The position numbers and the translations under genes are program-made. The notes below the pieces were generated by a model. The model did no database searches. It worked only from the letters and a program-made list of their open reading frames with translations, and was not told the DNA's origin. 64,000 nucleotides of DNA from Thermoplasmata archaeon (lineage in GTDB: Archaea > Thermoplasmatota > SW-10-69-26 > JACQPN01 > JAJPHT01), in the NCBI GenBank assembly GCA_034667685.1, contig JAXDQU010000118.1:17493-81492 (forward strand). The letters run 5' to 3'. Shown here in pieces: positions 1 to 64,000 of this stretch (position 1 is the stretch's first letter; every line of letters begins with the position of its first letter).

Positions 1-3000
1 AAACGTCACAGGCTCCTACCTGAACCACGCCTGGCTCGACAACCACGACAGGCTCAACCCCAACACCCGAAACCCACGCCCCGCCCGAGAACTCCTACGC
101 AGCAACGGCCAACGCAGCCTCCACCAGGGCCACGACAAGCCACGCTTGACAGGTTCCCCGAATCTCCTCGCAACTCCGTGATGGGCTCACCGCCCGACCA
201 CGACCCCACGATGCGCGTAGATCCACCTGACCGGTCACGATCGGCGTTCAAAGGTCCTCAGAATCTCAGTCGAAAATCTCTGGGTCGACCTCATCCGAGT
301 TCGAACCGGAGATCTGCATGGCGCACGACGGCTGGAGGGGACATCCAGGGATAGTCTCCATGGCGGCTTGCACTGGTTCGGTTCTTCGAACGAAGGCTTT
401 CGAAGACGCCACGCGCCACATCGCACTCGAGGGAACGGCCATCCGAAGGGGCCCCGAATGGCGAAGGCCATCTACGCGGCCACGTATGGCGCGTGGGGTC
501 CCTCAAGTGATTGCGCTGCGCCACGACGCGCACCTGCTGGTTATTTACGCGGAGTCCGAGCGCCAAATGAGACCTCACGGAATATCCTTCAAACACGCCA
601 GGCGGATGGGGTATGGCCGTGCCGTAGGGAGAAACTTATCTCCGCTCGATGGGTTCGCAAGGTAGAGGCTTACACATGGACGCCCGGCCGCGCACCGTCC
701 AAGCTCTTCTCCACACAGGGGACCAGTACGTCATCCCCCTTTTTCAGCGGTACTACACCTGGGAGAAGGAAGACTGGGAGCGTCTCTGGAGCGACTTGCT
801 GCTATTGATGGAGGAGGGGAGTGAACAAAAGCGACACTTCCTCGGCCCGCTCGTAACGGTTCCAGATCGGCACGCGCCGGGTGCGACGCCGGCGTACATG
901 GTCATTGATGGTCAGCAACGGTTGACGACGCTCTCCCTGCTCTTCTGCGCGCTTCGAGACGAAGCTCGAGAGAATGGATGGAATACCCTCGCATCAGAGA
1001 TCGAGAAGAGCTACCTCGTGAACGAGTTCCGCACTGGAGATGAGCGCTACAAGCTGTCGTTGCGCCTTCGCGACCGCGCAATGTACCTATCGCTCATCGA
1101 TGAACCAGAAACGGCAATCGGCGTCACCCGACTTCTGTCGGCATACCACTATCATCGAAAGCGCATCGGTGGCGAGGAGTTCAACGAATCGGAGGCCTTC
1201 CTTCGGGCCTTCTTCATGACTGCCGCACAGCGATTGGAGTTTGTCGCCATTACACTCGCCGAGGAGAATCCATACAAGATCTTTCAATCCCTGAACTCGA
1301 CCGGAGTTCCTCTTGCAGAGGCGGACCTGATTCGAAACTACGTCTTCATGAAAGTACCGGGTAAAGAGCAAGAACGGTTCGATGAGGTCGCGTGGACTCC
1401 GTTGGAGCACCACTTCGATCAAGCCGGCGTGCTTGATGCCGGAGCTCTCACCGGCTTCCTCCGAGATGCCTTGATCAGCCACGGCTCCTACGTCGGACGC
1501 GACGCCACTTTCGAGGCCTTCGAGGAACGCTATCCCTTCGAGACTCTCCAGCCGTTCGACGTGCTGAAGGAGTTGAACGAGCTAGCGAAGCTGCGTGACA
1601 TCATTGCAGGCTTGAGTGCGCATGCGAGTGAGCCCGTCCACCTTCAGCTCGCCGCGCTCCGCGAATTGGACGTAGGAACCTCTTACCCCCTAATGCTCGA
1701 GCTCTTGCGCCGGCACCAAAATGGCGAGCTTCCGATCGACCAACTGATCGACTGTATCGGCAAGACGTCGGGTTTCGTGTTCAGACGATATGTCTGTGGG
1801 GAGAGCTCGCGCGGCTACGGTCGATGGTTCGCCGCGGCATGCGCGGAAATCGAGACTGACCCGCGCCGGAAGTTGCGTGCGTTCTACGTAGCCAAAGGGT
1901 GGCCGCATGACGAGCGTTTCCGCGCGGCCTTCGAGAGGATGAACCTCTATCACAGCGGCTACGCCCTCGCGGTCCTCGCACGACTTGAACGGAGCTTGCA
2001 GCGATCCAGCGAGGTCGTCTCACTCGACCAATGTCAGATCGAACACGTCATGCCGCAAACGATCGGCGACGATGAGGAGGGCAAAGATTGGAAGAACTCT
2101 CTTGGGGAAGGCTGGGAACAAACGTGGGCCACATGGCTTCACACGCCCGGAAATCTGACGCTCGTTGGCGGGGACTATAACGCGAGCATGAGCAACCAAG
2201 CATTCGAGGCCAAGAAGCCGATCCTCTCCGAGTCCCGCGTCTATCTCAATGTGCACTTCCGTAATCCCTCACTGCAGACATGGACGGCGAAGGAGATCGC
2301 AGAGCGGGCGCGGACACTTTCTAGCATGGCAAGAACGCTATGGCCGGGATCCGAAGTTGCCCAGACGACGATCTAGACACCCCTTGGCGAGTTTCGTCCC
2401 AGTGCCCTGGCGCATTTCCTTCCACCGGAAAGAGTCCGGCGGGGCACTCGGGCGAAACAGCGGCACCGTGTCGTTGTTGAAGTACACACCGATGTCGCGC
2501 CGCGCGTCATCCAACGGCAACATGGGGAACGATCGCACACTTCTACGACAAGCGCGGACCCCATCTCGAGTGGCTCAGAGGGCAGGTGTGTCCGCGCACT
2601 TGTGTCCTTTGCTTGCGCGAAATGTGCGGGGAAAACCAGTCATCCGAGGATCAAGAACCGGTTCTTCCACGCCGGGGCGGCTCCTCGCAACCTCGGCCGG
2701 CCTCTACAAGGGACACCGGTGCGAGGAGCCCAATCCTAGACTTCACAACAAGTGTTCACTCGGGTCTTCCCGGACCCCTTGGCTTAAGAGGCACCTTCGT
2801 TGCGTCGGCACAGAAGTAGCACTGCCGGCAGTCCATGAGGTTCCACTGACCCTCGAGGGCTTCTCCATCGGGCTGGCGGCTGTTCTACTTCTTCCCAAGT
2901 GCGGACATGCTCGTCGGCGCACTACCTTTGAGCTGCAAGGCGGATGCACTTTCTAAGAGCCGAAGGGAGCACCTTGGTCAGGTTCTACATTTTGATCACC

Positions 3001-4953
3001 GGTTTCGTCGGCGCTCGTGCGTCGAGGGAACCATCGAGCGGGTCGGTAATCGTTCTCCTTCTTGTATTCGTCGCACATCTTCACGCGCTGAGCTGCTGCG
3101 GACACTTTCCGCCAAGAAGAAAATCGCCGACGAAATTATCAAGGGGGCGCGGTAGCGCGCGAGCGTGGCCGATCCACACGTGCAAATGAGGGATGACGCT
3201 CCTCCACGCTCCTCAAAGGCCGAGCCGTCTGGACTTTGCGAACTTGCCGTGTGGACGCGCCGTTCTGGCTGGATGGCCTCCGTCGGCAGCCACGCCGTGC
3301 CAATGACTGTGGGCATGGCGCCTGGGAGTGCACACCGCTCTGTTCAGAGGAGCTCAGCCGTTTGGGGATGAAGCCCGATGCTGTTTCACGAGACGGGGAG
3401 TTTGTGGGCCATCGTCGCCTCTTCCTTCGTCTCGCTCAAGTTCTCTCTCTTGGGCACAGGGCGGGGCCTGAGGATGCTTGTCGGTCTTGCCTTGGCCGTG
3501 AGCTTTCGGATGAATCGCTCGGGAGGAAGCCTTAATCGCGTCGAGGAATTTGGTGGCGCTGGAGGTGTTTCCCCTACGAGCCAACCCGAAAGGGTTGGCG
3601 AAGGAAGCCCTGCAACCTGCATTCGCCCCGAAGCCCCACTGCCCCAAGACGTCGAGAAGCTCCTGAGCCTCCTCCCGCCCGGCTACCGCCTCGTGAAGAC
3701 GACGCCGGCTGGCGAGCGGATCCTGGACGCGTTCGCGGACGGTAACGCGGGAATCACGCCCTTGCAACGGGCGGTCACCCGCACAATCCCAACGCCCGCG
3801 TATTCGTTCAAGGACTTCTGCCTGGACAAGTTCCTGAGTGCCAAGAGGCCCTTCGGCCGCATCATGGCCGAAGGCACCTTCGAGAACACGGAACGAATCC
3901 TCGCACAGCTCGAACGCGAAGGCGTGCCGACGGACCCACCCGACTGGATCAAGTTCGTTGAGTGGATCAAGAGGCACCCGAAGAGCTCTGCCGGCTGCGA
4001 GAACCACCGGCGCGCGATGGTCTGGAAGAGCGCGTACTACCGCATCCCCGTACCCGACGAGGAGTGGGCCCGCAAGCGGCTGGACAATGCCAAGGACGTC
4101 GAGGTCGCCCGCCGAGAAGGCAGGATGAAGGCGCGCGTGCGCTTCTTCCGCTTGCCCTTCAGCGCGGGACGCCTCGTCGCCGCCGAGGCCACGGCCCACG
4201 CCCACTCGCTCAACGCGGCCACGCACCGCGTGATCGCGTACACGAGCACGTATGTGGGCCCGCGCGGTAGCGAGCTCTACTGGGTGACCAACGGCGACTA
4301 CGACGCGCAGCTCAACAGCCTGCACTCGTGGCAGCCGAAGAAGAAGTCCTACCGGGACGTGCAACCTCCCGAGGACTACGCTCTTGGCAGCCTGTTGGAC
4401 CCGAGCATCGCGTGGTACAGGACCTACGTGCGCCCGAAGCTCGATCCTGATGGCCAGTACGGTGGCCCGACCGACCGCCTGTTCCTCTTCTGGGACGCGG
4501 AGATCGGCCATGGCCGTCCCTGGCCGACGGAGGAAGCCTACGCGCAGTTCGTGGAGCGCGGCATTGACGCCGTCCTGGGCCCCAACACGCCGGGCCCTCA
4601 CGGGTGGCGTCGGCTCTGCGCGACGCTACGGTACCGCTACGGCTGGACCATCGAGCAGATCGCGTCGTTCCTGGACGACACCGATGGCGTCGTTCGGAAG
4701 AGCTACATCGACTGGAAGTGGATCAACCGGGTCGGCATCATCCGACCCGAAGCAGGCGTCTCGCGCCCGCTGATCCCGAGACTACGAGTGGGGCAAACTT
4801 TCGGAGTACCCGAGTCGTTCCTCGGCAAAGACTACCCACGCGCGGGTCGTCGCCGACAAGGGATGACGCAGGCTCCGACGAATGAGGTTGCGACAAGGGG
4901 ATTGGGACCCAAAATCCCAAACAAACCCCCCGAAATCCCGAGGAGAATTGCAG
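1..4953. mobile_element. Right end of an integrative element at tRNA-Ala(GGC); left boundary outside the window
   Basis: Integrase at the tRNA 3' end, restriction cargo, visibly lower GC than the core genes. No second att copy seen in 1-4953. Confidence 0.7.
676..2376 (+). CDS. GmrSD-like type IV restriction endonuclease (DUF262 + DUF1524/HNH)
   Basis: N-terminal IPLFQRYYTW and VIDGQQRLTT (DUF262), IFQSLNSTG, C-terminal QIEHVMPQ...GNLTL...N (DUF1524). Start taken at ATG 676. Confidence 0.9.
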   Translation: MDARPRTVQALLHTGDQYVIPLFQRYYTWEKEDWERLWSDLLLLMEEGSEQKRHFLGPLVTVPDRHAPGATPAYMVIDGQQRLTTLSLLFCALRDEARENGWNTLASEIEKSYLVNEFRTGDERYKLSLRLRDRAMYLSLIDEPETAIGVTRLLSAYHYHRKRIGGEEFNESEAFLRAFFMTAAQRLEFVAITLAEENPYKIFQSLNSTGVPLAEADLIRNYVFMKVPGKEQERFDEVAWTPLEHHFDQAGVLDAGALTGFLRDALISHGSYVGRDATFEAFEERYPFETLQPFDVLKELNELAKLRDIIAGLSAHASEPVHLQLAALRELDVGTSYPLMLELLRRHQNGELPIDQLIDCIGKTSGFVFRRYVCGESSRGYGRWFAAACAEIETDPRRKLRAFYVAKGWPHDERFRAAFERMNLYHSGYALAVLARLERSLQRSSEVVSLDQCQIEHVMPQTIGDDEEGKDWKNSLGEGWEQTWATWLHTPGNLTLVGGDYNASMSNQAFEAKKPILSESRVYLNVHFRNPSLQTWTAKEIAERARTLSSMARTLWPGSEVAQTTI

Positions 4954-5003
4954 TGGACGCGGCGAGATTCGAACTCGCGGCCTCTCCCATGCCAAGGGAG
5001 TGA
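3378..5003 (+). CDS. Tyrosine recombinase/integrase
   Basis: Catalytic motifs GPRGSEL (R), PHGWRR (HxxR), IASFLDD...RKSY (Y); abuts and overlaps tRNA-Ala. True start uncertain, probably downstream of 3378. Confidence 0.8.
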   Translation: MLFHETGSLWAIVASSFVSLKFSLLGTGRGLRMLVGLALAVSFRMNRSGGSLNRVEEFGGAGGVSPTSQPERVGEGSPATCIRPEAPLPQDVEKLLSLLPPGYRLVKTTPAGERILDAFADGNAGITPLQRAVTRTIPTPAYSFKDFCLDKFLSAKRPFGRIMAEGTFENTERILAQLEREGVPTDPPDWIKFVEWIKRHPKSSAGCENHRRAMVWKSAYYRIPVPDEEWARKRLDNAKDVEVARREGRMKARVRFFRLPFSAGRLVAAEATAHAHSLNAATHRVIAYTSTYVGPRGSELYWVTNGDYDAQLNSLHSWQPKKKSYRDVQPPEDYALGSLLDPSIAWYRTYVRPKLDPDGQYGGPTDRLFLFWDAEIGHGRPWPTEEAYAQFVERGIDAVLGPNTPGPHGWRRLCATLRYRYGWTIEQIASFLDDTDGVVRKSYIDWKWINRVGIIRPEAGVSRPLIPRLRVGQTFGVPESFLGKDYPRAGRRRQGMTQAPTNEVATRGLGPKIPNKPPEIPRRIAVDAARFELAASPMPRE

Positions 5004-5026
5004 TCTACCAACTGATCTACGCGCCC
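4954..5026 (-). tRNA. tRNA-Ala(GGC)
   Basis: GGGCGCGTAGATCAGTTGGTAGATCACTCCCTTGGCATGGGAGAGGCCGCGAGTTCGAATCTCGCCGCGTCCA; cloverleaf, G3:U70 pair, no encoded CCA. Confidence 0.97.
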
Positions 5027-5051
5027 GGGTTGCAGACACTCGTTGCGAGTG

Positions 5052-5077
5052 TGGGTCCGTCCAGATTTGAACTGGAG
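5052..5077 (-). repeat. tRNA 3'-end fragment (T-arm + acceptor strand), possible att scar
   Basis: CTCCAGTTCAAATCTGGACGGACCCA; 19/25 identical to the tRNA-Val 3' end, which lies 3 nt upstream. Confidence 0.75.
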
Positions 5078-5080
5078 GAA

Positions 5081-5154
5081 TGGGCTCACCCAGATTCGAA
5101 CTGGGGATCTTCTCCATGTCAAGGAGATGTCCTAACCAACTAGACCATGAGCCC
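5081..5154 (-). tRNA. tRNA-Val(GAC)
   Basis: GGGCTCATGGTCTAGTTGGTTAGGACATCTCCTTGACATGGAGAAGATCCCCAGTTCGAATCTGGGTGAGCCCA; cloverleaf, anticodon GAC. Confidence 0.97.
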
Positions 5155-5308
5155 GGGTTTGACCCCTGGGGGGACGTCGCGAGCAAAGCGTTTCCCCTAT
5201 TTCATGGTTGGGGACGCTTCGCAGGCCGTGGGCGCTGGCGAAATCCTCGGTTTGGAGCCGTCCAATCCTTTATATCCAAGCCGGCCTTCGCAGCCCTCGT
5301 CGATCCCC

Positions 5309-5437
5309 ATGCCTTCGAAGGCGATGTGTCCCCAGTGTGGCCAGAAGATTCGCGGCGCGTCCCACGTCTGCGATCCGACGAAGGTCGTGCGCGAGCAGAA
5401 GCGCCTGGCTGTTCTCGCGAAGCTTGCGAGCAAGTAG
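5309..5437 (+). CDS. Small CPxCG zinc-finger protein (42 aa)
   Basis: MPSKAMCPQCGQKIRGASHVC...; TATA-like TTTATAT near 5269-5275; T-rich tract after the stop. Confidence 0.6.
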   Translation: MPSKAMCPQCGQKIRGASHVCDPTKVVREQKRLAVLAKLASK

Positions 5438-5480
5438 TCGTTTTTCGTTCTTTTCCGCGGCCGCCCTCGGCTCTTGGAAG

Positions 5481-6194
5481 CTAGGGTGGCAGCGCTTTCA
5501 CGCCGAAGCGTACGCCTTGGCGTCCGGGTTGCGTCAGCGTGAGCCGGAGGGGTCCGAGCTCGCGCAGGTTCGTGACGAGTGGCGCGTCGCAGGGGAGGGT
5601 GGAGTGCGTGCCGCAGCGGACGATGCGCAGGGTGGGCTCGTCGGGGGCGACGTCGTCGAGGGCCACGAGCTTGGCGGCGTCGTCGCGCGGGGTCCAGGTG
5701 GCGGTGACGTCTTCGCGCGTGGCGGCGAGCTCGTTGGCGCGCGCGACGATGCGGGGGAGCGCGGTGCGCGGGTCTTCGCGCAGCGTGACGTTCGCGCGCG
5801 TCTCGCCTCCGCCCACGACGCGCGGGGGCTCCAGGAGGGTGGCGCGCTGCTCGGCGAGGGCGGCGATCAGGAGGTGCATGGCGGCGTGGGCGCGGGCGTT
5901 CTGCTCGCGGCGGGGCGCGTCGAGGTGGAGCTGGGCCTTGGCGCCCACGGCGGGGAGCGGGCCGGAGGTCTTGTGGACGAGGTTTCCGCGCGAGTCCCAG
6001 AAGACCTTGTCGAGCTTCAGCTTGTGGCCTTCGGCGAGGACGTGGCCGAGGTCGCAGGGCTGCGCGTGGTGATAGCGCGCGTCGGCGGCGTGGAAGACGG
6101 TCTTGTCGAGGACGAAGCCGCCCGCGGCGTGGCCGATCACCTCGGCGAGGGCGGTCTTGCGCCGCGGGTCCTCCAGGTAGAGGCGTTGGGTCAC
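5481..6194 (-). CDS. AlaX-like alanyl-tRNA editing domain protein (divergent)
   Basis: TQRLYLED, VLDKTVFH...QPCDLG, HAAMHLL (HxxxH); the CGGTH equivalent is CDAPL. GTG start at 6194. Confidence 0.75.
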   Translation of the reverse strand: MTQRLYLEDPRRKTALAEVIGHAAGGFVLDKTVFHAADARYHHAQPCDLGHVLAEGHKLKLDKVFWDSRGNLVHKTSGPLPAVGAKAQLHLDAPRREQNARAHAAMHLLIAALAEQRATLLEPPRVVGGGETRANVTLREDPRTALPRIVARANELAATREDVTATWTPRDDAAKLVALDDVAPDEPTLRIVRCGTHSTLPCDAPLVTNLRELGPLRLTLTQPGRQGVRFGVKALPP

Positions 6195-6286
6195 GCGCAA
6201 GGCGCGCTCGCACCGCGCTCCCGCCGCTTCAACCCGCGCGGATCGCTCGTCGAAAGGAACATCCCCTGCGGGGCGCACGGGCGCTC

Positions 6287-6997
6287 GTGCCGCCGAGCAT
6301 CGAGGCGCGCGGGCTCGTGAAGCGCTTCGGCGCGGTGCGCGCGTTGGACGGGCTCGACCTCGCGGTGGAGCCGGGCGAGCTCTATGGTCTCGTGGGGCCC
6401 AACGGCAGCGGCAAGACGACGCTGATCCGCATCCTCACCGCGTTGGAGCCGCCCACGCGCGGTCGCGCCCGCGTGCTGGGCCGCCGGCCGGGCGCGCGCG
6501 CCGCGGAGGTCGGCTTCATGCCGCAGGAGGACGCGCTCTACCCGGACCTGTCGGTGCGCGAGAACCTCGTCTTCTTCGCGGGGCTCTACGGCGCGCGGTT
6601 CGACGCCCGCGCGCGGCGGATGCTGCGCCTGGTGCGCCTGTGGGACGAGCGCGACCGGCTCGTGGGCGAGCTCTCGGGCGGGATGCGCCGGCGCGCGAGC
6701 CTGGCCGCGGCGCTCGTGCACGATCCGCGCGTGCTCTTCCTCGACGAGCCCACGGTGGGCGTCGACCCGCTGCTGCGCAGGGAGCTGTGGGCGAGCTTCC
6801 GGGAGCGCGCGGACGCGGGCGCGTCGCTGCTGATCACGACGCACCACCTGGAGGAGGCGCGCCGGTGCGACCGCGTCGGGCTCCTCTGGGAGGGCCGCAT
6901 GCTGCGCGAGGGGCCGCCCGCGCAGCTCATGGAGGAGGCGGGCGCCTCGATGCTGGAGGATGCCTTCCTCCATTTCGTGGAGGAGGCCTCCGCCTGA
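6287..6997 (+). CDS. ABC transporter ATP-binding protein
   Basis: GPNGSGKTT, LSGGM, LFLDEPT, H-loop. Confidence 0.95.
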   Translation: MPPSIEARGLVKRFGAVRALDGLDLAVEPGELYGLVGPNGSGKTTLIRILTALEPPTRGRARVLGRRPGARAAEVGFMPQEDALYPDLSVRENLVFFAGLYGARFDARARRMLRLVRLWDERDRLVGELSGGMRRRASLAAALVHDPRVLFLDEPTVGVDPLLRRELWASFRERADAGASLLITTHHLEEARRCDRVGLLWEGRMLREGPPAQLMEEAGASMLEDAFLHFVEEASA

Positions 6998-6999
6998 GC

Positions 7000-8103
7000 A
7001 TGCCGCGCGCGCTCGTCGTGGCCCGCCGCGTGCTCACGCAGATGCGCCGCGACCGGCGCACGCTCGCGCTCATCATCGTGCAGCCGATCCTCATCATCGG
7101 CATCTTCGGCTACGCGTTCGGCGGCCAGGTGACGGGCGCGCGTGTGGCCATCGCCGACCTCGATCGCGGCGAGCTGGGCGGCAAGATCGTCGAGAAGCTC
7201 AACCGCTCGACGATCACGATCGTCCCCGTCGCGAGCGCCGCCGAAGCGCAAGCCGCGCTGGAGAGCGGCGAGGCCGTCGCGGGCGTCGTCATCCCCGCCA
7301 ACTACACCGCGCAGTCCGAGGCGGCCGCGAGCGGGCAGGACGCGACGTCGCTCCTGATCGTCTACGAGGACGCGACGAACTCCATCGTCACCGGCGCGGT
7401 GCTCAAGGCGCTGGGCGACGCGGTCGCGGACGCCCTGCACGCGCAGACGAGCCGCGCGCCGGGCTTCGCGATCGAGGAGCACGCCGTCTACGGCCAGAAG
7501 GACGAAGGCGAGTTGGACTTCCTCGTGCCCGGCATCGTCGCGTTCGCCATCTTCCAGCTGGGCAGCCTGCTCACCGTCGTCTCGCTCGTGAAGGAGCGCA
7601 CGCTGGGCACGCTCCCGCGCGTCATGTCGAGCCCCGCGAAGCGATGGGAGATCGTCTCCGGCTACACGCTCGCCTTCCTGCTCCTCTCGCTCGCGCAGGC
7701 ATGCGCCATCCTCCTTGTCGCGACGCTCGTCTTCGGCGTCGAGGTGCGCGGCAGCGTGCTCTTGGCGCTCCTCACGACGACGCTCGTGGGCGTCGTCGCG
7801 CTGGGCTTCGGCATCCTCGTCTCGGGCCTCGCCCGCAGCGAGTTCCAGGCCGTGCAGGCCGTCTTCCTCGTCTCGTTCCCCAACATGTTCCTCGCCGGCA
7901 TCTTCGCGCCCGTCGAGTCGATGCCCGCCTTCCTGCGCCCCGTGACGCGCTTCGTGCCGCTCTCCTACGCGGTGCACGCGCTGCGCGAGACGATCAACCG
8001 CGGCGGCCGCCTCAACGAGGTCGCGCCTGATATCGCGGTCCTCGCGCTCCTCGCGGTCCTCTTCCTGGGCCTCGCCACGATCTCCTTCGCGCGGAAGACG
8101 TGA
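7000..8103 (+). CDS. ABC-2 type permease
   Basis: RDRRTL, N-terminal TM plus extracellular domain, KERTLGTL, multiple TMs; follows the ATPase. Confidence 0.92.
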   Translation: MPRALVVARRVLTQMRRDRRTLALIIVQPILIIGIFGYAFGGQVTGARVAIADLDRGELGGKIVEKLNRSTITIVPVASAAEAQAALESGEAVAGVVIPANYTAQSEAAASGQDATSLLIVYEDATNSIVTGAVLKALGDAVADALHAQTSRAPGFAIEEHAVYGQKDEGELDFLVPGIVAFAIFQLGSLLTVVSLVKERTLGTLPRVMSSPAKRWEIVSGYTLAFLLLSLAQACAILLVATLVFGVEVRGSVLLALLTTTLVGVVALGFGILVSGLARSEFQAVQAVFLVSFPNMFLAGIFAPVESMPAFLRPVTRFVPLSYAVHALRETINRGGRLNEVAPDIAVLALLAVLFLGLATISFARKT

Positions 8104-9747
8104 TCATCCGCTGGGCCTGGGCTTGCGGCCCCCGCGCGGACGCTTGCGCGACGGATCGCTCTCGTCCGCGTCGAGCTCGGCCTCCTCCTCGCGCTCGCGG
8201 TGCGCGCGCCCCAAGCGCAGCACGAGGTCGATGCCCACGAGGACCACGACGACGGCCAGCGCGAGGAGGCCCCACGGACCGCGCAGCGCGCCGAGCAGAC
8301 GCGAGAATAGGTTCGCCGGCTCGGGCGGCGCGGCGACCGGCCCCGTGCCCGCGACGCGCGTCGTGTGCAGCCCGCCGAAGTCGTCGTTCCAGCCGATCGC
8401 GACCAGCGGCGCGCCCGCGGCGGCCTGCCCCACCTGGCGCACGACGACGCGGAAGTCGGTCGCCTGGTTGGGCTTGAGGTCCGCGATGAGGTCGGGCCGG
8501 TCCGACCGGAGGCCGGAGCCCTCGGCCGCCTCGACGCGCGGGTTCCACGCCGTGCCCGTGCCGCTGTTGACGACCGTGCCCGTCAGCACGAGCCCGCCCT
8601 CGGCGCGTTCGAGGCGCGCGTCGAGCACGCGGATCTTGACGCTGCCCACGACGCGCACGCCGAAGCTGAACGTCTGGTCGCGCTGAAAGCCGTCGACGGT
8701 GTACGTGGCCTGGACCGCGAAGGGCACGAGGTCCTCGGGCCGCAGGCTCGCGATCACGGACGCCTCGACCGCGGCGCTCTGGCGGGGCCCGAGTTGCGCG
8801 CGGTGGAGCAGGAGCGCGCTGCCGTTGCCCGGCGTGATCGCCTGCGTGGACGTGGCGCCCCCGAGCCCGCCCAGGACCTGCTGGCTGGGCGGCACGAGCG
8901 TCAGGTCGAGGTTCGTCACGTTCGACGCGGTGGGATTCGCGACCTCCAGCGAGATGTTGCCCGGCTCGCCCGCGACGAGCGCCGCGTCGGCCATCGTGAT
9001 ATCAAGCGGCGCGCTCACGGGCGGCGCGATCTGGACGTTGAGCGTGCGCGTCACGGTCCGGATCACGCCCGCGTCGTCGGCGAACGTGAACGTGAGGCTC
9101 AGCGACGCGCTGCCCGCCGCCTCGGGCGTCGCCACGCGCACGACCAAAGCCGACGAATTGTTCGCGGCGAGGTCGCGCAGCGAGCGCTGCACCTGCCCGA
9201 CCACGATGAGGCCGCCGGAGGCCGGCTGCACGAGGATCGAGGTGCCGTGCATGCCGCTGGGGCCGAGGTTCACGACCTCCACGAAGACGTTCGTGCGCTG
9301 CTTCGCGGGGATGGCCGAGACGGGGCCGAGCAACTCGACGTCGGGCGCGCCCGCGAAGCTCGTGGCGGTGGTCGCCGAGGCGTTGCCCGTGGTGGTCGTG
9401 GTCGTCGTGGTCGTGGCCGGAGGATCGGCGGCCACGAGCGCGGGGGCGGGCGCGGCCGCCGCGACGGGCTTGGCCGGAGCCGGACCCGCGGGGGCGATCG
9501 TGGGTGCCGGGAGCGCGAGCAGCTTGGGCTGAGGCTGAGGCTGAGGCTGAGGCTGAGGCTGAGGCTGAGGCTGAGGCTGAGGCTGAGGCTGGGGATCAGC
9601 GCGCGGTGCGGCCACGCTCGGCGCCGCTGCCGCCGGATGCGCCGGGGCGCCCGGAAGCGCCGGGGGCGCCGCGGGAGGTGCCATCTGCTCGGCGGGCACC
9701 GACGCGACGAGGGCGAGCAGGGCCACGAGCGCGGACGGGAGGCTCAT
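8104..9747 (-). CDS. Cell-surface protein (COG1361/CARDB-like Ig folds), signal peptide, (QP)11 and Thr linkers, C-terminal TM
   Basis: Hydrophobic N-terminus, beta-rich repeats (VVNLG, VANPT, VVNSGTGTA), C-terminal TM with basic tail. Confidence 0.7.
   Translation of the reverse strand: MSLPSALVALLALVASVPAEQMAPPAAPPALPGAPAHPAAAAPSVAAPRADPQPQPQPQPQPQPQPQPQPQPQPKLLALPAPTIAPAGPAPAKPVAAAAPAPALVAADPPATTTTTTTTTGNASATTATSFAGAPDVELLGPVSAIPAKQRTNVFVEVVNLGPSGMHGTSILVQPASGGLIVVGQVQRSLRDLAANNSSALVVRVATPEAAGSASLSLTFTFADDAGVIRTVTRTLNVQIAPPVSAPLDITMADAALVAGEPGNISLEVANPTASNVTNLDLTLVPPSQQVLGGLGGATSTQAITPGNGSALLLHRAQLGPRQSAAVEASVIASLRPEDLVPFAVQATYTVDGFQRDQTFSFGVRVVGSVKIRVLDARLERAEGGLVLTGTVVNSGTGTAWNPRVEAAEGSGLRSDRPDLIADLKPNQATDFRVVVRQVGQAAAGAPLVAIGWNDDFGGLHTTRVAGTGPVAAPPEPANLFSRLLGALRGPWGLLALAVVVVLVGIDLVLRLGRAHREREEEAELDADESDPSRKRPRGGRKPRPSG
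9527..9591. repeat. (GGCTGA)10 + GGCTG tandem repeat encoding the Gln-Pro linker
   Basis: Perfect hexamer array read directly. Confidence 0.95.
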
Positions 9748-9807
9748 CAGGCAGCCCCTTGCCGCGCTGGGGGACATGACCGATCCCGCCGGAGCCTCGA
9801 TGTGATA

Positions 9808-10311
9808 TCATCCTTCGCCGAGCGTTCCGAGCATCGCCGCCATGTCGGCCGCGGACTGGTCGGCGGGCTCGTTGCCGATCGACGCCGAATCGCTCGTGTC
9901 GCGCAGGCTCGACGCCGTGATCGTCCCCTCGGGCCCGAGCAGCGCGTTCGCCGCGAACAGATCGCGCGTCGGGACGTCGCCCACGTGCGGGCCCACGACG
10001 CCGCCCACCTGCTGGAGCGCGACCGTCTGGAGAAGCTCCGTGGGCACGCGCGGCAGCGAGAGCAGCACCATCGCGTCGGCCAGGTTCTCGTGGAGCAGCC
10101 GCGACTCGCCGCGGTCCAAGGGGCTCATCGCCGCCTGCGCCGCGAGCTGGGCCAACCCGCCGCCGCGCGGCATGGGCGCGCCCAAGAGGAGCGCGTCGCG
10201 CACCTCGCCCGCGCCGAACGCTCGCAAGCCCGCGGGCCGGAACCCCTGCGCGGCCGCGACCGGCGCGAGGACGACGAGCGCGACGGTGGCGCACGCAAGG
10301 ACGAGGCGCAT
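9808..10311 (-). CDS. Hypothetical secreted protein
   Basis: Signal peptide MRLVLACATVALVVLAPVAAA; host-like codon usage. Confidence 0.6.
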   Translation of the reverse strand: MRLVLACATVALVVLAPVAAAQGFRPAGLRAFGAGEVRDALLLGAPMPRGGGLAQLAAQAAMSPLDRGESRLLHENLADAMVLLSLPRVPTELLQTVALQQVGGVVGPHVGDVPTRDLFAANALLGPEGTITASSLRDTSDSASIGNEPADQSAADMAAMLGTLGEG

Positions 10312-10360
10312 CGGCGAGGCTCGCCGGCGCGCGTGGAAAAGGGTTCTCGCCGCGTCCCGC

Positions 10361-10615
10361 TCAGGGCCGAGCGCGCAGCTCGCTCTGGTTGACGCCGCCC
10401 GCCGCGTCGAGGTCCTTCTTCACGTGCTCCTCCTCGACGATGAGCGCGTTGATCTCGCGCGTGAGCCGCTCGCGCTCCGCGTGCAGCTTGGCCTTCGCGT
10501 CGCCCTCCGCCTTCGCCTCCTTGTCGCGCGCGCGGCGGAGCAACCCGCGCTTCGTGCGCAGCTTGGACTCGATGCGGTTCAAGCGAGACTCCAGCCACCA
10601 GCTCTTCAGGCCCAT
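10361..10615 (-). CDS. Small coiled-coil hypothetical protein
   Basis: MGLKSWWLESRLNRIE...; heptad-rich; TATA-like GCTTATG about 25-30 nt upstream. Confidence 0.6.
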   Translation of the reverse strand: MGLKSWWLESRLNRIESKLRTKRGLLRRARDKEAKAEGDAKAKLHAERERLTREINALIVEEEHVKKDLDAAGGVNQSELRARP

Positions 10616-10687
10616 GCCCCTCCGATGCCGGCGCCGGGTCATAAGCGAGACGCCCCGCGCGCGCGGCCCGTTGCAGCCAGACGCGCA

Positions 10688-10702
10688 GGCTCTGACCCTA
10701 AA
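10688..10702 (+). repeat. Left terminal inverted repeat
   Basis: Exact reverse complement of 29479-29493. Confidence 0.93.
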
Positions 10703-10710
10703 GTGACGAC

Positions 10711-10743
10711 TTCCGGGTTGCCCGGCTGATTTTCGGGTCGGCG
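10711..10743 (+). repeat. Left subterminal repeat block
   Basis: TTCCGGGTTGCCCGGCTGATTTTCGGGTCGGCG; direct-orientation match to 29441-29473, with TTTTCGGGTCGGCG identical. Confidence 0.8.
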
Positions 10744-10785
10744 TTCGGCGCGATGCCGGCTGCAAGAGTGCTGGCGGATGGTCCG

Positions 10786-10986
10786 CTACTTCTTGCCCGC
10801 CTTCTTCTCGGCGGCTTCTTCGTCGTGCTCTCGGAGGGCAGCCCAGGCGACTTCCGCGGCGTGGGTCACCGATGCAAACCGCTTCCCCGGCCCGGTGCGT
10901 TCTAAGACCCACCCCAGGATCGCGGGATCTGGGGTGATGCTGACCTTTCGCTTCTGGCCATGAGCAACCGCCTTTGCGCGCCCCAT
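10786..10986 (-). CDS. Ribbon-helix-helix (CopG/Arc-like) DNA-binding protein
   Basis: KRKVSITPDPAILGWV...RFASVTHAAEVAWAAL fits the RHH strand-helix-helix pattern; CTTAAA box about 26 nt upstream. Confidence 0.65.
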   Translation of the reverse strand: MGRAKAVAHGQKRKVSITPDPAILGWVLERTGPGKRFASVTHAAEVAWAALREHDEEAAEKKAGKK

Positions 10987-11159
10987 TGTCCCCCTTAGGG
11001 CGACAAGAGAGTTTAAGGGCCTGGGGGTCTCTGGCCCCCATGAAGCCCCGATGCCCGGCATCGGATTCACCTGCATCCCACTCGGGGGTGGGGCCCGCCT
11101 GGTGCGGTTTCTTCTGGCTGTTTTCTTCGCCGCACGCCCCCCTCTGCTGAGGAATAGGC

Positions 11160-11285
11160 ATGCCGTACCCCGGAACCGACGACTCGTTGATCACCGCGAA
11201 TCAAGCAGCGGAACCTTTGTCGCCACCGTCGCCATCTCCGCGCCCGTCTGAGGCGCGAAAGAAGCTCGCCGGGGTGGTCGCGTGA
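11160..11285 (+). CDS. Small hypothetical protein (41 aa)
   Basis: MPYPGTDD...KLAGVVA; GAGGA upstream; GTGA overlap with the next ORF. Confidence 0.4.
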   Translation: MPYPGTDDSLITANQAAEPLSPPSPSPRPSEARKKLAGVVA

Positions 11286-11608
11286 TCGACGACCCGGAGG
11301 ACCCGGCCAAGTTCGTCGGGGACCTCTGCTGGATCGGTTGCCCGCAATGCGAGGGGCCGGTGAACGCAAGGCCCGTTCGCGACCAAGCGGTGCGCGCGCT
11401 GCTCCTGCGAGTCGCTGACCTCATCGAGGGCGGGAAGGTCGCGCAGGCGGATTTCGTCAAGCGGCTGCGCATCATCGCCATCGACCTCTACGAGGGCATG
11501 CAGGCGGATCTCGCCTTCTCATGCTACCCTTTGGAGATGCTGGATGACTTTGACGCGGGCGAGGACGAACCGGAGGAAGAGGACGAGCCCGCGGGAGGGA
11601 GCGCATGA
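11282..11608 (+). CDS. Hypothetical protein with CxxC and acidic tail
   Basis: CWIGCPQCEG; ATGA overlap with the next ORF. Confidence 0.65.
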   Translation: MIDDPEDPAKFVGDLCWIGCPQCEGPVNARPVRDQAVRALLLRVADLIEGGKVAQADFVKRLRIIAIDLYEGMQADLAFSCYPLEMLDDFDAGEDEPEEEDEPAGGSA

Positions 11609-11925
11609 ACCAGCCCGAAGGCAGCCCCATTCCCGTGCGCCTGGATGCCGCGCGGTGTCCCAAGTGCGGCATCGGCCTGGACCTCGATCCGCTCCTCATG
11701 GCGCGCGACCTCTCCATCGTATCCGCCCTCCTCCAGGAACTCGGCATCGTGGACGACGCCTCCCGGCGCGTGAAGGAACTGCTGGACGGCCTCGCCCGCA
11801 AGAGCATCACCCTCTGCACCGACATTGGGCTCTACGGCTACGACCTCATCAGCGAAGAAGAGGAACCGGAACTACCACCGGGCCGCCGCGAGCCCGAGGA
11901 CGAGACCACCCCTGCTGATGACTGA
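11605..11925 (+). CDS. Hypothetical CPxCG protein with acidic tail
   Basis: RCPKCGIG; GGAGG SD-like site upstream. Confidence 0.65.
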   Translation: MNQPEGSPIPVRLDAARCPKCGIGLDLDPLLMARDLSIVSALLQELGIVDDASRRVKELLDGLARKSITLCTDIGLYGYDLISEEEEPELPPGRREPEDETTPADD

Positions 11926-12076
11926 ACCGCTTGAAGCGCTTCGAGCGCTCTTCTCAGACGCCGCAATCGCCCCCTCCCGAAGGCCCTGCCCCGAACCGGA
12001 CGGCGACTCATACCGCGGCGCACCTTCTGCTGTTCCGTGCTTGTGCTCTGTTGCAGACGCAATGGAGCGATTCTGA
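11918..12076 (+). CDS. Small hypothetical protein
   Basis: Overlaps both neighbours; TGATG coupling at 12074-12078. Confidence 0.35.
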   Translation: MTEPLEALRALFSDAAIAPSRRPCPEPDGDSYRGAPSAVPCLCSVADAMERF

Positions 12077-12339
12077 TGCCCAAAGCACGCCGCAAGCTCC
12101 GCACGGACTACCTCATCAACCTCAGCGTCTTGTCGAGCTCACCCGAAGCTGACCGACCCTGCGCCCAAATCGGAGTCATGACGCTGATCCCCCGGATCCG
12201 GATCGCTCACGGCATAGGCCAGAACTGCGTCACCTTCCGCTATGGCTACGACTTCAAGATCGAAGTGGACCGCATCATCGCAGAACGACTCCGAGACGAC
12301 TTGACCAAGTGGCTGGAAAAGAACCCCTGGTCCCGGTGA
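12076..12339 (+). CDS. Hypothetical protein
   Basis: MPKARRKLRTDYLINL...; TGATG coupling; GGAG upstream. Confidence 0.55.
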   Translation: MPKARRKLRTDYLINLSVLSSSPEADRPCAQIGVMTLIPRIRIAHGIGQNCVTFRYGYDFKIEVDRIIAERLRDDLTKWLEKNPWSR

Positions 12340-12535
12340 TTCAAGGCTGCTGCCGATTCAGCGAGCGATGGACTTCTCGGGAATTGGCGTGCGTCTCCAG
12401 CTGCAACCCCAACCGAGAACGAGTTGAAGCTCGGTCACGATTGGCCCGCCATTTCGGAACAGTCCGCGCAGTGTAGACCACTGAGAGTCGAAGGGAAACC
12501 GAGCATACACTTTGGCTCAGCCTGCCAGGCGAACC

Positions 12536-15346
12536 TCAGGACTCTCGTTCCTGCACTTGGATGGTCCAATGTTCGCCCAGACCCAACTCGGCCAAGACGC
12601 GCCGGAGATCACGCTCCAAGTTCTCGCGCTCCGTCGTGGGTGTTTCGACCGACACAGAGAGTGTGAGCGACACTTTCTGCCCTTTCTTCAACGTCGGGAT
12701 GAGCCGGACACCCAGTTTGTTCCACGCCTCAGGCGGAAGCGGTCCACTCATATCGATGACCGCCACAGCTCCAGCAGCGCTGTCTTGTCCGATGACGACG
12801 GACGGGGAGTCAGGGGGCGACTGAACCAGTCCGAAGACGACAGCCCCACGGTCTTGCGCGCTCGCATCAGCGGCTTTCGGAGGCGGCGCGGTCAGCACTT
12901 GTGCCTTCGTCTTCAGCAGGAGGAATGTACCTGAGTCGAAGACGACCTCCTCGCTTGGAACCAGTTCCTTGAACCAGACCCGCGTGAACGTCCCATCGTT
13001 CAACTGCCCAGATGCGAGGCCAAACTCCCCGCGCTCGACGAGTCGCGGGAGGTTCGCCTTGAGGGCGCCCTCCGGGTCGGGCAGGCGGGTGAGGCTCCCG
13101 TCAAGGAACGCTTTCCTGACACCCGCCAGGGGCCAAGCGCCGCTCTCCTTGAGAGCGGTGGGCCAGTTGCGTTCCAGATAGCCGGCCCCGACGCTGTCGC
13201 TGAGACGTCCTTCGCTTCGAAGGGCCGTCAGGATTCGGCCGGCAAGGCTCTCGTTGGCCGAGGAGTGTCCCGCTCCAAGGTCGATGACATGGATGCCGTC
13301 CGGGGCCTTGGGATCGTAGAGGAGGACGTACCGGTATGCGGCCCAGACTTCGTCCTTGACCGCGTCGCTCGCGTTGCGGACGTTGGCACTGACCTCGTTC
13401 CTTTCGTCGGCTTCGAAGTCGCCGCCGAGGATTCCCCGATTGATCTCCTCCTGAACGCGCTTCCACGCGAGGGAGACTTCGATCTTCTCTCGCAGGTCGA
13501 GGCCTTCCTTCTTGAGGACCCACACGAGCGCGCCGGGGTAGAGGCGTGCGTTCGCAGGACTGCGCTCGCGGGTCCACGAGGCCAGAAGCTTGCGTCGGGA
13601 CTCGCTGAAGGTGACGCCCGGTTCGATGACGACGGCCGTCAATCGGGGGAGGTCGGGGACTTCCGTGCTGTCGTTGGGGAAGAAGGCGAATTTGAGTTTG
13701 TCGTCCTTGGCGAACTCGGTCTCGATGGCCTTTCGCATGGCCTTCGTGACCTCGATCTCGTCCAGGCTCGCGCGTCGGTCGCCGACGACCTTCTGGAGCT
13801 TGGGCTTGAGGCCGAAACGGAAGCCGTCGCGTCCGACCTTACGGAGGTAGAACGCTCGGGATTCGATGGCGTTCGCGGCGCTGTCGATACTCGTCGTGTC
13901 CAGGCCCGGCTCGCCGAGCGCGAACCGAAGTTCGGGCAGGTGCGCGACCTTGTCGCCCGTCATCCCGCCCGACGACTCGAAGAGGATCGCGGCGGCGACG
14001 CGACGGTGGATCTCGGCAAGCTGGCCCTTCGCGTCTGCGTCGAGCGCGCGGGCGTGGCTGTGCTCGCCCGAGATATCAGAGTCGATGGCCGTGAGGAGAC
14101 GGTTCTCGCCAAGCTGTGCGAGCACGGCGCTCCGAAAACCGGAGTCGGCGAGGGGCGCGCTTCCGAGGCTGATGAACGCCTCCTTCCTCGCTTTCTCCCA
14201 CCCGTCGCGGTAGGCCCATGAGACCCACTTTGCGAGCATAGCCAGCGTGCCGCGGGTCTGTTGGTATTGCGGCAGGCTCTGCCACTTCCGCTGGAAAACG
14301 GAAAGCGTCGCGGGGTGGAAAGGATAGCACTTGCCGAAGCGACGCGCGAGAGCCTCGCGGGCCGACTTGTCGGTCGCTCCAGCCTCCACGACGGTCCATT
14401 CGGGGGGCAGCTGATTGCGGCGCTCGAAACACCAGTCGGCGTATTCCTCCGCCGCGTGCTGAATCTTCTTCTGCGTCCTGTCGTCGAAATCCTCGAAAAG
14501 ACGTCGGCGAACGATCTCGGCGATTTCGCCCTCCTCGTTCACCACGACACTGTTCCCGACGCGCTTGATGACCTTCTCCAATCTTGCTTGCCACTTGTCC
14601 TGCCACTGCTTCTCGAACTCGCCCATTTCGATTTCGCTGCGAGGCAAGGAAAAGATGGCTGCGCACCCCGTCGTGCTCGTGAGGCTTCGCGCGAGGTTGT
14701 CCGAGAACGCCAAGAAGTCGTCCGCGATCTTCTTGTGGCGGACGATGAGGTTGAGCGTCTCGTCGAACAGAATGAGGACGTGCCCGCCCGCGAGACGGTA
14801 GAGCGCTTCGAGCGTATCCGTGCCCGGCGGCGAGGTCTTTGCTGCCGGACCAAGCAGGCGCACGCCTTCATCGCCCGCAAGCTGGCGCGCGACGTCGATC
14901 CATGGGGTCTCGCGCCCTTCAGTGGGATCCCACGCATTGCCGACGAGGACGGCGACCTTGACGGAGGGCAGTTTGTCGATGCCCTCGGTCATGAGGAGCT
15001 TCTGTACGCCTTCGCTCTTGAGCGAGTCTTGCGGATTCTTCGTGAGGTGGTAGAGGCAGGTGAGCGTATGCGTCTTGCCGCCGCCGAACTGCGTGACGAG
15101 CGACATGACGGGGCTCGTCTCGCCTGTCTTGCCCGCAAGCCGGCGAAGCACCATGCCGAGGTTCTCGCGAAGCGCGCCCGTGAAGACGGTACGTGAGAAG
15201 AACTGCTTGGGGTCCGTGTAGTCCTTCGGCGAGTTCGGGTCGTTGCGGACGACCTGCTCCAAGCGGATGGCGAACTCGTCTGGATCGAACGAGCGGCCCT
15301 CGCGAACTTCCCGGCGAGGTTCTGCGATCTTATACCACGGTTCCAT
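12536..15346 (-). CDS. DUF499 AAA+ ATPase (BrxC/PglY-related)
   Basis: PWYKIAEPR...DEFA, QFGGGKTH (Walker A), LILFDE (Walker B), IVRRRLFE, YPFHP, QQTRGTL. Confidence 0.9.
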   Translation of the reverse strand: MEPWYKIAEPRREVREGRSFDPDEFAIRLEQVVRNDPNSPKDYTDPKQFFSRTVFTGALRENLGMVLRRLAGKTGETSPVMSLVTQFGGGKTHTLTCLYHLTKNPQDSLKSEGVQKLLMTEGIDKLPSVKVAVLVGNAWDPTEGRETPWIDVARQLAGDEGVRLLGPAAKTSPPGTDTLEALYRLAGGHVLILFDETLNLIVRHKKIADDFLAFSDNLARSLTSTTGCAAIFSLPRSEIEMGEFEKQWQDKWQARLEKVIKRVGNSVVVNEEGEIAEIVRRRLFEDFDDRTQKKIQHAAEEYADWCFERRNQLPPEWTVVEAGATDKSAREALARRFGKCYPFHPATLSVFQRKWQSLPQYQQTRGTLAMLAKWVSWAYRDGWEKARKEAFISLGSAPLADSGFRSAVLAQLGENRLLTAIDSDISGEHSHARALDADAKGQLAEIHRRVAAAILFESSGGMTGDKVAHLPELRFALGEPGLDTTSIDSAANAIESRAFYLRKVGRDGFRFGLKPKLQKVVGDRRASLDEIEVTKAMRKAIETEFAKDDKLKFAFFPNDSTEVPDLPRLTAVVIEPGVTFSESRRKLLASWTRERSPANARLYPGALVWVLKKEGLDLREKIEVSLAWKRVQEEINRGILGGDFEADERNEVSANVRNASDAVKDEVWAAYRYVLLYDPKAPDGIHVIDLGAGHSSANESLAGRILTALRSEGRLSDSVGAGYLERNWPTALKESGAWPLAGVRKAFLDGSLTRLPDPEGALKANLPRLVERGEFGLASGQLNDGTFTRVWFKELVPSEEVVFDSGTFLLLKTKAQVLTAPPPKAADASAQDRGAVVFGLVQSPPDSPSVVIGQDSAAGAVAVIDMSGPLPPEAWNKLGVRLIPTLKKGQKVSLTLSVSVETPTTERENLERDLRRVLAELGLGEHWTIQVQERES

Positions 15347-15358
15347 GTCTTTCTCCCC

Positions 15359-16780
15359 TTACATCCGCGTGGGCTTCCAGTTCATGATCTCGTCTTCCGT
15401 GCCGAGCGTCCCGTGGGCAGCGTCGAGCGTAGCGTGCAGGATGACCGCTTGCAGGGCTTGCGCGAGCGCAATTGCGCCCGCCTCTTCGATGGGGCCGACG
15501 CCCTCGTGCGTCCAAGAAGTACGGGCCTCGTAGGCTGCCTCGACTTCAGCCCAGTGCTTGTCGCACCACGTCTTGTCCAGTGCCTCGACGCATCCCCTAA
15601 GGCGGACCATGGCGGGCCAATCACCTCGGTCACCGCCCTGTTTCGGCGAGCCTTGCTTCTTGAGGAGCGCGGCAGTCGCGGTCACCAAGTCGCGGATGCG
15701 GCGACCGACCTCGACCCCGGCGGGCTTGGCCTCGCCTCCGGGGAATCGCTCATCGGCGACAAGCACGGGCTGATTCAGCGCAGAGCCCAGCCAATAGGTC
15801 GCTGTCGTGACCCGCTCGGCGGCGACAGTCTTCGGTCGTGCCGTGAGGAGAACGTTGAGCGCTTCGTGCCATCGTCGGGTCGGTTCCGCCCACGAGGCTG
15901 GAGCCGAGACACGCACTGGAAGGCCGGGGCCCGTCCCATCCGACCACATGGCAGGCCAGAACTCGCCGCTCGCGAAGCGCAGTCGCCAACCGTGACGGCG
16001 TTCAATGTTCTCACCCTTCAGCGCGACGACCTGTCGACTCCTCTCCTCGAATCGCCCACCTGAAAAGAACTTCAGGACCGCGAGCGCGAAATGGGCGTCG
16101 TCGCGAGCCTTCTGATATGCCGACTCCGGGGAGCCCCAAGCGCGGACATGGAGCACTGCGTTCTCGGAGTAGTCGTCCTTCTTCCCATTAGGTCGCAGTT
16201 CCGATTCGAAGATGAGCATGTTTGCGGTTGTCGCGCCCTTGTCTTGTTCGCTCTCGTTCGTGCGGGCGACCGCCGCTACCACCTCCCCGCAGTATCGTCG
16301 CCATTCTTCGCTCGTGAGGGATTTGAGGGTAGCAGTCCCGATGCGAACGACGCAGCCTTCCTCAACGGACACGTTGTCCAGCGGGATGACGAACTCATAC
16401 TCCCGGAGATGCCGCTCCAAGGTATCGATGAACTCTTCGAGTCGCCCTCCAAGGTCCGCGTGAGGCTCCTTGACCTCATCGGCAAAGACCCGCTCAAGGG
16501 CGTCAAGACGCGAGCGCGCCGAGAAATGATCACTGGCGATCTTCGACCACGGTAGTTCCGCATCGGCGCGGGCCAGCGTCGCGAGGTCGTGTGCCGTCAA
16601 GTAGCGGTATGGCCAATAAGGCGAAACGCGCACCGCCCCGCCGCTGTCAATCGCCCCAAACGGCGAGTCGATGGGGAGACCGTTCCTCAGCCGCCCACGT
16701 TCGTCTGCTTCACGCTGACGGACCGCTGCTGCGAGTTCTCGAATGATTTCAGCGGCGCTGGTCGTGTCCATCACCATCAC
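15359..16780 (-). CDS. ApeA-like HEPN domain protein (putative RNase effector)
   Basis: C-terminal YEARTSWTHEG (Rx4H); YEFVIPLDNV...IG segment; 4-nt overlap with the methylase stop. Confidence 0.65.
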   Translation of the reverse strand: MMVMDTTSAAEIIRELAAAVRQREADERGRLRNGLPIDSPFGAIDSGGAVRVSPYWPYRYLTAHDLATLARADAELPWSKIASDHFSARSRLDALERVFADEVKEPHADLGGRLEEFIDTLERHLREYEFVIPLDNVSVEEGCVVRIGTATLKSLTSEEWRRYCGEVVAAVARTNESEQDKGATTANMLIFESELRPNGKKDDYSENAVLHVRAWGSPESAYQKARDDAHFALAVLKFFSGGRFEERSRQVVALKGENIERRHGWRLRFASGEFWPAMWSDGTGPGLPVRVSAPASWAEPTRRWHEALNVLLTARPKTVAAERVTTATYWLGSALNQPVLVADERFPGGEAKPAGVEVGRRIRDLVTATAALLKKQGSPKQGGDRGDWPAMVRLRGCVEALDKTWCDKHWAEVEAAYEARTSWTHEGVGPIEEAGAIALAQALQAVILHATLDAAHGTLGTEDEIMNWKPTRM

Positions 16781-19700
16781 CTCGGCATCGCGAGCAGCAT
16801 GGCTTCCACGAGCCTGCGTTCATCCGTTCCCTTCGGGTAGAGCGCGGCGAGCGCGTTCGCGAGGCGCTCGAAGTCCGGCCCGCGCCGCTTCTCGTCCGCC
16901 AAGAGCGACCGCAGCGCCGCCGTCTGTCCGCTCTGCTGCAGGAGCATGGCGGCGTGGACGCGGTCGAGCGTCGTGACCTGCTTCGAGCGGTCGCCCGCGG
17001 CGTCGTCCCCGACGGTCGCCTTGGCCTTCTTTGCGCCCTTTTTCTTCGCAGGCGCGCCGGAGGGCGGCGGCTCGTCCGGGAAGAGCGTGAGCTGCACGCC
17101 GCCGCGCAGGTTGCTGCTTTCGAGTTCCCCAACAGCCGCTTCCGCGCCGCCCGTGCCGAATAGCTGCTTCATGCGCTCGCTCACGGGGAGGAGGCGCACG
17201 ACGCCCTTGTCCGTCTCCGAGATCCGACCTTCCCACGTCTCCAGGTGGATGCCGAGCGGCTGCGCGAAGCGGCGGACCACGTCGTAGGGCAGGGAGAAGC
17301 CCTTCTTCTTGGCCGACTTCCCGCTGCCTTCCTCGCCGTCGTCGGCTTCTTCGGCGGCTTCTTCCGCATCCGGGCCGCCACCGCTGTTCCCATCCTCGCT
17401 CGCGGTACCTTGCAGCGCCCACAGGAAGAGCGCCGTCAAGCGCGCATCCTCTTCGAGCGCCGTGCCCGCGCCGCCGGTCTTGCCCAAGACCTGCTCCAAC
17501 GCGAGTCGGCCCACGACCTCCCACACCTTCGCGAGGTAGCCCTGCTTGTAAGGCTCCGACGCCGTGGGGTCGCCACCGAGCGGAATCTCGCGATCCTCCG
17601 CGTCCACGACCTTCGAGTAGCGGCTGTAAACCTCCATCGCCGGGCCGATGCACGCAAAAACGAGATCCGCGCCGCGCACGCCTTCGTTGTCGAGGCGATC
17701 CATCCACGCGCGGACTTTAATCGGAAGCTCGCGCGCCACGTTGGCCCAATCGCCCTCTGTGGCTGCTTCCTCGCGAGGTCGACAGATGAGATGGATGCTC
17801 GTTGCCAGAGCAGCGGATTCGCGAGCGCGTAATCGCGTGGCCATCTCGGTCGCGATGGGCCATGAACCTGTGATGACCCACCCGTTCTTAACCATACCCG
17901 ATAGCAGAGCCTCCCAGCCCTCAGTTGTCTTGTGGGCAAAGACCACGCCCCCTACTCCATCCTCTCGAAGGACGCGGCGTCCCTCGGAGAACGCCTTTGC
18001 CATAGTCTTCTCGAAGAACACCCCATCCTTTGGCGTCCCATCTACCTCGCGCGCCTCGTCCATGCGAGCCTCGCGACGCTTTGGAGTCAGGACGTTGGAA
18101 GCATCGTCGCGATCTCTGAGCAGAGGGTGGCCGGGAAGGTCCCGCTTCAGCCAGATGTAGAATACATCTGAGAGGTCCGAATAAGGCACGGCGTCGTAAT
18201 AGGGTGGATCAGAGAACCAAACGGAGGCGCTTGCATCCGGAAGTGGGGACGCAGTCGCGTCTTCCTGCTCGACGCGGCCGGGGCGATCGCACCACGTGGC
18301 AAGTTGCTCAACGCACTGTGCGACCACTTCAACGCCATCCGAGAAGCTGCCGGTCGAATCAGAAATGGGCACAGCCTCGGCGAAGTCCCACTCAAGCGAG
18401 AGGGCTTGCCTGACGAACATATGCTCGACCTTCTCTTGGTCGGCTTGATAGCGCCAACTACAGAGGGAAGATGATCGGCTGGCGACGCGATCCAGAACGA
18501 GTGCGAGAAGCTCCTTCACATTTGGCTCCGCGCCGGATTCTCGGACCACCTCACCAAGCGTCGCAAGCGTAAGCTTTTGCCGGGAGGTGTAGAGCTTCCC
18601 GAAATCGTCGATACCGTACAGGTGAAAACGGAATGGTGAGTTCTTCGCCATCTTCGCTTGCACGACTGGCTCGTTCGGGAGCGTCGGGATCCCGGGTACA
18701 ATAAATGTTGAGCGCAGCTTGGCTGCCGCCGCCTGTGCGAGTTTAACCGCTTGATAGTCTCGTTCGCTGGCGAGGCGATACTGGCGACCGGTCGCGCTGG
18801 GAGTTAGACAAACCACCGCCAGAAACCGGGCTCCGCCGATTCGGCGGTCCTGCGGATCGAACCGCACCTCTGCACCGCCCGCTTGGTCCCGAAGTTGAGG
18901 TCTTACTCGCTCGACTCCAAGGGTCACACCGCAAGATGGGCAGGTTGCCTTTCCTCCCGCAACAGTTCCCTTCGCAACGTCGCCCTCCTTCTTCGGCTCG
19001 AAGATCTCAAGCTGTCGTTCCGCGCCGGGCTTGGCGCTCTCAACGAAGCGCAATGCGCGTCGACGGCTCGCCTTCTTGCACAGCCACATTGACCGGATGA
19101 GAGGGATCTCTGCGCCGCAGTTCGGGGATTCACACCGCACGGTACGTGCCCAAAGGTAGGCGATGGGCCGTGAGCCGTCCGGATCTATGGGATAGAAGTC
19201 TTCGAGCCGCTTGTCTGCAGTCGATCGGATTGATTGAGCGACATTCCTCAGTTCGTGTGCAAGCTCGGGGCCAGCGCGAGGAATGTTCTCAAGGAGGTTC
19301 TTGAGAATAATGCAAGCCACAGGATTGAGGTCAGAGGCGAACGTGTCGCATCCCAATCTCAGGGCTTCGAGCGGGATGCTTCCGCCACCTGAGAACGGAT
19401 CCACAACCAGGGGAGCTTCATCGCCGTGGGCTGCGCGTACAAGCGTTCGGGCTGCTTTTAGATAGGCGTTTTTGGCGCTGTTGTTCCAATCAGCAAAGTC
19501 GCCGATGAACTTTAGGAGCGCTTCGCGCAGGTCCACGTCCTTCGGTCCGATGCCCGTGAGCGTGCGCGGGAGCGCGGCGCGCGCCTTCTCCTTGAAGTCG
19601 GTGGGGCATGCGGGGTCGCACGGGTCCGGAAGGAGGAGCGCCATGAGGACCGCGCGCGAGGACGCAAGCGGGCGACGCGCCCACCACAGGTGAAGCGTGG

Positions 19701-19806
19701 ACGGGTGCCCGTGCCGGATGCTCTTCTCGCGGGCCGCGTGGCGGCTCACTGTCGCGATGGGGAAGTCCACCTCGGCGAGGCGCTTGCACTCTCTCGGGAT
19801 CGTCAT
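16777..19806 (-). CDS. DUF1156 amino-DNA methyltransferase with Zn ribbon
   Basis: TLHLWWARRPL, DPFSGGGSIPLEA (SAM binding), CESPNCG/CPSCG, SDPPYYD (catalytic), FAHKTTEGW. Confidence 0.92.
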   Translation of the reverse strand: MTIPRECKRLAEVDFPIATVSRHAAREKSIRHGHPSTLHLWWARRPLASSRAVLMALLLPDPCDPACPTDFKEKARAALPRTLTGIGPKDVDLREALLKFIGDFADWNNSAKNAYLKAARTLVRAAHGDEAPLVVDPFSGGGSIPLEALRLGCDTFASDLNPVACIILKNLLENIPRAGPELAHELRNVAQSIRSTADKRLEDFYPIDPDGSRPIAYLWARTVRCESPNCGAEIPLIRSMWLCKKASRRRALRFVESAKPGAERQLEIFEPKKEGDVAKGTVAGGKATCPSCGVTLGVERVRPQLRDQAGGAEVRFDPQDRRIGGARFLAVVCLTPSATGRQYRLASERDYQAVKLAQAAAAKLRSTFIVPGIPTLPNEPVVQAKMAKNSPFRFHLYGIDDFGKLYTSRQKLTLATLGEVVRESGAEPNVKELLALVLDRVASRSSSLCSWRYQADQEKVEHMFVRQALSLEWDFAEAVPISDSTGSFSDGVEVVAQCVEQLATWCDRPGRVEQEDATASPLPDASASVWFSDPPYYDAVPYSDLSDVFYIWLKRDLPGHPLLRDRDDASNVLTPKRREARMDEAREVDGTPKDGVFFEKTMAKAFSEGRRVLREDGVGGVVFAHKTTEGWEALLSGMVKNGWVITGSWPIATEMATRLRARESAALATSIHLICRPREEAATEGDWANVARELPIKVRAWMDRLDNEGVRGADLVFACIGPAMEVYSRYSKVVDAEDREIPLGGDPTASEPYKQGYLAKVWEVVGRLALEQVLGKTGGAGTALEEDARLTALFLWALQGTASEDGNSGGGPDAEEAAEEADDGEEGSGKSAKKKGFSLPYDVVRRFAQPLGIHLETWEGRISETDKGVVRLLPVSERMKQLFGTGGAEAAVGELESSNLRGGVQLTLFPDEPPPSGAPAKKKGAKKAKATVGDDAAGDRSKQVTTLDRVHAAMLLQQSGQTAALRSLLADEKRRGPDFERLANALAALYPKGTDERRLVEAMLLAMPR

Positions 19807-20273
19807 TTCATGGGCTCCACTTGCAGCAGCTTGGCGATGTAGGCTTGGGGGAGCCCCGCGTCTCGCGCGCCGTCGATGATTAGTTTGAGGTAGGCTGCGC
19901 TCGGGACGTGGACGCCAGGCTGCGGGTTCGCGAAGTAGGTCCACGCGCAGACGGGCGCGCTCGGGTCGCCGTCTCGAAGCACCGTCGCTTCGCGGCGCTC
20001 GTAGGAGTTCTGAGCGGGAGAACGGCCTGCCCTGTAGCCCTCGTGCTTGTCAAGGCTCCTAAGGTCCTCTGCGTCAAGTTCGAAGAGAACGCCCCATGCA
20101 GTCTCGCCAGTCGCTGGAACGAGGCTCGACACGCCGCACTGGCGGTTGGTGGAGAATCGAGGAAACGCGAGGCGGTGGTCGGGGAACGCTGCCTTGCCGA
20201 CGCGCTTGGCGTTGGGGCAGCGCTCGCGCATCTGCGATTCGGCCATGTTTGAGCCGTAGGCGAACGCGAGGAT
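19803..20273 (-). CDS. Gamma-glutamylcyclotransferase (GGCT/AIG2-like)
   Basis: ILAFAYGSNM, WGVLFEL, LDKHEG (catalytic Glu), PSAAYL...GA. The FAYGSN motif lies upstream of the first ATG (20246); the frame opens at ATC 20273. Confidence 0.88.
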   Translation of the reverse strand: MLAFAYGSNMAESQMRERCPNAKRVGKAAFPDHRLAFPRFSTNRQCGVSSLVPATGETAWGVLFELDAEDLRSLDKHEGYRAGRSPAQNSYERREATVLRDGDPSAPVCAWTYFANPQPGVHVPSAAYLKLIIDGARDAGLPQAYIAKLLQVEPMK

Positions 20274-23200
20274 CTACCTCCCTCCTTCGAGTTCGCGCGT
20301 GCTCAATGTGTAGTGCTGCACCTTCGAGACGCCGATCCACGGCTTCGAGGCAGGGTCCTTGATCGGCTTGAGGTTCTGCGTGGGCTGCTTGCAGCCTGTG
20401 ACGACGTAGAGCCAGTAGCAGTCGCGGCGGTCTTGCGCGATGCGGTATTCGTTGGGCGTGAGGAGGATGTTGCCTTCGCTCGCCCCCAGACCCTTGACCT
20501 CGATGAGGCGGAGCTCGCCGCTCTTGAGGTCGATGCTGGTGATGTCGTAGCCGAGGTTCTTCTCGTGGACGTCGAACACTTCGCGGCCCTGTGAGCGTTC
20601 ATGTTCTATCACGTATCGCATCGCGATCTCCTCGGTCTCCTTGTCTTGCCTCAGGTTCCGGATGTCGGGCCGGTCGCGGTCGGGATGCGGCAGGATGAGC
20701 ACGTTTGTGAGGCGCTCGACGCCCTGGAGTGTGAGGTGGCGTTGCTTCGCAAGCTCCGCGCGGCGAAGGTCGCGGCGGCTCATCAGCTCAGCGTGGCGAT
20801 TCTCCGCCTGGGCGAGGAAGCCTGCCGCCCCCTCTACACCGCTTTCCTTCGCGAGGGCGAAGCGGCCGATCTTGTCGTCCTCCTTCGAAATGAGTTCGGT
20901 AAGTGCGATCTCGACGTGCTTCGCTACGCGGTCAACCTCGGCGATGCGCTCCATGGAAACCTCGCTGAGGAAGGCCGCGAGAGGCTCTCGGTTCAGGAAG
21001 TCGGTCGGCTCGGGAAGCGTCGCGACCTTGGGCAGGTCGGCCGGCTTCTTCGCAGGCATAAGGTCGCCGAGCGCGGTGGGGTCTCGCAAGCGGGCGTCGC
21101 CGTTCTCGGCGACCTCGACGGCGAAGAGCCGCTCGTGGACCGTGCGCCCCGTGCCGTCCACGACGCGGGCGCGGTAGAAGTCAAGGCGGGCGGGCGCCTG
21201 GTGCTCGAGGGAGAAGAAGGCGGCTCCGTTGGCGAAGTGCGGCTGGGCGGCTTCCCATGTGTGGAGGCGGAGCGCCTCGAAGAGCGGGTGGCCTGGTGTG
21301 ACCCACTCAAGGCTTCGCTCCTTCTCGGCCACGAGGCGATCCGTCGTGATGCGGGGATACCGCGTTGCGACGGAGGGAAGCCTCCACTCGGCGCGCGTTT
21401 CGAAGCGGCGCAGCTCCGGCGGGGTGGGCCCCGGATCGTAGGTGTGCGGCATCGAGGCGAGCGGCTTGAGCGAGAGGTTCGCGAGGTTGCTCGTGTCCAC
21501 GAGGAAGCGCGCGATGGTCTCCGGGACCATGCGCCGCTCCTGGGCAATGGCACGTCGTTCCAGGAGCATCGGGAGATTCAGCGTACGCTTCGCGAGGCTT
21601 TGCTCCAGGGTGTTCGTGGCGATCTGGCGGAACTTCTGCTCGGTGGCAGGTTCGAGGACGGCGTCCTCGACCTCGGCGTCGCCGAGCTTGCCCGCGTAGT
21701 AGTCGCGGAAGACGCGTTCGATGTGCGCAGCCGGGAAGACTTCGCCCACGACGTTGAAGACGCTGTCGCTGTCGAGCGCGTCGCGGATCTCCTGGAGCCG
21801 CTCCAGCAGACGTTCGAGCACCTTGCCCTCAATGGTGTTCGTCGCTACGAAGTTGAAGATAAGGCAGTCCTTCGTCTGGCCGTAGCGGTGGATACGGCCC
21901 ATGCGCTGCTCCAGGCGGTTGGGGTTCCACGGGATGTCGTAGTTGACCATCTGATTGCAGAACTGGAGGTTGATGCCTTCCCCGGCAGCCTCGGTCGCCA
22001 CGAGGATCTGGACAGCTCCTTCGCGGAATTGCTGTTCCATGAAGAGGCGCGTGCCGGGCTCGTCTCGGCTGCCGGGCTTCATACCGCCGTGGATAAATCC
22101 GACCGTGAGGCCCCACTTTCGGAGGGTCTCCACGAGGTAGTCCAGCGTGTCCTTGAATTCCGTGAAGATGAGGAGCCGCTGGTCCTTGTTCCGGATGAAG
22201 CCCTCGTCCGTGAGCAGATGTTCCAAACGAGCGAGCTTCGCCTCTTCACCTGTATTCATGACGTCTTGCGCCTGGAGAGCGAGCTGCCGAAGTTGCGAAA
22301 CCTCCTCAGAGATGAACTGCCGGTTCTGTGTGAGGACAACAGCTTCGACCTTCTTTTCCATTGCCTCGCGCTCACCTGCTTCCATTTCTTCCATTTCGTC
22401 GGCGTCGGGGATGTCGGTAGGGTTGTCCTTGAGAAAATCGTCGGCGCGGGAGAGCTTCTTTTCCAGAAGGTCCGCACGGCGCTCAAGGGATTGGCGAAGG
22501 GCGTAGGTGCTGCTGGCGAGGCGGCGCTGGTAGAGCGCCATGAGGAAACCGGTAGCTCGGGCGCGCGGATCATCTTGGGCTTGTGCCGCTGCGCGGTGGC
22601 TCATGCGGCGGACAAAGTTGGTGACACTCGCGTAGAGTGCGTATTCATCGCCGTCGATGTTGAACGATGCGGTGCGTGGGATGCGCTTGGTGAACAGGTT
22701 GCGTGCGCGCCATAGCCCATCAGCCCCCTGTTCGGGGAAGAACTTCATTGCTTCCTTTGTCCGGCGCAGATAGAACGGCGCCACGCCATTCTTCATCGCC
22801 TCCTCGATGCTGCGCACATGAGCGAAAGCATCGCGGTCGAGAAGCTGAAGAAAGAGCGTGAAATTGACCGGGTCGCCCTTGTGGGGCGTCGCAGTCAGCA
22901 GAAGAATGTTGCCTGCGTGGTCGCGCAGTAGTTCGCCGAGTCTGTATCGCTCGCTCTTCTTGTCTTCGGACGATGCGCTCATGCGGTGCGCCTCGTCGAT
23001 GATGACAAGGTCCCACTCGACTTGCTTGAGACCCGGGAGAACGTCTTCGCGCTTCGCGAGGTCGAGACTTGTGAGGATCTGTTTGTTCTCTTTCCAAGGG
23101 TTGACGCCGAATTGGCTCCGGAGTTCCCCACCACGCAACACGACAAATTGCTCGCCGAAGCGGTCCTTCAACTCGCGTTGCCACTGGAACGTGAGGTTCG

Positions 23201-23678
23201 CGGGCGTGACGATAAGGACGCGCTCGGCAAGGCCCCGGAGTTTCAACTCCCGAAGGAGAAGGCCCGACATGATGGTCTTCCCCGCGCCCGCATCGTCCGC
23301 TAGGAGAAAGCGGATCGTCGGGAGTCTGAGCATGTGGTCATAGACGGCCTCAAGTTGGTGCGGGAGGGGATCCACCCGGCTGATGCTCAGGCCAAAGAAG
23401 GGATCGAATTCGTAGGCAATCCCGAGCGAGTAGGCGCTGATCCCAAGACGCAGGAGTGTGCCGTCGCCGTCATAGGTCGCGGTTGCCGAGCGGATGGTGA
23501 CGCGAGCGAGCTGGTCGCGCGTGAGACGCACGCGGGTGAAGCGCTCGGAGCGTCGACCTGAGAGGCCAAGAGTCCAAGCATCAGGACCATCCGGTGTGAC
23601 CGTCTCAACTCGCATGGGCTCGTTGAAGAGGTCGCCCTCGATGACTTGGCCGGCCTCGATACGAACGAACTGCTCCAC
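20274..23678 (-). CDS. SNF2-family helicase with C-terminal DUF3883 nuclease-like domain
   Basis: LLADDAGAGKT, IIDEAH, LTATPH, EGINLQ, EQRMGRIHRYGQ; GYDITS...IEVKG...LTPNE. Confidence 0.92.
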   Translation of the reverse strand: MEQFVRIEAGQVIEGDLFNEPMRVETVTPDGPDAWTLGLSGRRSERFTRVRLTRDQLARVTIRSATATYDGDGTLLRLGISAYSLGIAYEFDPFFGLSISRVDPLPHQLEAVYDHMLRLPTIRFLLADDAGAGKTIMSGLLLRELKLRGLAERVLIVTPANLTFQWQRELKDRFGEQFVVLRGGELRSQFGVNPWKENKQILTSLDLAKREDVLPGLKQVEWDLVIIDEAHRMSASSEDKKSERYRLGELLRDHAGNILLLTATPHKGDPVNFTLFLQLLDRDAFAHVRSIEEAMKNGVAPFYLRRTKEAMKFFPEQGADGLWRARNLFTKRIPRTASFNIDGDEYALYASVTNFVRRMSHRAAAQAQDDPRARATGFLMALYQRRLASSTYALRQSLERRADLLEKKLSRADDFLKDNPTDIPDADEMEEMEAGEREAMEKKVEAVVLTQNRQFISEEVSQLRQLALQAQDVMNTGEEAKLARLEHLLTDEGFIRNKDQRLLIFTEFKDTLDYLVETLRKWGLTVGFIHGGMKPGSRDEPGTRLFMEQQFREGAVQILVATEAAGEGINLQFCNQMVNYDIPWNPNRLEQRMGRIHRYGQTKDCLIFNFVATNTIEGKVLERLLERLQEIRDALDSDSVFNVVGEVFPAAHIERVFRDYYAGKLGDAEVEDAVLEPATEQKFRQIATNTLEQSLAKRTLNLPMLLERRAIAQERRMVPETIARFLVDTSNLANLSLKPLASMPHTYDPGPTPPELRRFETRAEWRLPSVATRYPRITTDRLVAEKERSLEWVTPGHPLFEALRLHTWEAAQPHFANGAAFFSLEHQAPARLDFYRARVVDGTGRTVHERLFAVEVAENGDARLRDPTALGDLMPAKKPADLPKVATLPEPTDFLNREPLAAFLSEVSMERIAEVDRVAKHVEIALTELISKEDDKIGRFALAKESGVEGAAGFLAQAENRHAELMSRRDLRRAELAKQRHLTLQGVERLTNVLILPHPDRDRPDIRNLRQDKETEEIAMRYVIEHERSQGREVFDVHEKNLGYDITSIDLKSGELRLIEVKGLGASEGNILLTPNEYRIAQDRRDCYWLYVVTGCKQPTQNLKPIKDPASKPWIGVSKVQHYTLSTRELEGGR

Positions 23679-24194
23679 CGGAAATCACCCTTACCGCGCT
23701 TGATTGCCAGAGCAGATCGAGGCGCGGGGCCTTTCGGCCCGGAAAGTTCGCATGTCTCTTTAAACCCGACCCCCTGAAGCGGGGCAGGGGTTCAGCAGGG
23801 GCTCCGACCATTTACCCCGCGGGCAAGAACAACCAGCCGCACTCTACGGGGCGCCCGGGCTCGCGCCGTTGCCGCCGAAGGCCCCCCCAGCCGAGGCGGC
23901 CATGAAACGGGTGGAAATAACTTTGGGCGTATTTCACTGAAACAGCGCTTGTCAAGCCGCGCGGCGCGATGCGCACACCGCGAACTGGTACCGGCGGGAA
24001 GAGGTAGGAATCAGCGCGGATCCGCCACGCGGCTTCATCCAGCGCCTTCCCGCACGCATACTGGCGCCACCATTCCGCCGCAGGGTGTCACTCAAGTCCG
24101 GGTTCGTCGGGATCACTTGAACCAGGAGCGGCGGGGAGTATTCCCTGCGCTCGAGATGCTCCGATGACCTTTCGCCCGGACGCGGCCGAAGTCG

Positions 24195-24947
24195 CTATGA
24201 AGTGGTTTCTCCGTCCTCTTCGTCGTTCCGAATCTGACGATCGCGGGGTAGGCCATAGGTCGCGCGGTAGGATTCGACGCTGCCGTGGATCATGGGGTTG
24301 TACGGTGGCCGCTTCACAAGGTCGACCGGACGACGCGCCGCCGAGCGTGCAGATCCGGGGACACGGGCAGCGGCAAAGCCCAGGCGTAGGAGGAACGCCT
24401 CAGGCGGCTGCCGCAGTTCCTTCACCAACGCATGAAACAGGAGACTCGGCGGTCGGGACGCGGACTTCTGCGGTCCCGCTGGCGGTGCTGCGGGCGGTCT
24501 CGTAGCGCGACGACGTGAGACCCTGTTCGTCAGAGGAAGATCTGGAAAAGGCCCCAGCGTCTCGACGTCCACGAGCGGCTCCTGGGCAACGGGCGACGGC
24601 CACGCCATTTCAGAAATGAACGGCGGGGGCTCCCCAGGATCGACCATGAGCTGATGCACAATCAGGTCTGTCGGGGTGAGCCGCTCGCTGGGAACCGTCC
24701 AGGGCGAAGGTAGAGCGCGTTTGGCGGTTGGGAGGTTCGCTGGGTTCTTTGCGCACTTGCCCTGGTGAGGGGGGAGCTTGTGCGGTTCGAACTTCAGGCC
24801 GCACCAGCGGCAGGGCGGGTCGGGGTTGTCGTCGCAGCGCTGCTTGTGCCGCCACATCGCCATGTGGTTCTTGCACGTCCAGCCGCAATGGGGACAATCT
24901 TCGGGCTGCGTGAGATCGCGCGGCAGCGCACATGCCATCTCAGGCAT
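24195..24947 (-). CDS. Protein with two tandem C2HC zinc fingers and a Pro-rich tail
   Basis: CPHC-x12-HKQRC and CRWC-x11-HQGKC. Confidence 0.55.
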   Translation of the reverse strand: MPEMACALPRDLTQPEDCPHCGWTCKNHMAMWRHKQRCDDNPDPPCRWCGLKFEPHKLPPHQGKCAKNPANLPTAKRALPSPWTVPSERLTPTDLIVHQLMVDPGEPPPFISEMAWPSPVAQEPLVDVETLGPFPDLPLTNRVSRRRATRPPAAPPAGPQKSASRPPSLLFHALVKELRQPPEAFLLRLGFAAARVPGSARSAARRPVDLVKRPPYNPMIHGSVESYRATYGLPRDRQIRNDEEDGETTS

Positions 24948-25471
24948 GTCCTACTTGTGGGCGAGAGGGGTCTTGAAACTCGCGCCCTGGATGAGAGATG
25001 GGCGCGCACGCCCGCGCTCCATTGGCTTTCTGCTTTGTCCTCTTTTTCCCGGGAGAGGAACGTTCCTGGCCCCGTGCTGGGAACGGTACTGGGTCCGAAT
25101 GTTCATAATCCACCTGACGCACACTCGCTCAGAGACAAGTTTGGCATCCGCCCTTTCTTCTGCACGATGAGGAAGCGCGCGAGAGTGCTCCGGCGCTCGT
25201 GCGTCCACCCCCGCGAGCCAAGCGCCGCGGGCGGGAGTCGGTGTTGATTCGTCCGCCGACGATCGGCCGCTCCGGCGGCTGATTTCCTCCGCAGCGTTGG
25301 GCGCGGGTGCCCTGATCGACCCGACGAGAACCCCCACGCTCACGGAAGCTGATCACGATGATGCACTTCACGTACGCGCCCGAGCGGCAGCTTTCCCCCG
25401 CTCCGTGCGCAACCAACGTTCCTGCGCAGCGGAGTGACGCCGCTGCGGCAGCGATTGGAGGTTGACGCCAC

Positions 25472-25612
25472 ATGGCGAACCGTTCCATCGAAGGAGACGC
25501 GCTGCTGGCGGTCCTGACGCAGCAAGTGGACCGCCGCGGTCGATCCGCCCCCGTTCTCTTCCCCCCGCCGAACGTCGCATTTGAGCTCCTCGATCCGCAG
25601 GGGAAGGTCTGA
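25472..25612 (+). CDS. Small ORF (46 aa) coupled to the transposase
   Basis: GGAGGT SD upstream; MANRSIEGD...QGKV; TGATG overlap with the transposase start. Confidence 0.5.
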   Translation: MANRSIEGDALLAVLTQQVDRRGRSAPVLFPPPNVAFELLDPQGKV

Positions 25613-26988
25613 TGGCGCGGCATGTCGCGAAGTCCCGCCCGCCAGGGCTCCCCATTGCAGAAATGGCTTCCACCGCGGACCTCGGTGTCCATGCCGTCCA
25701 CGCGCGCTTGGGCAGCGACGAGGACGCGCCCGAGATCCTCATCGAGCCCGGCCGCTTCAACCGCGCCGTGAAACTGGCAGAAAAGCGTGGGCAGATCATG
25801 CGGCAGCGCGACTTCTACCGCGTCCGCAGCCAAAGCGGCGGCGGGAGCTACATGGTCGAGGAACAAGGCCGCTTGTGGCTCTGCGAGTGCGCCGACGCGT
25901 CCCCGCTCCGCCCGTGCCAGCATGTCTTGGGCGTCCTCCTCTACCTTGACGTGCTGCCCTTCCCGCACGAGGTAGGGGAGCCCGTCAAGCCGCAGCCGGG
26001 TGGCGGGGTCGATTGGGCCGCCTATGTCAAGGCGGAGCGGTCGCTTGGCGAGCAGATGCCTCGTTTCGCGTGGCGCCTCTTCGAACAGCTACCTACACCG
26101 GAGCGCTTCGGCCGCGGCCGTCCGCCAATACCGCAGACCGACAGCCTGCTCTGCGCGCTGATGTGGAGCATCAGCCAGAAGAACGCGCGGCAAGAGCAAG
26201 CGACACGCGACCGTCTCTTCGAAGACGGACTGCTGAGTCGCACGGTCGCACCGAACGACGTGAGCCGAACGCTCGTGGACAAGGCGACCACACCGCTGCT
26301 GCAAGAAGCCCTACGGCGAAGCCGGGAGCCATTCGCCGCGGTTGACGCGGAATCCTCGCCCTTGACGCTGGACGTCATGGGAGACACCTTCGCCGTCGAT
26401 TCAACCGGCTTCACGCCCTCCAGGCGCGGCCACTACAACACAAGCAAGCATGGGCCTTCAACGCCGCTGCCCTGGCTAAAGTGCCACCTGATGATCTCGA
26501 CCAAGGCGCACTTAATCACGAGCGCGCGGATTACGAGCAGCCACGGCAAAGGAACCGGCGACTCATCGCAATTCGCCCCGCTCCTGACGGAAACGGCGGA
26601 AGAGTTCCCCGTTGGCGTAATCGTGGGCGACGGCGCGTATGCCAGCCGCGCAAACGTCACCGCGGTTCGGGACGTCGGCGCGAAGCCCTTCTTCCGCTTG
26701 GCGAAAAACACGATTTCAAAACAGCTTGGCGCACCTGGATGGGCGGACATGGTAGCGTTCTTCACGCTGCACCGCGCCGAGTTCGACCGCATCTATCACA
26801 GGCGGTCACTCGTGGAGAGCGTCAACAGCGCCATCAAGCGCCGCTTCGGAGAATCGTTGAGGAGCAGGACCGCCACGAGCCGCGTCAACGAGTTGCTGTG
26901 CAAGCTCCTGGCCTACAACCTCGTGGTCCTTGTGCAGCAGCTCCACTTCCTGCACGCAGAGGACGAGTGGTTGGACCGCATCCTCTGA
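25612..26988 (+). CDS. DDE transposase (IS4/IS5 superfamily, IS903-like) with N-terminal SWIM zinc finger
   Basis: CEC-x7-CQH (SWIM), GRGRPP, AVDSTGF (D1), WLKCH, GDGAY (D2), YHRRSLVESVNSAIK (YREK motif). Confidence 0.92.
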   Translation: MARHVAKSRPPGLPIAEMASTADLGVHAVHARLGSDEDAPEILIEPGRFNRAVKLAEKRGQIMRQRDFYRVRSQSGGGSYMVEEQGRLWLCECADASPLRPCQHVLGVLLYLDVLPFPHEVGEPVKPQPGGGVDWAAYVKAERSLGEQMPRFAWRLFEQLPTPERFGRGRPPIPQTDSLLCALMWSISQKNARQEQATRDRLFEDGLLSRTVAPNDVSRTLVDKATTPLLQEALRRSREPFAAVDAESSPLTLDVMGDTFAVDSTGFTPSRRGHYNTSKHGPSTPLPWLKCHLMISTKAHLITSARITSSHGKGTGDSSQFAPLLTETAEEFPVGVIVGDGAYASRANVTAVRDVGAKPFFRLAKNTISKQLGAPGWADMVAFFTLHRAEFDRIYHRRSLVESVNSAIKRRFGESLRSRTATSRVNELLCKLLAYNLVVLVQQLHFLHAEDEWLDRIL

Positions 26989-27027
26989 TGCGGCAGGACT
27001 TTCAAGCGGTACGAGCGATGCGGCTGC

Positions 27028-28017
27028 GTGGAAGGCGCGGACGAGGCGAAGGCGCTTCTGAAGGGCGTCGAGTGGTTCTATCATTGGGAAGACGAGCGGG
27101 GCGAGCGGCGGCGCTTGGAGGTGTGGTATCGCCTGCGCGTGGGCTCGCAGGCGCGGCGGCAGGTCGTCGTGCCGTGGAGCGATTTGGAGGCGAGCGTGCG
27201 TCGTCGCCTAGATGCTCTCGTGGCGTGGGTCATGCCGCAGCTTCCCAAGCCCGCATCCTACGAGATCATGGGCCGCCGTCACGAGCCGCGCCTGAGCTTC
27301 GACTACCTCTTCCTGCACGTTCACGGCGAGACAGACCACAAGGACCCCTTGACGGTGGGTTCCTGCGTGTGGACCGCACCGGGCAAGAACGACCCGCAGC
27401 GCGATCAATATTGGAGGGCGGACCAGCTCGCGGGAGAGGTTGAGGAAATCCGCCGCAGCCTCGTTCCCCTCGCGTGGCGCGTCGTCTTGGCCGATGTGGC
27501 CCAAACGCACGAGGTTCCGCCAAAGGAAGCCCGACCCTATCTTCCGCTGCTCGTGTACGTCGCCTATCGCGCCCCCACGGGGGAACGCCTCGCGCGAAGC
27601 ATCACGGACTACCTTTCCGCGCGGGGGCTCTTGCCGTGGTTCGATCAGGAAGTCATCGGCACAGGCGATTCTCTCACCGAAGCGATGCGGCGCGGCATCA
27701 TGGATTCCAGCGCGGCCGTCGTCATCTTCACCCCCGACTTCAAGGACGGGAAGAACCTGCGGCTGGAAATCGAGCAGATCAACGCGCGGCTGCAACGCGA
27801 TTCCGACTTCAAGCTCATCCCGGTGCGCGTCGGCCTCAACCATGATGAGCTTCCGCCGCTGCACGGGAACCCCCGCTCGGAATACGTCCACGATGCCGAT
27901 GATCCCAAGTTGACCGACGTCCTCGTTAACGTCCATCGCGGAATCCTTGGCATGGCCCGCAAGGAAGGCGAGGGAGGAGCCGAAGGCTCAATCGACGTTG
28001 CGGGTGCGCAACGATAG
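27028..28017 (+). CDS. TIR-domain protein with unknown N-terminal domain
   Basis: VYVAYR...WFDQEVIGTGDSL...SSAAVVIFTPDF...LRLEI (catalytic Glu position)...LIPV. Confidence 0.85.
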   Translation: MEGADEAKALLKGVEWFYHWEDERGERRRLEVWYRLRVGSQARRQVVVPWSDLEASVRRRLDALVAWVMPQLPKPASYEIMGRRHEPRLSFDYLFLHVHGETDHKDPLTVGSCVWTAPGKNDPQRDQYWRADQLAGEVEEIRRSLVPLAWRVVLADVAQTHEVPPKEARPYLPLLVYVAYRAPTGERLARSITDYLSARGLLPWFDQEVIGTGDSLTEAMRRGIMDSSAAVVIFTPDFKDGKNLRLEIEQINARLQRDSDFKLIPVRVGLNHDELPPLHGNPRSEYVHDADDPKLTDVLVNVHRGILGMARKEGEGGAEGSIDVAGAQR

Positions 28018-28044
28018 GACGCGCCGCTTGGTGGCGGCGGATCG

Positions 28045-28974
28045 GTGGAGGTCGCGGCAAACTACCCGCGACGTAAGCCCGGGCAGGGTGAAATCGAAAG
28101 CTTGACTCTCCCCGCTTGGGCTGCCGCGGTCTTGCAGGCGGACTTCTCGGAATCCACCTTCGGATTCGGCGTGGCACACGCGATCCAGCGCGTCGCTGAC
28201 ACCAGCAAGATGGGGCCACCCATCTTCCCCTCCCTGCGGCAGGAGAAACGCCTCGGCTTCGACGTGGCCTTCCCCGGCCTTCACTTGTTCCTTCAGTTCA
28301 AGCTAAGCCAACGCATGACGCGGGCGAACGCACTCCAATGGAAAAGCCACTGGAACAAGGAATACCTCCGCTTCGACCTGCGCCACAAGTCGCCCCGCGA
28401 CTCGCAGCACAACCTCCTCGCGCGCTTCAGCGCGTCGTTTCCTTACTTCATCGTCCGCTACTGCGCACCCCTGTTCGTCTCAGGACGCGACTTCACGACG
28501 TACCACGTCCGCCGGACTCTGTTGGAAAACTGCCTGTGGCTCGACCCCGCCCGCCTCGGGACGCTGAAGGACCGTGATCGGCATTGCGTGACGTTCCTCC
28601 GCGACGCCTCCGGCGTGACCTACCACCGGCACTCGGAAGAAGAAACGGGCGGACGAGCCGCCTTCGCGGAAGAGGACTTGCGGGGCGCCATCGCACAGCA
28701 CACTGAAACGCACCCGCTGGAGCGCCGCCGCATCGACGCAAGCGAAATCCGGCGCGTCCACGGTACGCTTCTTCAGATGGCGCAGGAGCGGTATCACCAG
28801 CTCGCAGAAACGGGCACGCGAGCCGAGCGGAAAATGGCAACCGAACGCCTCTCAGTCTTGGGCGAGCCTCGGACGGACGTGAAGCCGCGGGAGCTTGTGG
28901 AACGGATTTCGCTCCTGGCGAGCGTGGAGCTTGGCGCCGAGTGGATCATCCTCCCCGACACCGGGGAAGCTTAG
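28045..28974 (+). CDS. Putative PD-(D/E)xK (D...QxK) nuclease
   Basis: FSE, PSLRQEKRLGFDV, LFLQFK, QH, VRYCAP. Start may be TTG near 28132. Confidence 0.6.
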   Translation: MEVAANYPRRKPGQGEIESLTLPAWAAAVLQADFSESTFGFGVAHAIQRVADTSKMGPPIFPSLRQEKRLGFDVAFPGLHLFLQFKLSQRMTRANALQWKSHWNKEYLRFDLRHKSPRDSQHNLLARFSASFPYFIVRYCAPLFVSGRDFTTYHVRRTLLENCLWLDPARLGTLKDRDRHCVTFLRDASGVTYHRHSEEETGGRAAFAEEDLRGAIAQHTETHPLERRRIDASEIRRVHGTLLQMAQERYHQLAETGTRAERKMATERLSVLGEPRTDVKPRELVERISLLASVELGAEWIILPDTGEA

Positions 28975-29050
28975 GGGTGATTCGGTCGCCGGGCAGCCGA
29001 CCGCTTGCCCCCAAGCAGGCTTTTAGACCCGATGTTTTCCCTTCTGCGTC

Positions 29051-29281
29051 GTGGCGAGCGCGGAGGCGCGGGTATCCACTGAGTCCGGGCGAGCGCACGC
29101 CCACGCCGTCAGCATCCTGGCGCGCGAAGCCGTCGCCCTGGCGCGCGAAATCCAGCACGGCCTTCCCCACCCCGACCCCGCCGTGGAGCACGCCGCCGCC
29201 CTCGCCCGTGAGACGGCCGCGACCCTGGAAGTCCTCTGCCAAGGCCCCGCCTGCCCCTCCGAAGCGTACCGGGAAGCCTAG
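29051..29281 (+). CDS. Small hypothetical helical protein
   Basis: Good GC3 codon bias; last ORF before the right TIR. Confidence 0.35.
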   Translation: MASAEARVSTESGRAHAHAVSILAREAVALAREIQHGLPHPDPAVEHAAALARETAATLEVLCQGPACPSEAYREA

Positions 29282-29440
29282 CCGCGATCAGCGCCGCCAG
29301 CGTCGCCTTGGCCGTCGCCAAGCAGGCCCTCGCGGACCAACGCAACCCGCCCCCGACGCCGACCTGCCGGCTTCAGGTGGAATAGCCCCCGGCGCGCCGC
29401 CCCCTGGGGGCACCCATGAACCTTTCCACTCCATCGGGGC

Positions 29441-29473
29441 TTTCGGGTCAGCCCGGCGTTTTTCGGGTCGGCG
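29441..29473 (+). repeat. Right subterminal repeat block
   Basis: TTTCGGGTCAGCCCGGCGTTTTTCGGGTCGGCG; two TTTCGGGTC units 20 bp apart. Confidence 0.8.
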
Positions 29474-29478
29474 GTGAG

Positions 29479-29493
29479 TTTAGGGTCAGAGCC
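29479..29493 (-). repeat. Right terminal inverted repeat
   Basis: TTTAGGGTCAGAGCC followed by the TSD AGACGCGCA. Confidence 0.93.
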
Positions 29494-29554
29494 AGACGCG
29501 CAGGAGAATGCTTATGGCCGCCCCAGGTTACTCCGCGGCCCCGGAGGCTGCTCC

Positions 29555-30958
29555 ATGCGCCTGATCGTCCTCGTCGTCGCGGCGCTGCTCACCCTCCCCG
29601 CCATCGGCAGCATCGGCCCGCAGGCGCGCCCCGCGCAGAAGGACGACCCCTTGGCCGACGTCCCGGATGGCGAGCTGATCCGCCTCCTCGCGCTGCACGA
29701 AGGCATCCAGGCCCGCCACGAGCCCCCCGCCCTCGTTCCTCCCGGCGCCACCGTCGCCTCCCTGGGCGCCAAGCTCGCAAGCCGCGTCGGCATCCCCGAG
29801 ACGCCCGCCGACTTCGCCGGCTTCGCCACGCTCGACCCGCGCGTCGCGGGCCCGCTCCTCGCCGGCCTCGCGGGCGTCGACCGCGCCTGGGACCTCCGCG
29901 ACCTCGCCTTCGCCAAGCTCACCCGCGCCCAGCAGGTCCGCCTCGAAGACCTCGCCCTCGCCCACCAATTCGACAGCGAAGAATACGCCCAGCTCGACGC
30001 CCAGGTCGACAAGGCCGCCCTCATCGACAGCGCCATCGTCCTCGCCGACACCCTCGAAGGCATCGTCATCCCCGAACTGAAGGCCGCCATCGACGCCGGC
30101 GCCTGGCCCACCACCCCCCTCGCCGACCCCGGCGTCCAAGGCATCGGCATCCTGCGCCTCGGCGGCGCAGCAGGCGGTGAGACCGAGACCGTCGACCGCG
30201 TCCTCCAGATGGACCCCCACGGCGGCGACACCTACCTCAACAACGCCGGCGGCACCACCTTCTACAAATATCTCAACGCGCTGGGCACCCAGCTAACACC
30301 CGGGATCCTCGTCTCCGCGAGCGTGCACTTCGAAGGGCATGACGTGTTCCGGGCGCAGAATCTGTACACAACCACCTGCTGCCCATCGCAAGGTGGTGCG
30401 CTGGCGGGGCCGGCGATGCTTCTGGATTTGGGCGGAGAGAGCTCATATTCGTGTGGTCAGTACTGCCAGGGCGGCTCGGGGCAGGGCCCCGCAGTGCTGC
30501 GGATCTATCAAGGAAATGCGTCATTCGTAGTCGGGCCGTTCAGCGCTGGCGGCGCGGCTGGCCCGAGTCTATCCCCTGTTGCCGGGAATATCGGAATTCT
30601 AAGGCATGACCGAGGAATGACGACGCTAGACACCGATTCCGAATCCGCTGGCTGGGCGGGGGCTCCAGGCGCGATCGGACTGCTCTGGCTGGGCACCGGC
30701 GAGAAGTCCTACAAGATGCGCTTCGACAACTATGACCTCCTCGGGTATAGTGCAGCAGGTGGAGATGGCTGGCTTTTGGACGAGGGCTCAGGCCCAGCCG
30801 TGTTCGTTGATGGGGAAGGTGCCCCATTCAATATTCGCTGTCAGGACTGCATCATGCGCAACGGCGCCCCCTCTCCCATCGATGGTACCGTCCATGGCAT
30901 CTTTTCTGACAACAGCGGTGGGCTCGGCGAGCTCCTCCAAATCGGCTATCTCAACTAA
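29555..30958 (+). CDS. Secreted protein with DxxGxDxY-type Gly-rich repeats
   Basis: Signal peptide MRLIVLVVAALL; GGAGG SD; DPHGGDTYLNNAGG, LLDLGGESSY. Confidence 0.7.
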   Translation: MRLIVLVVAALLTLPAIGSIGPQARPAQKDDPLADVPDGELIRLLALHEGIQARHEPPALVPPGATVASLGAKLASRVGIPETPADFAGFATLDPRVAGPLLAGLAGVDRAWDLRDLAFAKLTRAQQVRLEDLALAHQFDSEEYAQLDAQVDKAALIDSAIVLADTLEGIVIPELKAAIDAGAWPTTPLADPGVQGIGILRLGGAAGGETETVDRVLQMDPHGGDTYLNNAGGTTFYKYLNALGTQLTPGILVSASVHFEGHDVFRAQNLYTTTCCPSQGGALAGPAMLLDLGGESSYSCGQYCQGGSGQGPAVLRIYQGNASFVVGPFSAGGAAGPSLSPVAGNIGILRHDRGMTTLDTDSESAGWAGAPGAIGLLWLGTGEKSYKMRFDNYDLLGYSAAGGDGWLLDEGSGPAVFVDGEGAPFNIRCQDCIMRNGAPSPIDGTVHGIFSDNSGGLGELLQIGYLN

Positions 30959-31024
30959 CACGGCCTGAGGCCCCAAGGGCCGCGATCGCACCTTTGATCC
31001 GTTACCGGACCCATCGGGGAGCCA

Positions 31025-34000
31025 TTGGCGGCTTCGTTTGTCCTGGAGTCTGTTATCGTAGCGATGATCATGATCGGCAGCGTCGTCTACGTCTCGACGC
31101 TGGATGCTCCCGTGAATCGCGAGGAGGCCATCGACGCCGATCTTCGGCAGGCTGCCATCGACTTCCTGAATACAGCGAACGACGAGCCCCTCCCCCCGTC
31201 CGCATGCGGGGGCTCGACCAATCTTGAGCAACTCGTGATAGACGGTTTCCGCGGGAACGACAAGGCCTGGGATGCTCGGCGCGACCTCTTCTTCGCCAAG
31301 GGTGTCGACGCCGATATGTATCTCGACAACGGCTACGGGCTGTATCCGCTTCACGCACGCGGGGATTTCATGGGGACTACAGCGGACGTCACAGTCCAGC
31401 CCAATTTCTCGTATGTCTTTCACACGCCTCAATATGATCCTCTTACTGGAACAGAGAATTTCCGATCGCGGGAAGCGACCATCATGCACTCGAAATTGGC
31501 GCGCATTTCGGGTGACGCCGGGCTGACTACTGTGCTATCTTCAAATGCGGCCGGTATCACAATGGAAGTTAGTGCTGCGTTTCCCATCGCTGTCAATCGA
31601 AGCTCGACTGGGGTTTCGGCCTTGGATTGGCTGGACTATCAAGGCTCGCCTAGGTCAATCCTCGGGGCATCTGCAGGATCGGCGTCCACCCTTTACCTCA
31701 GGGCACGGCCCGGCCCGTCGAATGTCATTCCAGCGGGATCGACAGTCCGGCTCTCGCTTTTTCCTGGGTGGCGCGCGGAGCCAACGGCAGCTGCTGGATG
31801 GCGCGTGGATGTAGCAAATGGAGAGCCGTCATTTGTCGCAACGGACGACCTCGTCGGATCGCACGTTATGAAAGTCGAGGTCGTCGCCCCCTCCACCCCC
31901 CTTCACCCCTTCGACGTCATCCGCGCGCAGGCTTACAACAGCAGCTTCGCGCATGCGGATCTGGTCGTGCAGTATCAGGTGAGCACAGACTCGACCCTCC
32001 CCAGACAGCTCTACCTGACGACGCCGTATCCGGTCTTCCGGGGGCAGGATGCAGATTTCGCGGTGACGCTCGCGAACGGCGCGGAGAACGTGACGGCGCG
32101 GAACGTGACGATCGCGATCCCGGGCGGGTACGATGCGGCGCACAATGGGAGCCGCGGGGCGGAGCTGTTCAACGACACGGTGTGGGATGCGGGGGCGGGC
32201 GCGTGGGTGCCGCGGACGATCGACTCGGGGGACGGCGGCGTCTGGACGGTGTGGGACAAGCGCCATGCGTCGTGGTCGGGCGTGCGCGAGGTGGCGCCCT
32301 TCGAGGCGCAGGCGTGGTCGGTGAGCCTGCCGATCACGGACGCGCCGGAGGTCGTCACGTCGGTGGACGCGACGTTCCACGCGCTGCCGGGCGTGAACGT
32401 GACGTTTCCCAACGGGTTCAGCGAGGGCGCGACGCAGTGGGGCGCGGTGCCGGGGCTCGTGTCGCTCGACGTGCCCAACGAGACGGTCGACGCGCTCGCG
32501 GCGCCGCCCCGCGGGAACGCGGACGGCTATCCGCACGACGCGGGCGCGACGTCGGGCGCGTTCACGCTGCGCTCGACGGCCTCTCGCGCGCCGCCCGCGC
32601 TCTCGGGCTCGTACGGGCTCGCGGCCGCGGATCCGCACGCGGCGCAGACGGAGTCGAGCCTGGCGAACTCGACGTTCGGCGTCTCCTCGCACGTGGCGCG
32701 GCTGGGCACGGACGTGACGCTCTCGGGCGACGTGCAGAGCCTCGTCTCGTCGCTGCCGCCCGAGGCGCTGGGCAGCGCGCGGCTCGGCCTCGACCTCTAC
32801 GCGCCCCCGAGCCTGGGCTGCGCGCCCACGGCCAGCTTCGCGTGGAACGTCAACACGCTCCCCGCGCCGCAGGTCAACGACCTCGCCGTCTGGCATGCGG
32901 GCGGCGCGGCCGGTGATATCGTCTTCGTGGCGTCGAACGACAGCACGGTCTATGAGGTCCTGCCGGGCGGCGCGCCGGGCTGGAAGCTCCAGCCGCCCGC
33001 GGCGCCCGCGCGCCTGGCGCTGGACGCGGTCGCGGGGCGCGAGGTGCTCTTCGTGGCCGACCAGGGCGGCGCGCTGAGCGCCTACGACGCGGCGGACGCG
33101 ACCCCGCTCTGGACGACGCGCATCGGCACGGGCGCCCCACAACCGCCCCTGCCCAACGCGACCACGGGCGTGCTGCTCGCCGCGGCCGGCCCGACGATCG
33201 CGCGCCTCGACGAGGCCACCGGCGCGATCCTGGCAGCCGGCGCGAGCGCGGCGCCGCTCCTGGACCAGATCGCGCTCGGGCCCGACGGGGGCGCGTTCGC
33301 GCTCTCGACCGACCCGACGCGCGGCATCTCCACGCTGGAGCGCCTCGACGCGAGCCTCGTCGCGCGGGCCAGCGCGCGGGTCGACGGCGCGGGCTTCGCC
33401 GTGGGCTCGGCGGGTGTGCTATCACTGGGCGCGGTCGGCTCGGGATCGTCCCTGGGCTCGCTCGCGGTCACGCTCCTCGATCCCCAGACGCTCGCGCCCC
33501 TGCCGCCCACGGGCGCCGAGGTGCCGCTGCCCTGGCGCGCGGTGGCGGGCGACGCGACGGGCGACGGCGTGCCCGACCTCGTCGTGGCGGCCAACGACGG
33601 CCAGCTCGACGCCATCGACGGCGCGACGGGACGCGAGGCATGGCGGCTGGAGACGAACGCGCTGCGCGGATCGCTCCTGGGCGAGGGGCCGCTCTCGGGG
33701 CAGTACGGCGGAGGCTCGGGCGGGCTGCCCTGGCCCACCGAATGCGTCGTCGGGTTCCGCGCCTTCAGCGTCAGCGAATCCCAGGCCACGGGCTGCGTGG
33801 GCATGCAGGTGGACGAGCTCGCCTTCCAACCGCTGCTGACCGTCGCGGCGCGCGGCCACACGCTCTACGTCGTCGGAAGCGAATCGAGCAACCAGGCCAT
33901 CGCGCTCCTCCTCGACGCCCACGGCAACGTCTCGTGGCGCAAGGGCACCACGTCGGGCTTCGTCACGACGGCAGGCCTCCTCGACGCGTACGCGGGGACC

Positions 34001-34312
34001 GAAGCCACGCTCCTGGGCGTGCAGGACGGCACGGTCGACGCCTACGCCGACACGCCCGACGCCGCCACGCTCCTCGCCGCGCACCCGAGCAGCGCGGTGG
34101 GCTCGTTCGTCTTCCCGCTCCACGTGCCCGCCGGCGCGGCCTTCGGCACGCACCTCGTCACCGCCACGCTCACCTGGCAGGACGCAGGCGGGACGCCGCA
34201 CCGCGCGCAGATGCTCGACTGGTTCGACGTCGTGGACCCGCAAGGGAACCCGGTCGACGAGCCCTTCTACCGCGTCGCGCTCGTGCTGGCGGACCGCGCC
34301 CACGCAGGCTAG
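31025..34312 (+). CDS. Large surface protein: pilin-like N-terminus, beta-sandwiches, PQQ-like propeller with FG-GAP motif
   Basis: SFVLESVIVAMIMIG N-terminal helix; AYDAADATPLW, AIDGATGREAW, GDATGDGVPDLVV. Confidence 0.7.
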   Translation: MAASFVLESVIVAMIMIGSVVYVSTLDAPVNREEAIDADLRQAAIDFLNTANDEPLPPSACGGSTNLEQLVIDGFRGNDKAWDARRDLFFAKGVDADMYLDNGYGLYPLHARGDFMGTTADVTVQPNFSYVFHTPQYDPLTGTENFRSREATIMHSKLARISGDAGLTTVLSSNAAGITMEVSAAFPIAVNRSSTGVSALDWLDYQGSPRSILGASAGSASTLYLRARPGPSNVIPAGSTVRLSLFPGWRAEPTAAAGWRVDVANGEPSFVATDDLVGSHVMKVEVVAPSTPLHPFDVIRAQAYNSSFAHADLVVQYQVSTDSTLPRQLYLTTPYPVFRGQDADFAVTLANGAENVTARNVTIAIPGGYDAAHNGSRGAELFNDTVWDAGAGAWVPRTIDSGDGGVWTVWDKRHASWSGVREVAPFEAQAWSVSLPITDAPEVVTSVDATFHALPGVNVTFPNGFSEGATQWGAVPGLVSLDVPNETVDALAAPPRGNADGYPHDAGATSGAFTLRSTASRAPPALSGSYGLAAADPHAAQTESSLANSTFGVSSHVARLGTDVTLSGDVQSLVSSLPPEALGSARLGLDLYAPPSLGCAPTASFAWNVNTLPAPQVNDLAVWHAGGAAGDIVFVASNDSTVYEVLPGGAPGWKLQPPAAPARLALDAVAGREVLFVADQGGALSAYDAADATPLWTTRIGTGAPQPPLPNATTGVLLAAAGPTIARLDEATGAILAAGASAAPLLDQIALGPDGGAFALSTDPTRGISTLERLDASLVARASARVDGAGFAVGSAGVLSLGAVGSGSSLGSLAVTLLDPQTLAPLPPTGAEVPLPWRAVAGDATGDGVPDLVVAANDGQLDAIDGATGREAWRLETNALRGSLLGEGPLSGQYGGGSGGLPWPTECVVGFRAFSVSESQATGCVGMQVDELAFQPLLTVAARGHTLYVVGSESSNQAIALLLDAHGNVSWRKGTTSGFVTTAGLLDAYAGTEATLLGVQDGTVDAYADTPDAATLLAAHPSSAVGSFVFPLHVPAGAAFGTHLVTATLTWQDAGGTPHRAQMLDWFDVVDPQGNPVDEPFYRVALVLADRAHAG

Positions 34313-35742
34313 AACAACGTCGCCTGCGCCGTCTTGCGCGTGACCTCGCCGGGGATCTCGACCGGGTAGATGCCGGTGAGGCAGCCGGTGCAGAGGTTGC
34401 GGGGCTCGTGGCCGATGGCGGTCTGGAGGCCGTCGAGCGAGATGTAGCTGAGCGAGTCGGCGCCGATGAGCTTGCGGATCTCGTCGATGCTGTGGTTGGC
34501 GGCGACGAGTTGGGTGCGCGTGTTCATGTCGATGCCGAGGTAGCAGGGCGACTTGATCGGCGGGGAGCCGATGCGGACGTGGACTTCGGCGGCGCCTGCG
34601 TCGCGCAGCATCTGGACGATGCGGCGCATGGTGGTGCCGCGGACGATGCTGTCATCGACGAGGACGACGCGTCGGCCGCTGACGACGGCGCTGACGGGGT
34701 TGAGCTTCATGCGCACGCCCATGTCGCGGGCCTGCTGGCTGGGCATGATGAAGGTGCGGTGGACGTAGCGGTTCTTCATCAGGCCTTCGGCGAAGGGGAT
34801 GCCGGAGGCGCGGCTGTAGCCGAGGGCGTGGGTGCGTCCGGAGTCGGGGACGGGGACGACGACGTCGGCGTCGGCGGGCGCTTCCTTGGCGAGGAGCTCG
34901 CCGATCTTGGTGCGCACGTCGTGGACGGGGCGCTGGTCGATGACGCTGTCCGCGCGCGCGAAGTAGACGTACTCGAACATGCAGTGGGCGACCTCGTGCT
35001 GGTTGAGGTCGGGGTAGGACTTGACGCCCTGGGCGGAGATCTCGAGGATCTCGCCGGGCTTCACGTCGCGGACGAGCTTGGCGTCGAGGATGTTGAGCGC
35101 GGTGCTTTCGGAGGCGACGACCCAGCCGTTGCCGTCGCGCAGCTCGCCGTAGCAGAGGGGCTTGATGGCGAGCGGGTCGCGCACCGCGTAGACCTTCTCG
35201 CCGAGCAGGATGACGAAGCAGTACGAGCCGGTGAGGTGCTTCATCACGCTGCGGATGGCGCGCGGCACGTTCTCGGTCTGGGTCAGCTCGTTGGCGAGGA
35301 GGCGCACGGCGACCTCGGTGTCGTTGGTGGTGAGGAACGCCCATCCCTTGGCCTTGAGGTCCTCGCGCAGGACGGCGCTGTTGACGACGTCGCCGTTGTG
35401 GGCGAGGGCGAGGGTGCCGCGTTGGCCTTCGACGACGACGGGCTGCGCGTTGTCGAGGTGGCTTCCGCCGGTGGTCGCGTAGCGCACGTGGCCGATGCCG
35501 ACGTGGCCGGTCAGCTCGGCGAGCGTCTCGGGGGCGAAGATGGCGTCGACGAGGCCCATGGCCTTGCGGGTGCGCGTGGCGCCCCCGTCGTGGACGCTGA
35601 TGCCGCCGGATTCCTGGCCGCGGTGCTGGAGCGCGTGCAGCCCGTAGTAGAGAAGGGGCGCGGCGGGGACCTTGGCGGCGACGCCCACGACGCCACACTT
35701 GTCCTGGAAGACCTCCTCGCCGTCGGCAAGCTCGGGGTCCAA
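34309..35742 (-). CDS. purF: Amidophosphoribosyltransferase
   Basis: Propeptide then CGVVG, LQHRGQES, IGHVRYAT, CMFEYVYFAR, VLVDDSIVRGTT, CYLGIDM, CTGC. Confidence 0.97.
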   Translation of the reverse strand: MDPELADGEEVFQDKCGVVGVAAKVPAAPLLYYGLHALQHRGQESGGISVHDGGATRTRKAMGLVDAIFAPETLAELTGHVGIGHVRYATTGGSHLDNAQPVVVEGQRGTLALAHNGDVVNSAVLREDLKAKGWAFLTTNDTEVAVRLLANELTQTENVPRAIRSVMKHLTGSYCFVILLGEKVYAVRDPLAIKPLCYGELRDGNGWVVASESTALNILDAKLVRDVKPGEILEISAQGVKSYPDLNQHEVAHCMFEYVYFARADSVIDQRPVHDVRTKIGELLAKEAPADADVVVPVPDSGRTHALGYSRASGIPFAEGLMKNRYVHRTFIMPSQQARDMGVRMKLNPVSAVVSGRRVVLVDDSIVRGTTMRRIVQMLRDAGAAEVHVRIGSPPIKSPCYLGIDMNTRTQLVAANHSIDEIRKLIGADSLSYISLDGLQTAIGHEPRNLCTGCLTGIYPVEIPGEVTRKTAQATLF

Positions 35743-35775
35743 TCAGTGCCCTCGGCGGCCCATGTCCGCTTCCCC

Positions 35776-35824
35776 TATAAAAAGCGGGGGGCGGCCCCTC
35801 GGGGCAGGCGAACCGCTTTTATAG
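35776..35824. promoter_or_regulatory. Divergent TATA boxes for purF and hsp20
   Basis: TTTTTATA on the minus strand (35783-35776); purine-rich BRE-like stretch then TTTTATAG (35817-35824) on plus. Confidence 0.65.
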
Positions 35825-35847
35825 AAGTCCTCGTTTAGGGGCGCTCG

Positions 35848-36468
35848 GTGAGCCCGGTGACGCCCCCCGAGGATCCCTTCGACGCCTGGCGCAAGCGCGG
35901 CCTCAACCCGCGCGACCTGCCGGCCTTCTTCGCGGAGTTCGAGAAGGAGTTCCCGGACTTCTTCCGCGACTTCGAGCGCGAGTTCGCGCGCATGTCCGGC
36001 ATGATGGAGCGTGTCATGGAGGACGCGATGAAGCACGCGAGCAGCCCCCGGCGCGGGGAGCCCTTCGTCTACGGCTTCAGCATGCGCGTGGGCTCGGACG
36101 GCGTCCCGCACCTGACCCCCTTCGGCTCGGCGATCAACCAGACGCCGATCACGCCCGAGGGCGGCGAGATCGACGCGACCGCGCTCCCCGCCGCCCGCGA
36201 GCCGTTGAGCGACGTCATCGAGTCGGACGACGAGATCACCGTCACGGTCGAGCTGCCCGGCGCCGAGAAGCAGGACCTCCAGCTCCACGTCGCGGAGGAC
36301 CTCGTCACGGTGAAGGCGGAGAAGGGCCGGCGCTACGCCGCCCGCATCAAGCTACCCGCGCTGGTCGAGCCAAGCTCGGCCAAGGCCACGTTCAAGAACA
36401 GCATCCTGGACCTGGTGCTGCGCAAGAAGCCCTCGCAGACCGCGGGGGCGAAGGTCCACATCGAGTAA
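35848..36468 (+). CDS. hsp20: Archaeal small heat-shock protein Hsp20
   Basis: [36 protein letters not shown]-terminal VHIE. Confidence 0.93.
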
Positions 36469-36488
36469 CATTCGCAAGGTGAACGAAC

Positions 36489-38108
36489 ATGCAGGGCAAC
36501 CAGCCGATCATCATCATGAAGGAAGGCACGACGCGGACGAAGGGCCGCACCGCGCAGAGCAACAACATCCTCGCGGCGAAGGCCGTGGCGGAGGCCGTGC
36601 GCAGCACGCTCGGCCCGAAGGGCATGGACAAGATGCTCGTGGACAGCATGGGCGACGTCGTCATCACGAACGACGGCGCGACCATCCTGAAGGAGATCGA
36701 CGTCGCGCACCCCGCGGCGAAGATGATCATCGAGGTCGCCAAGACCCAGGAGAACGAGGTCGGCGACGGCACCACGACCAGCGTCGTCCTCGCGGGCGAG
36801 CTGCTCCGCCAGGCTGAGGACCTCATCGAGGACGTCCACCCCACGATCATCACGCAGGGCTACCGCATGGCGGTGGGCAAGGCGCTCGAGATCCTCAAGG
36901 GCATCGCCCACACCATCAAGCCCAACGACAAGGACATGCTCCTGCGCATCGCGCGCACGTCCATGGCCAGCAAGGGCGCGTCGGCGTACAGCGACGTGCT
37001 CGCGGACGTCACCGTGCGCGCGGTCCAGGCGGTCGCGGAGCATGGCGCGGACGGCAAGTGGGTCGTCGACAAGGACGCCATCAAGATCGAGAAGAAGACC
37101 GGCGGCTCCGTCCAGGACACCGAGCTGGTCCTGGGCGTCGTGCTCGACAAGGAGCGCGCCCACACGCGCATGCCCAAGACCGTGCGCAACGCCAAGGTCG
37201 CCCTCCTCAACGCCGCGCTGGAGATCAAGAAGACCGAGGTCGACGCGAACATCGAGATCACGGAGCCCAGCCAGTTCCAGGCCTTCCTCGACGAGGAGGA
37301 GCGCACGATCCGCAAGTTCGTCGAGTACGTCAAGAACAGCGGCGCCAACGTCGTCTTCACCCAGAAGGGCGTCGACGACCTCGCGCAGCACTTCCTCGCC
37401 AAGGAGAGCATCTTCGCCGTGAAGAGCGTCGCGGAGAAGGACATGAAGAAGCTCGCCCGCGCCACCGGCGCCAAGATCGTCAGCAACGTCAAGGAGCTCA
37501 CCAAGGACGACCTGGGCCAGGCGGGCCTCGTCGAGCAGCGCAAGATCGGCGACGACGAGCTGACCTTCATCACCGAGTGCCCCTCGGCGAAGGCCGTCAC
37601 CATCCTCTGCCGCGGCGGCACCGAGCACGTCATCGACGAGGTCGAGCGCACCCTCGACGACGCGATCGGCGTGGTCACCACCGCGATCAAGGACGGCCAG
37701 TTCGTCGTGGGCGCCGGCGCCCCCGAGATCGAGGTCGCCCTGCACCTGCGCAAGTACGCCGCCACCGTGGGCGGCCGCGAGCAGCTCGCCATCGAGGCGT
37801 TCGCCGACGCCGTCGAGATCATCCCGCGCACCCTCGCCGAGAACGCGGGCCTCGACGCCATCAACGCGCTCGTGGACCTCCGCAGCGCCCACGAGAAGGG
37901 CCAGAAGCACGCGGGCATCAACCTCGACAGCGGCAAGGTCGAGGACATGCTCGCCCACAACGTCATCGAGCCCCTCCGCGTCAAGACGCAGGCCCTCCAG
38001 AGCGCGACCGAGGTCGCCACCATGATCCTGCGCATCGACGACGTCATCGCCGCCAAGGAGTTCGAAGCTCCGAAGGGTGGCGGTGGCGGCGAGGACATGG
38101 ACTTCTGA
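36489..38108 (+). CDS. ths: Thermosome subunit (group II chaperonin)
   Basis: [33 protein letters not shown]. Confidence 0.98.
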
Positions 38109-38209
38109 GACGCGCGCCGCGGCGCCGCGTCGAAGAAGTCCATGTGAGGCCGATCCCGACGGCGGCTTCAGCCGCCGGAGAGGCTTCGGCCGAAACATGG
38201 ACTTCTGAG
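38095..38209. repeat. Direct-inverted-direct triplication of the thermosome 3' end
   Basis: ACATGGACTTCTGAG at 38095 and 38195; AGAAGTCCATGT at 38134-38145. Confidence 0.9.
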
Positions 38210-38300
38210 GCCCCGCGCAGCATAGGCTCGGGCCGCTCCGCGGCCCTTCCCTTTCTTTTCGCATACTATTGTCGGGTTACTGTTAAGTCCGGGCGCCAAG

Positions 38301-40403
38301 GTGCTCAAGTTCGTGCGCGGGGGTCGAAGGGGCGTGAGTCGACGGTTCCTCCTCTTCGCGGTCCTCGCGCTGCTCGTGGCGCCCGGATGCCTCTCCTCCC
38401 CGGCGCCCCCGCCGCCTCCCCAGGGGACCGTGGCCGCGCCGCACGTGGGCGACCGCTTCGAATACGCCCGCGGCGACAACTCCGAGCCCACCACCGCCTA
38501 CGCGTGGGAGGAGCCCAAGACGATCTCCGACGCGTGGGGCGTGCCCGTGCGGGTCGACGTGCTCTCGGTCCTGTCCAGCAACTGGAAGGGAAACGCCATG
38601 CGCGCGGACTTCCTGGGCGGCCGCGGCGTGCTGGTCGCCACCGAGCGCGAGGGGACCGTCTACCGCGGCTCGGGACCGCACGACATCGACCGGGACTACG
38701 ACGCATGGTCCGGCGTCTACGGCATCGTCCGCGAGGGATCGTGCGCGCTCCGCAACCCGTGGCAGGGCCACCCCCTGGCCGGCCTCGACGGCGCCGCGCT
38801 GACGTGCGTGGTCGACGGCATCGCCAACGGCACGCTCCGCCTCGCCGGGGTCGACGCGCTCAACGGCCAGGCGCTCTGGCACTTCCGCATCCTCCAGGAC
38901 GACCGGGAGCTTGCGGCCGTCTGGCTCGCGGAGGACGACCCGTATCCCGTGGTGCTGAACGGCTGCGCGCCGAGCCTCGCGGAAGCCTGCGCCCTCCCCA
39001 CGGCGCTCCGCCACGGCCTGGTCCAGATCCGGTTCACGCGCGGCGGGGGCGGGCCGCTTTCCGCGCCGCAGCCCGACCCGGCGGACCCGGCGCCGCCGCC
39101 CCGGCCGCTCGTGGACGACGCGCCCGGCGACTCCGGCTTCGCCAACTTCTCCCTGGGCGAGGCGGCCGCGGCCATCCGCGCCGACGTCTCGCTGACGCAG
39201 TTCCAGGCCTGGCTCTCCGGCCATCCGGACGCCTACCTCGTGGGCGCCGCGTGGAACCGCGCCGAGCCCAGCCTCGGAGGCGCCTCCCTTCCGGCCGACC
39301 TTGCCCACGTCGAGACGTGGCGCCTGACCTGGATCGCCTCCGACCAGACCAACTGGACGATCCAGAGCAGCAAGAGCGTGGGGTGCCCCGTCGAGCTGCC
39401 CGGCGCGCATTGCGGCGTCGCCAACGAGCAGTCGTCGCCGCTCTGGTCCGACCTCGCCTACCTGGACGCGCGCCCCAGCGCCGCCGTCGACCTGGCGTGG
39501 TTCTTCGCCCAGGCGCGCGCGGCGCAGACGCCCGGAAGCCACGTCGCGAGCCTGAGCTATCGTTTCACGAGCGGCCACCGCTCCGGCGAGCCCCCCGTCC
39601 TGTGGCCCACCGTGCAGGTGGCCACGCTCCCCGACCCCGCCGCGACGCCGCTCGGGCAGGGCTTCGGCTGGGTCAACAACGGGTGGTACGACCTGGGCAG
39701 CGGCGCCCTGCGGACCTGGAGCGGGCCGGAGGACGACGCCATCGGCTCCCCCTCGGGCGCCGCCCCGACGCACCTCGCGCAGCAGGCCCTGCCGCCGGCC
39801 GACGCGCCGCTCTTGGTCGCCGCGGAGCGGTCGGTCCTCCTCGTGGGCGGCCTCGGCCTCGTGGTCGGCCTGCTGTCCTGGAGCGCCCCCCGCGCCCCCG
39901 CCCTCTTCGCCGCGCTCTACACGCGCATGACGCGCTCCTCCGCCCTCGACCATCCGCGCCGCGCGGCGATCCATGCGCTCGTGCGGGCGGAGCCGGGCAT
40001 CGCGACGGGCGAGATCGCGCTCCGTCTCCACGCGGGCGAGGGGGCGACGCGGCACCACCTCGACGTGCTGCGGCGCATGGGCATCCTCACGAGCCTCGTG
40101 GCCGGCGGCAGCGTGCGCTGGTTCGTCGCGGGCGCGCTGGAGCGTTCGCGCATGGCGCGCGAGGCGGTACTGGCGGGCGAGGGGGCGGAGGCGCGGGCGT
40201 TGCGGCTCATCGAGCGCGCGCCCGGCGTCCACGCGGCGCAATTGGCGCGCGAGCTTGGCGTCTCGCGGCCCGCGGTGCACCTGACGTTGCGGAGGCTCGG
40301 GCAGAAGGGGCTCGTCCGCGAGGAAGATCAAGGGGCGCGGCGCGCGCTCTTCCCGGCCGTGGAGCCCTACGGCTCCGGCTCCTCGGTGTCCTCGGTCCCC
40401 TGA
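38301..40403 (+). CDS. Lipoprotein with extracellular domain, TM and tandem winged-HTH (COG3398-like)
   Basis: LLVAPGC lipobox; TM near residue 510; LYTR...LDHPRR...EPG...HHLDVL and a second wHTH. Start may be GTG 38334. Confidence 0.8.
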   Translation: MLKFVRGGRRGVSRRFLLFAVLALLVAPGCLSSPAPPPPPQGTVAAPHVGDRFEYARGDNSEPTTAYAWEEPKTISDAWGVPVRVDVLSVLSSNWKGNAMRADFLGGRGVLVATEREGTVYRGSGPHDIDRDYDAWSGVYGIVREGSCALRNPWQGHPLAGLDGAALTCVVDGIANGTLRLAGVDALNGQALWHFRILQDDRELAAVWLAEDDPYPVVLNGCAPSLAEACALPTALRHGLVQIRFTRGGGGPLSAPQPDPADPAPPPRPLVDDAPGDSGFANFSLGEAAAAIRADVSLTQFQAWLSGHPDAYLVGAAWNRAEPSLGGASLPADLAHVETWRLTWIASDQTNWTIQSSKSVGCPVELPGAHCGVANEQSSPLWSDLAYLDARPSAAVDLAWFFAQARAAQTPGSHVASLSYRFTSGHRSGEPPVLWPTVQVATLPDPAATPLGQGFGWVNNGWYDLGSGALRTWSGPEDDAIGSPSGAAPTHLAQQALPPADAPLLVAAERSVLLVGGLGLVVGLLSWSAPRAPALFAALYTRMTRSSALDHPRRAAIHALVRAEPGIATGEIALRLHAGEGATRHHLDVLRRMGILTSLVAGGSVRWFVAGALERSRMAREAVLAGEGAEARALRLIERAPGVHAAQLARELGVSRPAVHLTLRRLGQKGLVREEDQGARRALFPAVEPYGSGSSVSSVP

Positions 40404-40595
40404 CGAAGGTCCCAGGCGAAGACGGGGCGCTCGGGAAGCGGGCGTTCGACCTCACGCACGGGCGCCGGGGACTTGGGCCGGGGCATGGGGGTGAGTCCGC
40501 CCTGCCCATGCAAATCCCTTCCCTCAGTTTCGGGCCCGCCTCCCTGGGCGGACCTCCGGAGGAGGGTCAAGCCACCCTGCGCGCTGGTGGCCGTC

Positions 40596-40949
40596 ATGGC
40601 CGATCCCGAAGAGACGAGCCGCGCCATCCTCTACCTGCTCTACGAAGGGCACACGCACGAGGAGATCCTCGCGCTCCATCCCACGCTGACGCGCGACGAC
40701 ATCGCGCGGGCCGCGGGCGAGGGGCTCGCGGCGCTGGAGACGCAGGGGCTCGCGCGGGTGGAGTCGCGCGCCGAGCGCATCGCGCGCCTGCGCGTCACGC
40801 ACCCCAACGCGTACGCGCCCTGGAGCGCGGAGGAGGACGCGCGCCTGCTCGCCCTCGCGGCGGAGGATCGGACGATCCGCCAGATGGCGGCGGAGCTGGG
40901 CCGGCACGCGGGGGCGATCCGGGCGCGGCTCGAAAAGCTTCAGCCGTAG
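40596..40949 (+). CDS. DUF433-like plus Myb/HTH-like small protein
   Basis: GHTHEEILALHPTLTRDDI; PWSAEEDARL...MAAELGR...IRARL. Confidence 0.7.
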   Translation: MADPEETSRAILYLLYEGHTHEEILALHPTLTRDDIARAAGEGLAALETQGLARVESRAERIARLRVTHPNAYAPWSAEEDARLLALAAEDRTIRQMAAELGRHAGAIRARLEKLQP

Positions 40950-42340
40950 GGCGCCAGCGCCGCGCCCCCGAGAAGGCTCGGCCCGGCGGTCACGACGGCG
41001 ACCTTGAGGTCGTCGCCGTGCGAGGCGTCGGCGCTCGCGCACTTGTCGCAGCCGTCCGCGTAGACGACGTAGACGCGCCCGTCGCGCTGCGCCATGCCCA
41101 GGAAGTCGCCCAGGTTGCGGCAGGCGTTCTCGCCGCCGCTCTGCCAGATGCAGCCGATCTGCACGGGGTCGTCGGCGGGCGTGACGCGCAGCGAGGAGAT
41201 CGTGGGGTTGGCGTCCGTGGCCGAGGTGAGGAACGTGACGTAGAGGTGCCAGACCGCGTCGGCCGGCGCCTCCTGCGCGGCCTTGCCGGGCCAGCCGCTC
41301 GTGTCGGCGGTCGTGCCGAGGTAGGCGATCGCCACGCGCCCCGCGTCGCCCGCGACGAGCGCGCTGAAGGCCGTGCTGTTGACGCCGGGCGCCGAGACGA
41401 CGACGGGCTTCGACCAGGTGGCGCCTTCGTCCGTGGAGCGCGTGAGGTACATGCGCCCGTCCTTGCCGCCGAACGCGACGTAGGCGTTGCCCGCGCCGTC
41501 CACGCCCGCGCCCGGGTTGGGCTCGTAGGGGTTCGACGTGCCCACGAGGCCCTGCCCCTGCGGCTCGCCGGCGCCCAGGGTGCCCGCCTCGGTGATGGCC
41601 GCGACCTTCCACGTCTGGCCCGCGTCCTTGGAGACCGCGACGTGCATGCCGTCGCAGCGCGGGATGGGGACGAAGACCGTGCCGTCGGGCGCCGCGGCGG
41701 GCGCGCCGTTGAGCCCGTCCTCGCAGCCATCCGCCGGGAGCACCTGCGTGCCGAGGCTCCACGTCGTGCCGCCATCCAGGCTCACGTCGACGAACGTCCC
41801 GTCCTGGCCGATGGGCAGCGGCGTGCTCCGGAAGCTGTTGTAGCTGTAGTAGACCACGTCGGGGTAGCCGCTGGTGCTCACACCCTTGGGTGGCGGGCCG
41901 GTGACGAGGCTCTGGTGGTCGTGCCCGGGGAGGCCGCAGCCGCCCGCGGGGTTCCAGGTCCACGACTTGGCGCCATCGTCGCTCCACATCAGGTTCGAGC
42001 AGACGACGTTGTCGGGGGCGCTGAAGATGCGGTCGGTGCGCGGGTCGACCCAGACGTAGGGGTCGAGGTCGGGGCGCGGCCGCGGGTCGGCGACGTTGGC
42101 CCACGTCTTGCCCTGGTCGCCGCTCTTCCAGACCTGCGCGCCCCCGCCGGTCGCGTAGATGCTGCCATCCTTCGTGACGCCGATCGTGGGCTCCGAGCCG
42201 GTGGCGGGGACGTCGAGGATGCGGGCCGCGAGGGCCGGGGCGGCGGGCGCGCCGGTGGAGGCGGATTGGAGCTGCGAGGCGGGCGTTACGCATCCCGCCA
42301 CGAGGGCGAGAAGGAGGGCGAGGGCCAGGGCGAGGCGCAT
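40940..42340 (-). CDS. Sialidase-like (BNR/Asp-box) lipoprotein
   Basis: LVAGC lipobox; five SxDxGxTW-type repeats. Confidence 0.85.
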   Translation of the reverse strand: MRLALALALLLALVAGCVTPASQLQSASTGAPAAPALAARILDVPATGSEPTIGVTKDGSIYATGGGAQVWKSGDQGKTWANVADPRPRPDLDPYVWVDPRTDRIFSAPDNVVCSNLMWSDDGAKSWTWNPAGGCGLPGHDHQSLVTGPPPKGVSTSGYPDVVYYSYNSFRSTPLPIGQDGTFVDVSLDGGTTWSLGTQVLPADGCEDGLNGAPAAAPDGTVFVPIPRCDGMHVAVSKDAGQTWKVAAITEAGTLGAGEPQGQGLVGTSNPYEPNPGAGVDGAGNAYVAFGGKDGRMYLTRSTDEGATWSKPVVVSAPGVNSTAFSALVAGDAGRVAIAYLGTTADTSGWPGKAAQEAPADAVWHLYVTFLTSATDANPTISSLRVTPADDPVQIGCIWQSGGENACRNLGDFLGMAQRDGRVYVVYADGCDKCASADASHGDDLKVAVVTAGPSLLGGAALAPYG

Positions 42341-42388
42341 GCGCCGGGAGCCGGCGAGGTGGCTAAGGCGATTCTGGTCCGACCCTTG

Positions 42389-43549
42389 TCATGGCAGCAG
42401 GAAGAACGCCGTGCCCAGGATCAGGTAGACCATGAGGAGCAGCGCGCCCTCGAACCAGTTGCTCTCCCCGTCGTAGGCCACGAGGTTGAGCACGAGCACG
42501 CTGGCGCCCATCGCGACGACCTCCAGGAGCGGGAAGGCGAGGGAGAGCGGCTGCGCGAAGGGCTGGCTGAGGAACACCAGGAGCGGCGCGACGAAGAGCG
42601 CGATCTGGATGCTGCTCGCGGTGGCGACCTGGAGGGAGGCGTTCATGCGGTTCTTCCACGCCAGCGAGACGGCGCTCCAGTGCTCGGCGGCGTTGGCGAC
42701 GATCGCGAGCACGATGGCGCCCACGAAGAGGTCGGTCCAGCCCAGCTCGCGCGCTGCGTCCGAGATGGTGTCGGTGAGCGCCGCCGCCGCGAAGGCCGCG
42801 GCGATCGTCGCGAGCGCCAGGACCACGAGCGCCTTGCGCAGGCTCCAGACGCTGCGCTGCGCGTGCGTGTGCGTGCCGGGCGCGTGGATCACCGAGGGGC
42901 CGTGCGACGCCGCGGCCGCCTCGGTGCCCGGCTCGAAGAGGTGGCGGTGCGTGCGCAGGCTGAACACGAGGCCCAGGCCGTAGGTCACGAGGAGCCCGAC
43001 GCTCAGGACGATGCTCAGGCGGTTGACGTCGACCGGGTGGTCCTTCACGAGGATCGGCGCGAAGGCGGGCACGAAGAGCGCCAGCACCGCGAGGAAGAGC
43101 AGCGTGGCCTGCACGTTGGCCGCCTTGCCCCCGAACGTCTGCGTGCGGTGCTTGAGGCCCCCGGCGAGCATCGCGGTGCCCAGCACGAGAAGGATGTTGG
43201 CGAGGATCGAGCCCGTGATCTCGGCCTGCACGACGCGCGGCAGCCCCTTCGCCAGCGCGAGGTAGCCGATGAGCAGCTCGACCGAGTTTGATAGCGTGGC
43301 GAGGACGACGCTTCCCAGGCCGTGGCCCAGGCGCATGGCGAGCGCCTCGGTGGAGAGGCCGATCACGTAGGCGAGGGGGACGAGCGCGAGGCCGCTGGCG
43401 AGGAACGCGAGCGTGGGGTGCCCGGCGCGCGCGGCCCAGAGCCCCACCGGAAGCCCCGCGAGCAGGAGGTAGAGGGCGTGCACGGCGCGGACGCGGCGCG
43501 GCGGCGAGGGCTCCACCTCGCGCGCGGAGACCTCGACCACCTGGGGCAC
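42389..43549 (-). CDS. Ca2+/H+ antiporter (CAX family)
   Basis: [43 protein letters not shown]. Confidence 0.93.
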
Positions 43550-43648
43550 GCGTGCGCGACGGGCGGCGCGCGAATGAAGCTATTCCGAGACGGGCGACCC
43601 CAATGGTCTTATAGGGGAGCGGGGATCGGCCCTTCCTCGGGTGCTGCC

Positions 43649-43924
43649 ATGGCCACGAAGAAGTCTGCTCCCCACGTCGAGGAGAAGTTCATGCGCTTCG
43701 AGCGGGCCCGCATCATCGGCGCCCGCGCGCTCCAGATCGCCATGGGCGCTCCGGTCATCCTGAACGTCGAGCGCGGCTTCCTCGACCCCGTCTCCCTCGC
43801 GGAGCGCGAGTTCAAGGAGGGCCTGATCCCGATCACCGTGATCCGGCCCACGCACATGACGCCGCGCCGCAAGAAGCCGACCATCACGGTCACGCCCAAG
43901 TTCATGCGCACCAAGAGCGCCTGA
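43649..43924 (+). CDS. rpoK: RNA polymerase subunit K (Rpo6)
   Basis: [20 protein letters not shown]...IPITV; CTTATA box near 43608. Confidence 0.95.
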
Positions 43925-44172
43925 TCGCGCATCGGCGTCGGCTCCTGCTATCGAAAAGGGACGGAGCAGAGCCCCCGGGTCGGGTTATGGGACGAACCGA
44001 CCGACGCATCATGGAGGAACCCGCCTTGCGGACGGGTGGATACGGTCAGAGCGGCGAGTGATTGGCTCGCGGAGCCCTGCTCCGGGATTCGTGTGGCGCT
44101 CTCGCCTATTTCTACGTTTCAGCGGAGACGTGGGGCGCCACGGCACCTGCCGACAAGCGCCGGTGTGGTCGC

Positions 44173-44727
44173 TCACCTGGAATCGGGGGCTGACGAAGCC
44201 TTGGCCGCCTTTCGCGCGCGCCAAAGCTGCCAACCGGCCACGGCCAGCGCCGCGGGGACCAGGAAGGCGACCATCGCCGCGTCGTTGTCCGTCAGCCAGC
44301 CGTAGACCGGCGTGACCTGCGGGATGCCGCCGTGGCTGCACACGCCATAGTCGGGCGCGAGCGTGTTGGTCTGCGTGTAGACGAGGACGTTCGCGTAGTA
44401 GCAGACCGTGTAGTCGCTCACCGGATAGAACGGGACGACGCCGCCCGTCATCATGTCCATGACGAGGTGGCTGGCGAGGTAGACCAGCGCGATGCCCCAC
44501 CACTGCGCGCGGTCGCGGCGGCCGGCGCGCCAGTCCCAGACGAGGAGCGCGACGAAGGGCACGAGGACGAACACGTTGGTGAACGTCGCGCGGTGGAAGC
44601 CGAGGAAGTAGTCCAGGTCCGGCAGGAACGTCAGGGGCCAGAGGATCCAGACCTTGCGCGCGTCGAGCCGGCGCAGCGCGAGCAGGAAGAGCAGCGGGAC
44701 CGCGCCGTGGACGACTGCGCTTGGCAT
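44173..44727 (-). CDS. Membrane metal-dependent hydrolase (YdjM-like)
   Basis: HG, LPDLD, HRA, SHLVMD...GV..FYP. Confidence 0.8.
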   Translation of the reverse strand: MPSAVVHGAVPLLFLLALRRLDARKVWILWPLTFLPDLDYFLGFHRATFTNVFVLVPFVALLVWDWRAGRRDRAQWWGIALVYLASHLVMDMMTGGVVPFYPVSDYTVCYYANVLVYTQTNTLAPDYGVCSHGGIPQVTPVYGWLTDNDAAMVAFLVPAALAVAGWQLWRARKAAKASSAPDSR

Positions 44728-44730
44728 CGC

Positions 44731-45633
44731 CTACGCTCCGAGCTCCAGCACGTCGTGGTAGTCCATGAAGGCCGCCTGCAACGTGCCCGCGTCGAGCCCC
44801 GCGTCGAGCACGGCCTCCACGAGCCGCGCGCGCAGCCGGCGCCTGGTCTCCTCGTTGAGCAGCGCGGCGTTGTGCGCCATCGCCAGCGGGCTCGGATAGC
44901 CCGGGTACGCCGGGTGGCCCGAGAGCGCGGCCAGGCCGCCGAGCACGCGCGCCGCGTCGCCGTCCGCGGCCATGATATCAAAACGGAAGACGCGCTCCTC
45001 CGCCGCGCAGAGCCGGGCCGCGTACGCCGCGCCGCGCGCGTGGGGGGGCGCGACGAGCGGTGCCATCCACGTCGGGCTGGCGAGGCCGCGCCCCGCGAGG
45101 CGGCACGCCACGAGCGCGGGCGAGGGGCCGATCCGCAGCCGCGTCGACTTGCAGACGCCCACCACGTCGACCTCCGCGCGGCGCGCGTCGGCGAGCATCG
45201 CGTCGAGCGCGGGGAGCGTCAGCGTGCCCGCCAGCGCGCCGTCCAGGAGCAGCAGGTCGCCCCCGCGCAGCTCGCGAAGCGCCTCGCGCGCCGCGGCGAT
45301 CTCGCCGAGCGTGCGCAGCGCGTGCAGCGCCTCGGCGGGCTCCAGCGGGACGCCGCCCAGCGCGGGGTGCGGATCGTCCGGTGATAGCAGAACGAGCGTC
45401 GGCTCCCGCGGCGCGGCGGCGACGGGCGCGCCGGCCTCCAGCCGCACGACGCCCACGCGGTACGCGCCGGCCAGCAGGTCGCCCGCCTCGGCGAGGACGA
45501 CGCTGCTCCCGTCCACCGCGACGACGCGCGGCGGGGCCGGGCGGGGCGCGAAAGACACGAGGCGCGGCGTCTCGCGTGGGATCGCCCCCAGGCGCTGCGC
45601 CAGGCGCGCCGCCACCGCGTCGAGTCCGTCCAT
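44731..45633 (-). CDS. nurA: NurA-family nuclease
   Basis: VAVDGSS, LLLDGAL, VGVCKST, GYPSPLAMAH. Confidence 0.8.
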   Translation of the reverse strand: MDGLDAVAARLAQRLGAIPRETPRLVSFAPRPAPPRVVAVDGSSVVLAEAGDLLAGAYRVGVVRLEAGAPVAAAPREPTLVLLSPDDPHPALGGVPLEPAEALHALRTLGEIAAAREALRELRGGDLLLLDGALAGTLTLPALDAMLADARRAEVDVVGVCKSTRLRIGPSPALVACRLAGRGLASPTWMAPLVAPPHARGAAYAARLCAAEERVFRFDIMAADGDAARVLGGLAALSGHPAYPGYPSPLAMAHNAALLNEETRRRLRARLVEAVLDAGLDAGTLQAAFMDYHDVLELGA

Positions 45634-45836
45634 GCGCGGGCAGCGGGGGCCGGGCATCTAAGACCAGCAGTTTCGGAATCCTCCTGGTCTCCAGGGCGGC
45701 TTGAAAGGTTCCGCGCTCAGTCCTCCGCGCTCGCGGGGTATGTGATATCGATCAACCGGGTGGTGTTAGTAACACGGGTGCAAGCTCGGAACCGATAAGC
45801 ATGCATGGGGAGTTCGAGCGGCCGAGGCTGCAAGAC

Positions 45837-46268
45837 ATGCGAACGATCCTCCTTGGACTGACGCTCCTCCTCGTGACCGCTCTCGTCGCCGACGTGCCGG
45901 TGAAAGCCAATCCCGTCGGCTGCCTCGCGAACGACAGCCTCTGCCAAACGGGCAATTTCTGCGCGGTGAGCGCCTGCTTCGAAGACCAGGATTGCCTGTC
46001 GTCTGGCCGCTGGACCGTCTCGGGGTATGGAAACTCGGCCCCCACGACGTTCTGGGTCACCTGCGGCTCAACGACCATCGCGAGTTGCCAGTCGGCGGAT
46101 CGATACCACCCTTGCACGAGCTCGGGCGCGAGCGCCAGCGGGAGCATGGGCTGCTGGAAGGACAAGGCGGACGCGGAAGGCAGCTGCTGGGATCCGATCG
46201 ATCCTACCCGCGTGATCCCCGCCACCCTCAGCTCGCAGGTGCCTGACCTCTCGGCCATCGTGTCGTAG
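45837..46268 (+). CDS. Secreted Cys-rich protein (10 Cys)
   Basis: Signal peptide MRTILLGLTLLLV; Cys/Ser/Gly-rich mature part. Confidence 0.65.
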   Translation: MRTILLGLTLLLVTALVADVPVKANPVGCLANDSLCQTGNFCAVSACFEDQDCLSSGRWTVSGYGNSAPTTFWVTCGSTTIASCQSADRYHPCTSSGASASGSMGCWKDKADAEGSCWDPIDPTRVIPATLSSQVPDLSAIVS

Positions 46269-46274
46269 TGGCTC

Positions 46275-46796
46275 ATGAACCGGTTCGTCAGGTGGATCAG
46301 GCTTCGGCTCGTTCTCCTCGCCGTGGCGTCGCTGTGCGGATGCGCGAGCGGTCCTCTCGCCGCTCCCTCCGCGACGCACGCCGCCGACGTCACGTTCACC
46401 CGGAGCGAAAGCTTCGACCTGAGCGTCTCCGAGGCGAACGCCGTGGTGCGGTCCGGCGCGGGGCAGAGCTGCGTCCTCGTGCAGTCCGACGGCGCCACGC
46501 GCGTCGTCGGGCACGCCCTCGTCCAATGGTCGGCGCGGCCGCCGAATCCGGCTGCCCTGCGGGTGGGCTGGTTCGACGACGATCATCTTCCCCAGTCCAG
46601 GACGATCTCGGGGCCCTCGCCGCTGGACCTGGGCTTCAACGGAACGGCGCGCGGCCCGAACCACGCGCTCGTCATCTTCGTGGGAGCGACCAACGACAGC
46701 CCCCTCGTCTACGATCAGCCCGCGTCCGCCACGGTGAACCTCACGGCGGAGGGGGACGCGCTCCGGCTCTACGTTTCGTCCTGCGCCGTCAATTGA
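46275..46796 (+). CDS. Hypothetical lipoprotein
   Basis: Basic N-terminus, hydrophobic stretch, LCGC lipobox. Confidence 0.6.
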   Translation: MNRFVRWIRLRLVLLAVASLCGCASGPLAAPSATHAADVTFTRSESFDLSVSEANAVVRSGAGQSCVLVQSDGATRVVGHALVQWSARPPNPAALRVGWFDDDHLPQSRTISGPSPLDLGFNGTARGPNHALVIFVGATNDSPLVYDQPASATVNLTAEGDALRLYVSSCAVN

Positions 46797-46867
46797 CCCG
46801 GGCGCTCGGCGGGTACGCCAAGCTCAAGGACGCCCACGACGTTCTCCATTCCCCGGAGCACGCTGAG

Positions 46868-47032
46868 ATGAGCCCGCGATTCTATGCGCTTCCCGCACTT
46901 CTCGTTGGAATCGCCGCGCTTCTGTTCGGGCTCGTGGAGATGGATCCTCGCGTCAGGTTCGTCGCCGTCGTGGCGGGAACCGTCCTCATCGCGCTCGCCG
47001 TCGAGGGCTGGGCTCGCGCCAGGGGTCAATAG
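46868..47032 (+). CDS. Small two-TM membrane protein
   Basis: MSPRFYALPALLVG...; two hydrophobic helices. Confidence 0.5.
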   Translation: MSPRFYALPALLVGIAALLFGLVEMDPRVRFVAVVAGTVLIALAVEGWARARGQ

Positions 47033-47079
47033 CGGGACCTCCATCGTGGAAAGCTTCAGGTGGAGCCACTGCGCATCGG

Positions 47080-47922
47080 TTGCCCGTGCTCGCGCGGACC
47101 TTCCTCTTCCTGCCGGGCATCGGGCCGGTGCGCGAGCAGCGGCTCTGGAGGAAGGGCGTCGACTCGTGGGACGGCTACCGCGCGCTCCCGCAGGTGAAGG
47201 GCATCCGGCCGCGGCTGAAGGCGCAGCACGACGACCTGCTCGACATCGCCGGGCGCGCGCTGGGCCGCGACGCCGCGCTCTTCGCGCGCCTGCTGCCGCA
47301 GCCCGAGCACTGGCGCTGCTTCGGGTCCTTCGGGCAGGACGTCGCGTACGTGGACATCGAGACGACGGGCGACCGCGAGAACCTCGTCACCGTCGTGGGC
47401 GTGCGCCGCCACGGCCGCGACCGCGCCTTCGTCCGGAAGACGTTCGCCGGCTCGGCCGAGGACGTCGCCGCGGCGGGAGGCGAGCCCTACTCGCCCGCGG
47501 CGGTGAGCGAGGCGCTCGCGGGCGCTTCGTCCCTCGTCACGTTCAACGGCGCCTCGTTCGACCTGCCCATGCTCGCGAACGAGGGCGTGGCCCTGCCCGC
47601 CGCGCCGCACGTGGACCTGCGCGTGGTCTGCGCGCGCGTGGGGCTCACCGGCGGCCTCAAGAAGATCGAGGAGACGCTGGGCTTCGGCCGCACCGGCGAG
47701 CTGGCCGGGCTCTCGGGCTGGGACGCGGTCAAGCTCTGGCGGCGCTGGGAGGACCGGGGCGACGCGGCCGCGCTGCGCACGCTGGTCGCCTACAACGTCG
47801 CCGACTTCGCGAACCTCGAGCCCCTCGCGCGCCTCGCGGTCGATCGCCTCACCGCGCAGACCCTCGAGGGGGCGACGCGCCAGCTCCGCATCGAGGCGCC
47901 GCACGCCGCGCCTACCGCCTGA
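47080..47922 (+). CDS. YprB-like RNase H-fold exonuclease (COG3359)
   Basis: LPGIGP, YVDIETTG, VTFNGASFDLP, GGLKKIE, YNVAD. Confidence 0.88.
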   Translation: MPVLARTFLFLPGIGPVREQRLWRKGVDSWDGYRALPQVKGIRPRLKAQHDDLLDIAGRALGRDAALFARLLPQPEHWRCFGSFGQDVAYVDIETTGDRENLVTVVGVRRHGRDRAFVRKTFAGSAEDVAAAGGEPYSPAAVSEALAGASSLVTFNGASFDLPMLANEGVALPAAPHVDLRVVCARVGLTGGLKKIEETLGFGRTGELAGLSGWDAVKLWRRWEDRGDAAALRTLVAYNVADFANLEPLARLAVDRLTAQTLEGATRQLRIEAPHAAPTA

Positions 47923-48469
47923 GGTCGTGGGGCTCGAACTCGACGCCCAGGCGCTCGTGGAGCAGGGCGGTGAAGAGCGGCACGACCTCGCGCAGCGTCA
48001 TGGGCTTGTCGAGGAAGGCGTCGAGGACGCCCTCCGGCGGCGTGGGGATCTCGCGGGGCGAGTGGCCCGTGATGAGGATGCGGAACGGGGGCGAGGGGGC
48101 GCGCGCCGCGTGGGCGAGCACGTCGAGGCCGTTCTGGGGCTCGCGCAGGTCGAAGTCGCAGAGCACGACGTCGAAGGGCTCGGCCGCGAGCCGCTGCGCC
48201 GCCTCCGCGACGGTCCGGACGCTGGTGACGGCGAGCGCCGGCTTCGCGATCGTCTTGCGCAGGAGGCGCGGGAGCATGTCGGCGAAGAGGTAGTCGTCGT
48301 CGACGATGAGGAGGCGCAGCTCCTCGTAGCGCGTGCCGGCGCGGGAGGCCGCGTTGAGCGCGCGGGACGCGGGACGCGCGGCGTCTGCTCCGCCGCGGGG
48401 CGCTTCGTCGCGGGGCTCGGGCGCGTGGGCGCTCAGGCGCCGTCGCGGGGGAAGCAGGACGGGCATCAT
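47912..48469 (-). CDS. Response regulator receiver protein
   Basis: LLIVDDD, VLCD, NGLDVL, ILITG, LDKP; ATGA overlap with the kinase stop. Confidence 0.88.
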   Translation of the reverse strand: MMPVLLPPRRRLSAHAPEPRDEAPRGGADAARPASRALNAASRAGTRYEELRLLIVDDDYLFADMLPRLLRKTIAKPALAVTSVRTVAEAAQRLAAEPFDVVLCDFDLREPQNGLDVLAHAARAPSPPFRILITGHSPREIPTPPEGVLDAFLDKPMTLREVVPLFTALLHERLGVEFEPHDLRR

Positions 48470-49974
48470 GGTTTCACCGGGTCGGGGATCGTGAGGTAGA
48501 ACGTGGCGCCCTGGCCGGGCTTCCCCTCGGCCCAGACCTCTCCGCCGTGGCGCCTGGCGACGCGCGCGACGGTGGCGAGGCCGATGCCGGTGCCTTCGAA
48601 CTCGGAGGCCGGCTTGATGCGCGAGAAGGGCTGGAAGAGGCGCGGCGCCTCGGCGGGGTCGAACCCCACGCCGTTGTCGCGCACGAAGAACGCGGGCCCG
48701 CGCTCGGTCTGCTCGCGGCCCACCTCGACGCGCGCGTGCGGCGAGCGGCGCGTGAACTTGATGGCGTTGGCGACGAGGTTCGTGAACGCGATGCGCAGCA
48801 GGTGGCCGTCGGCGGACGCGCGCATCCCCTCCTCGACGCGGAAGTCGATCTCGCGCTTGGGGTCGAGCTTGCGCTGCTCGCGGATCACGTCGCGGACCAG
48901 GAGCGTCACGTCGACGTCCTTGCGCGAGGGCTCGCGCCCCTCGGCCGTGCTCAGGTCGAGCAGGTCCTGCACGAGCCGCGCCATGTTGAGCGCGCTCTGG
49001 TGCATCGCGGCGAGCGTCTCCTTGCCCTCCGGCGAGAGGCGCGCGCGCTCCTCCTCCAGCAGCACGCTGCTGAGGTGCTCCACGGCGCGGATGGGCGAGC
49101 GGAGGTCGTGCGCGACGGTGTGGCTGAAGGCGTCCAACTCGCGGTTGAGCCGCTCGTAGCTCTCGGCGCGCGCCTTGATCTCCTCGTCGGCGCGCTTGCG
49201 CTCCGTGAGGTCGCGCGTGACCTTGGCGAACCCCACATGGCGCTTCTCGCGGTCGAAGATGGGCGTGATCGTCACGCTGGCCCAGAAGCGCGTGCCGTCC
49301 TTGCGCACGCGCCATCCCTCCTCCGCGTAGCGCCCCTCGGCGAGCGCGACGCGCAACTCATCCTCGGGGTGCTTGCGCTCCTGGTCCGCGGGCTCGTAGA
49401 ACGTGCGCACGTGGCGCCCGATGATCTCCTCGGCCTCGTACCCCTTCAGGCGGCGCGCGCCCGGGTTCCAGCTCATGACGCGGCCGTCCGGGTCGAGCAC
49501 GAAGATTGCGTAGTCCCTCACGCCCTCGACGAGCAGGCGATAGCGCTCCTCGCTCTGGCGGATTGCCTCCTCCGCGTGCCGGCGCGCGGTGAGGTCGCGC
49601 GTGACCTTCACGAAGCCGCGCAGCGAGCCGTCGTCGGCGTGCACCGCGGTGACGACGACGCTGGCCCAGAACATCGTGCCGTCCTTGCGCACGCGCCACC
49701 CCTCGTCCTCGAAGCGCCCCTCGGAGCGCGCGCGCTGGAGCACGTACTGTGGCCGGTGCGCCGCCACGTCGGAGGGCGGGTAGAAGACGCTGAAGTGCCG
49801 CCCCACGATCTCGTCCGAACGGTACCCCTTGATGCGCTCGGCGCCCGGGTTCCAGCTCGACACGATCCCGTTCGGGTCCATGGCGAAGATGGCGAAGTCT
49901 GGCGTGCGCCGGATGAAGCCCGAGAAGATCTCGTCGGGTACGGCCCCAGGCTTGATGGGGTCGTGCACGTTCAC
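48466..49974 (-). CDS. PAS-PAS sensor histidine kinase
   Basis: Two PAS/PAC units (WNPGA..., RKDGT.FWA), VAHDLRSP, NLVANAIKF, DNGVGF, GTGIGL; TTTAAG box upstream. Confidence 0.93.
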   Translation of the reverse strand: MNVHDPIKPGAVPDEIFSGFIRRTPDFAIFAMDPNGIVSSWNPGAERIKGYRSDEIVGRHFSVFYPPSDVAAHRPQYVLQRARSEGRFEDEGWRVRKDGTMFWASVVVTAVHADDGSLRGFVKVTRDLTARRHAEEAIRQSEERYRLLVEGVRDYAIFVLDPDGRVMSWNPGARRLKGYEAEEIIGRHVRTFYEPADQERKHPEDELRVALAEGRYAEEGWRVRKDGTRFWASVTITPIFDREKRHVGFAKVTRDLTERKRADEEIKARAESYERLNRELDAFSHTVAHDLRSPIRAVEHLSSVLLEEERARLSPEGKETLAAMHQSALNMARLVQDLLDLSTAEGREPSRKDVDVTLLVRDVIREQRKLDPKREIDFRVEEGMRASADGHLLRIAFTNLVANAIKFTRRSPHARVEVGREQTERGPAFFVRDNGVGFDPAEAPRLFQPFSRIKPASEFEGTGIGLATVARVARRHGGEVWAEGKPGQGATFYLTIPDPVKP

Positions 49975-50009
49975 GCGCAGACATCGTCCGCTTGGGCTTA
50001 AACGAATCT

Positions 50010-50702
50010 TCAAGGACCGAGCTTCGCGACGAGCTTGCGGGGGCGGTCGGTGACGAGGCTGGCGGCGCCCGCGGCGAGCAGCGCCTCCCCCTCCGCGGCG
50101 TCGTTGACCGTCCACACGCACGGCACGCGCCCGCCCTCCAGGATCGGCTCGATCGCCTCGGGGATCGCGGCCTCCACGGCGAGCATGACGAAGGCCAGCG
50201 AGGGCCACTCCTCCAGGTCCTCGCGGCCGGGCGGGAAGGGGAGGATCCAGCCGCCGGGCACCGCCGCGCGCCCCGCGTAGTCGGCGGCCAGCTCCGGCGC
50301 GAAGCTCGTCGCCAGCACCCGCTCGCGCGCGCCGCACGCGTCCACGACCGCGAGCATGGCGGCGGGCACCTCCTCCGCGTTCCCGGCGTCGGGCTTGATC
50401 TCGGCGTCCACGAGCGCGTCGCGCGGCAGCGCGCGCAGCACGTCCGCGAAGAGCGGCACCTCCGCGGGAAGCTCGGCGCGGAGCATGCGCTCGATCTCGC
50501 CCTGCCCCGGCACGACGCGCCCCAGCTCCGCGTCGTGGTGCACCACGAGCGCGCCGTCGCGGGTCATGCGCACGTCGAGCTCGACCGCCCGCGCGCCCGC
50601 GTCCATCGCCGAGAGGAACGACGCGAGCGTGTTCTCGGCCGCCTCGGCCGGGTTGCCGCGGTGGCCGATCACCTTGGGAGGACGGGACCAGGCGAACGAC
50701 AT
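50010..50702 (-). CDS. Glycerophosphodiester phosphodiesterase
   Basis: IGHRG, ENTLASF, VELDV...VVHHD, EIK, WTVND, VTDRP. Confidence 0.92.
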   Translation of the reverse strand: MSFAWSRPPKVIGHRGNPAEAAENTLASFLSAMDAGARAVELDVRMTRDGALVVHHDAELGRVVPGQGEIERMLRAELPAEVPLFADVLRALPRDALVDAEIKPDAGNAEEVPAAMLAVVDACGARERVLATSFAPELAADYAGRAAVPGGWILPFPPGREDLEEWPSLAFVMLAVEAAIPEAIEPILEGGRVPCVWTVNDAAEGEALLAAGAASLVTDRPRKLVAKLGP

Positions 50703-50750
50703 GCACGGCGATAGCAACACGAAGCGCTTGGCAGTTTCGACCGCTGCGCA

Positions 50751-50820
50751 GGGCTCGGGGCTCAGGACTCTGGACTCAGGGCTCCGGAGCCCTGAGTCCA
50801 GAGTCCTGAGCCCCGAGCCC
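50751..50820. repeat. Perfect 70-bp palindrome of heptamer units
   Basis: GGGCTCG GGGCTCA GGACTCT GGACTCA GGGCTCC followed by its exact reverse complement, with no loop. Confidence 0.95.
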
Positions 50821-50852
50821 GCGTCGCGGCACGAGGGGCTAACCTCAAGCGG

Positions 50853-52055
50853 ATGCGGCGCCCATGCGGTCGCGTGCTCCGGGTCCGCGACCCCATCCAC
50901 AATTACATCCACCTCGACGAGCTGGGGGCGGACCTCGTCGACGCGCCGCGTGTGCAGCGCCTGCGCCGGCTCCACCAGCTGGGCACGGGGAACCTCGTGT
51001 ATCCCGGCGCGAACCACACGCGCTTCGAGCACAGCCTGGGCGCGTGGCACCTCGCCGAGCGCGCGGCGCGAAGCCTCGGCCTCACGGACGGCGAGCGCCA
51101 GGCGGTGAAGGCCGCGGCGCTCCTGCACGATGTCGGGCACGGCCCGTTCAGCCACACGTGCGACGCGCTCTACCGCGACTACCTGGGCAAGAGCCACGAG
51201 GACGTCACCATCGAATGGCTCCAACGCGGCAACCTGCCCGAGGTCCTGGCGCGGCACGGCGTCGACGCGCGCGAGGTCGCGCGGCTCGTGCGCGGCGAGG
51301 GGCCGCTGGGCAGCCTCGTCTCGGGCGACGTGGACGTGGACCGGCTGGACTACCTCGTGCGCGACTCGCACTACACGGGCGTGAGCATCGGCGTCGACCT
51401 CGCGCGCCTCGTCGAGGACGTCGTGCTCACGCCCGAGGGCGTCGCGCTGCGCGAGGGGAGCATCACCGCGGCCGAGATGCTCCTCGTCACACGCGTGCAG
51501 ATGTACGCCGCCGTCTACCTACACCGCACCTGCCGCGTCGGCGAGCGCATGATCGAGCGCGCCTTCCGCCTCGCGCTCGACGCGGGCGAGATCCGCCCGG
51601 AGCAGCTGACACAGATGGACGACGCGGCCGCCACGATGCTGCTGCGCCACAGCAAGACCGACGCGTGGCGCCTCTTCCTCGCGGTGGACCAGCGCAAGCT
51701 CATGAAGGTCGCGCTGGAGGAGCCGCTGCGCGACTTCCGCGAGGACGCGCTCGCGGAGCTCGCCGCCAGCACGAAGCGCCAGCACGCGCTGGAGCAGGAG
51801 ATCGCCGTGGCGCTGGGCGTCCCGCCCCTCGACGTCATCGTGGACGCGCCGGAGCTCCCCGCGATGCCCGAGCATGGCGCGCGGATCATCCTGGACGACG
51901 GGCGCGTCGTGCCGCTCGACGAGGTCAGCAGCCTCGTGCGCGGCCTGGGCGAGGCGCAACGCGACCACTGGCGCCTGCGCGTCATCGTCCCCTCCGCCAA
52001 GCGCGCCGAGGCGCCGGCCAAGGCCGGGCCGATCCTCCACAAGCACCTTTCGTAG
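50853..52055 (+). CDS. HD-domain phosphohydrolase (COG1078, dNTPase-like)
   Basis: RDPIH, QRLRRLHQLG, HTRFEHSLG, LLHDVGHGPFSH, DVDRLDYLVRD. Confidence 0.92.
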   Translation: MRRPCGRVLRVRDPIHNYIHLDELGADLVDAPRVQRLRRLHQLGTGNLVYPGANHTRFEHSLGAWHLAERAARSLGLTDGERQAVKAAALLHDVGHGPFSHTCDALYRDYLGKSHEDVTIEWLQRGNLPEVLARHGVDAREVARLVRGEGPLGSLVSGDVDVDRLDYLVRDSHYTGVSIGVDLARLVEDVVLTPEGVALREGSITAAEMLLVTRVQMYAAVYLHRTCRVGERMIERAFRLALDAGEIRPEQLTQMDDAAATMLLRHSKTDAWRLFLAVDQRKLMKVALEEPLRDFREDALAELAASTKRQHALEQEIAVALGVPPLDVIVDAPELPAMPEHGARIILDDGRVVPLDEVSSLVRGLGEAQRDHWRLRVIVPSAKRAEAPAKAGPILHKHLS

Positions 52056-52106
52056 CGTGCTCGCGCGAACGCCCGACGTCGGTGACGTGAGGCTTATCTC
52101 CGAGGC

Positions 52107-53546
52107 GTGAATCCCCCGCGCGTGACGACGCCCGGACGCGCGCCCGTGGGCGGCCAGACCAGCGCCGCCACGTTCGGCACCGTCTGGCGCCGCGTCGCGC
52201 GCCCCGACCTGCCCACGACGAAGAAGGTCCTCGCCATCGCGTGGCCCGTCGTGCTCACGAACCTGCTCCAGAGCCTCGCGCTCACCGTCGACCTCATCAT
52301 GGTCGCCTCGCAGGGGACGATCAAGCAGGCCGCGATGGGCATCGCCACGCAGCTCTTCATGGTGGGCATGACGCTCGCGACGGGGCTCGCTGCGGGCGCC
52401 ACCGCGCTCGTCGCGCGCGGCTGGGGCGCGGGCGACCAGGCCGAGTCGGACCGCTCCACCAGCGCCGCCGTGCTCGTGGCGATCGCGCTGAGCATTCCCC
52501 TCGTGGCGATCACGTACTTCTTCGACGGGCCGCTCCTGCGCGCGATGACCGTGGGCCAGTCGGGCGCGGACTTCGACGCCATCGTCGCCAACGGCGGCCT
52601 CGTCCTGCACGTGCTCGCGTGGGGCATCCTGGGCTACATGGTGATGACCGTCGCCACGGGCGCCATGCAGGGCGCCGGCGACACCAAGCCCGCGCTCTGG
52701 ATCGGCATCGGCGTCAACGTCGTGAACCTCGGCCTCGACTGGGTCCTCATCTACGGGCACCTGGGCGCGCCCGCGCTGGGCCTCGCCGGCGCCGCGATCG
52801 CCACCGCCGCGTCGTACACCTTCGGCGGCGCGGTCTTCGTCGCGATCCTCTTCGCGGGCCGCCGGCCCGTCCGGCTCCGGGCGCGCGCGGGACGCCTGCT
52901 CGATACCTCGCGCCGCGTGCTGCGCGTGGGCGGCCCGGCCTTCGCCGAGCAGCTCCTGCTCAACGTGGGCTTCCTCGCCTACCTGCTCCTCATCGTGCAC
53001 TTCGGCCCCGCCAGCCTCGCCGCGCACCAGATTGGCCTGCGCATCCAGAGCTTCGCCTTCATGCCGGGCTTCGGCTTCGCGGCCGCGGCCAGCGCGCTCG
53101 TGGGGCAAGGCCTGGGCCGTGGAAGCCCCGAGGAGGCGGAGACGAACGGCTGGGTGTCGACCGCGATGGGCCTCGCGATCATGGTCGCGCTCTCGATCCC
53201 GATGTTCCTCTTCGCGCGCCCGCTCGCGGGGCTGTTCACGAGCGACCCCGACGCGCTCGCCCTCTCGATCACGTGGATCCACGTGCTCGTCTTCGCCATG
53301 CCGGCGATCGCGTTTCATTTCACCGTGGCAGGCGCGCTGCGGGGCGCGGGCGACACGCGCTGGCCGCTCCTGGTCTCGTTCCTCGGCCTCTGGCTCGTGC
53401 GCCTCCCCGTCGCGTGGTACCTCGCCGACGTGCGCGGCTGGCTCATGTACGGCATCTGGGCCGGCTACGTCATCGAGTACTACCTGCGCGCCGCCATCAC
53501 GACGTGGCGCTTCTCCCAGGGCAAGTGGAAGACGCTGAAAGTCTAG
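52107..53546 (+). CDS. MATE family efflux transporter
   Basis: About 12 TMs, GAGDTK, LGLAGAAIAT, LVGQGLG, LRGAGDTR. Confidence 0.92.
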   Translation: MNPPRVTTPGRAPVGGQTSAATFGTVWRRVARPDLPTTKKVLAIAWPVVLTNLLQSLALTVDLIMVASQGTIKQAAMGIATQLFMVGMTLATGLAAGATALVARGWGAGDQAESDRSTSAAVLVAIALSIPLVAITYFFDGPLLRAMTVGQSGADFDAIVANGGLVLHVLAWGILGYMVMTVATGAMQGAGDTKPALWIGIGVNVVNLGLDWVLIYGHLGAPALGLAGAAIATAASYTFGGAVFVAILFAGRRPVRLRARAGRLLDTSRRVLRVGGPAFAEQLLLNVGFLAYLLLIVHFGPASLAAHQIGLRIQSFAFMPGFGFAAAASALVGQGLGRGSPEEAETNGWVSTAMGLAIMVALSIPMFLFARPLAGLFTSDPDALALSITWIHVLVFAMPAIAFHFTVAGALRGAGDTRWPLLVSFLGLWLVRLPVAWYLADVRGWLMYGIWAGYVIEYYLRAAITTWRFSQGKWKTLKV

Positions 53547-54193
53547 AGCGGCACAGAATGATAGCTTACGGACCCGTCCGGCGCGCGGATCGTGGTCACG
53601 TCCTCGTGCCCCCGCGCCGCGCGCTCGGCGTGGCGGCCGGCGGAGTAGCCCGCCATGATCGGGATGGAGGCCGCCGTCGCGAGGGCCAGGCCCGCGAGGG
53701 TCGCCTTCGCCGGCGCGGGGAGCCAGCGCACCGCACCCGCCACGCGGCGGACGGCCTTGATCGGCGCGTAGACGGCGGCGAGACCCGCGAAGACGCCCGC
53801 GGTGCCCGCCGCGGCCTTGCCCGTCCTGCCCCGTCCCGCGAGGCGGCCGAGGCGCTCGACGTCGAGGCTCGCGCGGAGCACGTCCGTCACCTGCTCGCGC
53901 GCCCGCTCCAGGCTGCCCGGCTTGTGGCCCACGAGGTGGTCGATGGTCAGGACGATGCGCGTGAACTGCTCCATCGCGGCGCGGTCGTCGCCGAGCACGG
54001 GCACGCTGCCCTTGACGTAGGGCCACCACAGGCGGCCCGCGCCCTCGAAGCGCGCGCGGACGAGCGCCCGCTGCACGTCGCCGTGCGACTCGTCGAGCAG
54101 CGAACGCGCCGCGGCGGCCGCCTCCGCATCCACGCGCTCGTAGAACGAGGGGAAAGCCAGGCTGAGCCGGGCGAGGAAGCGCTCGTCGATCAT
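53543..54193 (-). CDS. Hypothetical protein
   Basis: Host-like codon usage; hydrophobic C-terminal half; fills the gap between neighbours. Confidence 0.6.
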   Translation of the reverse strand: MIDERFLARLSLAFPSFYERVDAEAAAAARSLLDESHGDVQRALVRARFEGAGRLWWPYVKGSVPVLGDDRAAMEQFTRIVLTIDHLVGHKPGSLERAREQVTDVLRASLDVERLGRLAGRGRTGKAAAGTAGVFAGLAAVYAPIKAVRRVAGAVRWLPAPAKATLAGLALATAASIPIMAGYSAGRHAERAARGHEDVTTIRAPDGSVSYHSVPL

Positions 54194-54243
54194 GCCGGGG
54201 GCATCAGCGGCGCGACTGGATAAACCAAGCTCCTACGGACCCG

Positions 54244-54354
54244 GGCGCTGCGCGGCTCCGCATGCGGAGACGCGGGGCTCGCGGAGGCCGCGGAGGTTCT
54301 TTCCCCGCGATCACCGCGCCCTCCGCGTCGTCGCATGCGGAGCCGCGCAGCGCC
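54244..54354. repeat. Long inverted repeat (23-bp perfect arms), REP/MITE-like
   Basis: GGCGCTGCGCGGCTCCGCATGCG (54244-54266) and its reverse complement (54332-54354); inner CGCGGAG/CTCCGCG units. Confidence 0.85.
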
Positions 54355-54418
54355 GAGGCTATAAGGAGAGAGGCGAAAAGAAACGATGCCGGGCTCGAAG
54401 CCGCCCGGCGGGGCTCGA

Positions 54419-54514
54419 TCAGCGGGCGCTTTTCGCGACACGGCCGGATCTGCGGATCCGGCCTATCGCGAAGACCGCGCGCTTCGCTGCGGCTCAGCGC
54501 GCGCTCTTCGCGAC
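54419..54514. repeat. Direct-inverted-direct triplication of the rps7 3' end
   Basis: 54494-54514 vs 54419-54439 (19/21); inverted copy 54466-54483 (17/18). Confidence 0.85.
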
Positions 54515-55171
54515 GCGCTCGATTTCCTCTTTCTTCGCGATGGCCACCGAGTTCATGTCGTTCTTGGCGGCCTTCATGATCTCGTCCGCGACGCACTGGG
54601 AGATGGAGTTCTTCGACTTGTGCGAAGCCTCCACGGCGCCCGCGGCGATGCGGCGGATCGCCTGGTCGAGGCGGCGCGCGGGGGCGACGTCGACGGCCTT
54701 GGGGACCGAGATGCCGCCGTAGCGCAGGCGTGTGACCTCTTCGCGGGGCGCCGCGTTCTCGAGTGCCGTCACGAGGATCTGGATCGGGTTCTGCTTGGTG
54801 CGCGTGGCGATGATGTCGAACGCCTCGCGGACCGCGCGGAACGCCGAGTTCTTCTTGCCCGTGTACACCTCGGTGCGCATGAGCTCGTTGATCAAGCGCT
54901 CGACGACGTTCATCTTGTGCTTGGCGAAGCTCTTGTTGCCGTGGCGCGCGCCGGTGTGCGGCACGATGATGGGGCGGAGGTTGATGTAGCGCACGAGGCC
55001 CGGGTCGTTGATCGTGATCTCCGAGAGGTCGTACTTCTCGAAGAGCAGGAGGTTGGGGCCCTCGTACTTCTGGCGGCGGCTCGCGGCGAGCTCCTTCGCG
55101 GTCTGGAGGGGGGTCTCGGTCGGCTCGGGGGCCGCCATCTGCTGGGTCTGGGTGGTCTCTTCGTCCGCCAT
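54494..55171 (-). CDS. rps7: 30S ribosomal protein uS7 (archaeal)
   Basis: [43 protein letters not shown]. Confidence 0.97.
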
Positions 55172-55175
55172 GATA

Positions 55176-55604
55176 TCACCGCATCGGCTTTTCCTTGCGG
55201 CCGCGGACGAGCTCGTCGAGCGAGACGCCGTTGACCTGGATGACCTTGAAGCGCACGCCGGGGATGTCACCGTAGGAACGGCCCATGCGGCCGCCGATGC
55301 CTTCGATGAGGACCTCGTCGTGCTCGTCGATGAAGTTGATCGCGCCGTCGCCCACCGCGAACGCGGTGACCTGGCGGCCGTTCTTGATCAGCTGGATCTT
55401 GACGCACTTGCGGATGGCCGAGTTGGGCTGCTTGGCCTCAATCCCGACCTTCTCGATCACGATGCCGCGCGCCTGGGGCACGCCCTCGAGGGGGTCGGCC
55501 TTCTCCTTCAGGCGCAGGGTGCGCTTCTTGTAGTAGCGGTCCGACCAGCGGAACGCCTGGCGGTCGGAAGTGAGCTTCCGCGCCGCGAACAGTCCTCGTG
55601 CCAT
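55176..55604 (-). CDS. rps12: 30S ribosomal protein uS12 (archaeal)
   Basis: [31 protein letters not shown]. Confidence 0.98.
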
Positions 55605-55706
55605 GTTGACCGGCGCTGCGAAGCCGAGGGCCCTATATGAGCATTTGCCGGCCAGGCGCGGCTCCAGCGCGCCGCCATTATAAGCAAAGCTGACCTTGCG
55701 GTCAGC

Positions 55707-56261
55707 ATGCGCGAGGCGCTGCTGGACGCCGCGTTCGACCTGCTGGTGGCGGAGGGTCCCACGCTGCCCGCCTCCGGCATCGCCCGGCGCGCGGGCGCCA
55801 GCAAGGCGCTCGTGTACCACCACTTCGGCGACCGGGAGGGACTTCTCGACGCGATGGCCGGGCGCGTGCTCGCCCAGACGCAGCAGGGGCTCTCGCGCCT
55901 CGCCGCCGACTACCCGAACCCGCGCGACCGCCTCGCCGCCCTCGCCCGCACCTTGCTATCAGCGCCCGCGCAGCCTCCGCCCCTCGAGGCGCGCCGCGTC
56001 ATGCTCTTCTGGATGGAGGGCGAGCCGCCGCGCGCCGCGCTGCGCGACGGCCTGCTCGCGGACTTCGTCGCCGCGACCGCGCGCGAGGGCGTGGCCACGG
56101 GCGCCATGCGCGCGGGGCTCGACGCGGCCGCGCTCGCCACGCGCATCCTGGCGCGCTGGCACGGCCTGACCGCGCTGCACGCCGCGGGGCGCGCCGTCGA
56201 GTTCGACGCCGAGGCCGACGCGCTGGCCGACGAGCTGACCGCCGCGGTCGCGCGGAAGTGA
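55707..56261 (+). CDS. TetR-family transcriptional regulator
   Basis: [28 protein letters not shown] box near 55678. Confidence 0.9.
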
Positions 56262-56298
56262 CGAAACGCTCATCCCGCGGCCGCGTCTCGCTCGCCCC

Positions 56299-57222
56299 GT
56301 GGAGAACGCGATCCTCGCGCGCGGCCTCGTCAAGCGCTTCGGGGACCTCGAGGCGGTGAAGGGCATCGGCTTCGAGGTGCCCGTGGGCAGCGTCTTCGGG
56401 TTCCTGGGGCCCAACGGCGCGGGGAAGTCCACCACGATCCGCATGATCCACGGCCTCTCGCCGCGCACCGCGGGCCGGCTCGACGTGCTCGGGCTCGACG
56501 TCGCGACCCACGGGCGCGAGATCAAGCGGCGCATCGGCGTCGTGCCGCAGGAGAACAACCTCGACAACGACATGACGACCCGGGAGAACCTCCTGGTGTT
56601 CGGCCGCTTCTTCGACATCACGGGCGCGAAGCTGCGCGACCGCGTCGACGAGCTGCTCGCGTACGTGCACCTCGCCGAGAAGGCCGACGCGCGGGCCGAC
56701 GAGCTTTCGGGCGGGATGCGGCGGCGCCTGCACATCGCGCGCGCCCTGCTCAACGACCCCGAGCTGCTCGTCCTCGACGAGCCCACCACGGGCCTGGACC
56801 CGCAGAGCCGCGCGCTGCTCTGGGAGCGCATCCGCGCGCTGCGCCGCGAGGGCCGGACGATCCTGCTCACGACGCACTACATGGACGAGGCGGAGAAGCT
56901 CTCGGACGACATCGCCATCATCGACGAGGGGCGCATCATCGCGCGCGGCGCGCCCGCGGCGCTCATCCGCGAGCACGTGGGGCGCGAGGTCCTCGAGGTC
57001 CGCACGTCCTCCGCGAACGACGAAAGCATCCTCGCGCGCGTCCGGGGCGAGATCGCGCACCACGAGCGCGTGGACGACGAGCTTCGCCTCTTCGGCGAGA
57101 AGGGCGAGCCGCTCCTGGAGCGCGTCCACGCCGCCGGCGTCGAGCCCGAGGGGCACGCCGTCCGGCGCGCGACGCTGGAGGACGTGTTCCTCAAGCTCAC
57201 GGGACGGCGGCTGAACGACTAG
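56299..57222 (+). CDS. ABC transporter ATP-binding protein (NodI/DrrA-like)
   Basis: GPNGAGKST, LSGGM, LDEPTTGLDPQ, TLEDVFLKLTGR. Confidence 0.95.
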   Translation: MENAILARGLVKRFGDLEAVKGIGFEVPVGSVFGFLGPNGAGKSTTIRMIHGLSPRTAGRLDVLGLDVATHGREIKRRIGVVPQENNLDNDMTTRENLLVFGRFFDITGAKLRDRVDELLAYVHLAEKADARADELSGGMRRRLHIARALLNDPELLVLDEPTTGLDPQSRALLWERIRALRREGRTILLTTHYMDEAEKLSDDIAIIDEGRIIARGAPAALIREHVGREVLEVRTSSANDESILARVRGEIAHHERVDDELRLFGEKGEPLLERVHAAGVEPEGHAVRRATLEDVFLKLTGRRLND

Positions 57223-57265
57223 CGCGAAAGGATAGGTTCACGCGGTAGGCTGTTATCCAGGGCGC

Positions 57266-58456
57266 GTGGCCCGGATCTCGGAGAAGACGCTGGAGCTCAA
57301 CGTCACGCGCGAGCTCCTCGACGAGGCGGACGCGTTGGCGCCCATGCTCGCGGGCGTCGCCCTGGGAAGCCGCGCCATCCCGGCCTCGCGGGCGCGGCTC
57401 CTGGCGCGCCGGCTCCGGCCCGCCTACGCCGTGGGGGTCCCGATCGACCAGGAGACGTCCCACGACGTCGAGGTCCACATGACGGATCTGGGCGGCCGCC
57501 CGTGCGTCTTCTTCTATCAGTTCAAGCGGCCCAGGTTCCAGCGGTACTCGCGCAAGGGCGCGTTCAAGGGCTCCTCCGCCTCGCCGCGGCCGCACTATCT
57601 CTTCGGCGTCAACGACAATGGCGCGAAGGACCAGCACGTCGCGATGACGCGGCTCGCGCGGACGCTGCCGAATCCCAAGGCCGTCCTCTACGCGCTTCCC
57701 CGCATCGCCACCCACGCTGACCTGCTCAAGAGGCTGGGCGTGCTCCTCTCCGTGACGTCGATGGTCGCAGCGGACGAGGTCGACGCGGAAGCCGCCAGGC
57801 AGGGGAAGCCGATCCTGGCGGGGCAATCGCATCACCTGGCCGTCTCGCCCGGGGGCGCGCAATGGGAGCTCCGCTCGGAGCCCGCGCCCCTGGAGGAGGT
57901 CCCCGATCGCGCCGTGGACCTCGCGGCGGACATCGTCGCGGTCCGCGCCTCCCGCGTGCTCTTGGCGCTCCAGGAGGTCATGCGCGAAGGGCCCGCCGCG
58001 GCCGGCCGTGACGCCCCGTGGCAGGACGCGTTCGACGCGTACCTCGTCGGGCTGGCCGCGTACTTCGGGCTGGAGCCCTCCCGGGCGCGGCAGGTCCTCG
58101 GCGTGAGCCTGGACGAGGGCACGGAGCGCGGCCTCCACGAGGCGCGCCGGCAGCGCGATGCGTGGCTCGCGCCCCAGGCTCGGTGGTGGGCCGGCGAGGA
58201 AGGCGCGCGGGAAAGCCCGCGCGAGCCCGACGAGGTCCTGTGGGCCGACCGTGAGCGCGCCGCGCATCTCTCCAGCGCCGTCTCGGCAGCCTTGTCGCCG
58301 TATCGGAGCCTGATGGCCCGCGGAGACTGGAGCCGGCGGCAGCTTCCCGCGCCGGAGCTCCGCGTGTCGGCGTTCGCCCCTTCCTTCGAGGGGCTTTCGG
58401 CTTGGCTGGAGGAGGCGCGCCTGAAGCGGCTCACGTTGCGGGCCACGTTCTTCTGA
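57266..58456 (+). CDS. Putative PD-(D/E)xK-like nuclease between the ABC ATPase and permease
   Basis: ISEKTLE, DQETSHDV, FFYQFK, DQH, VLYALP; same motif order as 28045-28974. Confidence 0.55.
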   Translation: MARISEKTLELNVTRELLDEADALAPMLAGVALGSRAIPASRARLLARRLRPAYAVGVPIDQETSHDVEVHMTDLGGRPCVFFYQFKRPRFQRYSRKGAFKGSSASPRPHYLFGVNDNGAKDQHVAMTRLARTLPNPKAVLYALPRIATHADLLKRLGVLLSVTSMVAADEVDAEAARQGKPILAGQSHHLAVSPGGAQWELRSEPAPLEEVPDRAVDLAADIVAVRASRVLLALQEVMREGPAAAGRDAPWQDAFDAYLVGLAAYFGLEPSRARQVLGVSLDEGTERGLHEARRQRDAWLAPQARWWAGEEGARESPREPDEVLWADRERAAHLSSAVSAALSPYRSLMARGDWSRRQLPAPELRVSAFAPSFEGLSAWLEEARLKRLTLRATFF

Positions 58457-58498
58457 GCCGACGCAAAGCAAGATGCGGGCGCAGCCGGATCGCGCAGG

Positions 58499-59290
58499 GT
58501 GGCGCGCATGGAGTACCTCCGCGGCTACCGCCTCAGCCCCAAGCTCGTCCTGCGCGTCTGGCAGCGCGAGGTCACGCTCTACCGGCGCGTGTGGCCCAGC
58601 ACGATCCTCTCGACGCTCTTCGACCCGATCCTGTATCTGGTGGCGATGGGCTTCGGCCTGGGCGGCTACGTGAAGGACATCGGCGGCGTGCCCTACATCC
58701 AGTTCATCGGCCCCGGCCTCGTCGCGTCGAGCATCATGTCGGCCGCGGCGTACGAGGCGGCGTGGAACAGCTACGTGCGCATCTTCGTGGAGCGCAGCTA
58801 CGAGGGCATGATGACGACGCCAGCCGAGCTGGAGGACGTCGTCGCGGGCGAGGTGGCGTGGGCCGCGACGCGCTCGCTGATATCCTCCACGGTCATGCTC
58901 GGCGTCCTCGCGGCCTTCGGCCTGCTGCGCTCGTGGATGCTCGTCTTCGTCCCGCTCGTGGCGCTCGTGGGCGGCGTCATGTTCACGCTGCTGGGCCTAT
59001 CGTACTGCGTGACGCGCCGCTACATGGACCAGCTCACGTTCATGTTCAGCCTCGGCATCACGCCGATGTACCTCTTCAGCGGGATCTTCTTCCCCCTCAC
59101 CGGGCTGCCGTGGTGGGTGCAGGACCTCGCGTGGATCTCGCCGCTCTACCACGTCGTCGAGGTCGTCCGCGCGCTGATCCTCGGGATGCCCACGCTGCTC
59201 ACGCTCGTCCACCTGGCGTGGATGGCCGCGCTCGTCGCCGTCTTCTGGGGACTGCCGAGCCGGATCCTGCGCCGGAGATTGACTAGCTAG
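58499..59290 (+). CDS. ABC-2 permease (NodJ-like)
   Basis: DPILYLVAMGFGLG, YIQFIGPGL, FSGIFFP, PLYH. Confidence 0.92.
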   Translation: MARMEYLRGYRLSPKLVLRVWQREVTLYRRVWPSTILSTLFDPILYLVAMGFGLGGYVKDIGGVPYIQFIGPGLVASSIMSAAAYEAAWNSYVRIFVERSYEGMMTTPAELEDVVAGEVAWAATRSLISSTVMLGVLAAFGLLRSWMLVFVPLVALVGGVMFTLLGLSYCVTRRYMDQLTFMFSLGITPMYLFSGIFFPLTGLPWWVQDLAWISPLYHVVEVVRALILGMPTLLTLVHLAWMAALVAVFWGLPSRILRRRLTS

Positions 59291-59312
59291 GAATGCCGAC
59301 GAACGCCGTTTG

Positions 59313-60428
59313 CTATCCCGGCGGATCGAAGTCGAGCCGGTCGACCCACACCCAGGGGGCCTGGACGTCTGCCGGATGAACGTGGACATAGCCCCGGAAC
59401 CGCGACTCCACGTATCCGCTCCGGAGCATGCGGGCTTGGAGAGGTCGCGGGGAGGGTCGCTCGTCGGGAGGGTCCAGGTCGGGCGGTTCGGGAGCCTCTT
59501 TTTCCGGCTGCTTCTCGAAGTGGTGTGAGGGCGACGGCGCAGTCGCGCCGGGGATGAGGACGGTGTGCGATCGATCTGCCCCGGGCATGCTGGACGGAGA
59601 CGGAGTCCTCTCCTCGCCTGTGAAATTCAACGCCTCCAACCCGTCGACGGGGTCGCCCTGTCCGAATGCAGCCGAGTAGGCGTGGACCAGCGAGAGCGAG
59701 GCGACTTCGAGCTCGGGCGAGCAGGGCTCCGCGAAGCTGACTCCGATCGCCCGAAGATCGTCGAGACCGAGTCTCCAGAAATGGGAGCGGTCGGTCAACG
59801 ACGAGACGGCATGGTCAAGCCTTGCAGCGTCCGCGAATCGGGGGGCGAGGATCTCGCGGGTGAGCCGCCGCATGGCCTCGTGCAGCCCGAGAAGGGAAGC
59901 GAACTGGTCGGCCCCGAGCTTTTCGACGACGCGAACCAGGAGGTCAGGCGCGGCCGGATCGGCCGACCGCCGAGCGGCTTCATAGGCTTCGAGCGCGAGG
60001 ATGTCGGACCTTTCCGGCCGCGCCCCGCCGCCGCTCGGCGTTAGCTCCGAAAGACGCGTCAAGAGCATCCGGTCCGCGCCGAGCGCGAGGTGCGTCGCAG
60101 CGCTGTGCGCCCGGTGGGGCACGAGCGCGACATACTCGCGAAAGATGGATCGTATGAGCCGAATCAGCTGTTTCGGAAGATACGCATCGCCGCCGCGGGC
60201 GTGAACCAAGAGCACGACCTTGTCCGAGCCGGTCTTCTCGCGGGTCTCCTTTAGCACCCGATAGAGGGGCGTGACATCCGCCTGGGACATGCTCGACCCT
60301 TGCCCGTGGCCTCCACCAAACGCATAGGTGACGACGGGGGCCCCGCACAGTTCCTCGATGCGTCGCAGCTTGCGATCGCGGGCGGTGATCGTCGCCTCGG
60401 GTGGAAGGGAGGAGAGTAACGAAGGCAT
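59313..60428 (-). CDS. ClpP-class serine protease (SDH/S49-like), divergent
   Basis: LLVHARGGD, VPHRAHSAATHLALGAD; lower GC than neighbours. Confidence 0.65.
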   Translation of the reverse strand: MPSLLSSLPPEATITARDRKLRRIEELCGAPVVTYAFGGGHGQGSSMSQADVTPLYRVLKETREKTGSDKVVLLVHARGGDAYLPKQLIRLIRSIFREYVALVPHRAHSAATHLALGADRMLLTRLSELTPSGGGARPERSDILALEAYEAARRSADPAAPDLLVRVVEKLGADQFASLLGLHEAMRRLTREILAPRFADAARLDHAVSSLTDRSHFWRLGLDDLRAIGVSFAEPCSPELEVASLSLVHAYSAAFGQGDPVDGLEALNFTGEERTPSPSSMPGADRSHTVLIPGATAPSPSHHFEKQPEKEAPEPPDLDPPDERPSPRPLQARMLRSGYVESRFRGYVHVHPADVQAPWVWVDRLDFDPPG

Positions 60429-60540
60429 CGCCTCGGCACAACGGCCTTCCCGTCCCTAAATCCAACGCGTTGAACCATAGCTTGGGCCTCCCCCGGCAGG
60501 TGCAAGGTTGCTCGCGAGGAAGAGACGCCGACCTCGGCCC

Positions 60541-60840
60541 TTAGGCTTCGCGCTTCGCTCCCGTGCGAGTCGCCCAGCTCGCGTTCGAGAGCAATTGCAC
60601 GCCGGTCACGACGCTCCAGACCCAGCCCACGATGAGGATGGCGAGGAGGAACTGCGCGATGGCGCGGCCGATGAGCGGGCGCCCGGTGAGGATGCCGCTG
60701 ATGAGCGTGCCCAGGCCGGGGACGAAGACGTTGATCACGAGCATGCCCACCGCCGTGACCGTCTCCAGCACCGGCACCTGCGGGTAGGGCGGCGCGGCGG
60801 GGGGCGTGGCGGCCCAGGGCGGGGCGGCGTAGGTGGTCAC
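60541..60840 (-). CDS. Small membrane protein
   Basis: INVFVPGLGTLI...AIAQFLL...GWVWS. Confidence 0.7.
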   Translation of the reverse strand: MTTYAAPPWAATPPAAPPYPQVPVLETVTAVGMLVINVFVPGLGTLISGILTGRPLIGRAIAQFLLAILIVGWVWSVVTGVQLLSNASWATRTGAKREA

Positions 60841-60844
60841 GCGC

Positions 60845-62032
60845 TCACTCCCGCTCGACCATCGCGCTGACCGCGTTCCCGCCGCCCAGGCAGAGGGTGG
60901 CGAGGCCGCGCTGCTTGCCGGTGCGCTTCAGGTTGTGCAGCAGCGTCGTGAGGACGCGCGCGCCGGAGGCGCCCAGCGGGTGGCCCAGGGCGACCGCGCC
61001 GCCGGAGACGTTGAGCTTCTCGGCGGGGACGTGGAGCGCGGACATCACGGCGCAGCTCGCGGTGGCGAACGCCTCGTTGTGCTCGACGAGGTCCACGTCC
61101 TCGATGCGGTGGCCGGTCTTCTGGAGGAGCTTCTGCACGCTGGGGATGGGCGCCGCCATGACGCGCATGGGTGCCACGCCCGCGGTGGTGAAGCCGACGA
61201 GGCGCGCCTGGATCTCCAGGCCGTGCTCCTGCGCGGCCTTGCGACTCGCCACGAGGAGCGCCGAGGCGCCGTCGCTCATCTGGCTCGCGTTGCCCGCCGT
61301 GACCATGCCGTCGGGGCGGAACGCGCCCTTCAGCTTCGCGAGCGTCTCGGGCGTGGTGTCGGGGCGGATGCCCTCGTCGGCGGTGACGACCGTCTTCGTC
61401 TTGCCGCTGGCCACCTCGACGGGGACGATCTCGTCCTTGAACCAGCCCGCGGCGGTGGCGTGCGCGGCGCGCTTGTGGCTCTGCGCGGCGAAGGCGTCGG
61501 CCTGCTGGCGCGTGACGTGGAACTCCTCGGCGACGACCTCGCCCGTCTCGCCCATGGCGACCTGGCTGTAGGCGTCCATGAGGCCGTCGTGGTAGAGCGC
61601 GTCGACGAAGGTCGCATCGCCGTACTTGTAGCCGAAGCGCGCCTTGGGCACGAGGTAGGGCGCGCCGCTCATGCTCTCCATGCCGCCCGCGAGGATGATC
61701 TCGGCCTCGCCGGCCTTGATGGCGTTCGCGGCGAGCGCCACGGCCTTGAGCGAGGAGCCGCAGACCTTGTTGACCGTGAGCGCCGCGACCGAGTCGGGAA
61801 GGCCCGCCTTGAGCGCGGCCTGGCGCGCGGGGTTCTGGCCGGCCCCCGCCTGCACGACCTGGCCCAGGATGACCTCGTCCACCAGGTTCGGGGCGAGGCC
61901 GACGCGGGAGAGCGACTCGCGCACGGCGATGGCGCCCAGCTCGGTCGCCTTCAGGTCCTTGAACGCGCCGCCGAAGCGCCCGATGGGCGTGCGGACGCTG
62001 GAGGCAAGGACGATGTCGCTGGGCGAGGCCAT
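60845..62032 (-). CDS. Acetyl-CoA C-acetyltransferase (bacterial-type thiolase)
   Basis: RTPIG, NKVCGSS, GGMESMS, NEAFA, GHPLGASG, LCLGGG. Confidence 0.95.
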   Translation of the reverse strand: MASPSDIVLASSVRTPIGRFGGAFKDLKATELGAIAVRESLSRVGLAPNLVDEVILGQVVQAGAGQNPARQAALKAGLPDSVAALTVNKVCGSSLKAVALAANAIKAGEAEIILAGGMESMSGAPYLVPKARFGYKYGDATFVDALYHDGLMDAYSQVAMGETGEVVAEEFHVTRQQADAFAAQSHKRAAHATAAGWFKDEIVPVEVASGKTKTVVTADEGIRPDTTPETLAKLKGAFRPDGMVTAGNASQMSDGASALLVASRKAAQEHGLEIQARLVGFTTAGVAPMRVMAAPIPSVQKLLQKTGHRIEDVDLVEHNEAFATASCAVMSALHVPAEKLNVSGGAVALGHPLGASGARVLTTLLHNLKRTGKQRGLATLCLGGGNAVSAMVERE

Positions 62033-62131
62033 GCTTGGCCATGGCGGGGTCCCCCCGAAAAACGTTTCCCGCAGACCGGCAGCGTCAAGGCGCGCGTCCC
62101 CCTGCGCCGGCGCGTGGGCCTCGTCGACGCG

Positions 62132-62782
62132 ATGGGGTGGTTCAAGCGCACGCCGGGCTGGGCGCGGCTCATCGGCGCCATCAACCTCGTGGGCATCGTC
62201 TACGGGTTCTACTATTACTGGAGGTACCAGCAGTTCCAGCAGACGCCCGTCGCGCTCTGGATCTTCGTGCCCGACAGCCCGCTCGCCGTCCTGTGGGCGG
62301 AGTTGGCCCTGGTCGCCTACTGGCTGAAGCGGCGCCCCGGCTGGCTCGACGCGCTGGCGTTCGTGGGCAACGTGCAGGTCGGGCTCTGGACGTGCTACGT
62401 CCTGGTGGCGTACGCCCCCTACATGGGGACGTTCGACTTCTCCCACGGCGTCCCGCTCAACCTCGTGCTGCTGGGCGGCCACTTCGGCATGGCGGTGCTG
62501 GGCCTCGTCTTCCTCCAGGGGCTGCGCGACGAGGGGCGCCTCGGGCGTGGCCGCGTGCTCGCGGCGCTCGCCATCGCGGCGACGTACTACCTGGTGAACG
62601 ACGCGCTGGACTACTTCGGTCCGAGCTTCTACCCGGGCACGGCGCCCTGCGGCATGCGCCCCATCACGGTGCCCTGCATCCCGGGCGGCCCCGAGACAGG
62701 CCTGACGCTCGTCACGTTCGGGCTCACGCTGGCCGGCCTCGCGGCCCTGGCCTGGGTCGCGTGGCCCCGCCCGCGGCCGTGA
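62132..62782 (+). CDS. DUF1405 membrane protein
   Basis: INLVG..YGF.YY..Q...TP..LW.FVPDSP.A; H.GM; VNDALDY. Confidence 0.85.
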   Translation: MGWFKRTPGWARLIGAINLVGIVYGFYYYWRYQQFQQTPVALWIFVPDSPLAVLWAELALVAYWLKRRPGWLDALAFVGNVQVGLWTCYVLVAYAPYMGTFDFSHGVPLNLVLLGGHFGMAVLGLVFLQGLRDEGRLGRGRVLAALAIAATYYLVNDALDYFGPSFYPGTAPCGMRPITVPCIPGGPETGLTLVTFGLTLAGLAALAWVAWPRPRP

Positions 62783-63065
62783 ACGGACGCCCATCCGCAT
62801 TCACCGTTGGACGAACAATCCTATCCCCCGCGGGGGGCTCCTTTCCTTGCCGAGACCGCGAGGGTGTCCTCGCCTCAGAAGCCTCCTCGCTCCAAACTTC
62901 GAGGGGTCATCTTCGCGATTCTCGACAGGCCTCCTGCGCCTGAAGCCGTCATCCGAACGCGGTGCTCCCTGGGGGAATTGAGGGAGCACCGCGGCGGATG
63001 GCATCTTTTGCTGTCGCCGCGGTGACAACCCAGACCTTTCGCACGCAGCGACCGCTGTACGGGTG

Positions 63066-63809
63066 ATGGCCGGGAGACGCGTGCGGCTGCCTTGGTCGCG
63101 CCGCGGGGACGACGTTGCCGCCGAGCCCGCGGACGCCCCCGTCGCCCGCGCCGCCGGCCCGCTCCCCCGCCCCGAGCCGAAGGGCGCCCCGCACCACTGG
63201 CTGACCCTGGTCGTCGCGCGCCCCGGCCCCGAGGGTCCGTTGCCCGTCCCCGACGCGCGCCTGGTGATCCGTCCCTACCCGCGCGGCGCCCCCAAGCCCG
63301 GCGAGGCGATGGCGCGCGCCACCACCGGCCCGGAGGGCACCGCGTCGCTGCACCTCCCCGCCGGCCGTTACGCCATCAGCGCGCGGCACGGCAGCGACGG
63401 ACGCGCCGTCACCGTCACGCTGGAGCACGCCGGCCGCGCGCTGCTTCTCCTCGAAGCGCTGGGGAAGCGCATCGCGCTCACGCTGGAGATCAGCGGCATG
63501 GACGGCGGCGCGCTCCCCGGCGCGGCCGTCGAGGTGCGCGCCAGCCCCGCGGGCGCCCTCGCGGCGCGCGGCCTCACCGACGAGCGCGGCGTCGCCACGC
63601 TCCACCTCCCGCCGGGCGCCTACGAGGTCCGCGTCGGCGAGACGCGCGTGCGCACCTACGTCGAGACCGACACGCTCCTGCGCCTCGCGGCCGAGGCCGT
63701 CCCCGCGCCGCAATCCGTCCAGACGCGCTACGCCCAGAAGGCGCGCGCCGCCACGAGCTACGTCGCGCCGTTCAACGCGGAGCACGTGCGGGACGACGTC
63801 TGGAACTGA
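63066..63809 (+). CDS. Protein with two carboxypeptidase-regulatory/transthyretin-like beta-sandwich repeats
   Basis: TTGPEGTA...LPAGRY and TDERGVA...LPPGAYEV. Confidence 0.7.
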   Translation: MAGRRVRLPWSRRGDDVAAEPADAPVARAAGPLPRPEPKGAPHHWLTLVVARPGPEGPLPVPDARLVIRPYPRGAPKPGEAMARATTGPEGTASLHLPAGRYAISARHGSDGRAVTVTLEHAGRALLLLEALGKRIALTLEISGMDGGALPGAAVEVRASPAGALAARGLTDERGVATLHLPPGAYEVRVGETRVRTYVETDTLLRLAAEAVPAPQSVQTRYAQKARAATSYVAPFNAEHVRDDVWN

Positions 63810-63835
63810 GGCGCTGCGCGCCTCAGTTCCAGACG
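63797..63835. repeat. 18-bp perfect hairpin covering the stop codon
   Basis: CGTCTGGAACTGAGGCGC-TGC-GCGCCTCAGTTCCAGACG. Confidence 0.9.
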
Positions 63836-63898
63836 ACGCGCGCTTCGCGCGTCCGAACTCTCCGGAAAGGGGGCCTGCGGCCCCCTGGAGAGCCGTCC

Positions 63899-64000
63899 TC
63901 GACGCGGCTTTGGGTTGGTCCCCTACCGGGGGCTCTCCCGCTCGCGCTGCGGCGCTCGCCAGCGCGCCCCCGACAGGGACCCCTCCAAAAGCCGCGTCGA
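63899..64000. repeat. Long imperfect inverted repeat (REP/MITE-like), reaching the window end
   Basis: TCGACGCGGCTTT...AAAGCCGCGTCGA with nested GGTCCC/GGGACC and GGGGG/CCCCC pairing. Confidence 0.75.

Follow-up and report, generated by a model that had tools for sequence, protein, structure and literature searches.

Positions 10688-29493 of the window, by which is meant the whole 64,000-nucleotide stretch of DNA analysed here, very probably constitute a single non-composite DDE transposon, of the unit or "transporter IS" type, in an archaeal host and with defence genes as its cargo. It measures 18,806 bp between its outer ends and has a single transposase gene within. What was observed in support of this reading is the pair of ends with the flanking duplication, a transposase in which the catalytic and zinc-finger residues are all kept, the profile-based identities of the cargo genes and an equal architecture in 17 relatives. 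The elements that define the two ends are:

10679 to 10687, no strand: left copy of the target-site duplication, 9 bp, AGACGCGCA
10688 to 10702, plus strand: left terminal inverted repeat, 15 bp, GGCTCTGACCCTAAA
10731 to 10739, minus strand: repeat core GACCCGAAA in subterminal position, facing the opposite way from the left terminal copy
29441 to 29469, minus strand: two subterminal copies of GACCCGAAA (29441-29449 and 29461-29469), oriented like the right terminal copy
29479 to 29493, minus strand: right terminal inverted repeat, exact reverse complement of GGCTCTGACCCTAAA
29494 to 29502, no strand: right copy of the target-site duplication, 9 bp, AGACGCGCA

The duplication directly abuts both terminal repeats on their outer side, and the 15-bp inverted repeats and flanking 9-mer described in an earlier note on this DNA are thus reproduced to the base. 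With up to 3 mismatches allowed, no third copy of the 15-mer was found in the window, the only two matches being the ends; there is therefore no internal repeat copy adjoining the transposase. When the surroundings of the transposase were scanned for 9-bp direct repeats with inverted 15-mers directly beside them, exactly one of 17,603 repeat pairs matched at 13/15 or better: the element's own ends, at 15/15. Seven controls with a displaced inverted-repeat test gave 0 or 1 pair at this level, and a perfect 15/15 match would be expected by chance around 1e-4 times per window (hand calculation, 0.29^15 x 17,603). A boundary shifted to give a 14-bp repeat and an 11-bp duplication is also compatible with the window sequence; the relatives decide for the 15-bp repeat and 9-bp duplication, as all 17 have repeats starting with GGC or AGC together with 9-bp duplications. 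Beyond the terminal copies the repeat core occurs three more times, each time at an end, and of the five exact matches to GACCCKAAA in the 64 kb none is more than 55 bp away from an end of the element. The copy at 10731-10739 is probably an additional, putative transposase-binding site.

The single transposase gene lies 2,505 bp from the right end:

25612 to 26988, plus strand: SWIM-DDE transposase, 458 aa, intact; CxCx8CxH zinc finger at the N-terminus, IS5/IS903-like DDE domain bearing the YREK motif at the C-terminus

The protein matches Pfam PF01609 (DDE_Tnp_1) with E 3.3e-18. The catalytic residues D263, D340 and E402, the Y395-R398-E402-K409 motif and the zinc ligands C91, C93, C102 and H104 (CxCx8CxH) are all invariant across 12 close homologues. 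The window protein itself has no Pfam match to the SWIM profile (PF04434) at E 0.01 or better; a 65%-identical orthologue does match it, at 22.8 bits against a cut-off of 19.6, and many distant homologues carry a precomputed PF04434 assignment. The assignment to a SWIM-DDE enzyme, originally made from the sequence alone, is favoured by the invariant residues and the profile match of the orthologue, the SWIM finger of the window protein itself being a probable one. No plasmid homologue at 80% or more protein coverage was found among 72,556 plasmids.

Seventeen further complete elements were found around homologous transposases (28-66% identical). Ten distinct elements came from 66 loci scanned, five new ones from 16 extended archaeal loci, and one (L097) was located by motif. 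All 17 have repeats of related sequence that begin GGC/AGC..TTG and an exact 9-bp duplication. Their lengths run from 2,386 to 15,119 bp, with no plain 1-2 kb IS among them; the outcome named beforehand as refuting the reading, homologues sitting in ordinary 1-2 kb IS with unrelated repeats, is thus not what was seen, since all of them are 2.4-15.1 kb long with related repeats. At many further loci the same terminus is present 50-100 bp beyond the transposase, the opposite end lying outside the fetched DNA. The sister element in a same-genus genome (L006) is 15,119 bp long, with a perfect 16-bp repeat GGCTTTGTTCCCAAAT, a 9-bp duplication CCGAACCCC and a transposase 65-66% identical to the window enzyme. 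The close homologues (window, L006, L066 and L113) share the repeat GGCT(C/T)TG..CC.AAA and the distant ones share GGCTTTGCAC, the family consensus; in the sequences compared, the repeat varies with transposase relatedness. Five relatives carry restriction-modification or other defence genes: the sister element has Upx- and Dsr1-like genes, and others have type II and MmeI-like restriction-modification systems.

Besides the transposase, at least nine ORFs lie inside the element:

10786 to 11076, minus strand: small ORF, 96 aa as listed, without family match, part of the left-end module kept in L006; by guess, a putative regulator
11282 to 12339, plus strand: three small conserved ORFs (11282-11608, 11605-11925 and 12037-12339), two of the three with CxxC pairs, 80-89% identical in protein sequence to the L006 module at equal offset
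12536 to 15346, minus strand: HmaC, DUF499 AAA+ ATPase of the Hma system (PDLC00662, E 1.6e-87)
15359 to 16780, minus strand: 473-aa protein within the Hma operon, without family; closest Atlas clusters unnamed and mostly bacterial
16777 to 19944, minus strand: HmaB, DUF1156 DNA adenine methyltransferase (PDLC00661, E 7e-108)
20274 to 23678, minus strand: HmaA, SNF2/DEAD helicase with a C-terminal NOV_C domain (PDLC00659, E 1.1e-171)
24195 to 24947, minus strand: 250-aa ORF without family, with a 49-aa stretch 47% identical to the L006 ORF upstream of its transposase
27028 to 28017, plus strand: candidate defence effector, 329 aa, with a TIR domain at the C-terminus (TIR_2, E 1.3e-13; weak ThsB/TIR effector matches)
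28045 to 28974, plus strand: 309-aa protein without family; closest Atlas clusters unnamed
28941 to 29477, plus strand: 178-aa ORF reaching into the right end, without family match; may not be a gene

By PADLOC the Hma (helicase-methylase-ATPase) system, a candidate defence system, is complete (12536-23678). It resembles the PADLOC Hma system in having all three components adjacent and co-oriented, and differs in the extra 473-aa gene between HmaC and HmaB and in being transposon-borne in an archaeon. The island had been described as multi-system, of which one recognised system, Hma, stands; the second is a TIR-domain candidate only. The description of the element as non-composite with a defence cargo agrees with its one transposase, the lack of internal repeat copies, the Hma genes and the TIR_2 match.

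The host is archaeal, as had been proposed: TBP, with 4 domain matches above cut-off, and a thermosome gene on the same contig (36489-38108; 803 bits against a cut-off of 400) are present, and neither Sigma70_r2 nor a tmRNA above cut-off was found. The G+C content of the element is 64%, against about 72-74% in the flanks. The insertion point is an intergenic region of the archaeal chromosome. Separately, a TTAT motif is seen 10 bp beyond the right duplication copy, and a signal-peptide gene has its ATG start codon at 29556.

The earlier note had also proposed a check of related genomes for a clean empty site with a single 9-mer. This was sought in a same-genus genome (G003) and in contigs of two runs and was not found. 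At the syntenic locus of G003 a larger block is missing (window about 10651-34309), with about 500 bp of unrelated DNA in its place. The locus-bearing contigs of the two runs, which possibly derive from the source sample, bridge both junctions, and none contains a join of 10687 to 29503, although contigs drop rare variants. Because the empty site was not found, mobility is something that we infer; the binding of the subterminal repeats and the defence activity of the element are likewise putative. It is improbable, but the most serious of the alternatives, that a genuine family member inserted here once and survives as an immobile relic, perhaps because its 17 kb of cargo is more than the enzyme can mobilise or because the end architecture has been rearranged. 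The 3.48-Mb assembly contains one copy each of the element and of its transposase, and so offers no evidence of movement within the genome, and neither an empty site nor a second insertion was seen. Furthermore, it is the largest of the 18 elements, 3.7 kb beyond the next and about four times the median size, and its subterminal repeats have the opposite orientation relative to the internal genes from that in L006. Against this, neither the repeats nor the duplication have a single mismatch, and the transposase ORF is intact and has a complete set of catalytic and zinc-ligand residues; L006, at 15.1 kb, likewise has perfect ends, and therefore large size recurs in this subfamily. In addition, parts of the element are matched at 94-100% identity by contig pieces from a different soil metagenome (X3), suggesting that the element is in circulation.

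Alternatively, the ends could belong to another element mobilised in trans, with the SWIM-DDE gene a mere passenger. The distance of 2.5 kb between the transposase and the nearest end, with no repeat copies adjoining the gene, would fit such an arrangement, yet it is very unlikely: in 17 of 17 complete relatives a homologous transposase lies between GGC-type repeats and 9-bp duplications, the repeat covaries with the transposase, and the terminus and duplication length are those seen in the IS903 group, a group with which the catalytic domain also shows kinship. The 9 large ORFs and 4 small left-end ORFs of the element yielded no second transposase and no Tn3 (TnpA with resolvase), Tn7 (TnsABC), integrase, or tyrosine or serine recombinase domain (Pfam, NCBIfam and PADLOC for the large ORFs; Pfam for the small ones). 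The absence of such domains from the large ORFs also speaks against a further reading, which the large size and island-like cargo might bring to mind and which we regard as just as improbable, namely that this is a composite transposon or that a site-specific recombinase integrated it as an island; there is a single transposase, a second IS copy is absent from the genome, the 15-mer occurs at the two outer ends only, and what marks the boundaries is inverted repeats and a short duplication, not direct att sites. That the repeats and 9-mer coincide by chance in an ordinary horizontally acquired defence island is the least credible reading of all, for although the window is GC-rich, with 399 imperfect inverted-repeat pairs of 12 bp or more, and displaced controls can yield a pair at 13/15 or better, a 15/15 repeat abutting a 9/9 direct repeat has the minute calculated expectation given above, it opens with the GGCT.TG motif common to the whole family, the three further copies of its core are confined to the ends, and the relatives effectively refute the idea.

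With the element taken as a unit transposon served by its own enzyme, the SWIM-DDE transposase, through its IS903-like catalytic core, would bind the terminal 15-mers as well as the GACCCKAAA copies in subterminal position and cleave at the GGC termini. The cleaved ends would then be joined to a target opened by cuts staggered by 9 bp, and repair of the stagger would generate the AGACGCGCA duplication, and the whole interior would move along: the left-end module, the Hma system, the TIR-domain gene and several unknown genes. The chemistry is presumed to be cut-and-paste, by analogy with IS903.

IS of the IS903 group are normally compact and passenger-free, about 1 kb long, and encode one transposase of some 300 aa. 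The comparator used was an ISAha1-like copy (L108) on an Acinetobacter radioresistens plasmid; it is 1,039 bp long, has one 310-aa ORF and no passengers, starts GGCTTTGTTGCACAAAC, and has the terminal repeat GGCTTTGTTGCAC and a 9-bp duplication, GATAGAAGG. The GGCTTTG terminus and 9-bp duplication are common to this copy and the SWIM-DDE family, as is a DDE_Tnp_1 domain with the Y-2-R-3-E-6-K signature, and its catalytic domain is 27% identical to that of the window enzyme over about 210 residues (E 2e-16). The IS903-like character first read from the ends is thus borne out by both the comparator and the family consensus. NF033579 (IS5_2) is the best NCBIfam match for both proteins, at 408.5 for the ISAha1-like control and 112.3 bits for the window enzyme, which falls below the curated cut-off of 140; L006 scores 114.3, L074 116.6 and L037 140.4, the last being borderline. 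The window element differs in its length of 18,806 bp, in its 458-aa enzyme with an N-terminal SWIM zinc finger and, like the other SWIM-DDE elements, in its subterminal repeat arrays and constant extra genes.

Transporter IS (tIS) have IS-type ends and a single transposase and lose their passengers only by transposition-independent events (PMC9330008). The window element likewise has IS-type ends, a single transposase and passengers between the ends. As far as is known, tIS are bacterial and carry one or a few passengers, whereas the cargo here is about 17 kb, the host is archaeal, and passenger carriage is apparently the rule for the SWIM-DDE family (17 of 17 complete relatives exceed 2.3 kb). 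Tn7-like transposons are also carriers of defence systems, and share with this element a large DDE design, variable anti-phage cargo and fixed ends with several putative transposase-binding repeats. However, their duplication is 5 bp rather than 9 bp, and the window element lacks TnsA, TnsB, TnsC and target-selector genes and has a single IS5-type enzyme, placing it outside the Tn7-like family. In the papers searched, no description of a SWIM-DDE cargo transposon family was found; the family is apparently undescribed and related to bacterial IS903.

To our knowledge, IS, MITEs, casposons and integrative elements have been described in archaea, and few if any large cargo-bearing unit transposons. 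A wider reading can be offered tentatively, being somewhat more doubtful than likely: that these elements form an undescribed, archaea-rich, IS903-derived lineage, marked by the SWIM finger, subterminal arrays and obligatory passengers, which is a principal vehicle of archaeal restriction-modification and other defence systems, moves at least 17 kb, and targets the upstream promoter edge, a fixed few bp upstream of BRE/TATA, with the same 9-mer usable twice by different elements. Should the preference for promoter edges prove genuine, it would offer a handle on the reading of archaeal promoter architecture by a transposase. The family is also simple, needing a single enzyme and short ends and leaving a 9-bp duplication of defined length, and this makes it attractive as a possible tool for inserting large payloads in archaeal genetics. 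If whole defence systems are packaged between IS903-type ends, this would be a concrete route by which defence genes are exchanged among archaea.

What the earlier note observed, and its reading of it, are both supported. The 18,806-bp element is a real transposon, a single unit belonging to a SWIM-DDE family derived from IS903, and its insertion is probably recent. Its parts, in the numbering of the window, are:

10679-10687: left copy of the 9-bp direct duplication AGACGCGCA, abutting the repeat on its outer side
10688-10702: left terminal inverted repeat GGCTCTGACCCTAAA, whose exact reverse complement is at the right end
10786-12339: module of small ORFs, about 1.7 kb, at the left end
12536-15346, minus strand: HmaC (PADLOC E 1.6e-87; Pfam and NCBIfam agree)
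between HmaC and HmaB, minus strand: 473-aa protein of no named family
16777-19944, minus strand: HmaB (PADLOC E 7e-108; Pfam and NCBIfam agree)
20274-23678, minus strand: HmaA (PADLOC E 1.1e-171; Pfam and NCBIfam agree)
between HmaA and the transposase: 250-aa ORF of no named family
25612-26988, plus strand: SWIM-DDE transposase
after the transposase: TIR-domain protein, 329 aa (TIR_2, E 1.3e-13)
after the TIR-domain gene: 309-aa protein of no named family
after the 309-aa protein: 178-aa ORF, doubtful as a gene
29479-29493: right terminal inverted repeat, the reverse complement of GGCTCTGACCCTAAA
29494-29502: right copy of AGACGCGCA, abutting the repeat on its outer side

The defence cargo proposed in the earlier note is recognisable as the Hma system (by PADLOC) together with a TIR_2 domain, genes that would be predicted to have a defence function. 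The 473-aa and 309-aa proteins matched only unnamed clusters in Atlas look-ups, and the small conserved ORFs of the left end have no Pfam match. A single transposase and no second insertion sequence had also been claimed, and this holds: a scan of 9 large and 4 small ORFs brought up no further transposase and neither an integrase nor a resolvase, and the transposase is single-copy in the host genome.

Every 9-bp direct repeat bracketing the transposase gene was taken and the adjacent 15 bases were tested for inverted complementarity; only one of the 17,603 repeat pairs reached at least 13/15, and this was the element's own ends, at 15/15. In seven controls, in which the inverted-repeat test was displaced by 20-100 bp, 0 or 1 pair reached at least 13/15, and a perfect 15/15 would, by our own calculation, be expected by chance about 1e-4 times. 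The 15-mer occurs nowhere else in the 64-kb window at up to 3 mismatches, in agreement with the claim that no repeat copies lie next to the transposase. The alternative boundary of 14 + 11 bp that had been left open is also compatible with the letters of the window, but the relatives fix the boundary at 15 + 9 bp.

GACCCKAAA, the core of the terminal repeat, has five exact matches in the 64-kb window, none of them further than 55 bp from an end of the element; two are terminal, one is inverted at the left end and two are direct at the right end. The relatives share this design: the inner core of their terminal repeat recurs one to three times within about 60 bp. These subterminal copies look like multiple, predicted transposase-binding sites. 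Relative to the shared internal genes, their orientation in the window (e.g. 10731-10739) is opposite to that in L006, the closest relative, and at homologous right-end positions the subterminal repeats are direct in one of the two elements and inverted in the other. Two matches to the 15-mer with one mismatch elsewhere in the host genome (C12:130-144 and C17:10529-10543) were dismissed as further element ends, being attributed to chance since neither has subterminal repeats and a reversed-pattern control also gave two matches. On another contig of this genome, outside the window (C106:128046), GGCTCTGTTCCCGAA is followed by two inverted core copies within 50 bp; this looks like an L006/L066-subtype end, neither a partner end nor a second transposase was found for it, and it may be a solo end.

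In the transposase, the C-terminal half (residues 258-438) forms a DDE_Tnp_1 domain; among NCBIfam models the enzyme matches IS5_2 (NF033579) best, at 112 bits, under the cut-off of 140. In a residue alignment of the window transposase and 11 homologues (58-66% identity), no variation is seen in the catalytic residues D263, D340 and E402, in the YREK signature (Y395, R398, E402, K409) or in the four residues of a SWIM-type zinc finger of the form CxCx8CxH (C91, C93, C102, H104). On the window transposase itself the Pfam SWIM model misses the E 0.01 threshold; it matches a 65% orthologue, and many distant homologues have it among their precomputed domains.

Elements of the IS903 group normally measure about 1 kb and have no passengers, as seen here for one control, an ISAha1-family plasmid copy of 1,039 bp, which starts GGCTTTGTTGCACAAAC, ends with its inverse and has GATAGAAGG on both sides. 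Its transposase scores 408 bits on NF033579 and is 27% identical to that of the window (E 2e-16). Set against this copy, the IS903 likeness previously put forward is borne out by the terminus, the 9-bp length of the duplication and the catalytic core, whereas there is no such likeness in its SWIM extension, subterminal arrays, size or cargo. When 72,556 plasmids were searched with the window transposase, only ordinary IS5-family transposases were found; their matches (24-33% identity) span residues of about 212-436, none of them covering 80% of the protein.

That the host is an archaeon, as the earlier note had it, is supported. The assembly (3.48 Mb, 124 contigs, 99% complete) has 4 TBP-domain matches above the Pfam cut-off, no Sigma70_r2 and no tmRNA over the cut-off, and named control genomes gave the expected results in each of these searches. 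Furthermore, a thermosome subunit is encoded in the window at 36489-38108 (803 bits against a cut-off of 400), so the contig itself, and not merely the bin, is archaeal. The G+C content is 64% in the element and about 72-74% in its flanks. At window 1-4000 it is 58-62%, and this low-G+C stretch adjoins two minus-strand tRNA genes, tRNA-Ala (4953-5026) and tRNA-Val (5081-5154); window 1-5154 may be another island, beside tRNA. A tandem array of the hexamer GCTGAG lies at 9510-9605, and at least 9 other contigs of this genome have near-identical arrays; relatives have them too, though more weakly.

The closest accessible homologue, at 65-66% identity, is that of L006, in a same-genus genome (L036 and L065 are the same homologue and were counted with it once). 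The L006 element is 15,119 bp long; its repeat, GGCTTTGTTCCCAAAT, is perfect over 16 bp, and its 9-bp duplication is CCGAACCCC. The genome of L006 gave no Sigma70_r2 match and is placed in the genus of the window's archaeal host; the public title of this MAG, 'Proteobacteria bacterium', looks wrong. A scan was also made of 66 loci with homologues of 27-57% identity, 24 of which come from same-phylum genomes (1.5-kb flanks) and 42 from metagenomes; 11 of the 66 (10 distinct elements) have GGC- or AGC-starting inverted repeats of at least 13/15 around the gene and an exact abutting 9-bp duplication. Of the 6 complete elements that came from widening 16 archaeal loci to about 10 kb per side, 5 were new, and L097 was recognised by the motif (11/15 repeat, duplication GTCTTTTTT). 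Many of the remaining loci have the same terminus 50-100 bp past the transposase, the other end lying off the contig or past the stretch retrieved; some loci showed no end at all. Homologues in ordinary 1-2 kb IS would, by the earlier note, have refuted its reading; no plain 1-2 kb IS is among the 17 complete relatives, which range from 2,386 to 15,119 bp; the window element is the largest of the 18 delimited.

The repeat of close homologues (window, L006, L066, L113) is GGCT(C/T)TG..CC.AAA and that of distant ones GGCTTTGCAC(A/C)(A/T)AAA; the repeat sequence varies with the relatedness of the enzymes. A profile of close homologues matched 373 cluster representatives at E <=1e-30 among 1.84 billion, and in the host phylum a homologue at E <=1e-20 is found in 25 of 401 genomes sampled. 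All-against-all BLASTP of the ORFs of 12 elements, used to find shared accessory genes, gave no family-wide conserved gene besides the transposase; the left-end module is common to the window and L006 only, its small ORFs having 80-89% protein identity at the same offset. At one locus (L121) a right-type end at 961 and a left-type end at 6769, both flanked by CCCACCAAA, lie in inside-out order 5.8 kb apart, which could be the product of inversion or of intramolecular transposition. No published description of the SWIM-DDE family was found by full-text search; ISfinder or TnCentral may list members under IS5 or as orphans.

The element is inserted in intergenic DNA. The right duplication is followed 10 bp on by a TTAT motif, then by GGAGG (29541-29545) and, at 29556, by the ATG start codon of a gene for a signal-peptide protein. 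In L006, CAAGCGCTTTTATAG follows the duplication; the window's own genome has CCCAAGCCCTTTTATAC in the orthologue of this promoter, the homology starting within 2 bp of the duplication, and L115 has GCAAGCGTTTTAAAG at the same offset. At two archaeal loci, L110 8873-8891 (= L037 407-415) and L061 1404-1412, another element of the family ends exactly at the left 9-mer copy. The layout in both cases is the end of element A, the 9-mer, element B and the same 9-mer, with a different repeat sequence in A, which suggests that a single 9-mer target beside a TATA-like box has apparently been used twice. These letters provide a lead that the family may insert at the upstream edge of promoters, AT-rich hosts being uninformative on this point.

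GCAGCC lies to the left of AGACGCGCA and GGAGAATG beyond its right copy, so that the single-9-mer empty site expected by the earlier note in related DNA would read GCAGCC-AGACGCGCA-GGAGAATG. No clean empty site was found on comparing each flank with the DNA of 40 relatives, only that of the same-genus genome G003 matching. There the left flank (82% identity) adjoins the genes from window 34309 on, the equivalents of window ~10651 and 34309 being separated by about 500 bp of unrelated sequence; this locus was rejected as a clean empty site, the missing block of 10651-34309 exceeding the element. Two genes to the right of the element, for the signal-peptide protein from 29556 and a 1095-aa ORF (31025-34312), are also absent from the G003 locus. 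This absence, and the drop in G+C at 30-32 kb, place the transposon in an already variable spot. On another contig G003 has genes 45-64% similar to those two, and window G+C at 30-32 kb is 59-64%. The right flank of L006 is orthologous to contig C108 of the window's genome (84% over 3 kb), the similarity starting no more than 2 bp from the duplication; C108 failed as an empty site for L006, the left flank having no significant similarity to it (score 77 against 60 +/- 9 for shuffles).

Comparison of the contigs of four sequencing runs with the window gave 14 joints, with all sides of at most 36 letters and none at the element's ends, a result which is neither for nor against mobility. In two runs (X1 and X2) contigs span each of the junctions and show no differences, and none joins across the element; both runs may come from the source sample itself, and rare variants are lost in contigs. 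In a soil metagenome from a different study (X3), short contigs are 94-100% identical to parts of the element within 10807-27711, the match at 27305-27711 being without difference. We infer both mobility and transposition chemistry for the window element.

At most a few ORFs were tested per element in the cargo survey, so its counts are minima. At least 6 of the 18 elements, the window included, carry defence-type cargo; in six, only unknowns were met among the ORFs tested. Cargo in the others was as follows:

L006: Upx-like and Dsr1-like proteins
L113: methyltransferase and XamI-type endonuclease
L124: MmeI-like enzyme
L097: MmeI-like enzyme
L071: Eco57I/N6-type methyltransferase protein
L111: C39-like peptidase
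L120: TrkH transporter
L061: NosD-like protein
L069: nested IS element (IS1595-type transposase within the cargo, 4656-5573)
L076: nested IS element (IS3-type, rve, splitting the SWIM-DDE gene, 3855-6750)

The SWIM-DDE family habitually carries passengers, which are often defence genes.
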